A program made the translations under genes and the position numbers. This document shows, piece after piece, positions 1 through 64,000 of a stretch of 64,000 nucleotides of DNA. The notes beneath the pieces were generated by a model. The model was not told the DNA's origin. It ran no database searches and was given only the letters and a program-made list of their open reading frames with translations. Positions within the stretch are counted from its first letter, which is position 1. Every line of letters begins with the position of its first letter. The stretch comes from an uncultured Candidatus Saccharibacteria bacterium. GTDB lineage: Bacteria > Patescibacteriota > Saccharimonadia > Saccharimonadales > JAUPVS01. The DNA is taken from positions 23,001-87,000 of the forward strand of contig CAZVKH010000002.1 of the NCBI GenBank assembly GCA_964627095.1. The letters are read 5' to 3'.

Positions 1-183
1 GCCCACGTTCTCAATTCAGCTACTGGCAAAGATCACGAAATGTTTGGTTGGCGTAACAGAGATGACGTAGCGGCGGTTAGAGAGCACGGTTTGGCAATCA
101 TCGCCGCCGGAGATGTTCTCGCTAGCTTAGATGCGGCTACATTGGATACTTATGCCGCCATTGATCCACCGGTGGTGCATTAG
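1..183 (+). CDS. C-terminal 60 codons of an unidentified gene cut by the window edge
   Basis: Frame 1 is open from nt 1 to TAG 181-183 (...AAIDPPVVH*); no family recognised. Confidence 0.3.
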   Translation, partial: AHVLNSATGKDHEMFGWRNRDDVAAVREHGLAIIAAGDVLASLDAATLDTYAAIDPPVVH

Positions 184-237
184 GCCACACTCGGTAGTCG
201 ATTTTTTACTATCAGCCGCGATAGACCGTAGAAACTT

Positions 238-246
238 TGCTATAAT
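238..246 (+). promoter_or_regulatory. extended -10 promoter element TGcTATAAT
   Basis: tttgcTATAAT upstream of ATG 302; the same TGCTATA(A/G)T core recurs at 34422, 37498 and 38658. Confidence 0.4.
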
Positions 247-301
247 CCAGCCAACCACAAGCAACATAGACAAACGTTGTAATTAATATATACTGATTTA
301 C

Positions 302-1129
302 ATGTATAAAAAACAAAAACTCAATCAAGCTGGCTTCGCGCATATCATTATTTTTGTCATAGGACTTATAGTATTCGGCTTGGCTGGCTACACTACCTTT
401 CGAATCATTCAGTCCAAAAATTCTACCTACACAGCCACCAATAGTGAAGCCAAAGCCAATGCCAGCTCGGTTAAGATCAAAAGTATGCCGATCGAGATTG
501 ATAAATACGACCCGACCACTGGCAAGGCTGGTGAAATGGTGTTCCCAGCCGAAGCTTTTGATAAGGGTGTGCCAGACCTAATTTTTATGGGCTATGGTTA
601 CGTCGTGCCAGCCGAGCTAACTCCAAACAAGCAGGCAAAGTCTAACCCGCAACCAACTTTTATTGCGCCAGTTGGCACCAAGGTGCGCGCCTTAATCGAT
701 GGCGAAGTCATTGCCACGCCATCCCTTTATAGCAAAGACTACTCAATCCATATGAAGGGTGAGGGCAGCGACCTGATATTCGAAACCGAGCACGTCATGA
801 ATCTAAAAGTTAAGGTAGGCGACAAAGTCAAAGCCGGTACCGTGATTGCCGAAGTCAGCGACTATAGCACTCGGGGCTACGCCGGACTAGGCTTAGTCGA
901 GATTGGCGTCCTAAAGGGCGGCAACCCACCGGCTCACATTTGTACCTTTGACTTTCTTGACGACTCAATTAAAACCAGTGTTCAGAATAAACTTACCCAG
1001 TTAGAAAAAGACTGGGAAGAATTCCGGGGCAAGCCTGACCTATATGGCAATGAAGCCACGCCCGGCTGCGTCAACCGTGATGTAATTACCGACAACAACA
1101 ATTCGCAAACCGGTACTACCAATAACTAG
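302..1129 (+). CDS. membrane-anchored protein with degenerate M23/LytM-like barrel domain
   Basis: N-terminal TM helix. Segment GTKVRALIDGEV...EHVMNLKVKVGDKVKAGTVIAEV resembles the M23 core but lacks the HxH metal ligands. Paralog of 44597-45373. Confidence 0.4.
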   Translation: MYKKQKLNQAGFAHIIIFVIGLIVFGLAGYTTFRIIQSKNSTYTATNSEAKANASSVKIKSMPIEIDKYDPTTGKAGEMVFPAEAFDKGVPDLIFMGYGYVVPAELTPNKQAKSNPQPTFIAPVGTKVRALIDGEVIATPSLYSKDYSIHMKGEGSDLIFETEHVMNLKVKVGDKVKAGTVIAEVSDYSTRGYAGLGLVEIGVLKGGNPPAHICTFDFLDDSIKTSVQNKLTQLEKDWEEFRGKPDLYGNEATPGCVNRDVITDNNNSQTGTTNN

Positions 1130-1185
1130 CCACAAGATTAACCCTTATGCTTGCGTATTAAAAGTGATTGTAGGAATATAAAGTT

Positions 1186-1626
1186 ATGTCCGAACACGCT
1201 TTTACACCCAGACACGATACAGTTCCTTATTATCTTGGCCTAAGGCTTATTAGTGGGGCTGCCGCACAGGCACTTTTGATGGCTAAATTCGGTATTGCGT
1301 TAAAGGAAACTGATGCTTTAGCACTACGCCAGACAGCCGCCTTAATTGACCCAGCGACTCCTGATACTATCGACACCGGAGTCGATCGACGCGAACCAGC
1401 ACTAATGGTTAGCGACGCTACTCTGGCTCTAGGCAGGGCAGCCATAGAAAGTGACGATATCCCAGGCACCTTAGGTGAAACAGCCGCCACATTAGCTGCT
1501 GTGGCGGGTGGTAAAACTGTTGATCAGGCATCCCTTGATATGGCTAACGACGTCGTAAGAGCAATTCATGATACAGCAGCCTGGCGCCGCGCACTCGAGC
1601 AGCAAAATCCATTCTCTGAACTCTGA
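1186..1626 (+). CDS. hypothetical protein (Ala-rich, 146 aa)
   Basis: Long ORF that fits the intergenic spacing; no motif recognised. Confidence 0.4.
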   Translation: MSEHAFTPRHDTVPYYLGLRLISGAAAQALLMAKFGIALKETDALALRQTAALIDPATPDTIDTGVDRREPALMVSDATLALGRAAIESDDIPGTLGETAATLAAVAGGKTVDQASLDMANDVVRAIHDTAAWRRALEQQNPFSEL

Positions 1627-1631
1627 TATTT

Positions 1632-2228
1632 CTACAGCCCTAGAACTTTCTTAAAATCTCCTACACCGGTAAAAAGGTGGGCGGTGATTCCGGCTTGTTT
1701 GGCCGAATCAACTTTAGACTGACTGTCGTCAAAGAAAATAACGTCAGCTGGCGAAGCAACTGCGTGCTTGGATGCGAGTTCATTTAGTATGTATGTAAAG
1801 AATTCAGGTTGTGATTTTCTATGGCCGATCTCCGCCGTAATAAAGTAGCCATCGAACAAGTCCTTAAACATAACATCGCGCATGTAGTTGCCGCGATACT
1901 TTTCTTGCTCGGTTGCCAGGTAGCAAGGGTTGCCTTTGGCACGGAGTGTTTTTACTATTTCAACCATTTCATTATTCTTTATATTCTCGCTATCGAACCA
2001 GTATTTAAGCAGCTCATCTGGGGTTCCACTCCATTGCCACAGGTTTGGATTTTTGCTGATATGTTCTTTTAGGTCACGCTTCCCAACTACAAAATCTTCC
2101 CACTCGGTCTTAAAGAACAGTTCAAATGGAGCAATATCCAAGCCGTGCGACCTAGTATAAACAACCGAAAAAACTTCTTCTGGCAATGTTAACACGCCAT
2201 CGGCATCGAACAGTAATACTTTGCTCAT
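1632..2228 (-). CDS. HAD-superfamily hydrolase
   Basis: N-terminal motif I LLFDADGVL and C-terminal FFDDS motif, both typical of HAD phosphatases. Confidence 0.75.
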   Translation of the reverse strand: MSKVLLFDADGVLTLPEEVFSVVYTRSHGLDIAPFELFFKTEWEDFVVGKRDLKEHISKNPNLWQWSGTPDELLKYWFDSENIKNNEMVEIVKTLRAKGNPCYLATEQEKYRGNYMRDVMFKDLFDGYFITAEIGHRKSQPEFFTYILNELASKHAVASPADVIFFDDSQSKVDSAKQAGITAHLFTGVGDFKKVLGL

Positions 2229-2429
2229 AGTTGCTCCTTTTCCACTACCAGTGATTATAACTTAAATTTAGAGTATACTTGACCTTCTTTACCCAACAGT
2301 AGGCGAACTAAAGGTCACGGTTATTATTGATGAGGTGGTTTACGACTAACGCCAAACCAACCGACGGTTGGCTAGAAAATACCATCCTTTTTATGGTATG
2401 ATACGACCAAAGGTGGGAGAAGGGTATGC

Positions 2430-5114
2430 ATGGCTTCGGGGGATTTCGATTTAGCTGAAGAAATTGGTCGCCATGGTGACTGGCAAGCGGCTGTTGGCGT
2501 AATTCATGACGACCATGAGTATAGTTTAGTACGCGAAGGTGATTCGGTTGAGCGGATCGGCGACCCCAATCTACCCATTTACCCACACCTAGATCAAATA
2601 ACAGAAACGGTTGAGTACAACCCTGTAACTTTTCTAGAAGCCGAAATGGGGGTAGGTAAAAGCACACAAGTGCCACCGGCTTTATGGCAAACTGGGCTTT
2701 ACGATAGAGTAGTAATATGTCAGCCCCGACGGATTGCAGCCGAGGGTGTGGCGACTTATATGCGCGCAATGGTCAGCGTTGTTTATGGTGAGCAGGGTGC
2801 AAGAGATATAGTAAGTTTTCAGACAGCTGGTGAGCTGGACGGACTAAGAGATGCACCGATTAGCGTTGAAACAGATGGATTACGCCTTGTTAAGGAGTTT
2901 CACCAGACCGGAGTAACCGGCCGCGATGTGTTAATTATTGATGAAGCCCATGAGGCAAATTCTAACATGGTCATGTTGATGGCTTGGGTTAAAGGGGTCC
3001 TCCGAGAGAGGCCCGATATGAGATTATTAATTATGAGCGGGTATATGGATTCTGCTCAGCTGGCTGATTACTATGAGGAAGTTCTTGATCGGCGTCCGCC
3101 CATACTAAGAATACCAGGACGTAACTATCATGTTGAAATGGTTGAGAACCCTAAATCAAGAGTCGTAGATTCTGTTTTGAGAATTATTTCAAAAATACCA
3201 GATGAGGAAGGGGAGTTACCGCCAGAATCTACCGGCATACTAGTATTCCTACCGGGAAAGAGGCAAATTAGAGATGTTGCCGAAGAGATATTCAAGAAAC
3301 TACCAGAAAGAATCAAAGATGATGTCGTTGTGGTTCCTTTGCACGCAAAGCTATCCAAAGAAGAACAGGACAAAGCTCTTTGCCGATACGAAGGAAAGAT
3401 AAAAGTTGTTCTAGCGACAAACATTGCTCAAACAAGTGTCACTATCGAAGACATTAGATACGTCGTTGATGGCGGAACATCTCGACTAAAAGATATAGAC
3501 AGTGAAGGCACGCCACGATTGTTATTGGCTCCAGTTTCTTTGGCCGACATAAAACAACGTGCCGGACGAACGGGCCGGGTGGCTGACGGCTATTACGAAC
3601 TGGTGGCTATGGATAAGCACACTCCATTTACCAGCATCAAAGACAGGCCAAGGTTTCTCCCGTCAGAAATAAGCCGAACTGAAATTTCGCGCAACATGCT
3701 TCGTTTAAAGGCTTTGGGCATAGAAGTTGCTGATTTCAATCTTCCTCTAGACGAGGTAGCCGACCATACAATAGATTTAGCAGATCATACTTTGCGTTTG
3801 CTGGGGGCGATAGATGATCAAGGTAAAATCACCCGCATTGGCTTAGAAATGGAGCACTACCCACTGAGCACACCATCGGCCCGAATTATGGTCGAAGCCC
3901 ATCGCTACAAAGAGGATACCAAAGCTTGTTTAGCGGCAATCGTGGCAGCCGTAGAGGCCGGCGGTTTGAAATATACCGGCTATGGTTCCGGCCAAAGATG
4001 GAAGGAGCTAACCGGCGAAAGTTCTTCTGACTTACTAGCCCAACTAGACTTATTCATTGCAGCTCAGAATATGACTCCTAGAGAAATGAAGGAGTACGAT
4101 CTGGACATTGATAATATTAAACGTGCTCGTGAAACCTACTATAAAGTTACTCGTTTGGCTGGCGTAGCCGAGACAGTTTTAGAAAAGCCATCAGACCTTA
4201 CCAGAGAAGACATTAAGGACTGTGTTTGTGTCGGTTACGTAAACTCGATTTATAGACACGTTGGTGAAGGAAAATACGTTCAAGCAGTTAGGCAGTTACC
4301 AACTCCCAGGACTCTAAGTAAAACTAGTGTTGTTAGCACAATTGGTGGTGCGCCAGATTGGGTACTAGGCGCTCCATATGCAATTGAGCCTTCTGACGGA
4401 AGCGAGATAAAACACTTTATAGAAAACGTTACCGTTGTTACTAGGGCAAGGCTCGGTAGAATTGCAGCTGGTAGCGTTGTTCAGTTGTCCGAGGGATATC
4501 TTATGCGAACCGACGAAGGAACTTTTGTGGAACAGCTTCGGCACAAGCTGTTTGGCATTGACCTGGGCGTGGTCGAAGAGCGCACACCCGAACCGTCACC
4601 GGCTTTGCGGCATGCCATAATTGAGCACGTCCTTAGTAACCCCGGCAGTGCTCAAAAGGAGCTCAGGGGCATAAAAAAAGAATTGGAGCATTTGAGTCGA
4701 ATTGCCAAGGATCACGTTCCCAAGCTAACCCACGACCAAATTCTTGCCCTAATTAATGAAGCCGCCCCAGCCGATGTAACTCATCCGGCCGAGGTCGAAG
4801 ATAACTTGCGCGCTATGTTGCACGATCCTGAACGGAAACTGTCGCTCGATGATTTTGTGCCTCCACATAGAAGGGAACAGATTGTTGCTGACGCCCCAGA
4901 AGTTATAGAAGTTGCCGGTGGACGGATTCAACTTAAATACCAAAAGGGTGGGCCAATCGCCTCCCACTTTAGTGACGCCCACATCATGTCGTTAGACGAC
5001 GATGTCTTATTACCCGACGGCCGACCGGTTATGTTTAGCTACCCCGGTGACAAAAAGAAGTATACTTTGCACGAGATCCAAGAGAAGATCCGAAGTGAAT
5101 CCGGCTTAGCATAA
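2430..5114 (+). CDS. DEAH-box ATP-dependent helicase, HrpA/HrpB-like
   Basis: Helicase motifs GVGKSTQVP (I), IIDEAHE (II), ATNIAQTSVTIEDIRYVVDGG (V), QRAGRTGR (VI). SD ggtgggaga lies upstream. Confidence 0.85.
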   Translation: MASGDFDLAEEIGRHGDWQAAVGVIHDDHEYSLVREGDSVERIGDPNLPIYPHLDQITETVEYNPVTFLEAEMGVGKSTQVPPALWQTGLYDRVVICQPRRIAAEGVATYMRAMVSVVYGEQGARDIVSFQTAGELDGLRDAPISVETDGLRLVKEFHQTGVTGRDVLIIDEAHEANSNMVMLMAWVKGVLRERPDMRLLIMSGYMDSAQLADYYEEVLDRRPPILRIPGRNYHVEMVENPKSRVVDSVLRIISKIPDEEGELPPESTGILVFLPGKRQIRDVAEEIFKKLPERIKDDVVVVPLHAKLSKEEQDKALCRYEGKIKVVLATNIAQTSVTIEDIRYVVDGGTSRLKDIDSEGTPRLLLAPVSLADIKQRAGRTGRVADGYYELVAMDKHTPFTSIKDRPRFLPSEISRTEISRNMLRLKALGIEVADFNLPLDEVADHTIDLADHTLRLLGAIDDQGKITRIGLEMEHYPLSTPSARIMVEAHRYKEDTKACLAAIVAAVEAGGLKYTGYGSGQRWKELTGESSSDLLAQLDLFIAAQNMTPREMKEYDLDIDNIKRARETYYKVTRLAGVAETVLEKPSDLTREDIKDCVCVGYVNSIYRHVGEGKYVQAVRQLPTPRTLSKTSVVSTIGGAPDWVLGAPYAIEPSDGSEIKHFIENVTVVTRARLGRIAAGSVVQLSEGYLMRTDEGTFVEQLRHKLFGIDLGVVEERTPEPSPALRHAIIEHVLSNPGSAQKELRGIKKELEHLSRIAKDHVPKLTHDQILALINEAAPADVTHPAEVEDNLRAMLHDPERKLSLDDFVPPHRREQIVADAPEVIEVAGGRIQLKYQKGGPIASHFSDAHIMSLDDDVLLPDGRPVMFSYPGDKKKYTLHEIQEKIRSESGLA

Positions 5115-5136
5115 GCACTTTGCTATACTAAGGCTA

Positions 5137-6159
5137 ATGAAGCGCAAAACTGTACTGCTCTGGATAGCCGGTGTTATGGCCGGGCTACTTGTGATTACGG
5201 CCTTCTTGTTTAAGATCAGCCCATTTCCCGGTGCCATGGTGATTCGAGCCGTATTTACTATGAACGGCTCCAAGTCACACAAACGCTTGCTGCCGTTTGA
5301 ACCGAGTGCCGCCGTAACGGCTGTCACCAATCAGCAATACCAGACTGGCAATAAAGACGCCTTATTAGACGTTTACTACCCTAAAAGTATCGAAGGTACC
5401 AAACAGCAGTTGCCGGTGATTATTTGGACACATGGTGGAGCCTGGCTGGCCGGTAACAAACGTGACGCTGCGCCTTACTACCAGCTATTAGCCGCCCGCG
5501 GCTATGTAGTAGTTGCGCCCAACTATTCTTTGGCACCCGGTAGTCGCTATCCTAAACCGGTGCACGAGCTTAATGACGCCCATGCCTACGTGCTGGCCAA
5601 CGCTCAAAAGTTTTATGCCGATACCAGCAAGATTATCTTGGCCGGCGACTCGGCCGGCGCCCAGCTGTCTAGCCAGATGGCGGCGCTAATTACTAATTCG
5701 GCCTACGCTAACGAAGTTGGTATACAGCCCGCTCTACTGCCACAACAACTAAAGGGCGTGGTCTTGAACTGCGGAATATACCAAATGGAAGGCTTGACGC
5801 AGCCTAACCCAACCCTGCCTAAAATTGTTGGTTGGGGCGAAGATGTTTCGGTTTGGGCCTATGCTGGTACTAAGGACGGCAACGACCCGATAATTAAGCA
5901 GATGTCGGCCTACTATCACGTTACTAAAGATTTTCCACCGACTTATATAAGCGGTGGTAACGCCGATCCACTTACGAAGGTTCAGTCGATGCCGTTTGCT
6001 AGCAAGCTCGAGTCTTTGGGTGTTCCAGTTACGGCACTATTTTATGCCGACGATCACAAACCGGCACTGCCGCACGAGTATCAGTTCAACCTGACCAACC
6101 AAGACGGCCAGAACGCCCTCGAAGCCACAGTCAACTTTATAGCTGATCGAACCCGCTAA
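5137..6159 (+). CDS. alpha/beta hydrolase (esterase/lipase, HSL-like) with N-terminal membrane anchor
   Basis: Oxyanion HGGAW motif and nucleophile elbow GDSAG. Confidence 0.8.
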   Translation: MKRKTVLLWIAGVMAGLLVITAFLFKISPFPGAMVIRAVFTMNGSKSHKRLLPFEPSAAVTAVTNQQYQTGNKDALLDVYYPKSIEGTKQQLPVIIWTHGGAWLAGNKRDAAPYYQLLAARGYVVVAPNYSLAPGSRYPKPVHELNDAHAYVLANAQKFYADTSKIILAGDSAGAQLSSQMAALITNSAYANEVGIQPALLPQQLKGVVLNCGIYQMEGLTQPNPTLPKIVGWGEDVSVWAYAGTKDGNDPIIKQMSAYYHVTKDFPPTYISGGNADPLTKVQSMPFASKLESLGVPVTALFYADDHKPALPHEYQFNLTNQDGQNALEATVNFIADRTR

Positions 6160-6160
6160 G

Positions 6161-6622
6161 CTATTTGACGAATATCCACCAGTAACCAAACACGTAGGCG
6201 CCACTGACAAAAAACACTCCAGTCAGCATCCAGCGTTTATAAATATGTTTATCAAGACCAAGGACATAAACGGCTGCCGTCGAAACCAGTACGCCCGGAA
6301 AGATTGGGCAGAATAAACCAAAGACTCTAATACCATGCTTATTAATAAAGCCACTGGCTTTAGCCACATTTTTATTATCTTGCCCCTGGTCAAAAGTCGT
6401 GACAATCTTTTTACCAACTCGTCGTTTACTAACGCGGTCTTTGAAACGCTGGTTAGTAATGCGTTCGCCGATAACAATCACTACGATAGCTGATATGAGC
6501 GAGCCAAGGGCATTGCCAGACCAGACTACAAACGGATTGGTGTTAATAGTAAAACTAACCGGTATCGAGGCGCTGCCGATTGTTATGCAGAGGAAGGCGA
6601 TTTTTAGTATTTGGGCGAACAT
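6161..6622 (-). CDS. small multi-pass membrane protein
   Basis: Hydrophobic segments throughout. Start moved to internal ATG (MFAQILK...) to remove the overlap with the 6704 ORF. Confidence 0.5.
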   Translation of the reverse strand: MFAQILKIAFLCITIGSASIPVSFTINTNPFVVWSGNALGSLISAIVVIVIGERITNQRFKDRVSKRRVGKKIVTTFDQGQDNKNVAKASGFINKHGIRVFGLFCPIFPGVLVSTAAVYVLGLDKHIYKRWMLTGVFFVSGAYVFGYWWIFVK

Positions 6623-6703
6623 TGTCAATATTGTAGCGCACCCGTTTAAGAAAAAGTTAATTATTTTTGCTTTTGTATGTAACGGGAGACTACAATTGTA
6701 AGC

Positions 6704-6958
6704 ATGAACGAGAAGCAACTACGGAATATACTGAACCAAGAACTGGCCCACTTTTTCGGTAGTTTAAACATTCATTTTAATACAAGGTTTGATGTAATTG
6801 AGCGGGAATTAAAGCGTAAGGCCGACAGCGAACGGGTGTATAGCCAGCTTGATGGTATTGCGGCTCGGATTGAAGATAACTCAGTAGAGTATGCCGCCCT
6901 ATCTCATCAGGTCGATAGGCATGAACGCCAAATCAGAAAGATTACTCAGCAAGCCTGA
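6704..6958 (+). CDS. hypothetical small helical protein
   Basis: 84-aa ORF filling the gap between flanking genes; no motif. Confidence 0.35.
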   Translation: MNEKQLRNILNQELAHFFGSLNIHFNTRFDVIERELKRKADSERVYSQLDGIAARIEDNSVEYAALSHQVDRHERQIRKITQQA

Positions 6959-6963
6959 ATGTT

Positions 6964-8625
6964 CTAGCCGTCGATTTGTATGGTTTCGCCACCTAGCTTA
7001 TTAGCAAAGAAGCTATCGTGCGAAATGTAGATGATGGCACCGTGGTAGGTTTTCATAGCGTTTTCGAGCTCTTCAATGCTTGGCAAATCAAGGTGGTTGG
7101 TTGGTTCGTCCAGTATAAGAATGTGTGGGTCATCGACTAGCATCGCAATAAGTTGCAGCCGCGCCTTTTGACCACCACTAAGTTGCTTAACCTGCATCTG
7201 CCCGTCGGAGGCCGGATTAAACAGATAGTCACTTAGCAGTTGTTTAACTTTTTGTGGGCTAATTGGTAACTTCTTTTCATCGAGGATTTGTTCAATGGCG
7301 TCATTGAGCGTCATGGTTAAGAAGCGCGGGTTCATATCTTGTTCGTACAGGCCAATCTTAATTTCTTTTTCAACCTCAATTGTCCCGGTAAAGCATTCCG
7401 AAGCCAAAGGTTCACCAGTTACTTGCGACATAATCGCTTGCACTAGGGTTGACTTACCGGCACCATTGCGACCATGAAGGCGAATCCGTTCGCCTTCGCG
7501 GACGATAAAGCTAATATCGCTAAACAATGGCTTGCCGTCGTAACCAAGGCTAACTTGACTGGCCTGAACTAACATCCGGCTGCCCCCGACGTCTTCCTTA
7601 GTCCGGGCGGTGACTTTGATGTTCTTGGTTTTGTGTTTGTCGTAAGAGGCAGTTAGTTTGTCGTTCATGGCGCTAGCCGATTCTTGGTCGATCCAGAACG
7701 AGGGCTTAACGGTTCCGCGCAGCTGTTTAATTTCGGCGAGGGCCTTAAGTTCTTGTGACTTAAAACGCCTGATTGTTCCGGGAGTGCGAGCTTTCTCTTT
7801 AAGGCGTCGGAAGCGGATGACATCTTCTTCTAGGTTGGTAATACGCCGTTGTGACAGTTCGTATTCGTTTACCTGGTTGGTTACCTGGTTGGTGTTGTTC
7901 TTAAGGTAGGCCTCGTAGTTACCACGAAAGCTGTAGCAGCGACCGTCGCGAATTTCGATAATCCGATCCACCGTGCTTAAAACATCACGGTCGTGGGTGA
8001 TTACCAAGACAGCTTCTTTGGCAGCGCGCAGCCACTTGGTAAAGGCGGCCTTGGCGACGTAGTCCATGTGGTTAGTCGGCTCATCGATTAGGGCAATGTG
8101 TCCGCGGCTACGCTGCACTTTAATAAGCTCAATCATACGTTTCTGACCACCACTCAGGCTGCCGACTGGTTGGTGCATCTTGGCTGGGTCAATCTGGTAG
8201 CTGTCAAAAGCCTGTTTAATCTCGTCTTCTATCTGGTAGTAGTCTAGTTCTCCAAAACGTTCTAGCGCGTCCGAAAATTCTTGCAACTTGCGGGGGTTGC
8301 TGCCCATGGTTTGCGGGTAGGTGTCGATGACGTGGGTCAGGTGGGCATATTCGGGCAGGTCACCTTGGATGTATTCCAGAACGGTTTTAGCTTCGTGGCC
8401 ATAGTGTTCCTGGCGGCTGCTAATAACCACGGCACCTTTCTTTACAACAACTTCGCCGGCCATGTCGGTATCTTCGCCGGTAATAATATGCAATAAAGTC
8501 GATTTGCCGGTGCCGTTACGACCAATTAAGCCAACTTTTTCGCCGTCTTGAATTTCAAAATTAAGGTCGTGGTAAAGAACTTTGTTGCCAAAGGATTTTT
8601 CGGTGATGTCAACGGATAGGATCAT
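6964..8625 (-). CDS. ABC-F family ATPase (two ABC domains, no TM domain)
   Basis: Two Walker A sites (GRNGTGKST, GRNGAGKST) and two signatures (LSGGQKRM, LSGGQKARL) joined by a charged linker. Confidence 0.85.
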   Translation of the reverse strand: MILSVDITEKSFGNKVLYHDLNFEIQDGEKVGLIGRNGTGKSTLLHIITGEDTDMAGEVVVKKGAVVISSRQEHYGHEAKTVLEYIQGDLPEYAHLTHVIDTYPQTMGSNPRKLQEFSDALERFGELDYYQIEDEIKQAFDSYQIDPAKMHQPVGSLSGGQKRMIELIKVQRSRGHIALIDEPTNHMDYVAKAAFTKWLRAAKEAVLVITHDRDVLSTVDRIIEIRDGRCYSFRGNYEAYLKNNTNQVTNQVNEYELSQRRITNLEEDVIRFRRLKEKARTPGTIRRFKSQELKALAEIKQLRGTVKPSFWIDQESASAMNDKLTASYDKHKTKNIKVTARTKEDVGGSRMLVQASQVSLGYDGKPLFSDISFIVREGERIRLHGRNGAGKSTLVQAIMSQVTGEPLASECFTGTIEVEKEIKIGLYEQDMNPRFLTMTLNDAIEQILDEKKLPISPQKVKQLLSDYLFNPASDGQMQVKQLSGGQKARLQLIAMLVDDPHILILDEPTNHLDLPSIEELENAMKTYHGAIIYISHDSFFANKLGGETIQIDG

Positions 8626-8731
8626 AACAGGGTATTATAGGCTACCCCACCCCTAATACCTATTAATAACCGAGGGGCATCTAAGCACCAGCGCTATTGC
8701 ATTAGCTTTAGGTAGCCGTTAGAGTATCTGT

Positions 8732-9412
8732 ATGAATCCGACTGATCCTGTTCACCGCGCACCCGCCGAAGAGCCGACGCCAGAGCCAACAATTGTTACT
8801 CCACCCGAAACAAACGCACCGATGCCGCCGATCGCCCAAGATCCGCATGCTGGCCGTAACAAGATTTTTCGCTGGCTAGGTTGGTTTGGCGGTTTAGTGT
8901 TAATTGGTGGTCTGGTGGTAATGCTTAATCTGTTTATAGCCCAACCGTTTCAGGTTGATGGCGAGTCGATGTCGCCAACTCTAACAACTGGTCAATGGCT
9001 TTACGTGGCTAAAGCACCCAAAACCTGGTCACGCCTGAGTGATGACAAGTACATTCCTAAACGGGGACGGGTGGTGATTGTGGTTAGTCAAGGGTCGGGT
9101 GGCGCTGAACACTTTGTAAAACGCGTCGTTGGCATACCGGGCGACCGTGTTAAGGTGGCTGACGGCAAGATTACCATTTACAACAAAGCCAACCCCAATG
9201 GCTTTAACCCCGATGACAGCGACTGTTGCCGCCAACTATTGGCTACCGCCGGCACAACCGACTTAATTGTGCCCGAAGGCCGGGTATTTGTGGTGGGTGA
9301 TAACCGCGAAGCCGGTGGTTCAATTGACTCGCGTTCTAGCCTGGGTACTATTCCATCCGAAGAAATTACCGGCCAAGTCCTATTCCGCTTTCAACCGTTT
9401 AGAACACTTTAG
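8732..9412 (+). CDS. lepB: signal peptidase I
   Basis: GESMSPTL (catalytic Ser box), KRVVGIPGDRV, GDNREAGGSIDSR; N-terminal TM segment. Confidence 0.85.
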   Translation: MNPTDPVHRAPAEEPTPEPTIVTPPETNAPMPPIAQDPHAGRNKIFRWLGWFGGLVLIGGLVVMLNLFIAQPFQVDGESMSPTLTTGQWLYVAKAPKTWSRLSDDKYIPKRGRVVIVVSQGSGGAEHFVKRVVGIPGDRVKVADGKITIYNKANPNGFNPDDSDCCRQLLATAGTTDLIVPEGRVFVVGDNREAGGSIDSRSSLGTIPSEEITGQVLFRFQPFRTL

Positions 9413-10315
9413 CTAGATGTGTTTGTAGTTATCCAGGCCGTGGTCGGAGCGTTTGATGTGGCGACGATGAACGTAACGGATAATGCCGATTAGTATAATT
9501 GGTAGCAGTAAGAAGATACTCATAATTATTAGGACCTTAACCTCACCGCGCTGTCGGTAAAACCAGCTGCGAATTAGCAGGGTGGCGTCGCTATCGGGGC
9601 CCATGTCGATGGTTTGGGTAGTGGTAAAGGTCTGTCCATCGTTTAAGTAGACGACTCGTTTAACAACTTGCTCGCCGCCAGCCAAGTAGTTGCGGTTAAC
9701 GCGCTCCAGCTCGGGCTTACGATATAAAAATTGGTCGTCACTAAAGTACTCAACTTTGCTGAAGCTAACATTATCGATTGGGCTGGCCTGCTGAACGGTA
9801 ATAAAGTCACCGCGCACCGATACAGTTTTGGGCTGTAGAGCACCCTTTAGGCCTTTATAGGTAACCTCACAGTTGGCAACTGGTTCGCACAAGCCTGGCG
9901 GCACTACCATAACTGTCGCCACAGCAGCGTAGGCGTCGGCTCCAGCATTTTCTCCTTGCACGCTTAATGATCCGGCACCAGTCATACCGGCACCCAAAGT
10001 ACCAATTCGGGTCCAGGTGGCATTTTGAATGGTGGCTGTGCCTAGTTTGTTGCAGCTACTCGGCTCGTAGGTTTCGAAGTAGGCGTCAACTGCGAACTGA
10101 GCGGCCGGTGTACTAGTTTTGGCATACAGGGCGCTTCCCGCCGGTAGACCGTCTACGGCCGCCGAGAACTGGGTCAAGTCAGCTCGACCACATTGCACGG
10201 TCGGCTCTAGTTCTTCGCCCTCGGCCCGAACCGGTTGGGGCAAGTACAAACTACTGGCCAATAGGATTGCCAGTAAAGCTAATGTGGCGGTAAGGCGGGG
10301 AAGTCGGGCGCGCAT
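9413..10315 (-). CDS. secreted protein with signal peptide and C-terminal TM anchor
   Basis: N-terminal signal (LALLAILLASS...VRAEG), C-terminal hydrophobic helix followed by a basic tail. Confidence 0.5.
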   Translation of the reverse strand: MRARLPRLTATLALLAILLASSLYLPQPVRAEGEELEPTVQCGRADLTQFSAAVDGLPAGSALYAKTSTPAAQFAVDAYFETYEPSSCNKLGTATIQNATWTRIGTLGAGMTGAGSLSVQGENAGADAYAAVATVMVVPPGLCEPVANCEVTYKGLKGALQPKTVSVRGDFITVQQASPIDNVSFSKVEYFSDDQFLYRKPELERVNRNYLAGGEQVVKRVVYLNDGQTFTTTQTIDMGPDSDATLLIRSWFYRQRGEVKVLIIMSIFLLLPIILIGIIRYVHRRHIKRSDHGLDNYKHI

Positions 10316-10319
10316 AGAG

Positions 10320-11117
10320 TTACTGTAGGCTTACAGTTCCCTTAACTTCTATGGTTTCTTCGGTGGTGTAGTTCTTGTACTTGTTGGTGACGACTATCGA
10401 TTGCAAGACTTCGCCGCTATCAACTTCGTAGATGATAACGCCAGCCAGTTGTTTGCCCGGGTCGATTGAGGTACCAACAATCGCATCGGTCACATCCTCT
10501 TTACTTAAGAATTCAGGAGAAATTGAACCACCGGCAGCATTAGTGCCCTTGAACATTCCACTAGTGGCGTAAACTGTTCCAGACTTAAGGCGGTTTCCGA
10601 CCACGACAGATACTTTAACCAGTTCCTTGCCGGCGTCAGCTTTTACGTACTTTGAGTCCGATACATAATTACGCTCTACCTTGGTGATCATAAAACTGGT
10701 GCCATCACTTAAATTAACTTGCTGATTAAGTTTAGCCTTAATGTCTTGGTTCTTAAGACTGGTTTGCTTGTCTTCTATAAGATTTGATACGTCTAGAGTG
10801 CCGTCGCTACGGTCTTGGACGTCACTGCCACCTTTAACGGCATTTGTGATGCTAGAGGCTGGGCTATTACTGCCAGAAAGCAAAAAGTAAGCGCCTGCAC
10901 CAATACCGGCAAGTACCAACACTGCCAGAAGTATCAGAACAATAACTAAGCCCTTCTTTGACTTGCCGCCACCACTGTTTGCCGACATCATTGGCGGTTG
11001 TGGTGCGGCCATTGGGTCTGGGGTAATCGGTTGAGCTGGCATAGCTGGTTGAACTAGAGGCTGCGGTGTTTCGGGTTGTTGAGGCTGCTGGGGCTGAATG
11101 GGCTGTTGGGGTTCCAT
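10320..11117 (-). CDS. Pro/Gln-rich membrane-anchored protein, DUF4352-like ectodomain
   Basis: PQ-rich N-terminus, one TM, beta-rich C-terminus (KVSVVVGNRLKSG...) reminiscent of DUF4352. Confidence 0.45.
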   Translation of the reverse strand: MEPQQPIQPQQPQQPETPQPLVQPAMPAQPITPDPMAAPQPPMMSANSGGGKSKKGLVIVLILLAVLVLAGIGAGAYFLLSGSNSPASSITNAVKGGSDVQDRSDGTLDVSNLIEDKQTSLKNQDIKAKLNQQVNLSDGTSFMITKVERNYVSDSKYVKADAGKELVKVSVVVGNRLKSGTVYATSGMFKGTNAAGGSISPEFLSKEDVTDAIVGTSIDPGKQLAGVIIYEVDSGEVLQSIVVTNKYKNYTTEETIEVKGTVSLQ

Positions 11118-11170
11118 TGGTGTCCTTTTTGTTTTAGTATTTTCTGTATTTTACCATAAACGCTTCTAAA

Positions 11171-11803
11171 TTAGGCGGGTGGTAACGGACTGTCGATAGT
11201 GCGGGTATCTTTGTTGATCATGTGACCGTTTTGGTCCGTGCTATATATAATGGCAGTTCCAAAAATCATCTCGATATCACTTATCGCTTGATCGCTAATA
11301 TTCTCGATATATTTAATGAGTGACCGGATCGAGTTGCCATGAGCGACAATTAAGACCGTCTTGTCCTGTATTAGCAATGGGACGACCTGTTCTTTATAAA
11401 AGGGGACGCTGCGCTGATAGACATCTTTAATGGTTTCGCCACCTTCTACCGGATAATCCCAGCTGCGGCGTAACTGTTGAAAAGCAGCTTCGCCGATAGC
11501 TTCTTTAACTTCCCACTTATTTTTGCCGGTAAATTTGCCGTAGTCGCGTTCGTTAAAGGCACCCGTTACCGTCACTGGTACATCTGGGGTGGGCGAAAAC
11601 TTAAGGATGCCATGAAGGGTTTCGGTGGTACGGATTTGCTGCGACACATAAACTTGGTCAAAGTGGATGTCGTGCAGGGCCTGGCCCATCAGTTCCGATT
11701 CGTGCCGACCTTTGTCGGTTAAATGAACATCAGTAGTGCCGGTCCAGACGCCCTTGGCATTCCAAGTTGACTCACCATGGCGGACGATTACTAATTTACC
11801 CAT
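11171..11803 (-). CDS. gpmA: 2,3-bisphosphoglycerate-dependent phosphoglycerate mutase
   Basis: VRHGESTWN histidine-phosphatase motif and a second His box (VAHGNSIR). Confidence 0.85.
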   Translation of the reverse strand: MGKLVIVRHGESTWNAKGVWTGTTDVHLTDKGRHESELMGQALHDIHFDQVYVSQQIRTTETLHGILKFSPTPDVPVTVTGAFNERDYGKFTGKNKWEVKEAIGEAAFQQLRRSWDYPVEGGETIKDVYQRSVPFYKEQVVPLLIQDKTVLIVAHGNSIRSLIKYIENISDQAISDIEMIFGTAIIYSTDQNGHMINKDTRTIDSPLPPA

Positions 11804-12810
11804 TATGGCCGTACCAGGTTCTGCGGGCTGCCGTTAAGGTAGCTAATTATGTTGTCGGCCGTTGTTTGGTTGATGCGCTCCAATGCCTCAACGCTATTAA
11901 AGGCATTGTGGTTGGTAACGACTAGGTTAGGCAGCTTACGCATAATGTCCAAAGCAACGCCTTGCTCGAGTAGCTGGCGTTTACCATTCTTACGAAGTGT
12001 CACCAGTTCATTATGGATGTCGACCAAGTTCTCACCTTCAAATACATCTAGAGCGGCTCCGGCTAGCGTGTTGTTGGTTAGTGCTGCCAGCAACGCCTCG
12101 GTGTCAACTAGCTCGCCGCGGGCCGTATTAACCAGTAGGGCGGTCGGTTTGAGGCGAGACAGCTTTGATTCATTAATTAGGTGATGTGATTCCTTGGTGT
12201 AAGGGATGTGTAGGCTAACCACATCGCTCTGAGTAAGCAGTTTGTCGAGCGGCAGGTAGTCTATTTTTTGTTTTTTGGCCCAATCGTGGTCGGGGAAGGC
12301 ATCGTGGGCGACAACTTTCATGCCAAAGCCTTGAGCAATGGCCGCCACGTTCTTGCCAATGTGACCGGTTCCAACTAAGCCAAACGTCTTGCCGTATAAA
12401 TCGACGCCCTGCAGGCTGTCGTGGGTAGCATTACCTTGGACGAAGGCAGCTTGGGCGGTGATAATCTTGCGCGTTAGTGCTAATAGTAATGTAAAGGTAT
12501 ATTCGGCTACTGTATGTTCGCCATAAGTTGGCACATTGGCGACCTGTAAGCCTTGTTTGAGTGCGGCCTTAAGGTCAACATGATTAAAACCGGTTGAACG
12601 GCAAGCAATTAGTTTGAGTTTAGGGAACTGGGCAATTAGCTCGGCCGGCATGGCACTACTTACAAAGCCAGAAATAACTTCGGCTTCGGCGTCAACGTTG
12701 CTGGCCGATAGAGGTTCGGCTGTAAAGCGCAGTTCGCCGGCATGGGCCAGGAGTTTTTGGAGAGAAGCTTGGTCTTGGGGGTGGGCATCATATATATGAA
12801 TAACTGGCAT
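11803..12810 (-). CDS. D-isomer-specific 2-hydroxyacid dehydrogenase (D-lactate dehydrogenase-like)
   Basis: NAD fold GLVGTGHIGKNVA, catalytic region NTARG...D; start set to ATG (MPVIHIYD). Confidence 0.8.
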   Translation of the reverse strand: MPVIHIYDAHPQDQASLQKLLAHAGELRFTAEPLSASNVDAEAEVISGFVSSAMPAELIAQFPKLKLIACRSTGFNHVDLKAALKQGLQVANVPTYGEHTVAEYTFTLLLALTRKIITAQAAFVQGNATHDSLQGVDLYGKTFGLVGTGHIGKNVAAIAQGFGMKVVAHDAFPDHDWAKKQKIDYLPLDKLLTQSDVVSLHIPYTKESHHLINESKLSRLKPTALLVNTARGELVDTEALLAALTNNTLAGAALDVFEGENLVDIHNELVTLRKNGKRQLLEQGVALDIMRKLPNLVVTNHNAFNSVEALERINQTTADNIISYLNGSPQNLVRP

Positions 12811-12874
12811 AACCGCTATTATGACCAAAGGGACTCGACTAGGCAACCCAGCCGACGTACAATAAGCATAAGCT

Positions 12875-14113
12875 ATGAAAATTACAGGTATTACTGGACG
12901 TCAGATTCTTGATTCACGCGGCAATCCAACCGTTGAGGCCGAGGTTGTACTTGAAGATGGGTCAACCGGCCGAGCTTCGGTGCCATCGGGTGCTTCGACC
13001 GGGCAGCACGAAGCGGTTGAATTACGCGATGGCGATAAAGCCTGGGGCGGCAAAGGCGTTACTAAGGCCGTTGCCTATGTGAACGGCGAAATTAAACAGG
13101 CCTTGCTTGGTAAAGACGCTAATAATCAGTCCGACATTGACCAAGCCATGATCGAACTGGACGGCACCCGCAACAAGGGTAGACTGGGTGCTAATAGCAT
13201 TTTGGCGGTGTCTTTGGCGGTGGCCCAGGCAGCCACTGCGGCACAAAAGCTGCCGTTGTTCCGCTATGTTGCCACCCTGGCCGGCACTACTCCTTCAATG
13301 CCACGACCAATGATGAACATAGTAAATGGTGGTCAGCATGCCGCCGGCTCAACCGATATCCAGGAGTTTATGATTGTCCCTCTTCAGACTGGTGATATTG
13401 CTAAGTCGTTGCAACTGGGCGCTGAAGTCTTCCATGCTCTTAAGCCAATTGTGGCCGCGTCGCGTTATGCCACCACTGTTGGTGACGAAGGTGGCTATGC
13501 CCCGGCTGTTAACCATGGCAACCGCGAAGCTTTAGATATGATAATCAAAGCCATTGCTGACGCTGGCTATGTGCCCGGTAAAGATGTTGGTTTGGCGCTT
13601 GATGTCGCCGCCTCGGAGCTATTTAAGGATGGCAAGTACGAGCTAAAAACTGAACATCACACCCTCGATGCCAGCCAAATGGTGGAATGGTACAGCGATC
13701 TGATTGACCAGTATCCCATCATCTCTATAGAAGATGGCCTTGACCAGAATGACTGGCCAGGTTGGGCCGCACTGACGGCGCAGCTAGGCAGTAAGGTTCA
13801 GCTAGTCGGCGACGACCTGTTGGTAACCAATACTCATATGATCGAAAAAGCCATCGCGTTAAAGTCGGCCAACGCCGTGCTTATTAAGCCCAACCAGATA
13901 GGTACCTTAACCGAAACTATTGCTGCCGTGGCCATGGCGCAAGAACATGGCTTTAAAACGATTATGTCGCACCGTTCCGGTGAAACCGAAGATGTTAGCA
14001 TTGCGCACTTAGCGGTTGGACTCGGTACCGGGCAGATCAAGACTGGATCTTTGTCACGTGGTGAACGCACCGCTAAATACAACGAACTTTTACGCATCAG
14101 CGAACAGTTGTAG
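12875..14113 (+). CDS. eno: enolase
   Basis: MKITGITGRQILDSRGNPTVEAEV... and SHRSGETED, near-canonical enolase sequence. Confidence 0.95.
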   Translation: MKITGITGRQILDSRGNPTVEAEVVLEDGSTGRASVPSGASTGQHEAVELRDGDKAWGGKGVTKAVAYVNGEIKQALLGKDANNQSDIDQAMIELDGTRNKGRLGANSILAVSLAVAQAATAAQKLPLFRYVATLAGTTPSMPRPMMNIVNGGQHAAGSTDIQEFMIVPLQTGDIAKSLQLGAEVFHALKPIVAASRYATTVGDEGGYAPAVNHGNREALDMIIKAIADAGYVPGKDVGLALDVAASELFKDGKYELKTEHHTLDASQMVEWYSDLIDQYPIISIEDGLDQNDWPGWAALTAQLGSKVQLVGDDLLVTNTHMIEKAIALKSANAVLIKPNQIGTLTETIAAVAMAQEHGFKTIMSHRSGETEDVSIAHLAVGLGTGQIKTGSLSRGERTAKYNELLRISEQL

Positions 14114-14132
14114 ATTTCTTCCCCAAAGGCAA

Positions 14133-14156
14133 AAGCCAGATCTTTCGACCTGGCTT
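14133..14156. terminator. hairpin between convergent genes (possible bidirectional terminator)
   Basis: aagccagatc-tttc-gacctggctt stem-loop with one mismatch; T-runs follow on both strands. Confidence 0.45.
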
Positions 14157-14184
14157 GGGTTGCCGTTTTTGTGAGAGTACTTTA

Positions 14185-14886
14185 CTAAAGTACTGCGCCG
14201 TCTTCGACTGGTGCGAAGAAAGGTACGACTTCGTTGAAGTTGTGATCGTTGTCCGAAAGGATTTCGTTGTCAGATAGTAAGTGGTTGTCTGACAAGATTT
14301 CGTTGTTGTTCATTTCGGTGGTGTTGAACGAATCGGTTGCAGTGTTAGTAGTGGTGTTGGTCGTTACATTGGTAGTAACTGGGTTGTTTGAGGCAGTTGT
14401 GTTGTTATTGTTGCTGCCGTTACCGTTGTTGCTGTCAACTGTCATGGTCAAGTTGAGGCTCATGCTCTTAGAAACGTTCTTGGTCCAAGAGTTGCTGGTA
14501 GTAGTGGTGCTGGTGTTAGTGTTGTTGAATGAACCGCTGATAGCTGATGCAGCAGGAAGCCATGCAGCTTTTTTAACAGCGTGACCGCTCATTACGGCTG
14601 CGCCGCTACCGGCTGCCACGGCGTCATCGCCTTCGACTGGAACTGAACAGCTGCCAGTACCAACGACGGAACCAACTGGTGAATTAATGCTTTGAGTAGT
14701 AGTTGCCGGGCTGCTATTTGTGGTGGCGGCCTTGGCTAAATCGCTACGAACGACGCTAGAAACCAAAATTGATGAAACAACAATCGACGAAACGATTGAA
14801 GCAAACATTATAAGAGCCATAGTAATGAGCTGTTTGTTTTGGTCTGTGGCGCCTTGTTGTAGCTGAGCCATAGGTTTGTCCCCCAA
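14185..14886 (-). CDS. Ser/Thr/Asn-rich low-complexity membrane-anchored/secreted protein
   Basis: N-terminal TM, long S/T/N tracts, C-terminal (E/H)(I/L)LSDN repeats. Confidence 0.45.
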   Translation of the reverse strand: MGDKPMAQLQQGATDQNKQLITMALIMFASIVSSIVVSSILVSSVVRSDLAKAATTNSSPATTTQSINSPVGSVVGTGSCSVPVEGDDAVAAGSGAAVMSGHAVKKAAWLPAASAISGSFNNTNTSTTTTSNSWTKNVSKSMSLNLTMTVDSNNGNGSNNNNTTASNNPVTTNVTTNTTTNTATDSFNTTEMNNNEILSDNHLLSDNEILSDNDHNFNEVVPFFAPVEDGAVL

Positions 14887-15159
14887 TTATTTAAATAGTT
14901 TGTGACCTCGTACCCTCACAGTCCGTGTCACATATAACTATAACGTGCTTAAGGTGCTATTTACATTGTTGTTTTTACTGCACTACAAAAAGGTGGCCAA
15001 ACTGCTTGTTTTTTCGCTAAACTGTTGGCTCAGAGGTTCGGTGGGTAGCTTTTTAGCACTGTTTTTTACAACATATGTCCACAGACTATTGTTTGTGAAG
15101 TCTATTGGCTAATCACCCTACTAAGCGCATAATCGAAGCATAAGCAAGGAGGCTCAAGT

Positions 15160-15579
15160 ATGGACGTACAAATTAACTGGGTAGCGGTGGTACTGGCGAT
15201 GATCTCTTCTATGGTGGTAGGCTCGGTGTGGTATATGCCGGCGGTGTTTGGCAAGAGCTGGTCCAAGATGGTTGGAATGACCAAAGAAAAACAAGAAAAA
15301 GGTGCTGGCAAGGCCATTGCCGTAACAGTAGTGGTAAGCTTCATTTCGGCTTTTGTTTTGGCGCATATGACCTATATCAGCAGTGTCTTTTATAATGAGA
15401 CGTTTATGGTGAGTGCTTTCACGACGGCGTTTTGGTTGTGGCTGGGCTTTACGGCGGCCAGGTTTATTACTCACGATGCCTTTGAACAGCGACCAACCAA
15501 ACTTACTGTTATGAACGTGGCGCACGAGTTCGTGACCTTTATGGTGATGGCGCTGATTATCGGTGCACTTAAGCCCTAG
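15160..15579 (+). CDS. DUF1761-like membrane protein
   Basis: MDVQINWVAVVLAMISSMVVGSVWY... N-terminus and 4 TM layout typical of DUF1761; SD aaggagg upstream. Confidence 0.6.
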   Translation: MDVQINWVAVVLAMISSMVVGSVWYMPAVFGKSWSKMVGMTKEKQEKGAGKAIAVTVVVSFISAFVLAHMTYISSVFYNETFMVSAFTTAFWLWLGFTAARFITHDAFEQRPTKLTVMNVAHEFVTFMVMALIIGALKP

Positions 15580-15580
15580 T

Positions 15581-16312
15581 CTACAGTTTAGTAAAACATT
15601 CGCAGCGGGCGTGAGCCTTAATAAATACTAAACCCTCGGGGTCATCAAACAGTTGTTGGGTTTGGCTGGGTTGACATTTTAGAGCCTGCATTTTTATATC
15701 TTGAATATCTACGGGTAAAGGGATGCACAGATCCATTTTATTCATTGGCTTTGTAGCTGGTTTGTCGATGTTAAAGTAGATGTCCTTAAGAATCGAGCCA
15801 CAGTCGCAACATGCCTGTTCGTAGTTTTCGGCTGACTCGATAGCGCCATAGGCCACAATGGGCAAGTCGCTCAGAGCTACCGCCTGGCGCACCCACGCGC
15901 AAATAGTCTTGTGATCATCGTGTCCGGTAATGCCATTAGGTTCAAAAGTAAACACACTGTCGGGCTTAACTTCTTTAATAAGGTTGGTAATCTGCTCGAC
16001 GGCAGTAGATGTGTCGGCTGATGATAATGCGCCGTCGGCGTAGTCGAGCCAGTGATGTTCGGAAACGTCCATAAGACCTAAGCAGTCTTCTAGTTCTTTG
16101 GTGCGAATTTTGCCTAGCTCGGCTTGGGGCCAGCGAGCTTGATTGGCGGTTTTGCCGGCGTCGCCGCGGGTGGCTGTTACTAATACGACGCGCTGCTGGT
16201 TGCGCCGGGCGATGGCAATTAACCCGGCCATAGCCCAGGCTTCATCGTCGGGGTGGGCCCAGATTCCTAAAATGGTTCCAAGTTGTTTAATGTCGGCCGG
16301 CTGGCATTGCAT
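15581..16312 (-). CDS. PIG-L/LmbE family deacetylase
   Basis: AHPDDEA zinc-binding motif plus HxDH (GHDDH); start set to ATG (MQCQPAD). Confidence 0.75.
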   Translation of the reverse strand: MQCQPADIKQLGTILGIWAHPDDEAWAMAGLIAIARRNQQRVVLVTATRGDAGKTANQARWPQAELGKIRTKELEDCLGLMDVSEHHWLDYADGALSSADTSTAVEQITNLIKEVKPDSVFTFEPNGITGHDDHKTICAWVRQAVALSDLPIVAYGAIESAENYEQACCDCGSILKDIYFNIDKPATKPMNKMDLCIPLPVDIQDIKMQALKCQPSQTQQLFDDPEGLVFIKAHARCECFTKL

Positions 16313-16338
16313 GGCTCTAGTATATAATGACGGCAGCA

Positions 16339-17082
16339 ATGATTGTTCTACTAAATTCGTCAAAAACAATGCGGGGTCATAGCGAACACCCGGTTCCGGT
16401 TAGACGACCGCTGTTAGAGAATGAAGCCCAAGTTCTTAACCAGATTCTCAAAACCAAGTCACAAGGCCAGCTGCAGAAGCTAATGCATATTTCGCCGGCC
16501 TTGGCTGTCAAAACCCACCAGCTGATCGAAAACTGGCAAAGTCCGGGCACAATTGCCGCGCTAGATGGTTTTGTGGGCGACATTTACCGTGGCCTTAAGG
16601 CCGAGGATTTTACCGAGCCAGAACGCAAGTTTGCCGACCAACAGTTGCGTATACTGTCGGGGCAGTACGGTATAGTACAGCCACTCGACTTAGTTAGTCC
16701 GTACCGGCTTGAGGCTATGTACAGCCTAAAAGGTAAAGGGTTTAAGAACTTGTACGACTTTTGGCAAGATAAAGTCGCCAAGACGTTGCCAAAACAGGGG
16801 GCGATTGTAAATGTTGCTTCGGTCGAATATGCCAAACTGGTAACGCCGTTTGTGGATGATAAAAGGCTAATTAGCCCTCTCTTTTTAACATCTGCTAACG
16901 GTAAAGAACCAACGTTTGTAGCGATTCATGCCAAATGGGCGCGCGGTGCCTTTGCGCGCTGGATTGTTAAAGAAGGCCTGACCAGTCCAGAACGCTTTAA
17001 CGAGTTTAGTGATATGGATTATGCGTTTAACGAAGCGCTCAGCACGGCTCAGCAGCCAACTTACATTAAGACTTTGAAGTAG
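16339..17082 (+). CDS. yaaA: YaaA/UPF0246 (DUF328) peroxide-stress family protein
   Basis: MIVLLNSSKTM N-terminus and GDIYRGL motif; TATAAT at 16323-16328 lies 10 nt before the ATG. Confidence 0.8.
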   Translation: MIVLLNSSKTMRGHSEHPVPVRRPLLENEAQVLNQILKTKSQGQLQKLMHISPALAVKTHQLIENWQSPGTIAALDGFVGDIYRGLKAEDFTEPERKFADQQLRILSGQYGIVQPLDLVSPYRLEAMYSLKGKGFKNLYDFWQDKVAKTLPKQGAIVNVASVEYAKLVTPFVDDKRLISPLFLTSANGKEPTFVAIHAKWARGAFARWIVKEGLTSPERFNEFSDMDYAFNEALSTAQQPTYIKTLK

Positions 17083-18007
17083 GCTTCTTATCTGTTTTAA
17101 GGCTGTAGATCTTACTAAGAATTGCTAATACGACGCAAGCTAGGCCTAGGACCAGGCTATAGATTTGTAAATTGTGAAGCAATGTCTCTAGCAGCTTAGA
17201 GGTGGCTTTTTGGGTTAGGGCATCGGTGGTGTTGCCGAGGCTGATGTGGGTGGCGATGTAAATCGACAGGCTAAACAACAGCGAGCCTAGGCCGGCACCC
17301 ATGGCAATGCGGCGGAAGGTTTTAACATGATGAACCGATAGCCAAACCGAGGCAACCAATAACAGCACGGTAATTATCACTACTACCCACGTTGCCTGAT
17401 GGAAGCGTTCGTAGGTGTCGTGGGCTTGTTTGAGGCGCGTATCGGTTAGGTTAACTTTGGCAGTGTTTTCTTCTATAACAATATTGTCGGCCACCGGCGC
17501 TAGCTGGGTGGTCTTAAGTTGTTCAACAACTCCGGCCACCACTGGGTTGAAGTCAATTGTAATAGTTTCGGAATTACTATTCAGCTGCTTAATTAGGGCG
17601 GCATGGACGGTTTGGTTGGTATTTTCCCAGAGTGTACTGAATTGTGGCGACTGAACAGCCGTCAGAATATTCTTATAAATGATTGGTTGCATTTGGCCTT
17701 GCAATTGGGCGGCGGCTTGACTAGCTACCTGGTTATTAGGTAGAAGTAGATTGGCCAGCTCTTGAGCCGAAGTGTTCTTGACCAGCTGCTCACTGGTTTT
17801 TTGGGCAATATAGTTTTGGATATCCGGCTGACTAGATAGCGGAGAAACTGTTTTTACAAAAGTCGGTGTGTCGGTCAGAGTGCGGTTTAGCCACACTAAT
17901 ACCAAGCTAGACAAAACTAAACTAACAGCCAAAGTTCCACATAAAGAGGCCAAAACGGTACGAACGCGATGGTTGGTTTGGGTTGGTGGTTGTGACGCAA
18001 CAGACAT
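17066..18007 (-). CDS. membrane protein, unknown function
   Basis: N-terminal TM and three C-terminal TM segments flank a Gln-rich ectodomain. Confidence 0.5.
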   Translation of the reverse strand: MSVASQPPTQTNHRVRTVLASLCGTLAVSLVLSSLVLVWLNRTLTDTPTFVKTVSPLSSQPDIQNYIAQKTSEQLVKNTSAQELANLLLPNNQVASQAAAQLQGQMQPIIYKNILTAVQSPQFSTLWENTNQTVHAALIKQLNSNSETITIDFNPVVAGVVEQLKTTQLAPVADNIVIEENTAKVNLTDTRLKQAHDTYERFHQATWVVVIITVLLLVASVWLSVHHVKTFRRIAMGAGLGSLLFSLSIYIATHISLGNTTDALTQKATSKLLETLLHNLQIYSLVLGLACVVLAILSKIYSLKTDKKPTSKS

Positions 18008-18055
18008 AGTAATTATTAAACCACTAACTCGGTAAAAACGTAAGCGTTAAGCTGT

Positions 18056-19141
18056 TTAATGGCGCTTGCGGCGCTTGGTTATGCCCAGCTCCACAGTATC
18101 CAAGCCGCCCCAAATACCTTCGGTTTGGTGTGTGCGGATGGCATATTCGGCGCATTCGCTTTTGACAACACAGTTAGCGCAGAACATTTCCACTAACTGC
18201 TTTTTTCTTTCTTTAAAATCCCGTAATCGCTCACCCGGTCGCTGATAAAAATCGTCAGCCCTAATACCCTTTGTATTGTCAGGCCTGCAAAAAGCTTGGT
18301 CGGCCCAGGCTTCTTCGCTAAAATGCTTGGCAATAAAGCTGCGGCGAGCGCGCAGTTCGTCTGTAGTTTGTTGTAGTAGCCCACCAGCCCTTAGCCGGGC
18401 CGCCATATCAGATTCGGGAATAAGTAGCAGGCTAAGGACGCGCAAACGGTCTTGGCCCTCGGGCGAAAGTTTATCCTTATCGACACCCGAAAGCTCAGAA
18501 AGCAGTTTATTGGCATCATTGTTATCTTCAATTTTGGGTAGTGAACCGCCATGCTCGAGATAACTTTTAACTGTATAAGAAACTGGTAGCTTCAAAAAGG
18601 TCTCTTTATACTTGGGGCTATGGCGGATATCTTTAACTATGACATCAGGAATTCCAACAGCCAGTTGACCAAGTTTAGTGCCAATGGTTAGCAAGGGCTC
18701 GCCATTATTATCGACACCAACTGACTGAATCACCTCAAAGGTCGAGCGGCATATTTCTAAGAAAGAGGCTCTGTTGGCGGCTTTGGCGGCAAAGCCTTGC
18801 TCTTGGTATTCGTCCATTGTTAATAGCTCGCGTTTCGCTATAAGAATACCAAGCAAATTTGCTGCTTGACGGTTGAGTATACAACCCGAATTCCCTTCGA
18901 AACTAAGAACGCTGGGACCGATTACAAGTAACTTTCGAGCTTCATCACCATAATCTTTGGCAACTCTCTGATTATCGGCTTCTAGCTGTAAAGGCTCTAC
19001 TAAAGGGATAGACACCGGAACGTCTTCGTTCTGAAATCGATGTATAGAGTAGTGCATGTAATCCAATATCTCTTCGGCAGTTATAGTCGGCCGGTCTGTA
19101 CCGACTGCAAGGGGCGTCACATTGGAAGGGAACTCACTCAT
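18056..19141 (-). CDS. protein with C-terminal WhiB-like (Wbl) 4Fe-4S domain and about 280-aa unknown N-terminal region
   Basis: C285...C321-x2-C324-x5-C330, then GIWGG 12 residues later and a basic KRRKRH tail: the Wbl signature. Confidence 0.7.
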   Translation of the reverse strand: MSEFPSNVTPLAVGTDRPTITAEEILDYMHYSIHRFQNEDVPVSIPLVEPLQLEADNQRVAKDYGDEARKLLVIGPSVLSFEGNSGCILNRQAANLLGILIAKRELLTMDEYQEQGFAAKAANRASFLEICRSTFEVIQSVGVDNNGEPLLTIGTKLGQLAVGIPDVIVKDIRHSPKYKETFLKLPVSYTVKSYLEHGGSLPKIEDNNDANKLLSELSGVDKDKLSPEGQDRLRVLSLLLIPESDMAARLRAGGLLQQTTDELRARRSFIAKHFSEEAWADQAFCRPDNTKGIRADDFYQRPGERLRDFKERKKQLVEMFCANCVVKSECAEYAIRTHQTEGIWGGLDTVELGITKRRKRH

Positions 19142-19252
19142 CTGAGCATACTATAACATCTTTATTGTTTAACTATGAAAATATAGAAATGTAAAGAGTA
19201 TCCAAGTTGGCTCAACAGGACTATAATATAAGTGCAATAAAAGGAGATCGTT

Positions 19253-19528
19253 ATGCCGTTAATGGGACCAATGGGAAATGCCGGAGCACGTCGACGAGGC
19301 CGCCGCCGCGGATTAGTTGTAGGAGCCGCTGTCGGATCAGCCGCTGCCCGTCGTAATCAACCACAGCCAGCCGAGGAGCCAGTGGCCGCCGCGCCCGCAC
19401 CAGCTCCGCAAGCTGCACCAGCCGACGATAGTATTGAGCAACTCAAGAAGTTAGCCGAACTGCGTGATCAGGGTATTTTAACCGAAGAAGAATTTGCCGC
19501 TAAGAAAACCCAAATTTTGGGTCTATAA
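19253..19528 (+). CDS. SHOCT-domain protein
   Basis: C-terminal IEQLKKLAELRDQGILTEEEFAAKKTQIL; SD aaaggag upstream. Confidence 0.65.
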   Translation: MPLMGPMGNAGARRRGRRRGLVVGAAVGSAAARRNQPQPAEEPVAAAPAPAPQAAPADDSIEQLKKLAELRDQGILTEEEFAAKKTQILGL

Positions 19529-19537
19529 TAAGCTTTA

Positions 19538-20050
19538 GTGACCAAAAAAATAATCTACGCCAAAAGTACCAAACAAGAGTACCGCAAGTTTCTGGCGGTG
19601 ATTGGTTTTATATTTGTAACCGCTACTTTAATGAGCACGTTGATATCTTTTAGATGGGAAGATTGGATTCGCTGGTATTTGGGTAGTTCATTGCTGGTTT
19701 TTGGTGGTTTTAAGCTGATTAGTTTTGATTCGTTTTCGCAGGTGTTTCCGCGTTACGACCCGCTGGCCGCTAAGTATTCGTGGTACGCTTTTGCCTACCC
19801 AATTGCTCAAGTTATGCTGGGCGGCTTCTTTATACTCGACATCGCGCCAGGCTTGCGTAATGTTCTAACGGCCGCCATGGGTATTTTTGGATTAATTAGC
19901 ATGGTGACCAACTTGGAACGGCAGGGGCCGAGTGCTCAAAATACCTGGTTGGGGCACGTCTTGCGTTTGCCAATGTCAACAGCGCTATTGTTTGAAGATG
20001 GCATGATTGCCGTTTTTGCCACCATCCTACTGATTGCCGCTATCTTCTAG
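19538..20050 (+). CDS. membrane protein (MauE/DoxX-like)
   Basis: Four hydrophobic helices, GTG start; family assignment is weak. Confidence 0.4.
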   Translation: MTKKIIYAKSTKQEYRKFLAVIGFIFVTATLMSTLISFRWEDWIRWYLGSSLLVFGGFKLISFDSFSQVFPRYDPLAAKYSWYAFAYPIAQVMLGGFFILDIAPGLRNVLTAAMGIFGLISMVTNLERQGPSAQNTWLGHVLRLPMSTALLFEDGMIAVFATILLIAAIF

Positions 20051-20946
20051 CGAATAGTTAGTAGAGCATCGGGGATAATGCTAACTGTTGCCTGGGCATC
20101 GGCTGGCAGCATCATGACTTCGCCGTCCAAGTGGATATTTTCGTTTTGGGGCACGCCAAAGCTGTAGCTGGATTGCTGCGGTAGTTTTTTGAGTCCAAAG
20201 ATGAATAGCAAAATATTAAGAAGTATTCTGAACAGCCAAAATTGCGCGCGATGCGGCTGGGCGTAAACTCTAAACGAGCCATTATTAACGTCACTCTTGT
20301 TGCCCACTCGTAGCACCTTGGACATGTGCGGAACGTTGGCAAAGACTAGGCTATCATAACGACGCACTCGGCCATCAGCATTGGTGATGGCTACCGGGTG
20401 GAAAGTAAAAATCGAACGAGCCACAATCATTATCTCTTTAATTGGACCAAGCTCTTCTTTATTTAGTAACGAAGCAGCATGGGCAGTTAAGCCAACACCC
20501 ATGTAAGAATGCGCATAGCGGCGCCGCGTGCCTCCGCCTTTGTTAATCTTGAGTTCCAGTAAATCCATCGGGCTGGGATCGGTATGTAAAATGGCCCAGG
20601 TTAAGGGGCGTTTACGGACGCTACGGCGGTGATCGTTGGCATTGCCACTGGGCAAGATGGCGCAAACTGGCTTGGCTTGGGGGTTGGCTTGTTTGCCGCG
20701 CATGACGCCATTAACAACTTCGTTATAACCGCCGTCGCCACTGGCCGAAATAATTAAGGGGTGCTTAAGGTCTTTGGTGGCCTGGTAGGCCAGGGTTTCG
20801 GCATGTCCGGCATAGTCGGTGGCCTGAACGGTCACTTTTAAATCACGCTTACGCAAGCGCTCGGCCATGCGACTGGCCTTTTGTTCGGCCTGCCCGCTGG
20901 TACTCATGGGATTGTAGATAATTAAGATATCAGAGTAACGCGACAT
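20047..20946 (-). CDS. diacylglycerol/lipid kinase family protein (YegS/DAGK catalytic domain)
   Basis: IIYNPMSTSGQA N-terminus and SASGDGGYNEVVNG catalytic loop. Confidence 0.8.
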   Translation of the reverse strand: MSRYSDILIIYNPMSTSGQAEQKASRMAERLRKRDLKVTVQATDYAGHAETLAYQATKDLKHPLIISASGDGGYNEVVNGVMRGKQANPQAKPVCAILPSGNANDHRRSVRKRPLTWAILHTDPSPMDLLELKINKGGGTRRRYAHSYMGVGLTAHAASLLNKEELGPIKEIMIVARSIFTFHPVAITNADGRVRRYDSLVFANVPHMSKVLRVGNKSDVNNGSFRVYAQPHRAQFWLFRILLNILLFIFGLKKLPQQSSYSFGVPQNENIHLDGEVMMLPADAQATVSIIPDALLTIR

Positions 20947-21084
20947 GCTTACTAGTATACGTGCTTATATGGGCTTGCAAAGCCTTAGCGATGCGCTTAT
21001 GCTAAAAGCAGGAAGTGAGAGACTTCCACTCAGACCTCGGCAGTAGCCGGGGTCTATTAGGCTAAATTGGAGTACAATAAAGTT

Positions 21085-22152
21085 ATGGAATTTGCCGTTG
21101 CAGCCTTGGGGGTAGTCGTGCTGGGTCTGGTGGCCTACATTGTGGTTTTGTCGCGCAAGCCAGCCGGTCCGTCGACCGATGCCACCAGCTTACTCAAGCA
21201 AGACATGACGGCACTTAATGATGGCTTGCAAAAGCTTAATGATGGCCTAAAAGACCACCTAACGACTCGCCTCGACAAAAATCAGGAACAGATGAATCAA
21301 CAGTTCAAGGCCAGTGCCGCCATCATCCGCGACGTTACCCAAAAACTGACTGAGCTAGACCGTACTAACAAGCAAGTCGGCGATATCGCCACCGAACTTA
21401 AAAGCCTGCAGAACGTGCTGCAAAATCCCAAGCAACGCGGTGTCTTGGGCGAATTCTACCTAGAACAAATTCTGCAGAATCTGCTGCCACCGGGTTCTTA
21501 TACCCTGCAGTACAAACTGTCCGAGGGTAATATTGTTGACGCCGTCATTCATTTAGATGGCAAGGTTTTGCCGATCGACAGCAAGTTCAGCTTAGAAAAC
21601 TACAATCGCTTAATTGATGCCACGCCCGAAACACGACCGGCTCTAGAAAAGGCTTTTAAAGAAGACCTTAAGAAGCGCATCGACGAAACCAGCAAGTATA
21701 TTTTGCCCAAGAAGGGCACCCTGGATCAGGCGCTGATGTTTATACCTAGTGAGGCCATCTACTATGACCTGTTGGCTAACAAGGTTGGTGCGGCTGGCGT
21801 CAGTGGTCGTGACCTAATGCAGTATGCGGCCGTCGACAAGCATGTTTCGATTGTTGGCCCTAGTACACTGTCGGCCATGTTGCAGGTGATTGTGCAGGGC
21901 TTAAAGAGTATGGAAATTCAGAAGGATACCGAGGTGATTCGCAAGAATATCGAGCAGTTGCAGAAGCATCTGCTGGCCTACGACGGCCACTTTAAGCGCG
22001 TTGGTAACTCGCTGGGTGCCACCGTTAATCACTACAATAGTGCCAGCAAAGAACTCGGTCGGATCGACAAAGACATCGTTAAAATTAGTGGTGTTGGTGA
22101 GTCGGTGGTCGAGCCGTTGTTACTGGAACGACCTAGTTCGGACGACGACTAG
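21085..22152 (+). CDS. rmuC: DNA recombination protein RmuC
   Basis: N-terminal TM, coiled coil, RGVLGEFYLEQIL and C-terminal nuclease-like region typical of RmuC. Confidence 0.8.
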   Translation: MEFAVAALGVVVLGLVAYIVVLSRKPAGPSTDATSLLKQDMTALNDGLQKLNDGLKDHLTTRLDKNQEQMNQQFKASAAIIRDVTQKLTELDRTNKQVGDIATELKSLQNVLQNPKQRGVLGEFYLEQILQNLLPPGSYTLQYKLSEGNIVDAVIHLDGKVLPIDSKFSLENYNRLIDATPETRPALEKAFKEDLKKRIDETSKYILPKKGTLDQALMFIPSEAIYYDLLANKVGAAGVSGRDLMQYAAVDKHVSIVGPSTLSAMLQVIVQGLKSMEIQKDTEVIRKNIEQLQKHLLAYDGHFKRVGNSLGATVNHYNSASKELGRIDKDIVKISGVGESVVEPLLLERPSSDDD

Positions 22153-23468
22153 CTTAAGAAGTCGATGATCATGGCGGCCGTCCAACTAAAGTTGTCGGTG
22201 CCAGCTGGTGTGGCGTCGAGCGGCGAAAAGTATTCGTAAAAGCCACTCTTGGTGACCATATCGATGGAACGCTCGCGGATGTGGGCGGCTTCTTCTTTAT
22301 AACCGTAACGTTCCAGGCCATCGGCTAGCAACCAGTTGGTGTTGAGCCAGGTAGGGCCTTGCCAGTACATCATCGGGTGGAACCAGTCCGAGTTAGTCGG
22401 CACCGTCGGCACTGGAAATTTAGTTTTGTAGGGTTTAGAATTTAGAATCTTCACTAGTTCGGCCGCTTTTTCTTTACTAACACAGCCAGCGTACAACGGC
22501 ATTAAACCGGCTAAGGTGGGAAGCTTAATTAGTTTTTGGGTGGCGTAGTTGCGTGAATAATAGTTGCCGGTCTGTTCGTCCCACAATTCGTCGATGGCTT
22601 GGTCGGACTGGCGCATGCGCTTATCGAGCTCATCGGGAATGTCGTGACCAATGGTGCGGGCAATGTAGCGCAGGTGCTGGTTGGCGCGCACAAAAATGCA
22701 GTTAAAGGTCAGGTCTTCGATAGTCAGCATGTTGTGCGTTAGGATGCGGTTAATGTCGTAGGCTTTGCGGCGCAAGCGGCGTTGGATGCTATACAGCGTA
22801 AAGACGTCGATGGTGCTCATGCGCTGCTCAACCGACGATGCTAAAAAGTGGACATCACGGCGAAAAACGGTAAAGACCTTGTCGAGCCGAAGGGTATGAA
22901 TGGTATTAATCCAGAAGGGCAGGCGGTGCTGGTGGAGTTCGTCGATCCAGGGTGGCGTGTTGTCGAGGCCGGTTTCCCACGAATGGACTTGTAGGGTGAG
23001 GCCGGTGTGATGTGGGTCACGATCGTTGTAGAGCCACTGATGATACTTAAGTAGCGCCGGGTAGGTTTTGGCGAACCAGGTGCGACGGGCTGGCTTAGGT
23101 AGTTGCTTGCCAATTTTAACGATCGCTTCGGCCAGCATTGGTGGTTGGGTGATGCCGCTGGTGGCGACTTTGTCGGGGGCAAACGGTGAGATGTAGCTGC
23201 GCCAGAACTCGCGGTCGGCGCGGTGCGTAAAATCTTTGTTGAGGATCATGCTGGGTAGCATGCCGTTGGCCCACTGGCCACGTAACAGGCTAAGAATCTC
23301 TTGTTGGGCACGCTTAACATCGTAATTGGCCATACCAATTGCCACAAAACAACTGTCCCACAGCCACTGGTGCGGGTATAATCCATGCGCCGGAATGGTG
23401 TACTGGCCGTCGTGGTCGTTGTTAGCTAAGACCGTTTTGGCGGCTTGTAAGATCTCTGCGGGCTCCAT
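22149..23468 (-). CDS. (alpha/alpha)6-barrel glycoside hydrolase, GH63/MGH1-like
   Basis: YPHQWLWDSCF and YWQGPTWLNTNW motifs resemble glucosylglycerate/mannosylglycerate hydrolase or trehalase-like enzymes. Confidence 0.6.
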   Translation of the reverse strand: MEPAEILQAAKTVLANNDHDGQYTIPAHGLYPHQWLWDSCFVAIGMANYDVKRAQQEILSLLRGQWANGMLPSMILNKDFTHRADREFWRSYISPFAPDKVATSGITQPPMLAEAIVKIGKQLPKPARRTWFAKTYPALLKYHQWLYNDRDPHHTGLTLQVHSWETGLDNTPPWIDELHQHRLPFWINTIHTLRLDKVFTVFRRDVHFLASSVEQRMSTIDVFTLYSIQRRLRRKAYDINRILTHNMLTIEDLTFNCIFVRANQHLRYIARTIGHDIPDELDKRMRQSDQAIDELWDEQTGNYYSRNYATQKLIKLPTLAGLMPLYAGCVSKEKAAELVKILNSKPYKTKFPVPTVPTNSDWFHPMMYWQGPTWLNTNWLLADGLERYGYKEEAAHIRERSIDMVTKSGFYEYFSPLDATPAGTDNFSWTAAMIIDFLS

Positions 23469-24874
23469 GCAGGTAGTATACCGCTTACGTTCGGATTGTG
23501 GGTAGGTTTTTGATGCTCCACAAAAATCCGATCCTTAGCCGCCATCGGTGCAAAACCAATACCACCCAGCGGTTCGCCAGTTACAGGGTGCTCGTATTCG
23601 GCTTTAAAGGGTTCGGCTGGCCGGGTTAAGTCTTGATGCCTAAAAGCGGCGGCTAGTTTGTGGCGCCCTTGTACAACCTGGCCTTGTTCAATCAGGTCAG
23701 CCGCAAATGCCCACTTAGAACCACCCCAATAAACGCCTGGCATAAAATACGGCGAGTCAAACGGAACACTCGAGTAGCTACCGTCAAATTTATTCGGATT
23801 GCGCAGGTCGGCCAGAATGGCGGCGACGTGATGAGCCGGAATATCATTTAGCAGCGGGAACAGACTGGCCACAGTCTGGATAGGAATTAGCTCGCCGGTG
23901 CGGGCATCTTTGCTGTAGTAGGTCATAGTGCTTTTGTCCCAAAGTTGTTCCGGTATGGCGCGCTGCTGCATATACATGCGCATCTGCAGATCTTCATCAA
24001 TAGCGTAGTCGGGATCATCAATTTGTAGAGCCATTGACTCTAGCGCCGTGCTGGCACTTCCCAGGACGGCGTTAAAACCGACATCTTTAATTAAGACAAT
24101 TCTTGGGTCAAGTCGGGCGCCCTCTAGTTCGTAATTACATTTGCTCAAGGCACGGGTTTGCAAAAAGCAGGTTAGGATATTCATGTTGGAGGCGCGTTGT
24201 TCGAGTGGCACATGGCGGCCGTCGGTAAACAAGGTTCGGCCAACACCCACAGCAGCGGCGGCAACCCGTTGGGCAACCTGTCTGCTGGCTGGCATTTCGT
24301 GTTGCCAAGCTTGGTGCATCTTGGTGCTCCATGGAGGCGTATCATCCATACCAGACTCGTACGAGAGCAGTAAAACGGCTAGGTTATCTTGGGGGTCGAT
24401 TCGTTCGTGCAACAAAAAAGACAAGTAGCGCTTAAATTTAGGAAAGACATGTCGGTAGAATTGTTGCCGCTCGTCTTCGGGCAGGTACTGACCAACCTCG
24501 TAGGCGGCGTTGACGATGGTGGGCGGCTGGGTGATGTGGCTGGCCAGCGGTTTACCGTTTTCTGGTCGCCCAAACACCGGCGTTTTGATGAACGACATCT
24601 TATTACCAACCGCCAGCTCATTACCAATTTGACCTGTGCTGTGCTGACCGCTGGTAAAGCGAACGATGTTGCCGGCCGCTAGTTGGGGGTCTCGAAGAGC
24701 CTCCGCCCTAGCATGTAGCGCCAAATCCCACTCAAACATCGTATCGCCAAAAAGTTTAAGATGCGGCACCATAAGCTCGCTGCCGGGCAAGATGTTGGCG
24801 CGCAGTACTGCCATGCTGCGTTCCTCTATGTCGGCATAAAGTTGGGCGTGCTCGTCGGTTTGCTCCATTGCCAT
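23426..24874 (-). CDS. second (alpha/alpha)6-barrel glycoside-hydrolase-like protein (distant paralog)
   Basis: SYESGMDDTPPW and VYWGGSKWAFA motifs parallel the neighbour. Start set to ATG 24874, 9 nt after an extended -10. Confidence 0.55.
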   Translation of the reverse strand: MAMEQTDEHAQLYADIEERSMAVLRANILPGSELMVPHLKLFGDTMFEWDLALHARAEALRDPQLAAGNIVRFTSGQHSTGQIGNELAVGNKMSFIKTPVFGRPENGKPLASHITQPPTIVNAAYEVGQYLPEDERQQFYRHVFPKFKRYLSFLLHERIDPQDNLAVLLLSYESGMDDTPPWSTKMHQAWQHEMPASRQVAQRVAAAAVGVGRTLFTDGRHVPLEQRASNMNILTCFLQTRALSKCNYELEGARLDPRIVLIKDVGFNAVLGSASTALESMALQIDDPDYAIDEDLQMRMYMQQRAIPEQLWDKSTMTYYSKDARTGELIPIQTVASLFPLLNDIPAHHVAAILADLRNPNKFDGSYSSVPFDSPYFMPGVYWGGSKWAFAADLIEQGQVVQGRHKLAAAFRHQDLTRPAEPFKAEYEHPVTGEPLGGIGFAPMAAKDRIFVEHQKPTHNPNVSGILPAWSPQRSYKPPKRS

Positions 24875-24883
24875 AATGGTGGC

Positions 24884-24892
24884 ATTATACCA
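24884..24892 (-). promoter_or_regulatory. extended -10 (TGgTATAAT) for the GH operon
   Basis: Minus-strand tggtataat followed by gccaccatt and then ATG. Confidence 0.45.
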
Positions 24893-24927
24893 CTGTAAAA
24901 TGGTTACGTTTAGTTGTGTGCGTTGGC

Positions 24928-25115
24928 TGAACAAAATACGAATGGGTTTCCACGAGTGCGGTTAGGGTGCTCCACATATTTGACATGAATATTAAGAAAC
25001 ATAATTAAGTTAGTTAAGATTGTTATTAACTAAGTTAATTAAATCTTTTAATAATTAGCCTATTTTTGCGGAGGACCTTTTAGTTGTATGTAAATACCCA
25101 TTCGTATTTTGTTCA
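24928..25115. repeat. MITE-like foldback unit, copy A (20-bp perfect terminal inverted repeats)
   Basis: tgaacaaaatacgaatgggt (24928-24947) is the exact reverse complement of 25096-25115. Nt 24926-25078 are 153/153 identical to the reverse complement of 50308-50460. Confidence 0.85.
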
Positions 25116-25143
25116 CATACAAAGAATCAGAAGAAAACCAAGC

Positions 25144-25641
25144 CTAGCGGTAGTTGGTAAAGTTCACGGGGAAGTCAAAGTCGGCGGCGGTGATAAGTTG
25201 CATAACGGCCTGTAGGTCGTCTTTGCTGCCACTGACAACACGCACGACGTCGCCCTGGATCTGGGTCTTAACTTTGGGCAGCTCGTCGCGAATTAGCTTG
25301 GTAATCTTCTTGGTTTTTTCGGCGTCCAGGCCTTGCTGAAAGGGAACGTCTAAAGTGGTTTTTAGGTTAGCCACCACCGGTGTGCCAGAAACATCTAAAA
25401 TCTTTTGCGATTGGCCGCGGGTAGCCAGTTTTTTGCGCACAATGTCTAGGATAGCTTCGATCTGGTAGTCACTGTTGCCCACGACGCGCAAGCCGGTCTT
25501 CTCGGCGTTGAGCCAGTCCAGCTCGGCCGGCGTGCCTTTAAAGTCATAGCGGCTGCCGATTTCGCGCTGGGCTTGGTCAAAGACATTGTTCAGCTCGGCT
25601 TTGTCGTACTCGCTCGCGATATCAAAAGAAAATTGGGCCAT
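25144..25641 (-). CDS. yajQ: YajQ family nucleotide-binding protein (UPF0234)
   Basis: MAQFSFDIASEYDKAELNNVFDQAQREIGSRYDFKG, canonical YajQ N-terminus. Confidence 0.85.
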   Translation of the reverse strand: MAQFSFDIASEYDKAELNNVFDQAQREIGSRYDFKGTPAELDWLNAEKTGLRVVGNSDYQIEAILDIVRKKLATRGQSQKILDVSGTPVVANLKTTLDVPFQQGLDAEKTKKITKLIRDELPKVKTQIQGDVVRVVSGSKDDLQAVMQLITAADFDFPVNFTNYR

Positions 25642-25650
25642 AGCTACAGT

Positions 25651-26307
25651 TTAACCTAAAGTTGGCCGAAAATGGCTAGTGTATACGTATGTTTTTCGTC
25701 CGGGGCTACCGGTGCCGCCATGCATAGTTGGTGGTAAATTCATAAATACCACTGTATCGGTTTCGTTGGCGCGCACATGGCTGGCGCGGTGTGGAAGGTG
25801 ACGCATGTGATGTTGCGCCTCCAGATGGTGCCTGGCATGTGGGCTAAAAACATCTATCCGGGTGGTAGCAAGGCGGTAGTCAATTGAACCTTTTAGAGTA
25901 AGTGTTGCAGTCACCGGTCCGTACTTTGGAGTTACGCCTTGGACGGGGACTACTTGGTCAAGGTGATCATCTACCTCAACTGCTTGTGCCATACGGACAA
26001 ACGCAAGATCGTTTGGCGTGATCGTCTCGTCTAATGGTTTGCGCCGCCACCAATCCTGCATGGCTTGGTTGACTGGTTGTAAAAAGTCTAGTTCGGCGTC
26101 GGCAGCTGTTGCGGGTGAACCAGGCTGCAAAGCCAAATCGCGGCAATCTTCAACACTAACCGAACTGCGCAAAATCAGGCCAGCGTGCGGGCAGGGCGTC
26201 TGGGACATGTTCAAAAGTTCAAGGGTGGCCTCGTACATACGTTCAGGCGACGGCACACCGTCTACCATTGCATTCACATCTATTGGTGGTCTTTGCAAAA
26301 ATGCCAT
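25651..26307 (-). CDS. hypothetical protein (His-rich C-terminal third)
   Basis: 218-aa ORF, no family recognised. Confidence 0.45.
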   Translation of the reverse strand: MAFLQRPPIDVNAMVDGVPSPERMYEATLELLNMSQTPCPHAGLILRSSVSVEDCRDLALQPGSPATAADAELDFLQPVNQAMQDWWRRKPLDETITPNDLAFVRMAQAVEVDDHLDQVVPVQGVTPKYGPVTATLTLKGSIDYRLATTRIDVFSPHARHHLEAQHHMRHLPHRASHVRANETDTVVFMNLPPTMHGGTGSPGRKTYVYTSHFRPTLG

Positions 26308-26347
26308 GTAATAAGTTTAGCAAAGGTTCGACCATTCTTCCAGAGGT

Positions 26348-26356
26348 TGGTATAAT
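26348..26356 (+). promoter_or_regulatory. extended -10 (TGgTATAAT) 9 nt before pheS ATG
   Basis: ttggtataat-actgccaag-ATG. Confidence 0.45.
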
Positions 26357-26365
26357 ACTGCCAAG

Positions 26366-27400
26366 ATGAGCTACACCAATAAAAAGATTGCTGATACAGC
26401 GGTAGTGCTGACCAAGCGCCTCGAAACCCTTAAAGACAAAACCAGTATTCTGCGGGCCACCGAACTCAAGGCGCTATATGCTGAACTGCCACTGTTACCC
26501 AACGACCAAAAAGCGGCTTTTGGTAAGGAGATTAACCAGCTCAAGGCCGAGCTGCAAAAACTGGTTGATGCCGAGCAGCAAGAAGCCGAAAAACTGCCAC
26601 CAATTGACGTGACGGCACCATTTGATGTTAACGTCGGCAGCAACAAACCACGCTTGCTTAGCGCCGAGCAAGGTTCACGTCACCCATTGATGGTGGAATT
26701 AGACAAAGTTGTTGATATCTTTGGCCGGATGGGCTTTGTGCATATGGAGTCGCGTCAACTCGACGACGAGTACCACATGTTTGATAGTTTGAACTTCCCG
26801 AAAGGCCACCCGGCTCGTGATGACTACGACACCTTTATGACCACCGAGGGCTTAATTGCGCCGGCCCATGCGAGCGTTATGCAAAACCGTCTGCAAAAAA
26901 AGTACAAGCCAAATCTGGCAAAGGGCCAGCCAATTGCCGTGGTCTATACTGGCAGGACCTTCCGCAACGAAGATGTTGATGCCCGCCACGAGCATACCTT
27001 TTACCAGGTAGAAATTAGCTATATAGGTAAGAATGTCACTGCCGGTAACCTGGTCGCCACCTTCAAGACCTTCCTAGAAGAGTACTACCAGCAAGAGCTC
27101 GAAGTGCGTACTCAACCGTTTTACTTTCCATTTACTGAACCAAGTTTTGAAATGGCGCTGAGTTGTCCATTCTGTAAGAAGAAGGGTTGCCAAGTTTGTT
27201 CGCAATCCGGTTGGATCGAACTACTTGGTTGCGGCATGATCCACCCCAATGTTTTGAAGATGGGCGGCATCGACCCCAAAGAATATTCCGGCTTCGCTGG
27301 CGGCCTCGGTTTAGACAGACTAGTTATGATGAAATACGGCATCGAAGACGTCCGCCACAGTGAAAGCGGCAAACTAGAATTTTTGAGGCAGTTTAAATGA
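26366..27400 (+). CDS. pheS: phenylalanine--tRNA ligase alpha subunit
   Basis: Class II aaRS motifs (HPARD, FRNE, GFAGGLGLDRL). Confidence 0.95.
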   Translation: MSYTNKKIADTAVVLTKRLETLKDKTSILRATELKALYAELPLLPNDQKAAFGKEINQLKAELQKLVDAEQQEAEKLPPIDVTAPFDVNVGSNKPRLLSAEQGSRHPLMVELDKVVDIFGRMGFVHMESRQLDDEYHMFDSLNFPKGHPARDDYDTFMTTEGLIAPAHASVMQNRLQKKYKPNLAKGQPIAVVYTGRTFRNEDVDARHEHTFYQVEISYIGKNVTAGNLVATFKTFLEEYYQQELEVRTQPFYFPFTEPSFEMALSCPFCKKKGCQVCSQSGWIELLGCGMIHPNVLKMGGIDPKEYSGFAGGLGLDRLVMMKYGIEDVRHSESGKLEFLRQFK

Positions 27401-28011
27401 GAATTTTAGTATTTGGTGACAGCATTGTTTATGGCTCCTGGGACAGCCAAGGTGGCTGGGTTGAACGGCTCAAAAAAGTCGCTCATGCCAAAACCCTCCA
27501 AAGCCAAGGCGAGCAAAAAACCCAGGTACTGAATTTAGGCATTGGCGGCGACACCAGCACCAAGATTCTTAAACGACTCGATGCCGAAATAACCGCTCGG
27601 TTTTCGCCCAGCTGGCCATTTGCTTTTGTATTCAGTTTTGGCGCTAACGACGAACGCACAATCCAAGGCAAGCCAGAAACTAGCCTAGAAGAATTCAAAC
27701 AAAACGCCCAGGCCATAATTGATATTGCCAAAAAACACAGCCAAGCAATTTTGTTCGTGGCCGCACCGCCCCTAAGCCAGCCTGAGGTGATGTTTAAAGG
27801 CGTAGAATACTCCGACGAACGAATCGTTGAATACCAAGACGCCTTGCAGGAAATAGTTGAAGCGGCCGGCATTAAATTTGTCGATGTGCGCGAAGCGTTA
27901 GAAGCCGCCGAGGACAACATTTTTAGTTACGACGGACTGCACCCCAACGACCTGGGACACCAGATTATCGCCGAGGTAGTTGGCCCAGAGCTTGAGGAGC
28001 TAACAAAATGA
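27397..28011 (+). CDS. SGNH/GDSL hydrolase
   Basis: Blocks I FGDSIVYG, II GIGGDT, III GANDE, V DGLHPN. Confidence 0.8.
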   Translation: MRILVFGDSIVYGSWDSQGGWVERLKKVAHAKTLQSQGEQKTQVLNLGIGGDTSTKILKRLDAEITARFSPSWPFAFVFSFGANDERTIQGKPETSLEEFKQNAQAIIDIAKKHSQAILFVAAPPLSQPEVMFKGVEYSDERIVEYQDALQEIVEAAGIKFVDVREALEAAEDNIFSYDGLHPNDLGHQIIAEVVGPELEELTK

Positions 28012-28478
28012 GCATGGATACCGAACAAATCATTCGTGAATATATTGGCAAGTCGGTTCATATGTCGCTGGCGACGGTTAGCGGCGACCAGCCGTGGGTG
28101 TGCGAGGTGCATTGTGCCTACGATGATGATTTAAACCTGTACTTCCGTTCTAGTCCCAGGCGTCGACACAGCCAAGAGATTGCCGCTAACCCTAAGGTCG
28201 CTGGCAACATTGTGGGCCAACATGCGCTGGGCGAAGACCCGCATGGCATTTATTACGAAGGCACGGCCGAAATACTGACTACCAACGAACAACGCCAAGC
28301 GGCGCTGCCGTTCTTTATCAAATGCCTGGGCAAGAGTGACGGTATTTTGGAAGAAGCTCAGGACCCCAACAACACCCAGTTCTACAAGATTACGGTTAAA
28401 AACTGGTACGCCTTTGGCAAGTTCGGTGACGCCGAAAACTCCAAGCGACAGTTAGTCTGGAATGGAGGCGCAAAATGA
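28008..28478 (+). CDS. pyridoxamine 5'-phosphate oxidase-like (FMN-binding split barrel) protein
   Basis: MSLATVSGDQPWVCEVH...LYFRSSPRRRHSQEI pattern typical of the PNPOx-like family. Confidence 0.6.
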   Translation: MSMDTEQIIREYIGKSVHMSLATVSGDQPWVCEVHCAYDDDLNLYFRSSPRRRHSQEIAANPKVAGNIVGQHALGEDPHGIYYEGTAEILTTNEQRQAALPFFIKCLGKSDGILEEAQDPNNTQFYKITVKNWYAFGKFGDAENSKRQLVWNGGAK

Positions 28479-29146
28479 TTGTCATAACTGGTGCCAGTGA
28501 CGGCTTAGGTCACGAGATTGCAAAACTTTATAAGGCCAGCGGCAAGACGGTGGTGAATATTTCGCGTGGTGAATGTAGCGTGGCCGACCATAATTTGGTG
28601 TACGACCTTTCCAAGGGCGATCAAATAGCGGCGGCGGTGCAAGCCGTGCTGGCGTTGGGCGAACCGCTCGAGGTACTCATTAACTGCGTTGGAATTTGGA
28701 GTGAAGAACCAATCGGCCAGATGACCGAACAGGTCACCCAACAAGTCTTGGATGTTAATGCCAAGGCACCGATGATGGTCATTGCCGGCCTAATGGAGCG
28801 CATTCGCCAGGACGGCACAGACATATTAAATGTCGTTTCAACGGCCGGACTCAAGGGCAACAAGAACCATGCTGCCTACGTGGCATCTAAGTGGGCCGAA
28901 CGTGGCTTTACCGACTCGGTTCGTGAAGAGTTGCACGACACGCCATCGCGCGTAATCGGCTTTTACCCGGGCGGTATGAAGACTAAGTTATTCGCCAAAG
29001 ACCTGGGCAAAGACATTACCGACAACGGTACCTACTGGATGGACCCCGCCGCCGTAGCAGTGTGCGTTAAGCAGATACTAGACCTACCTAAGGGAATTGA
29101 AGTCAGCGAGATTACCTTGAACCGGAAAAAGGGTTATAAGGGATGA
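28475..29146 (+). CDS. short-chain dehydrogenase/reductase (SDR)
   Basis: ITGASDGLG cofactor motif and YVASKWA catalytic YxxxK. Confidence 0.8.
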   Translation: MIVITGASDGLGHEIAKLYKASGKTVVNISRGECSVADHNLVYDLSKGDQIAAAVQAVLALGEPLEVLINCVGIWSEEPIGQMTEQVTQQVLDVNAKAPMMVIAGLMERIRQDGTDILNVVSTAGLKGNKNHAAYVASKWAERGFTDSVREELHDTPSRVIGFYPGGMKTKLFAKDLGKDITDNGTYWMDPAAVAVCVKQILDLPKGIEVSEITLNRKKGYKG

Positions 29147-37650: not shown

Positions 37651-38640
37651 ATGGCCGAAGACCAACCATTCCAGCAGCAACCAGAACAACCACCTGTTAA
37701 CCCGGAAGAAGTAGCGCAGGCAGCTGCATTAGAAAATGGGGTACCTGACCCGACTGTTATCGAAGTCCAAACAGATCAATCTGGCGATGCCGCAGATGAG
37801 AATGAAGGGCGCTGGGATCCAGGTAAAGCCGCAACGCTGGCGGCCGCGCTTAAAGAAGAAGGCAGCTTTGACCGTGATCTAGAAGAGCATGAAGACTTTA
37901 AGAAGAAGGCATCGGCAGACGATTATCTCGATTCCTATCACCCGGTTAAGGGTAAGAAAAATGAAGTTGATTATGTTAAATCTGAAATTCAAGCACTCGA
38001 GAACCTTGAGCACAAGGATGAGTTTACTGAAGAGCGTATTGTGCGTCAGAGACAACGTTTAGACAGGAAAGAAAGCGAACTTGCGGCCACAAGGGAAGCA
38101 GTCGGTAAACATACCGAAGAGTCTCTTAGAAAAAGTAGCGAACGGGTTGCTAAAGTTGCAGATCAGGTGCTATCACCATTTGAAGAGTTGTATGACCTCA
38201 ACCCCGAAGCTTTTGCAAACATGCCAACCTCGGAGTTTATGGCCGTTGCCAAAGAGCTAAAAGAAATTGATCGTGCCACTCGGGAAAAGAGCGAATATTT
38301 AGCCGAGGTAGAAGGCTACGTTACCGAAGTCGATGAATTAATCGCTGAAGGGAAAGAATTAACGACATCCGCCGTTTACGAAGTATTTAATCGACTTGCC
38401 GATATTGCCTGGGGTAAGCCAGACGGCCCAGATTCTGGGTACAATGAGTTTTGTGAGGCAGAAGAAAAACAATATTTCGATCCAATTTTTGAAGGATCAT
38501 TCGACAAGACACCGCGAGAAAAAATGAATGGCGTCAAAGCGATGTACCAAAACTATGCTTCTCGAATCAAAGAAGGGCGCGACGCCGCTCGGGCCCAGCG
38601 CGAGCAACTCATAGCCAAGTACACGCCTAAGTCTGAGTAA
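37651..38640 (+). CDS. acidic coiled-coil protein, unknown function
   Basis: 329 aa, Glu/Asp/Lys-rich; no motif. Confidence 0.5.
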   Translation: MAEDQPFQQQPEQPPVNPEEVAQAAALENGVPDPTVIEVQTDQSGDAADENEGRWDPGKAATLAAALKEEGSFDRDLEEHEDFKKKASADDYLDSYHPVKGKKNEVDYVKSEIQALENLEHKDEFTEERIVRQRQRLDRKESELAATREAVGKHTEESLRKSSERVAKVADQVLSPFEELYDLNPEAFANMPTSEFMAVAKELKEIDRATREKSEYLAEVEGYVTEVDELIAEGKELTTSAVYEVFNRLADIAWGKPDGPDSGYNEFCEAEEKQYFDPIFEGSFDKTPREKMNGVKAMYQNYASRIKEGRDAARAQREQLIAKYTPKSE

Positions 38641-38657
38641 TAAGAACCCAAAGTCTT

Positions 38658-38666
38658 TGCTATAGT
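38658..38666 (+). promoter_or_regulatory. extended -10 (TGcTATAGT) 6 nt before ATG 38673
   Basis: tttgctatagttaagtcATG; no SD, implying a leaderless transcript. Confidence 0.45.
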
Positions 38667-38672
38667 TAAGTC

Positions 38673-39209
38673 ATGAGTCTCACCCAACCCTATAGCTATG
38701 ATAACGGTTACATTAGCCTGCATATGCCAGTTACGCCTGGCTTGCCGCCAACAATTGAAGTTAAAGGCTATAAGCTACTACTCAAGTCGGAGTTCCATAT
38801 TAGCCTAATCAAAGCACGCTTTGTGGCCGAGTTAGTCAATCCAAATCGCCAAGACCAAATCGAGCAAGAAATCGTTGCAGCCTTCGAAAAGTTTATTGCC
38901 ACGCAACCCCTAACTGAATTTCATCCAACCGGAGTTTTTCGGCTTGCCCAAGTTGATGTTCGTAAAACTGTAGTTGGTATGTGCGAAGTCCCACACCTGC
39001 AAGACTTCTTTGACCAGCTAAGAGCTACTTATAAAGTTGATATCCCTGACCAGCCAACGCACATTACTATGTACACGCTTCAGCCAGAAAAAGGCATCGG
39101 CTTATTATCGCCAGCCCAACTAGAGCAAGACAGTCAGGTAGTGGAGATACCAGAGATAAACATCTTTAAAAAAGCTGAAGACGTTGATCGAGCAGTTCTA
39201 GCAGTCTAA
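38673..39209 (+). CDS. 2H phosphoesterase superfamily-like protein (LigT/cyclic phosphodiesterase-like)
   Basis: Two HxS/T motifs in hydrophobic context, FH42-I-S-LI and TH130-I-T-MY, in a 178-aa protein. Confidence 0.5.
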   Translation: MSLTQPYSYDNGYISLHMPVTPGLPPTIEVKGYKLLLKSEFHISLIKARFVAELVNPNRQDQIEQEIVAAFEKFIATQPLTEFHPTGVFRLAQVDVRKTVVGMCEVPHLQDFFDQLRATYKVDIPDQPTHITMYTLQPEKGIGLLSPAQLEQDSQVVEIPEINIFKKAEDVDRAVLAV

Positions 39210-40343
39210 AATATGGTCTTTGTTGCGAGCCAGTTTTTTGTCTAATTTAACTTTGAGCAAGTTTAAAATATTAAGTGTCCTTTGGGTTTTAGAGTCGGTT
39301 GCTTCGGGGTGAGGTTGTACTTGGTGCAGCGCTAGTCGGGTATCGACCACGCCGACAGCCTGTTGTACGCCAACCCAATGACCACGCTGGGAACGCTGGC
39401 TGACTGAAAAATCGGCTGGAACGGCCAGCAATCTGGTGGCGGTGTAAAGTTGTCGATAGGTCGCTACTTTAAAGGCCTCGTCTAGTAAGCCTCTGGCTAT
39501 GTCACTGTCCGGCGTTTCGTTATAGCGCCCATCCCTAACGCGCAGTTCCATTACCGCCAAACTAGCGATGTGGGGCGTGAGGCGGCCGATGAGCTGGTCG
39601 AGGGCGGTGGCTATCTCGATAACTTCGGGTGGTCGGTTATCCTGCTTATCGACAACATCATGAATGCGATCACCGTGCTCGGCTATGACATCTTGAGCAA
39701 CGCGTGACAGATGCCGGTATATGGCCGGATGGGTGTGTGGCCAAGACGGACCATGACTGCCTTCATCGGCGCCCAAATCGTGCCGGACTAAGCCAAATTG
39801 ATCAATGTTTGGGGCTAGTAACTTCATGTCGGCCATCGCTTCGGTTATCTGGCCAGCGGTAAATATCTGGCTGCCATTATCGCGTGGTTCGCCTGGCACT
39901 ACTTTTGGAATGTCTATGCCCACCAAACGGCCCAGCTGCTGGTGTATGTTATTGGCGCCGTTCGGCCCGTTAACTAATCGAAAACGGTACAGACTGTCGA
40001 ACCAGCGGTCATGATAGAAGGCTACATAACCTTCCTGGTCTTCGATCAGCCCATGTAGGGTCTGGTCATGATCTTTGTCGGGGTCGTCAATTCGTTCGTA
40101 CCAATCGGGGTCTTCGTAGTCGTGGAGGTCTTCTTCTAGAATTCCACTAACTGGGTTTTGTTTGTAGGCTGGACGTTTATAGTGCTCTTGTCGAAACTCG
40201 GCATAGCGCCTGTCACCAACTTCGCTTATGGCCGTAAAGTCATGCCTGGCGAAAGGGTGGTTTTGCGACACGACACATCCCTCCGGATTAAATTCAAAAT
40301 CAAGATGCTGGGCAAGGCTCTGTAGTTTTTGGGTATCAATCAT
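39198..40343 (-). CDS. hypothetical protein (381 aa)
   Basis: Long ORF convergent with the 2H gene (12-nt overlap); no family recognised. Confidence 0.5.
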   Translation of the reverse strand: MIDTQKLQSLAQHLDFEFNPEGCVVSQNHPFARHDFTAISEVGDRRYAEFRQEHYKRPAYKQNPVSGILEEDLHDYEDPDWYERIDDPDKDHDQTLHGLIEDQEGYVAFYHDRWFDSLYRFRLVNGPNGANNIHQQLGRLVGIDIPKVVPGEPRDNGSQIFTAGQITEAMADMKLLAPNIDQFGLVRHDLGADEGSHGPSWPHTHPAIYRHLSRVAQDVIAEHGDRIHDVVDKQDNRPPEVIEIATALDQLIGRLTPHIASLAVMELRVRDGRYNETPDSDIARGLLDEAFKVATYRQLYTATRLLAVPADFSVSQRSQRGHWVGVQQAVGVVDTRLALHQVQPHPEATDSKTQRTLNILNLLKVKLDKKLARNKDHILDC

Positions 40344-40449
40344 AACGCAATATTATTCATGTTACGATACAACAAAACAACCCAGATTGCAAAGGTGGTA
40401 ATTTGCTCATGCTTGCAAATACTATAGAAAAGGCTAGAGTAGAAAAATA

Positions 40450-41199
40450 ATGATTGATTTTGGAGAACACCAGCCCGAAGCCGAACGCATGCGCGTCTTG
40501 ACCGACGATATGCTGGTGCAGCAACCACTATCAGACGACAACCGCTTGCTCGACACTTTGCAACAGGCTCATTACCTTGAACCCGATACCTGTGTTGGCT
40601 ATGCGCCAGCTGCCCTGTACTTTACTCGAGAAGGGGGAGAAGATGACCGTGTCGCCGAGCTGTTTGTTGGACGGCCTTTAGGCGAAGCTGCCCTGGTTCC
40701 CAACGGGGATGTCGTAGCCAACTACAGCTCAACGCACTTCAAACTACTTGAACTGTACGATAAACTTCCGTTTGGCACTACTAGTACCGAAACGGGCACT
40801 GTTACTGATTGCCAGGATGGTAGGCGTTTATTTGTGCCTCGTAATGAACAAAGCGTAGAGTCACAAATTTTGCATGGCCGATTTGCGGGTGCAACTGCTT
40901 TGCGCACCGAGTTTGACCGCCTTGGTATTGATGACATTGGTTTCAGCCGGCCATGGGTCACGGATAAGTATCAATGGAGTAAATTGCTAAGTTTTATAGG
41001 CGCACTGCGTGAAGCCGCAAAATGGGTTAGCTATACCTTAGAACCACCCTATGATCACGCAGCCCAAGAACGCTACCCAAGAACCCTAACATTCGAAGAG
41101 GCTACCGTCTGCCTGGATGGCGCACTTTCGGCTATTGCCGATGGATTTCCGGCCCACGACATTGATTTCGTTCATGACATCCTGGGCTATGCGCATTAG
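40450..41199 (+). CDS. hypothetical protein (249 aa)
   Basis: Long ORF; TAGAGT -10-like hexamer 9 nt upstream of the ATG. Confidence 0.5.
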   Translation: MIDFGEHQPEAERMRVLTDDMLVQQPLSDDNRLLDTLQQAHYLEPDTCVGYAPAALYFTREGGEDDRVAELFVGRPLGEAALVPNGDVVANYSSTHFKLLELYDKLPFGTTSTETGTVTDCQDGRRLFVPRNEQSVESQILHGRFAGATALRTEFDRLGIDDIGFSRPWVTDKYQWSKLLSFIGALREAAKWVSYTLEPPYDHAAQERYPRTLTFEEATVCLDGALSAIADGFPAHDIDFVHDILGYAH

Positions 41200-41254
41200 C
41201 ATTCCAAGAATATGACAACCAGTCAGGCACCACTTTTACAGATACCCCACAATA

Positions 41255-41263
41255 TGGTAGGAT
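41255..41263 (+). promoter_or_regulatory. extended -10 (TGgTAGGAT) 6 nt before ATG 41270
   Basis: tggtaggat-agtttt-ATG. Confidence 0.4.
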
Positions 41264-41269
41264 AGTTTT

Positions 41270-41818
41270 ATGCAACACTTGGTAGAGGCCAGTGCTTTCC
41301 AAAAACCGACTCAACGCTTTCCTACACTTGAGGAATTTGCTGAATTTGGTGCTGCCCACCAGGGTGACAGCTGGAGTGTGCGCTTTCCGATGGAAGGCGA
41401 GCTACAAGCCGACATCATCGGTGGTGAATGGCAAAATGACGATGACCCTGCTTTTAGAGACGGTTCAATTTGTGTCGGCCCAGACCAATTTGTAGAATTA
41501 AGTAACGGTCGTCGTACCGTAACGTTCCCTCGTAGCGAAGAAGGCTTAATCGTGTCGACCAACTATTATTCCCTCAACATTACCTACAGGGACCCAACGA
41601 TTAACCAGCCTAACCGCCAGGTTTTTGACCGCAGCCTTGTCTGGGTAGCCGTCCCGCGCTACCGTGTTGGGCTAAGAAACCCCTTTATGAGGTTTGGTAT
41701 TAACCGGAATCACCACGCTGACGCCGAAACCTTGTCTGCACAAATGCTGACTGCCCGCGATAAGGCAACTAACTACTTGCTCGGCGCACTGCTAGACGAC
41801 CCGTTCACTCAAGACTAA
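41270..41818 (+). CDS. hypothetical protein (182 aa)
   Basis: Long ORF, no family recognised. Confidence 0.5.
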   Translation: MQHLVEASAFQKPTQRFPTLEEFAEFGAAHQGDSWSVRFPMEGELQADIIGGEWQNDDDPAFRDGSICVGPDQFVELSNGRRTVTFPRSEEGLIVSTNYYSLNITYRDPTINQPNRQVFDRSLVWVAVPRYRVGLRNPFMRFGINRNHHADAETLSAQMLTARDKATNYLLGALLDDPFTQD

Positions 41819-41821
41819 ACT

Positions 41822-42424
41822 ATGACCAAATATGTTCTTAATTCAGGTGGTGTTCGTAACAATCCGGCTAAGGCTAGGGAGTTCATGGCCGAGGTGGTGA
41901 AGGGTTTAGGCGTTGAGCCTAAGATGCTGGTGTGCTTATTTGCCCAACCGCGCGAAGACTGGGAAGTTAAGTTTAGCCAATACACCAACGAGCTGAACGA
42001 ACGTTTACCGGAGGGTGTAAAACTGACATTAGAACTGGCTATGCCCGACAGCTTTGCCGATCAGGTTGCCCGCAACGATATTGTTTACATACACGGCGGC
42101 GATGACGAGTTAGCTACCTACCGCTTTAGTAAGTTCAACGATCTGCCTGGCATTTTTGCTGGCAAAGTTATTGCCACCAGCTCGGCTGGCTCCGATGTGT
42201 TGGTAAAACATTACTGGACCTGTGACTGGCGTCGCAACATGGACGGCCTGGGCATTCTTCCTATTAAATTCCTGCCTCATTACAAATCTGCCTATGGCAA
42301 CGACGACCCTTATCGCGGTCCGATCGACTGGGACAAAGCCTACCAAGACCTAGCCGCCTACGGCGACACCTCACTACCGATTCACGCCCTCGAAGAAGGC
42401 GACTTTATTGTCATCGAACAGTAG
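41822..42424 (+). CDS. peptidase S51 (dipeptidase E)-like / class I glutamine amidotransferase-like protein
   Basis: IVYIHGGD and nucleophile-elbow-like ATSSAGSDV, about 200 aa. Confidence 0.5.
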   Translation: MTKYVLNSGGVRNNPAKAREFMAEVVKGLGVEPKMLVCLFAQPREDWEVKFSQYTNELNERLPEGVKLTLELAMPDSFADQVARNDIVYIHGGDDELATYRFSKFNDLPGIFAGKVIATSSAGSDVLVKHYWTCDWRRNMDGLGILPIKFLPHYKSAYGNDDPYRGPIDWDKAYQDLAAYGDTSLPIHALEEGDFIVIEQ

Positions 42425-42427
42425 TGA

Positions 42428-43030
42428 CTATTCGGCTGATTCGCTGACGGTGTAGACGATGGCGGTTTTGCCGTCTTTGGTGTTGTAGTAGGTGTTGACG
42501 TTAAGCGTGCCTTTTTTGGCTATGATCAAGCCGCCGTCGCTGGTGTCGCTGTTCATGCTGGTGGTCCAGCCGTCGGTGGAGAAGCTCTTAACCTGGCTTT
42601 CGCTGACTTTTGTGACACTGTCGCTGGTGGTCATGGTGACTGTCCAGGCTGTTTTGCCGTCTGTAGTGATTTTACCGCTACCTTCGATGTCACCGTCATA
42701 AACCGGTATGCCGGTAGGAAAGTCTTTTGGTAAAGTCTTGGTCTCGCCGGCGGTGTATTCATTACCATCTTTGTCTTTAACGGTCACGCTCTTGCTGTTG
42801 GAGTCGACTTTTACACCGGTTTCGTCTGATATCTTGTTGCCCAGAAACACTGCGCCGACTGTAAAGAAGATGGCTGGCAAAATTACAAAGAAGAACACTA
42901 CCACAGCTACGATGATGATAACGGTCTTGTTGTTATTCTTTTTGGCCACTGGAGCTGCGGCCGGGGCCTCCGGTTTAGTTGTTTCGGCTGCTGGTGCTGG
43001 TTTTGGTGCTTCGGCTGGTTTGTCGGCCAT
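42428..43030 (-). CDS. membrane-anchored extracytoplasmic protein
   Basis: Ala/Pro-rich N-terminus, single TM, beta-rich Thr/Lys/Asp ectodomain. Confidence 0.5.
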   Translation of the reverse strand: MADKPAEAPKPAPAAETTKPEAPAAAPVAKKNNNKTVIIIVAVVVFFFVILPAIFFTVGAVFLGNKISDETGVKVDSNSKSVTVKDKDGNEYTAGETKTLPKDFPTGIPVYDGDIEGSGKITTDGKTAWTVTMTTSDSVTKVSESQVKSFSTDGWTTSMNSDTSDGGLIIAKKGTLNVNTYYNTKDGKTAIVYTVSESAE

Positions 43031-43107
43031 TGGGATACTCCTTATAGTAGTTGTTAACCTTATAATACTCCCCAGGCAAGCAATATTCTAGATAATCCCC
43101 AGCACCA

Positions 43108-43136
43108 TTGACAAAAAAGCATAACCTTGCTAGAAT
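43108..43136 (+). promoter_or_regulatory. near-consensus promoter TTGACA-N17-TAGAAT (with TGc extension)
   Basis: ttgaca 43108-43113, 17-nt spacer, tagaat 43131-43136; ATG 43147 follows 10 nt later. Confidence 0.6.
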
Positions 43137-43146
43137 AGTTAACATT

Positions 43147-43800
43147 ATGCAACGATTCAACGCCGAAGACCTTGATCCTGGTTATAAAGAATTTGTGAAA
43201 GAACAACGCAAAATTCGTCGCAAGGCGAACCTTCGCGACGGGGCTTTTGTAGCCGTTGCTCTAGTTGGTGCCGGCTTAGCTACTGGTTACGTCAGTTCTT
43301 GTGAGTCAAGCGAATCTGGCAGTCAGCCAAGTGTTACCGAAGTCACCCCTGCTCCAGAAGTTGTAATTAGTTACGACAACCCAACCGAAAGTGCTCAATA
43401 TTGGGCACGCGGCGGTAGTGACGAAAAAGTTACTGTTAGCGACATTAACCTCGCTAAAACCTATGCTGAAATGGTGGAAGATCCTAATCAGGCTAGTCTG
43501 GTAAATGACCTTGTGAGTCGTGAGGCCGCTTTGGCCGCCTCCTATGCCGCCGGTGGTAGTGGCAATGGCTCAATTACTGTCAATGACTTTAAAGTAGCCG
43601 AATATCTAGCCGACGTTTCAGCCGATTACGGTGAACATAGCGACTCAGCCTATGAAGCGATTGCCACTAACGCCATAATGGTTGGTAACTATTGGCAGCA
43701 GGGTGGAGTCGATGGTGTTGCTGAAAGCAGGGACTACCGAGTTGCCAACTATTACTACGACATTGCTGCACAAGCCAACCAAGACGCCCAAGCCAACTAA
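43147..43800 (+). CDS. membrane-anchored (lipoprotein-like?) hypothetical protein
   Basis: Start moved to ATG 43147 because the TTG at 43108 is the -35 hexamer. TM segment ends in ...VSSC. Confidence 0.5.
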   Translation: MQRFNAEDLDPGYKEFVKEQRKIRRKANLRDGAFVAVALVGAGLATGYVSSCESSESGSQPSVTEVTPAPEVVISYDNPTESAQYWARGGSDEKVTVSDINLAKTYAEMVEDPNQASLVNDLVSREAALAASYAAGGSGNGSITVNDFKVAEYLADVSADYGEHSDSAYEAIATNAIMVGNYWQQGGVDGVAESRDYRVANYYYDIAAQANQDAQAN

Positions 43801-43822
43801 ACGCTTGTGTTATAATATTAGC

Positions 43823-44000
43823 GTTAACAACTAATTATCGCGAGCACGGCGAGGGATCGAGCCCTAAGACCCGTCAGCAACCAGGTTCAGTTTTATACTG
43901 AACAAAAGGTGCTAATTCTCGCCCCATGAAAGGGGGAAGATATGACCACATCTATGTCATTTATATAACCAACCGGTTTTTCTGGTTGGTTCTTTTATTT
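43823..44000 (+). ncRNA. candidate structured RNA (sRNA or cis-acting leader), about 175 nt
   Basis: Extended -10 TGtTATAAT at 43808-43816. Hairpins at 43846-43874, 43885-43903 (7 bp perfect), 43922-43935 and 43942-43960, ending in an intrinsic terminator. Confidence 0.4.
43967..44000 (+). terminator. Rho-independent terminator
   Basis: aaccaaccgg-ttttt-ctggttggtt (10-bp stem including one G-U) followed by cttttattt. Confidence 0.7.
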
Positions 44001-44036
44001 ACCTCTATTAATTTGAAACATTAGGAGACATATATA

Positions 44037-44543
44037 ATGACCGACAAAGAACTATCACCTCAAAAAATTGCCGAGATACTAGGCTCCGAACCACCAATTT
44101 ACGTTGGTGAGGTTAGTTTTATCGACCTGGCTAGTGGCGGCACAAGTGGAAAGGTCGAGGCTCACAAACGGGCCCGTGAAGTGGCGCACGACAGCCCCGA
44201 TAGTGCCATTGGCGGAGCGATCGCCAAGCTAGCTGGGCTGATTGATGTGCCGCGCGGGCCGCAAGCCGATCTAACACCAACTCAAAAAGATGCCGTCGCC
44301 GGCAGCATTGTTTCGTTACTATTTTGGCACGAACGTTACCAAGACGGTGGTGCCGATGAAGCGACAGTTATCAGAGGCCTGTTTGACGAATATTTTGTCT
44401 ACCAATCTGAAGTTGCCGAAACGCCCGCTGGTCATGTACTGCGCGTTCTGGGCGACGACTTTGCTATCGAGACCGGCTTTGACCTCGATCAGGCCTGGGA
44501 AATATACCTGAACTCACTCGAGGCTAATAATCGCGGCCGCTAA
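44037..44543 (+). CDS. hypothetical protein (168 aa)
   Basis: SD aggag 8 nt upstream; no family recognised. Confidence 0.5.
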   Translation: MTDKELSPQKIAEILGSEPPIYVGEVSFIDLASGGTSGKVEAHKRAREVAHDSPDSAIGGAIAKLAGLIDVPRGPQADLTPTQKDAVAGSIVSLLFWHERYQDGGADEATVIRGLFDEYFVYQSEVAETPAGHVLRVLGDDFAIETGFDLDQAWEIYLNSLEANNRGR

Positions 44544-44596
44544 GTTCTTAACATAAGCGGCTTGCTACTCAGCCACCACAAGTCTAGAATAGAACT

Positions 44597-45373
44597 ATGA
44601 AGCTGAAAAAGCTCGACCAAACCGGGTCGCACTTAATAGCCGTTGTATTGGTGATTGTGGCAATTGCCGTAGTTGGGTTTGCCGGCTATCGTGTCTTGGG
44701 CCAGAAAAAAGACAACTCTAGCGCCAGCACCAATAGCCAGCAACCATCCAAAACGGCCACAGAAGACGACCTGGTTCTGCAAAACCTCGGCATCGATACA
44801 CTTAGTAACGTTGAAGTCACCACCCAAGCCACGCGCGAATATCAAAGCCGGGGCTTGAAGGGTTTCTATATATTTGGCGATAAACTAGACGCCACGCGCA
44901 AGAATCCTAACTTCGAGTACGCCTCGCTCAAAACTGGCACCAAAGCCGTTGCCGCCATCGACGGTACAGTAACATTTATTAAGTTACAGAACGACAGCAA
45001 CGACTACGAAGTAATGGTGCAGCCCAAAGACGGCTCGGCTTGGACGATTGGCTACGATCACCTGGTAAAACTGACCGTCAAGCAAGGCGACACCGTTAAG
45101 GCTGGTGACCCGCTGGGCGAACCCAACGTCCAAAATAACGGCCTGCTAAGATTCGAAGTTCAGATCAACAAAGACGCCAACGGCCAAACAACCCATTACT
45201 GCCCATCCAACCTGTTGGCGGCAAGCGTCAAAGATCAGCTATTAACCGAACTCAAAACCATGCAAAACCAGTGGAACACCACTACCGGCTTCCAGCTTTA
45301 TGATGTGTCGCAGCAAAACCCAGTTGGTTGCCTAAAAACCACCATGACTCCAGCCGAAGCCGAAGGCCGCTAA
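44597..45373 (+). CDS. membrane-anchored degenerate M23/LytM-like protein (paralog of 302-1129)
   Basis: GTKAVAAIDGTV...IGYDHLVKLTVKQGDTVKAGDPLGEP...LRFEVQI. Same architecture and N-terminal KL(D/N)Q(T/A)G anchor as the first ORF. Confidence 0.45.
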   Translation: MKLKKLDQTGSHLIAVVLVIVAIAVVGFAGYRVLGQKKDNSSASTNSQQPSKTATEDDLVLQNLGIDTLSNVEVTTQATREYQSRGLKGFYIFGDKLDATRKNPNFEYASLKTGTKAVAAIDGTVTFIKLQNDSNDYEVMVQPKDGSAWTIGYDHLVKLTVKQGDTVKAGDPLGEPNVQNNGLLRFEVQINKDANGQTTHYCPSNLLAASVKDQLLTELKTMQNQWNTTTGFQLYDVSQQNPVGCLKTTMTPAEAEGR

Positions 45374-45813
45374 GCTGCCGGTGACGGGTTCGCAAAACCC
45401 TCTGGCACGAACTGGCGGAGCATTTTTAGTGCCTCTGGTGCTGAACTGATAACACCGGTAACCCCGGCTTGAAAGCTGGCCGCGTCAAGAATGACATCAT
45501 GAGGGTTGGCTGACAGTTCTAGTTCTTGCTTGTCTACCACGCCGTAATACCAGTTTGGGTTGGCTAGCTTTACGTCATCACTAACCGATGCCAGTATGAC
45601 TGGCGCTAGCTTGCCCAGGTAGAACTCACCGTTCCAATAATAGGCTGTGCGCTGAGCTTCGGGAATCGGTATAACTTCTGCCACCCATGGCTTTGGAAAG
45701 CCCCAACCAAGCAGAGCCTTTCTTTGTATGTATTGTAAATCCACAAAGTTGCTCAAAGTAACGCCTGGTGGTTTTTCTGCTTTACTGGCTTTTAGTTTCT
45801 CAAAATAGCTCAT
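45370..45813 (-). CDS. hypothetical protein
   Basis: Start set to ATG (MSYFEKLK) to avoid overlapping the NUDIX gene. Confidence 0.45.
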   Translation of the reverse strand: MSYFEKLKASKAEKPPGVTLSNFVDLQYIQRKALLGWGFPKPWVAEVIPIPEAQRTAYYWNGEFYLGKLAPVILASVSDDVKLANPNWYYGVVDKQELELSANPHDVILDAASFQAGVTGVISSAPEALKMLRQFVPEGFANPSPAA

Positions 45814-45860
45814 CGTAATATATAATCTACAACTTTCCCCTAAAAACGCAAGCAGCGCTT

Positions 45861-46379
45861 TTAAAGATAATCGGTGGCTGGCACCTGTTCCCAGTTGGGC
45901 AAGCAAACTTCAAGGCCAAACAGGCCAATGTCGCGCACAAAAGTATCTAGCTTAGCTATTTCGGCGGCTGTGAGCAGCTTAATTTCGGCTGATTCGTTGT
46001 CGCTAATTGCTCCCGCTGGTGCTTCGTTGGCTACGAATATATACCCTGCATCAGTGTGGAAGTGCTGTTCATGGCCATACTGGTGGGTGTTGTAGCTGGC
46101 CGGTAGCGGGTGAAGTGTGTTGTTGGTTGACAACTTGAGTCGTTCTGCTGGCTGTAACACTTTAAGCTGGGCAATCTGGTAGCCGGTTTCTTCTTCTATT
46201 TCGTGGCAAATTGCCTGCCAAGGATTTTCGTTGAGCTCGATGTGGCCGCCAAACTGCATCCAACGACCGAGTTTTTTGTGCTTGTGCAGCATCAGCTTAG
46301 GCTCAGCAAAGTCGGTTCTAATAATGTAAGCGCTCACTGTGTGGTCGTATTGGCCTGGTTTAGTATGTAGATGCGGCAT
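45861..46379 (-). CDS. NUDIX hydrolase
   Basis: NUDIX box GGHIELNENPWQAICHEIEEETGY. Confidence 0.8.
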   Translation of the reverse strand: MPHLHTKPGQYDHTVSAYIIRTDFAEPKLMLHKHKKLGRWMQFGGHIELNENPWQAICHEIEEETGYQIAQLKVLQPAERLKLSTNNTLHPLPASYNTHQYGHEQHFHTDAGYIFVANEAPAGAISDNESAEIKLLTAAEIAKLDTFVRDIGLFGLEVCLPNWEQVPATDYL

Positions 46380-46437
46380 ATTGACAGTATACAGCCGACC
46401 ACGAGAATGATAAGCTTAAATAGAATTGAGGAGGATT

Positions 46438-47151
46438 ATGGCCGACGTTATTACTGCAAAGAATATTGTTAAAACCTATGGCAAAGGCGAGAGCGCTTTT
46501 TCGGCCCTTAAAGGAGTTGATTTAACAATCGGTGAAGGCGAAGTCGTAGCTGTTATTGGCAAGAGCGGCTCCGGCAAGTCTACTTTAATGCACCTACTAG
46601 CCCTACTCGACACGCCCACTAGCGGCAGTATCAGCGTTAATGGCGCCAATGCGTCGCAGATGAACCGCAAAAAAGTCGACCGGCTGCGTAACGACGAATT
46701 TGGTTTTGTTTTTCAGCAATTCTTTTTAAACGGTGACGAATCGGTTCTTAGTAACGTCATTTTGCCACTCAAGATTGCTGGCATTACACCGCGCGAACGC
46801 AAGCGCCGTGGCCTCGAAGTTCTAAAAGCAGTCGAGCTCGAAGACAAGGCCAATAGTAAAGCGGCTAATTTAAGTGGTGGTCAAAAACAGCGTGTCTGTA
46901 TTGCTCGAGCGCTAATTAATGATCCAAAAGTTATTTTTGCCGATGAACCAACCGGTAACCTCGACAGTCAAACTGGTAGCAAAATCGAGGCGCTACTATT
47001 TTCTTTAAATAAGAAGAAGGGTATCACGCTGATTTTTGTCACCCACGACCCCGACCTAGCCAAACGTTGCCAACGCGAGGTTCATATTAAAGACGGCAAA
47101 ATTGTTAGCGTCACCGTCAATAAAGCTGCTGGCAAGCGAGGTAGCAAATAA
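46438..47151 (+). CDS. ABC transporter ATP-binding protein (MacB/LolD/FtsE-like)
   Basis: Walker A GKSGSGKST, signature LSGGQKQR, Walker B IFADEPTGNLD. The TTG at 46426 lies immediately upstream of the SD (gaggagg), so the ATG at 46438 is used. Confidence 0.9.
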   Translation: MADVITAKNIVKTYGKGESAFSALKGVDLTIGEGEVVAVIGKSGSGKSTLMHLLALLDTPTSGSISVNGANASQMNRKKVDRLRNDEFGFVFQQFFLNGDESVLSNVILPLKIAGITPRERKRRGLEVLKAVELEDKANSKAANLSGGQKQRVCIARALINDPKVIFADEPTGNLDSQTGSKIEALLFSLNKKKGITLIFVTHDPDLAKRCQREVHIKDGKIVSVTVNKAAGKRGSK

Positions 47152-48440
47152 TGAAATACCGCGACATCATCCGTACCGCCAACAGTAACCTGCGCAAAAG
47201 TAAGCTACGCACCTTTCTTACTATAGGTGCTGTTTTTATGGGCGCCTTAACTTTGATGCTAACCACCGGTGTCGGGCAGGGGCTTAAAACCTATGTTGAT
47301 GAACAAGTCTCGGCCGTTGGCGCCAAAGACGCTTTGATAATTAGTGTCAAGACCGAAGGCGGTGGCCCGGTTAGTAACGACAATCCTAAAGAATACGACC
47401 CCAGCAAAAAACAGGCCTCGGCCGACTTTACTAATCCGCCGATGTTAAGTTCCGAAGATGTCGCCAAAATTCAGAACACTAAAGGTATCAAGAGTGTGCA
47501 ACTCTTCTACCCGGTGGCCGCCGAGTACATAACGCGCCCCGGGCAGGGTAAGTTCCTGATTACCGCTACCCAAGCCGTCAACGGTTTGAACCAGCCTCTA
47601 AGTGCCGGCCAGCTGGTAGATAACAGCAGCCCAACCAACCAAATCACGCTTCCTCCCGGTTTTGTTAGTAAGTTAGGTTTTTCCAATGACCAAGACGCCG
47701 TCAATAAAAAAGTTGCGATGGCGTTTAAAGACAGCCAAGGCCAAATTTTTGAAATCCCAGTTACCGTGGTTGGCGTCCAAGAAAAGACGCTTATCCAGGG
47801 TAATGCCGCCAACGTTAACGACGCCACCATGTTAGCCGCCTTTAACAAGGCAACGGCTGGTGTGCCCGACTTCCAGCGTAATCAGTACGCCTATGTGGTC
47901 GGCAAATTCGACGTTAACATGAGCGAAACCGACCTTAAGGCACTCAAAGATCGTTTAGCCGAACAAGGCTACAGCGCCTCGACTTTAGAAGACCAGCTGG
48001 GCATTATCACCAGTGTCATTAATGGAATAACCACATTCTTAAATGTTTTCGCCGGTATTGCTCTGGCCGCCGCCAGCTTTGGCATCGTTAATACCTTGTT
48101 TATGTCGGTTCAAGAACGCACCCGCGAGATTGGCCTAATGAAAGCCCTCGGCATGGGTCGCCGCAAAATATTTGCGCTGTTTAGTTTAGAGGCCATTCTG
48201 ATTGGTTTCTGGGGCGCCCTAATTGCGCTCGGCGCCGCCAATATTATTGGCCGGATTGGCAGCAAGGTTGCCGCCAATACTTTGTTCAAAGACTTCGAAG
48301 GTTTGGAACTGTTTTCTTTCCCAACCCGCGCGATGATTCCTATCATTATCCTGATTATCGTTATCGCCTTTTTGGCCGGTGCCTTGCCAGCCCGCCGCGC
48401 CAGCCGCAAAGATCCAATCGAAGCTCTGCGCTATGAGTAA
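47151..48440 (+). CDS. ABC transporter permease, FtsX/MacB-type
   Basis: N-terminal TM, large periplasmic domain, C-terminal FtsX-like 3-TM bundle (ERTREIGLMKALG). Confidence 0.85.
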   Translation: MKYRDIIRTANSNLRKSKLRTFLTIGAVFMGALTLMLTTGVGQGLKTYVDEQVSAVGAKDALIISVKTEGGGPVSNDNPKEYDPSKKQASADFTNPPMLSSEDVAKIQNTKGIKSVQLFYPVAAEYITRPGQGKFLITATQAVNGLNQPLSAGQLVDNSSPTNQITLPPGFVSKLGFSNDQDAVNKKVAMAFKDSQGQIFEIPVTVVGVQEKTLIQGNAANVNDATMLAAFNKATAGVPDFQRNQYAYVVGKFDVNMSETDLKALKDRLAEQGYSASTLEDQLGIITSVINGITTFLNVFAGIALAAASFGIVNTLFMSVQERTREIGLMKALGMGRRKIFALFSLEAILIGFWGALIALGAANIIGRIGSKVAANTLFKDFEGLELFSFPTRAMIPIIILIIVIAFLAGALPARRASRKDPIEALRYE

Positions 48441-50238
48441 ACGCCGGTTCGGCCTATTTGCTTTACTGGCCATTCTGGTTAGTTTGCTGCTGCCCTTAAG
48501 TGTGCCGCGCGCTCAGGCCAGCACCCAAGACTTTGAGGTTGAATCATTCACAGCCGACTACTACTTAGAACGGCGCGCCGATGGCGTGCCCACCATGAAG
48601 GTTAAGGAAATGATTGTTGTCGTCTTCCCGGAATTCGACCAGAACCACGGCATCTTGCGTGCCATACCCAAAACCTATAAGGACCAGCCCCTCGACCTAA
48701 AAGTTACTGGCGTCACCAGCCAGTGGGGCAACGCCTGGCCCTACACCACCAGTACCAGTAACGGTAACCTGGTGTTAAAAATCGGCAGCGCCAGCCGTTA
48801 CGTGCGCTCCATTCAGGTGTATAACATAAGTTACGAGCTCAAGAACCCAATTAGTTTTTTTGACGATCACGATGAACTATATTGGAACGTCAATGGTACC
48901 GACTGGCAGCAGCCCTTTGGTGACGTAACGGCCCGGATCCATGTACCGGCTAGCCTTGGCAGCTCCTTAAAAGACGAGCAACTTTGCTACACCGGGCTGC
49001 GTGGCAGTACCGCCCAAAACTGCACCATAACGCGAACGCCCGAAGCCGGTGGCACTCTGGTGACTGTTAATGCCAACAACCTCGGCGGCGGCCAGAATAT
49101 GTCGTTTGTACTGGGCTTTAATCAAGGTACATTTAAGCCCGACCTAGCCGCCCAGCGTCTAGCCGTTCTGCGTAACGTCATCTTAATTATGCTAGTGGCT
49201 GGTCCAATTATTTTGAGTGCCTTCTACATATACATTCGTTGGAATCGAATCGGTCGTGACGCTAAAGGTCGGGGCACGATAGTTCCACAGTATGTGCCAC
49301 CCAAGGGCTTGAACAGCCTAACCAGCGAGGTTATTTTGCAGGAGCGACTGAGTCAAAAGGCGGTATCGGCCATGATGATTGAGCTAGCCGTGCACAAGGT
49401 ACTAATTATCCGTGAAATTACCATCAAAAAACTTGGCCGCGACAAAACCGACTACGAGCTAGAACTGCGCAAGCCATTAAGTAGCCTGGCGGCTAGTGAG
49501 CAGGCGGCCGCAAAACTGTTCTTTACAGCCGGCACGGTTGGCGAAAAAGTTGCCTTGGCCGATCTTAAAACCAAGCTGTCTAGCAAATACACCAGTTTGG
49601 CTAGATCTATTCCGGCCGACCTAACAAACGCTGGCTACTTTACTAATAACCCGGTTAAAGTTACCGGTCGTTACTATGGTGCTGGCAGTGGTTTACTGGG
49701 TGCCGGCTTCTTTATAAGTTTGCTACTAACCCAAGTCTCGATATTTTTCCTAACGCTTGGAATTGGCCTGGCCGTCGGTGGCTTCTTGTTTTTGATTTTT
49801 GCCAAGGCCATGTCGGCGCGCACACCAAAAGGCGTTGAAGCGTTCGAATACCTAGAAGGTCTAAAAATGTACATGAAACTAGCCGAAGCCGACCGCTTGC
49901 GTTACTTGCAAAGCCCCGAGGGCGTCCGCCAGTGGGGTGATCCGTCCAAGCCAGTCAACCAGCTCAAGCTTTTCGAAAAGCTGCTGCCCTATGCCATGAT
50001 CTTTGGCATCGAAAAAGGCTGGGCCAAACAGTTCGAAGACCTCTATACCGAAGCGCCCAGTTGGTACCAGGGCAGCTCGCGACCGTTTACCACTGGCTAC
50101 TTGATTGGTTCTTTGGGTTCATTCAACTCGGCCAGCACGGCCGCCTTTACAGCGCCTTCCAGCTCTGGTTCAAGCGGCTTCGGTGGCGGTGGCTTCTCTG
50201 GTGGCGGCGGTGGCGGTGGCGGCGGTGGTGGCTGGTAG
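48433..50238 (+). CDS. DUF2207-like membrane protein with C-terminal poly-Gly tail
   Basis: Signal peptide, large ectodomain, TM cluster, tail SSSGSSGFGGGGFSGGGGGGGGGGGW typical of DUF2207. Confidence 0.7.
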   Translation: MSKRRFGLFALLAILVSLLLPLSVPRAQASTQDFEVESFTADYYLERRADGVPTMKVKEMIVVVFPEFDQNHGILRAIPKTYKDQPLDLKVTGVTSQWGNAWPYTTSTSNGNLVLKIGSASRYVRSIQVYNISYELKNPISFFDDHDELYWNVNGTDWQQPFGDVTARIHVPASLGSSLKDEQLCYTGLRGSTAQNCTITRTPEAGGTLVTVNANNLGGGQNMSFVLGFNQGTFKPDLAAQRLAVLRNVILIMLVAGPIILSAFYIYIRWNRIGRDAKGRGTIVPQYVPPKGLNSLTSEVILQERLSQKAVSAMMIELAVHKVLIIREITIKKLGRDKTDYELELRKPLSSLAASEQAAAKLFFTAGTVGEKVALADLKTKLSSKYTSLARSIPADLTNAGYFTNNPVKVTGRYYGAGSGLLGAGFFISLLLTQVSIFFLTLGIGLAVGGFLFLIFAKAMSARTPKGVEAFEYLEGLKMYMKLAEADRLRYLQSPEGVRQWGDPSKPVNQLKLFEKLLPYAMIFGIEKGWAKQFEDLYTEAPSWYQGSSRPFTTGYLIGSLGSFNSASTAAFTAPSSSGSSGFGGGGFSGGGGGGGGGGGW

Positions 50239-50265
50239 GAGATGACTTTTCGTTTCGCACATTTC

Positions 50266-50458
50266 TGAACACTTTGTGAACATGGGGTGTCCCACACAGT
50301 CGTAAATAGGTCCTCCGCAAAAATAGGCTAATTATTAAAAGATTTAATTAACTTAGTTAATAACAATCTTAACTAACTTAATTATGTTTCTTAATATTCA
50401 TGTCAAATATGTGGAGCACCCTAACCGCACTCGTGGAAACCCATTCGTATTTTGTTCA
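50266..50458. repeat. MITE-like foldback unit, copy B (inverted relative to copy A; outer arm decayed)
   Basis: 50308-50460 is the exact reverse complement of 24926-25078. TIR acccattcgtattttgttca at 50439-50458; the opposite arm at 50266-50288 retains only tgaaca...tggggt. Confidence 0.8.
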
Positions 50459-50505
50459 GCGTTTAATCCACTATCTGCCTACGGCACTCGCCAACATTAA
50501 CACCG

Positions 50506-50514
50506 TGCTACAAT
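50506..50514 (+). promoter_or_regulatory. extended -10 (TGcTACAAT) upstream of ATG 50529
   Basis: tgctacaat, 14 nt, ATG; no SD. Confidence 0.4.
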
Positions 50515-50528
50515 AACCATAACCAGTT

Positions 50529-51080
50529 ATGCAGAATCAAATCAAAATCCTCCAACAAAATGCTGAGCGGCTAACCCGGATAAACCTCGGACTCACAGCC
50601 GTGTTCGCCGTCTTTATAATTGCCAGTGACGCCTGGAACTTGGTTACCAGGGAACTTACTTCGCAGCGTTGGATGATGTGCGGCGCCCTTCTCGCTATAG
50701 CCGCCGCCGTCTGGTACTTGAGTCGCTACAACAGTAAGAACCCAGCCTATTACAAAGTCCTAATTGTGGGCACAATTTTGGCACAGGTTGCCCTGGCCAG
50801 TTTTGTGGTGTTTAGTGAGCGGGGCATGGCCAGTCGTGGTGTGGCCTTGTACGCTCTGCCGATTGTTAGTTCCTTGGCATTGCTCAGCCGCAGTGCTGTC
50901 TTTGCGACTGCAACTGTTTGTACGGCCGCTTACGTGGTAACCGCCACCCAGTACTTCTACATCCACTTCAACGAGGGCTATAAAGCCGAGTTGTACGGCA
51001 CGCTTTTTCTGTACTCGGCCATGTTCTACATAATTGCCTTTATATTGTCGGTTGTCATGCGGCCTAAAAAGTCACTATAA
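50529..51080 (+). CDS. multi-pass membrane protein, unknown function
   Basis: Five or six hydrophobic helices. Confidence 0.5.
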   Translation: MQNQIKILQQNAERLTRINLGLTAVFAVFIIASDAWNLVTRELTSQRWMMCGALLAIAAAVWYLSRYNSKNPAYYKVLIVGTILAQVALASFVVFSERGMASRGVALYALPIVSSLALLSRSAVFATATVCTAAYVVTATQYFYIHFNEGYKAELYGTLFLYSAMFYIIAFILSVVMRPKKSL

Positions 51081-51090
51081 TAGTAAACAG

Positions 51091-52860
51091 ATGAAATCTA
51101 TCTGGAGAATTATTAGCTATACCAAGCAACTGTGGCCTTATTACCTGACGGTTAGTGGCATTTCTATTTTGGTGGCCGTGGTTGGTTTACTGGTGCCAAT
51201 GCTTAGCGGTCGGGCGATTGACGCCATTCAAACCAATGCTCAAGGCGAGGTCGCCAAGGTGGTCTGGTTGGCTATTGGTATCTTTGCCTTAGATGTCGCC
51301 AGCACCTTTCTTAGTAACATTGGTGGCTACTACGGTGACCAAATGGCCGTCCGGCTGCAACGCATCTTAAGTCACAACTACTACGAGCATTTGCTAGCCT
51401 TGCCACAAGATTACTTTGATACCGAACTATCGGGCAAAATTATTAACCGCCTCAATCGTTCCATCACCCAGATCACTGGCTTTATGCAGATGTGGAGCAA
51501 TAACTTTTTGCAGTTTATCTTTAGCACCATTTTTGCGCTGGGGATTATTGCCTACTACAGCTGGCCAATCGCCTTACTGCTGTTTTCGCTTTACCCGATC
51601 TACATATATATGACAGTCAAAACTAGCGGTAAGTGGCAGAAATATCAGGCTAAGATTAACCTTAACACCGATATTGCCAGTGGCCGTTTTGCCGAATCAA
51701 TTGGCCAGATTAAGGTGGTCAAAAGTTTTATTCAAGAAAAGCGCGAGCTCAGCTTTTTTGGTAAGTATTACGACACGATTGTAAAAACTGTTCAGCCCCA
51801 GTCCCACCTGTGGCACAAACGCGACATTCAGCGCCGGCTAGTCTTGAACGTCATCTTCTTGGGGGTTTACCTGTTGATCTTTGTGCAGGCTGTTAATGGT
51901 CACTTTAGTACCGGCCAAGCCGTGGCTTTAATTTTGTACGCCATGCAAATCCGCATCCCAATCTTTACTATTAGCTTCTTAGTCGAAAATACCCAGCGCG
52001 CCGTGGCTGATAGTAAAGACTACTTCGAAGTCATGAACCTCGAGCCACAAATTAGCGACAACCCGGGTGCTAAAACCATGAAGGTAACCAAGGGCGCGAT
52101 TGAGTTTGATCACGTGTCGTTTTCTTACGGCGACAAAAAAGTCATCAAAGATATTTCTTTCAAGATTGAACCAGACAGCAAGGTGGCTCTAGTGGGCGAG
52201 AGTGGCGAAGGTAAGACTACCCTAACCAACCTATTGCTGCGCCTGTATGAACCGCAGGAAGGTTCGATCTTTATTGACTCGCAAGATGTTAACGGTGTTA
52301 GCCAACAAAGCTTGCGTCGCAATATTGGTGTGGTTTTTCAGGATCCGGCCTTATTTAGCGGCACTATTTTTGAAAACATCGCCTATGCTAATTCTAAAGC
52401 TACCATGAAAGACGTGGTGGCGGCTGCCAAGGCCGCTAATGCTGATGAATTTGTTAGCAAGCTCGAAAAGGGTTATGACACCGAAATCGGCGAACGTGGT
52501 CTTAAGCTTAGCGGTGGCCAAAAGCAACGGATTGCGATTGCCCGGGCCTTGCTTAAAGACGCCCCAATATTGGTTTTGGACGAAGCCACCAGTAGTCTAG
52601 ACAGCAAGAGCGAGCACATGGTGCAAGACGCCTTGCAACACCTAATGAAGGGCCGCACCACTATAATCATTGCGCACCGCCTTAGTACCATTCAGAATGT
52701 CGACCAGATCATAACCCTGCAAAACGGTACCGTAGCCGAAATCGGCTCACCGCAAAAACTGGCAAAAAGCGGTGGTATATACGACCAACTACTCAAACTA
52801 CAGCAAGGCAAAACCGACGCGACTAAGAAGAAGCTAAAGGCTTACGAGCTGAATGGGTAA
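51091..52860 (+). CDS. ABC exporter, fused permease/ATPase (MsbA/MdlB-like)
   Basis: 6-TM domain then Walker A GESGEGKTT, LSGGQKQRIAIAR, Walker B ILVLDEATS; start set to ATG 51091. Confidence 0.9.
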   Translation: MKSIWRIISYTKQLWPYYLTVSGISILVAVVGLLVPMLSGRAIDAIQTNAQGEVAKVVWLAIGIFALDVASTFLSNIGGYYGDQMAVRLQRILSHNYYEHLLALPQDYFDTELSGKIINRLNRSITQITGFMQMWSNNFLQFIFSTIFALGIIAYYSWPIALLLFSLYPIYIYMTVKTSGKWQKYQAKINLNTDIASGRFAESIGQIKVVKSFIQEKRELSFFGKYYDTIVKTVQPQSHLWHKRDIQRRLVLNVIFLGVYLLIFVQAVNGHFSTGQAVALILYAMQIRIPIFTISFLVENTQRAVADSKDYFEVMNLEPQISDNPGAKTMKVTKGAIEFDHVSFSYGDKKVIKDISFKIEPDSKVALVGESGEGKTTLTNLLLRLYEPQEGSIFIDSQDVNGVSQQSLRRNIGVVFQDPALFSGTIFENIAYANSKATMKDVVAAAKAANADEFVSKLEKGYDTEIGERGLKLSGGQKQRIAIARALLKDAPILVLDEATSSLDSKSEHMVQDALQHLMKGRTTIIIAHRLSTIQNVDQIITLQNGTVAEIGSPQKLAKSGGIYDQLLKLQQGKTDATKKKLKAYELNG

Positions 52861-52863
52861 ACT

Positions 52864-53358
52864 ATGAGAAAAGCCGCTCGCGCCATTGTGGTGCACAACC
52901 AAAACATTCTACTAATGAAGCGTAACAAGTTCGGCAGCATCTATTACTGCCTGCCTGGTGGCGGCATTGATGTTGGTGAAACGGCCGACGCCGCCGCGGT
53001 GCGCGAAATCAAGGAAGAAACCAACCTAACTGTGGTGAGCCCCCAGCTGGTATATATAGAAGACGCCGGTGTCCCTTATGGCATCCAGTACATCTTTGCC
53101 TGCCAGTACCAGGATGGCGACATGAAGCTACAGCCCGACAGCATCGAGGCCAAACTTAATGAAATGGGTAAGAATTTATTTGAACCGCTGTGGGTGCCGG
53201 TTAGCAAGTTTGCTAGCTTGCCGTTTCGTTCTAAGGTGTTGCAGCAAGAAATACTACAGGCCCTGCGCGATGGTTTCCCGAAAGAGCCAAAACAGATTCA
53301 ATCCCAGGCCGAAATCAGCTATACTGATGTGAACAATAAAGAGGAGGAAGAAGACTAG
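52864..53358 (+). CDS. NUDIX hydrolase
   Basis: NUDIX box GGGIDVGETADAAAVREIKEETNL. Confidence 0.8.
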   Translation: MRKAARAIVVHNQNILLMKRNKFGSIYYCLPGGGIDVGETADAAAVREIKEETNLTVVSPQLVYIEDAGVPYGIQYIFACQYQDGDMKLQPDSIEAKLNEMGKNLFEPLWVPVSKFASLPFRSKVLQQEILQALRDGFPKEPKQIQSQAEISYTDVNNKEEEED

Positions 53359-53871
53359 ATGGCAGCTAAGAAATCGCAACGAATCGGTGCTCTGATCGCC
53401 GCCCTATTCTTTTTAGTCGCCTCGCTAGCTACTAGCGTAGCCGTTATATGGACCATGACTCAAGAAAGTAATAATAAGAAGGATACCGAAAAAGTGGACA
53501 CTACATCACAAAGCAGCAACCAGAAATTAGCCAACTTTACACCCAGCAGCGACCCTGTTACCGAGCTAAAAGTCACTGACACCAAGGTTGGTGATGGCGC
53601 CGAAGCCAAGGCTGACTCTACCGTGAGCGTCACCTATACCGGCGCTTTGGTAAAAGATGGTAGCGTGTTCGATTCTAGCAGCGAGCCAATTAGTCTGGCC
53701 CTAAACCAGGTCATTAAAGGCTGGCAAGAAGGCATCCCTGGCATGAAGGTGGGCGGTACGCGCCGTTTAATTATCCCGGCTAATCTGGCCTACGGTGATC
53801 AGTCGCCAACACCGGCTATTCCAGCCAATTCGGCACTAGTCTTTGACGTTACCCTGACTGCTGTTCAGTAG
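53359..53871 (+). CDS. FKBP-type peptidyl-prolyl cis-trans isomerase, membrane-anchored
   Basis: VSVTYTGALVKDGSVFDSS...VIKGWQEGIPGMKVGGTRRLIIPANLAYG...LVFDVTL. Confidence 0.85.
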   Translation: MAAKKSQRIGALIAALFFLVASLATSVAVIWTMTQESNNKKDTEKVDTTSQSSNQKLANFTPSSDPVTELKVTDTKVGDGAEAKADSTVSVTYTGALVKDGSVFDSSSEPISLALNQVIKGWQEGIPGMKVGGTRRLIIPANLAYGDQSPTPAIPANSALVFDVTLTAVQ

Positions 53872-54033
53872 CCACCCCTAGAGCCCTTAAAAAGTAAAAA
53901 AACACAACATATAGCGGTATTGCTTTTATCATAAGCACCATATATACTTTTCTTGTAATAGCTTAATAACTAAAAATTAAAGCAAAAACACCATAAAAAA
54001 GTTCTAACAAAAGAGGGGAAATAGGGGATTAAA

Positions 54034-54282
54034 ATGGCTAAAGACATCACTATCTTTACTACTAACACTTGCGGCTACTGCGGCATGGTTAAGCGCTACT
54101 TGCAGTCCAAGGGCATGACATACCAAGAAGTTAACCTGGACACCAACCCAGAGCGCCAAAAAGAAGCTTTGGAGTTGAGCGGTGCTTTAACTGTTCCTGT
54201 TACCGTTGTCACTAAAGACGACGATAGTCGGGAAGTGGTGGTTGGGTTCAACCTAGCCAAACTAGCACCAGCGGTAGCGTAA
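54034..54282 (+). CDS. glutaredoxin-like protein (NrdH/YruB-like)
   Basis: 82 aa, redox motif CGYC near the N-terminus, thioredoxin-fold pattern TVPV. Confidence 0.75.
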   Translation: MAKDITIFTTNTCGYCGMVKRYLQSKGMTYQEVNLDTNPERQKEALELSGALTVPVTVVTKDDDSREVVVGFNLAKLAPAVA

Positions 54283-54438
54283 GTTCCTTTTGGTCAGCGC
54301 ACTGCTGCGTCTGTAACTCCATGCTTCACTTGCCGTATGTGAATACGGCTCGTTCCAGTATTCGTTACATCCTTGCATTGCATCTGCCGAAAAGAAACTT
54401 CATAATGGGATATAGAAATTTAGAGAGAGGAATTGTCG

Positions 54439-55416
54439 ATGTCGGAAGAAAAGCCTAAAGTGAACCAAGTTGTTATGATCGGGGCTGGTCCGGCGGCATT
54501 GACGGCGGCGGTCTATACGACGCGCGAAGATATTCAGACACTGTTGTTTGAAAAAGGTGTGATTGGGGGCTTGGCCGCTATTACTGATTGGGTCGACAAC
54601 TATCCGGGCTTTGCCAAGGGTATTGCTGGTTTAGAGCTAGCCGAGGCCTTGCGCTTGCAGGCCGAACGCTTTGGTGCCCAAATTGAATTAGGCGAAGTAA
54701 TGAGCTTAAAGCGCGACGGCGACGTTATTAAGCTCGATACCACTAGTGGTGACATCTTGGCCGAAACAGTCTTAATTGCTACCGGCAGTGACTACAATAA
54801 AATCAACGTGCCCGGCGAAAAAGAGTTTTATGCCCGTGGTGTGCATTATTGCGCAACCTGCGACGGTGCCTTTTATCGCGACAAGCGGCTGGTGGTAGTC
54901 GGCGGCGGCAACTCGGCCGTTCAGGAAGCCATCTTTTTAACCCGTTTCGCTACCAAGATCGACTTGTTGGTGCGTAGCAAGATGCGCGCCTCGGATGTTC
55001 TACAAAAAGAACTCGAAAAGCACAAAGACAAAATTACCGTGCACCTGGGTACTACCACTGACGAAATCGTTGGTGAAGACGGCAAGGTTACCAAGGTTGT
55101 CGGTACCGACACGGCCACCGGTAAAAAGGTTGCATTTGCTACCGACGGAGTCTTTATATTCGTCGGCCTTCTACCTAATACTCAATTCTTAAAAGACAGC
55201 GAAGTTGAGCTCGACGAAGTCGGCCTCATTAAAACTAATACCAGCCTAGAAACCACCATGCCCGGCGTATTTGCAGCTGGCGACGTGCGCAGTGGCGCTA
55301 CAATGCAGATTGCCAGCGCAGTTGGCGAAGGCGCCACGGCTGCTTTAATGATCCGAAAACATATAGAAGATAAGCATCAAACCCACGAGATGCACGCCGT
55401 CCCAGCCACAGCCTAG
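54439..55416 (+). CDS. trxB: thioredoxin-disulfide reductase
   Basis: FAD motif GAGPAALTAAVY, redox CATCDG, NADPH motif GGGNSAVQEA. Confidence 0.9.
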   Translation: MSEEKPKVNQVVMIGAGPAALTAAVYTTREDIQTLLFEKGVIGGLAAITDWVDNYPGFAKGIAGLELAEALRLQAERFGAQIELGEVMSLKRDGDVIKLDTTSGDILAETVLIATGSDYNKINVPGEKEFYARGVHYCATCDGAFYRDKRLVVVGGGNSAVQEAIFLTRFATKIDLLVRSKMRASDVLQKELEKHKDKITVHLGTTTDEIVGEDGKVTKVVGTDTATGKKVAFATDGVFIFVGLLPNTQFLKDSEVELDEVGLIKTNTSLETTMPGVFAAGDVRSGATMQIASAVGEGATAALMIRKHIEDKHQTHEMHAVPATA

Positions 55417-55418
55417 CT

Positions 55419-64000: not shown

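Follow-up and report, generated by a model that had tools for sequence, protein, structure and literature searches.

Genomic setting of the repeat pair

Two copies of a palindromic, non-coding repeat are found in the 64-kb window, i.e. the whole stretch of DNA analysed here. Copy A occupies the spacer between yajQ and a glycoside hydrolase (GH) gene, and copy B separates a DUF2207 gene from an ABC-exporter operon (Table 1). The initial annotation had reported a perfect inverted repeat at these places. Indeed, nt 24926-25078 (+ strand) are the exact reverse complement of nt 50308-50460 (153/153), and gapless extension carries the match to 156 nt at 99% identity. Since no other repeat of comparable size occurs in the window, a match of 153 nt is far beyond chance. 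Identity is lost abruptly at both edges, also as annotated. The outer edge is the end of the element and the inner edge (25078/50308) lies within it; the true repeat unit is about 190 nt long and exceeds the 153-nt match. The genes beside both copies are oriented as first described. The intergenic gap at copy B is 290 bp, as given originally, but that at copy A is about 266 bp and not 210 bp, taking the ATG at 24877 as the GH start in accordance with the gene call of a relative.

The repeat is not an assembly artefact, for independent Logan assemblies match the window. Assemblies from three samples are 100% identical to it up to the repeat, and their contigs end exactly 30 nt (k-1) into the repeat, at 24955 (L058) and 50431 (L003-L005). 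The repeat accounts for the breaks of this lineage's short-read assemblies at 24.9 and 50.4 kb. It is also a place where a mis-join or a genuine inversion could arise.

Table 1. Coordinates of the elements, their parts and the flanking genes in the window
Feature	Position	Strand	Basis or remark
Copy A, complete palindromic non-coding element, ~190 nt	24927..25116	+	nhmmer match 24926-25116; hairpin; ortholog in relative (L010/L049)
Copy A core, 153 nt, identical to copy B core	24926..25078	+	sequence comparison
Copy A 5' terminal inverted repeat (TIR), TGAACAAAATACGAATGGGT	24928..24947	+	invariant in 6/6 long and 2/2 short copies found
Copy A 3' TIR	25096..25115	-	perfect reverse complement of 5' TIR
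Copy A AT-rich apex inverted repeat	25002..25041	.	16-nt arms 25002-25017 / 25026-25041, 15/16
Copy B, 196 nt, opposite strand to A	50265..50460	-	nhmmer match 50460-50265; hairpin; site empty in relatives
Copy B core, 153 nt	50308..50460	-	sequence comparison
Copy B 5' TIR	50439..50458	-	sequence comparison
Copy B diverged 3' arm	50265..50307	-	differs from A arm at 25/43 alignment columns
MGH1-like glycoside hydrolase (GH)	23426..24877	-	start 49 nt from copy A 5' end; transcribed away from element
YajQ (DUF520)	25144..25641	-	stop codon 28 nt from copy A 3' end
DUF2207 membrane protein	48433..50238	+	stop codon 26 nt from copy B 3' end
183-aa membrane protein, first gene of ABC-exporter operon	50529..51080	+	start 68 nt from copy B 5' end
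Extended -10-like TGGTATAAT, between element A and GH start codon	24884..24892	-	read from sequence
Extended -10-like TGCTACAAT, between element B and 183-aa gene	50505..50513	+	putative function

Anatomy and folding

The element begins and ends with CTGAACA...TGTTCA(G/C). Its TIRs are A+T-rich and its core is an AT-rich palindrome. Copy B shows no difference from copy A over 153 nt and then 25 differences in 43 columns; its 3' arm pairs with the 5' arm in a shifted register.

Copy A is predicted to form an RNA hairpin of -69.2 kcal/mol (z -8.7 against shuffles) and a DNA hairpin of -33.6 (z -6.4), and copy B a hairpin of -62.2 kcal/mol (z -6.5). Whichever strand is taken, each of the four full copies gives a single long hairpin (-53 to -72 kcal/mol). 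Base pairing is maintained between copies and includes a single clean compensatory change, from U-A to C-G. Neither element contains the start of an ORF of at least 80 aa. At gathering score, no Rfam 15 family matches the window elements, the sole match in the window being a SAM riboswitch elsewhere. A permissive Rfam scan of copy A likewise gave nothing above gathering, its weak matches being generic long hairpins far below threshold. Consensus promoter and terminator scans returned nothing above shuffle expectation.

Copies in related genomes

When 185,579 species genomes were scanned for the exact TIR, four copies were detected on three contigs of a single metagenome-assembled genome, JAUPVS01, together with one chance match. 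This genome, labelled Patescibacteria and about 85% identical in nucleotide sequence to the window, carries four copies or more, of which L010 occupies the same GH|yajQ site and three lie elsewhere. Of the latter, L006 lies at a site whose counterpart in the window is devoid of the element, L007/L037 is upstream of an M23 peptidase gene and L009 is upstream of dprA. L006 and L010 are 189-192 nt long. WBZX01 contigs contain a short form of 27 nt at two positions, and one of these is orthologous to L007. The sites at about 15.1 kb and 44.5 kb are occupied in the relative only. The element is dispersed, with occupied sites that vary between relatives, and its copy number is low (two in this 64 kb, at least four in JAUPVS01). 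The further copies that the initial annotation proposed to look for in related genomes thus exist, at other sites, which speaks against a static ancient duplication.

Patescibacteria-type genomes are small and generally repeat-poor, and full-text searches of the literature yielded no account of comparable repeats in Patescibacteria. A small, evolving family of hairpin repeats is now documented in a genome of this type. The strictly conserved 22-nt end, the 27-nt short derivative and the patchy identity within a genome provide leads toward the copying factor.

History of the two sites

The DUF2207 and 183-aa genes are separated by 39 nt in JAUPVS, by the same distance in the Logan contigs extending into this gap, three of which span it, and by 68 nt in the outgroup L046. 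Site B is thus empty in both a relative of about 85% identity and a distant outgroup, which makes copy B a lineage-specific and recent gain. Site A, shared with the JAUPVS01 relative at about 85% identity, is old. Copy A is 84.4% identical to each of L010 and L006, which are 92.2% identical to each other. In the outgroup L057, site A harbours a cassette longer than copy A, in which related inverted repeats of 21 nt and apex-homologous sequence surround an orphan ORF.

With site B empty and site A shared in the relative, the earlier suggestion that perfect identity reflects recent copying or conversion is borne out. An A-like copy was the source of the first 153 nt of copy B, through copying or conversion, too recently for substitutions to have accumulated. 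Copy B reproduces copy A only in part, which calls for an unseen donor, a gene-conversion tract or a complex mutational event. Comparison of filled with empty sites, for both B and L006, shows no clean insertions. The extra DNA exceeds the element (26 + 196 + 44 nt at B; 57 + 189 + 35 nt at L006), and replacement of the whole spacer by recombination fits such insertions as well as transposition does.

Position relative to genes and promoters

At all seven sites, a gene starts 49-107 nt from the invariant end of the element, and this end faces the gene start at the three informative sites (3/3, p about 0.125). Both window copies are oriented alike relative to the outward-facing operon that each precedes, in agreement with the initial annotation. 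The inverted arrangement of A and B follows from this, as each copy points to the 5' end of one of two diverging operons (GH and ABC exporter). The motif TGGTATAAT, 37 nt from element A, is conserved in the relative (L049) and is likely to be the GH operon's own promoter. TGCTACAAT is also found at the relatives' empty site B.

Nature of the element

The best reading is that of an undescribed family of a known kind. Probably, A and B are two copies of a non-coding, near-palindromic MITE-like repeat of about 190 nt with 20-nt TIRs, belonging to a small family confined to close relatives. The criteria are those listed by Delihas 2011 (PMC3184786). MITEs are generally under 200 bp, and copies A and B measure 190 and 196 nt. 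Terminal inverted repeats are perfect in copy A (20/20), match at 17/20 in L006 and L010 and are degenerate in copy B. The core is transposase-free, no ORF of at least 80 aa beginning in the elements. All four full copies fold into a stem-loop (z -8.7 for A, -6.5 for B). Mobility is indicated by dispersed copies whose presence or absence differs between related genomes. No direct repeat that could be a target-site duplication (TSD) abuts copy A, copy B, L006 or L010. Neither a transposase nor a parent insertion sequence with matching TIRs was detected among the scanned window ORFs, and the exact 20-mer scan of species genomes returned only ORF-less copies and no parent insertion sequence. Strict MITE membership is unproven on account of these two absences.

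The element would be mobilised in trans, now or recently, by an enzyme encoded elsewhere, or else copied by recombination. It would insert or be retained a short distance upstream of promoters, the invariant end pointing to the gene start; as the GH and ABC-exporter operons diverge, the two copies would come out inverted. Transcripts reading through from yajQ or DUF2207 would contain the element as a long hairpin, with a base similar to a bidirectional terminator (A-tract / stem / U-tract), and the element may thereby insulate the downstream operon. The A/B pair would be a potential substrate for RecA-type inversion and not a dedicated switch.

A possible but clearly less probable explanation is that the element is a cis-acting module selected by the host. 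Here the 22-nt end CTGAACAAAATACGAATGGGTT and/or the AT-rich apex would be bound by a protein, or the hairpin would act as terminator or insulator; the module would have spread by recombination, its identity being kept by selection and gene conversion. The 5' end CTGAACAAAATACGAATGGGTT is indeed conserved at 22/22 positions in all long and short copies, from three lineages that differ by 12-20% elsewhere, while the 3' end varies. All copies lie 49-107 nt upstream of a start codon, and both window copies follow a co-directional gene, 26-28 nt past its stop codon. The lack of a detected TSD or transposase also suits this proposal, and identity within a genome combined with divergence between genomes fits concerted evolution. 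However, the -10-like hexamer lies at varying distances from the conserved end (37, 49 and about 62 nt), which indicates that the element is no fixed part of a promoter. Moreover, the adjacent genes have unrelated functions (GH, ABC exporter, M23 peptidase, DUF1761, dprA, pup/rarA), relatives devoid of the element at site B retain the same -10, and no consensus terminator or promoter above chance emerged from the scans.

A more speculative and rather doubtful proposal holds that the element is a self-propagating palindromic module and no conventional transposon. A protein of the host, or an unknown one, would recognise its one invariant 22-nt end; the module would be copied into promoter-proximal spacers without TSD, and its copies in a genome would be homogenised by gene conversion or hairpin-templated repair. 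If true, this would represent a repeat system specific to streamlined Patescibacteria genomes, which would also yield inverted substrates for rearranging the variable island.

That A and B are two copies of a small gene for a structured RNA, or of a common 5'-leader, is very improbable. The fold is very stable, its pairing is conserved between copies and sigma-70-like hexamers occur within the element, but such promoter-like matches are within shuffle expectation and Rfam offers generic long hairpins as weak matches and no family at threshold. Truncated and 27-nt forms persist as well. In all copies the two strands fold about equally well, which points to a palindrome at the DNA level and not to a strand-specific RNA.

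Equally remote is the idea that the pair is the site of a reversible 25-kb inversion, driven by a site-specific recombinase or by frequent RecA action, with both isomers in the population. An exchange between A and B is possible in principle, yet unsupported. Inverted stretches of 153 identical bases are long enough for homologous recombination. Recombination across them is plausible by analogy with Neisseria, where inversions mediated by Correia elements (CREE), themselves MITEs, are documented (PMC3454330). The segment also contains a variable RM/orphan island, and an unexplained contig branch exists at 25094; an inversion would, however, place the branch inside the 153-nt core, and it lies 16 nt outside. 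The claim that the pair brackets a special segment does not stand. The segment holds the essential pheS and pheT genes in ancestral order, and the pheS-pheT-DUF2207-183aa-ABC order, on one strand, is common to the outgroup L046. The synteny comparison suggested earlier places both junctions in collinearity with the JAUPVS relative, which lacks any copy at site B, and assembled relatives show only the window's orientation. Neither at 24.9 kb nor at 50.4 kb does GC skew switch. When ORFs between 14 and 55 kb, which cover the segment and its near flanks, were scanned against Pfam, no recombinase, invertase or transposase emerged, several orphan ORFs being matchless.

Least probable of all is that a mis-join in a metagenome bin created the repeat or the segment orientation, for although the source looks like a MAG-type contig and short-read assemblies are interrupted at the repeat, three of the four flank-repeat junctions are reproduced at 100% identity by independent Logan assemblies, and an independently assembled relative has the same gene order at both junctions.

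Comparison with known systems

Integron attC sites have the core-site consensus RYYYAAC / GTTRRRY and occur in cassette arrays with an IntI integrase. The ends of the present element (GCTGAAC / GTTCAGC) are each one base off; the copies are solitary and 25 kb apart, no integrase was found among the scanned ORFs, and this assignment was rejected. Invertons resemble the A/B pair in that inverted repeats flank a segment. Typically, the repeats of an inverton are only tens of bases long, its segment is small and an invertase lies next to it, whereas here a dispersed family supplies the repeats and the 25 kb between them hold housekeeping genes. A programmed invertible segment is very improbable, as no site-specific recombinase was identified among the ORFs from 14 to 55 kb, of which several orphans are matchless.

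Terminator-like dispersed hairpin repeats that follow genes are also similar, but the element is far longer, its interior is AT-rich and its stem is not followed by a clean U-tract. In REPIN/RAYT systems, long hairpin doublets and short singlets are mobilised by Y1 transposases. Like the element, REP/REPIN sequences (RAYT, IS200/IS605-like Y1) are intergenic hairpin repeats without target duplications, and their doublets and singlets recall its 190-nt and 27-nt forms. In contrast, REPs are 20-40 nt long, G+C-rich and highly abundant, and the terminal 20-mer of the element is not itself palindromic. This affiliation was rejected, there being no Y1_Tnp match in the scanned ORFs, an A+T-rich terminal repeat and only two to four copies found.

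The ERIC/IRU elements of Enterobacteriaceae (~127 nt), classed as MITEs by Delihas 2011 (PMC3184786), are likewise imperfect palindromes in intergenic, transcribed regions, with no known transposase and with presence or absence varying among related genomes. Their sequence and host are different, and the present element has a perfect 20-nt TIR and one extremely conserved end.

The Correia elements (CREE/NEMIS) of Neisseria are MITEs of about 100-160 nt, similarly non-coding and bounded by terminal inverted repeats. They are intergenic, often just upstream of genes, form a long RNA hairpin and can affect neighbouring transcription. They possess 26-bp terminal repeats and a TA target duplication. 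Membership of the present element in this family was rejected, since its ends (CTGAACA...TGTTCA(G/C)) are unlike the Neisseria type and are not flanked by a TA duplication. Correia elements exceed 100 copies per genome, as against two to four known copies here. They also carry an IHF site (PMC3184786). No sequence relationship is claimed. The hosts also differ, Neisseria on the one hand and a Patescibacteria-type organism on the other. In kind, the element holds no surprise, as similar elements and their side effects are familiar from Neisseria and enterics.

The repeat pair and the unit it belongs to

Nucleotides 24926-25078 (plus strand) and 50308-50460 are exact reverse complements (153/153), as the initial annotation had stated, and the genes around both copies are laid out as described there (see table). 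Gapless extension brings the pair to 156 nt at 99% identity, and there are no further long repeats within the 64-kb window. A 31-nt direct repeat, 97% identical, occurs at 56200-56230 and 56754-56784, 554 nt apart (AAACCAGCCCCCAAAAAATCAGTTTCTAAAG).

Assembly has not created the repeat. In three independent samples, Logan assemblies match the window at 100% identity, with junction contigs that break off exactly 30 nt into the repeat, at 24955 (L058) and 50431 (L003-L005); 30 nt is k-1 for the k = 31 of these assemblies. In two samples the Logan contigs (L001 and L002) stop at 25094, 16 nt before the 153-nt shared core. This implies the presence in these samples of another sequence that shares the 3' terminal inverted repeat (TIR) and 8 nt of yajQ-side flank (25094-25123) and then differs, probably a strain variant of site A, the gap between the glycoside hydrolase (GH) gene and yajQ. 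The branch of an inversion isomer would lie within the core, so this one is no evidence for inversion.

The real unit extends beyond these 153 nt. Near its 5' end copy A carries a 20-mer, TGAACAAAATACGAATGGGT, which returns as its perfect reverse complement near the other end, so that copy A is an element of ~190 nt. With RNA parameters it forms a single long hairpin of -69.2 kcal/mol (z -8.7), and with DNA parameters the value is -33.6 (z -6.4). Copy B does not differ from A in the first 153 nt and has 25 differing alignment columns in the last ~43; its divergent tail still base-pairs with the 5' arm, shifted in register (-62.2 kcal/mol, z -6.5). In every full copy the two strands fold with about the same stability, indicating that the symmetry is a property of the DNA and not of a single transcript; a strand-specific RNA structure was rejected for the same reason. 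At gathering score neither window copy matches an Rfam family, and a permissive Rfam scan of copy A returns generic hairpins only, none of them relevant. A TAnnTTTG motif in the element was considered as a Bacteroidota-type promoter and dropped, since the relatives carry a Patescibacteria label.

Coordinates and settings of the palindromic element, its relatives and the neighbouring genes
Feature	Location	Strand	Remarks
Copy A	window 24927-25116		full element
5' TIR of copy A	window 24928-24947		20-mer
3' TIR of copy A	window 25096-25115		reverse complement of the 20-mer
Copy B	window 50265-50460	minus	5' arm, AT-rich apex and start of 3' arm common with A
Two MGH1-like GH genes	left of copy A	minus	
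YajQ gene	just inside copy A		
DUF2207 gene	just inside copy B		
183-aa membrane protein and ABC exporter genes	right of copy B	plus	
Long copy L010/L049	JAUPVS01		orthologous GH|yajQ site
Long copy L006	JAUPVS01		between DUF1761 gene and low-complexity protein gene
Copy L007/L037	JAUPVS01, contig end		upstream of M23 peptidase gene (homologue of window 44597)
Copy L009	JAUPVS01		5' half only, upstream of dprA
Short form	L011 691-717		identical to the L013 copy, unrelated site, same metagenome
Short form	L013 377-403		M23 site, as L007

A dispersed family

The initial annotation had proposed a search of related genomes for further copies, and these exist: four in JAUPVS01 and two short forms in WBZX01, the contigs of a third relative. 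A scan for the exact TGAACAAAATACGAATGGGT 20-mer in one genome per species (185,579 species) gives five stretches, of which four lie on three contigs of JAUPVS01 and the fifth is a chance match. JAUPVS01 is a MAG titled 'Patescibacteria group bacterium', and its flanking genes are 80-88% identical to those of the window. The short form, TGAACAAAATACGAATGGGTTTTGTTCG, was detected twice in a degenerate-TIR scan of metagenome contigs; its 27 nt make up an 8-bp stem (GAACAAAA/TTTTGTTC) with a 10-nt loop. Recurrent deletion may have produced it, or it may propagate as a unit of its own. Beyond these two, degenerate-TIR scans of metagenome and viral collections reveal no family copies, the remaining matches being due to chance or to an unrelated conserved 20-mer of gut-metagenome contigs. 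An nhmmer profile of six copies finds no further ones in all fetched loci (~200 kb, including the distant L045-L048 and L057).

All long copies have the same 5' end, CTGAACAAAATACGAATGGGTT, and the 20-nt core TGAACAAAATACGAATGGGT is intact in both short forms too, while the 3' end varies between copies. The element family, in a genome of the Patescibacteria type, is a new, low-copy one of a well-known kind, the MITE-like palindromic repeats of intergenic DNA.

The window equivalent of the L006 site, near 15.1 kb, is without the element, and at the M23 site the window has a SAM-riboswitch cassette (43784-44547) in its place. The riboswitch (RF00162, 51.3 bits; 43832-43945, plus strand) lies upstream of an orphan 168-aa ORF (44037-44543) with no Pfam match. 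The whole cassette is missing from L013, where the 27-nt hairpin is found, and JAUPVS01 carries the long-form element at the cassette boundary. On L011, a 67-aa ORF (398-601, minus strand) ending in ...FIQRGGQ resembles a Pup-like (prokaryotic ubiquitin-like) protein; it is divergent from rarA, with the short-form hairpin between the two. The ~450 nt located 3' of the truncated element in L009 (700-1150) are hairpin-rich and have a terminator-like GGCC...TTTT end, with no convincing ORF and no Rfam family at gathering score.

Relation to transposons

When set against the list of MITE features given by Delihas (PMC3184786), the element shows small size, TIRs, a long stem-loop, a core devoid of transposase, dispersed copies and variable presence among relatives. 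A target-site duplication, which is also on that list, flanks none of the copies. Neither the scanned ORFs of the window nor the exact-TIR scan reveals a transposase or a parent IS. Comparison of filled with empty sites gives extra DNA of 26 + 196 + 44 nt at site B (the gap between the DUF2207 gene and the 183-aa membrane protein gene) and 57 + 189 + 35 nt at the L006 site. In both cases there is surplus DNA beyond the element, and no clean empty site is seen. The element is therefore MITE-like in its anatomy and site-to-site variation, strict membership of the MITEs being unproven; it is the missing target-site duplication, the missing parent transposase and the surplus DNA that limit us to this label.

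History of copies A and B

In JAUPVS01 site B measures 39 nt, and so it does in the Logan contigs that reach it (three span the gap fully, the others end within or beside it), and 68 nt in the outgroup L046, whose 183-aa homologue is 54% identical. Since the site is empty in all of these, copy B is a gain in the lineage of the window. Site A is old: JAUPVS01 has the element there, and a related structure lies between yajQ and the GH gene in the outgroup L057 (YajQ 88% identical). Here (L057 4811-5335), a promoter-like TGCTATAAT and an orphan ORF of 132 aa lie between 21-nt inverted repeats, GTACCCACGCACGTTATGGGC / GCCCATAACGTGCGTGGGCAC, whose inner flanks match the apex of the element (AATTATTAAAAGAkTTAAT and TTAACTAACTTAAT). 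This ORF was considered as a possible transposase and set aside, having no Pfam match and no HUH motif by eye; among 5.8 billion proteins it matches only itself, with no other homologue.

Copy A is 84.4% identical to each of L010 and L006, L006 and L010 are 92.2% identical to one another, and A and B are 100% identical over 153 nt. These values are consistent with a duplication in each lineage after the split. L006 and L010 show 0 differences in the central 104 columns and 15 clustered in mid-stem and ends. Such patchiness, seen for A against B too, is beyond what uniform mutation can produce; to account for it one must invoke an unseen donor copy, a gene-conversion tract or complex mutations of the palindrome. 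For the 3' arm of B, which complements the 5' arm only imperfectly, a simple quasi-palindrome template switch is unsupported. The flanks of A and B show no convincing homology.

Orientation and possible role

At all seven sites (7/7) the invariant end is 49-107 nt away from a gene start. Three sites (A, B, M23) are informative, their two sides being different; in each, the invariant end is towards the gene start and the variable end towards the upstream stop codon; with p about 0.125, this orientation bias is suggestive only. Because the GH and exporter operons diverge, the same rule accounts for the mutual inversion of A and B, and the 'bracketing' of the segment is a by-product.

The element is not a core promoter, since the genes it faces keep their own extended -10-like motif: TGGTATAAT (24884-24892) lies between element A and the GH start codon, and TGCTACAAT (50505-50513) between element B and the start codon of the 183-aa gene. 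TGCTACAAT is present as well at the empty site B of the relatives. Spacing to the -10 is variable (37, 49 and about 62 nt). In each copy a consensus promoter scan picks out a single weak promoter-like site directed inwards, which is no more than expected from shuffles. A co-directional gene has its stop codon 26-28 nt before the start of each window copy; at the base the hairpin runs A-tract, G+C-rich stem, U-rich tract. From this a role as read-through barrier is plausible; the consensus terminator scan of the window copies, which finds no terminator, leaves it an inference. GGY repeats at the end of the DUF2207 gene (50190-50238) give its product a poly-glycine tail plus W, and several Logan contigs of relatives (starts of L038-L040 and L044) break within these repeats, not at any element.

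Potential inversion of the 25-kb segment

In principle, 153 identical inverted bases could recombine. Nothing in the sequences compared indicates that inversion has occurred here. The junction GH|element|yajQ|pheS is common to the window and JAUPVS01, and DUF2207|183-aa|ABC to the window, JAUPVS01 and L046. The window and L046 both have pheS, pheT, DUF2207 and the exporter on a single strand. GC skew is positive on either side of position 24.9 kb and does not switch at 50.4 kb, and no recombinase is detected by Pfam scans in the segment or its near flanks. Among the genes of the segment are pheS and pheT; it is no mobile island. From the interpretation first given to the pair, recent copying or conversion of the repeat and its potential as a recombination substrate are retained; the idea of a bracketed, invertible segment goes too far.

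A low-GC stretch at 32000-38000 (0.436-0.448 versus about 0.49) holds a DUF3800 gene (33528-34175) and a C5 cytosine methyltransferase gene (34438-35541). The latter is followed by a block of ORFs without Pfam match, to about 41.8 kb. At the same position after pheT, L049 of JAUPVS01 has a different methyltransferase, N6/N4.

At 21067-22152, 2.8 kb from copy A, lies an RmuC-family gene (PF02646, E 2.7e-53). In E. coli, RmuC has been linked to the inversion of DNA at short inverted repeats; as the window gene is syntenic in the relatives, its nearness to copy A is probably coincidental.

Inversions mediated by CREE are documented in Neisseria gonorrhoeae (PMC3454330).
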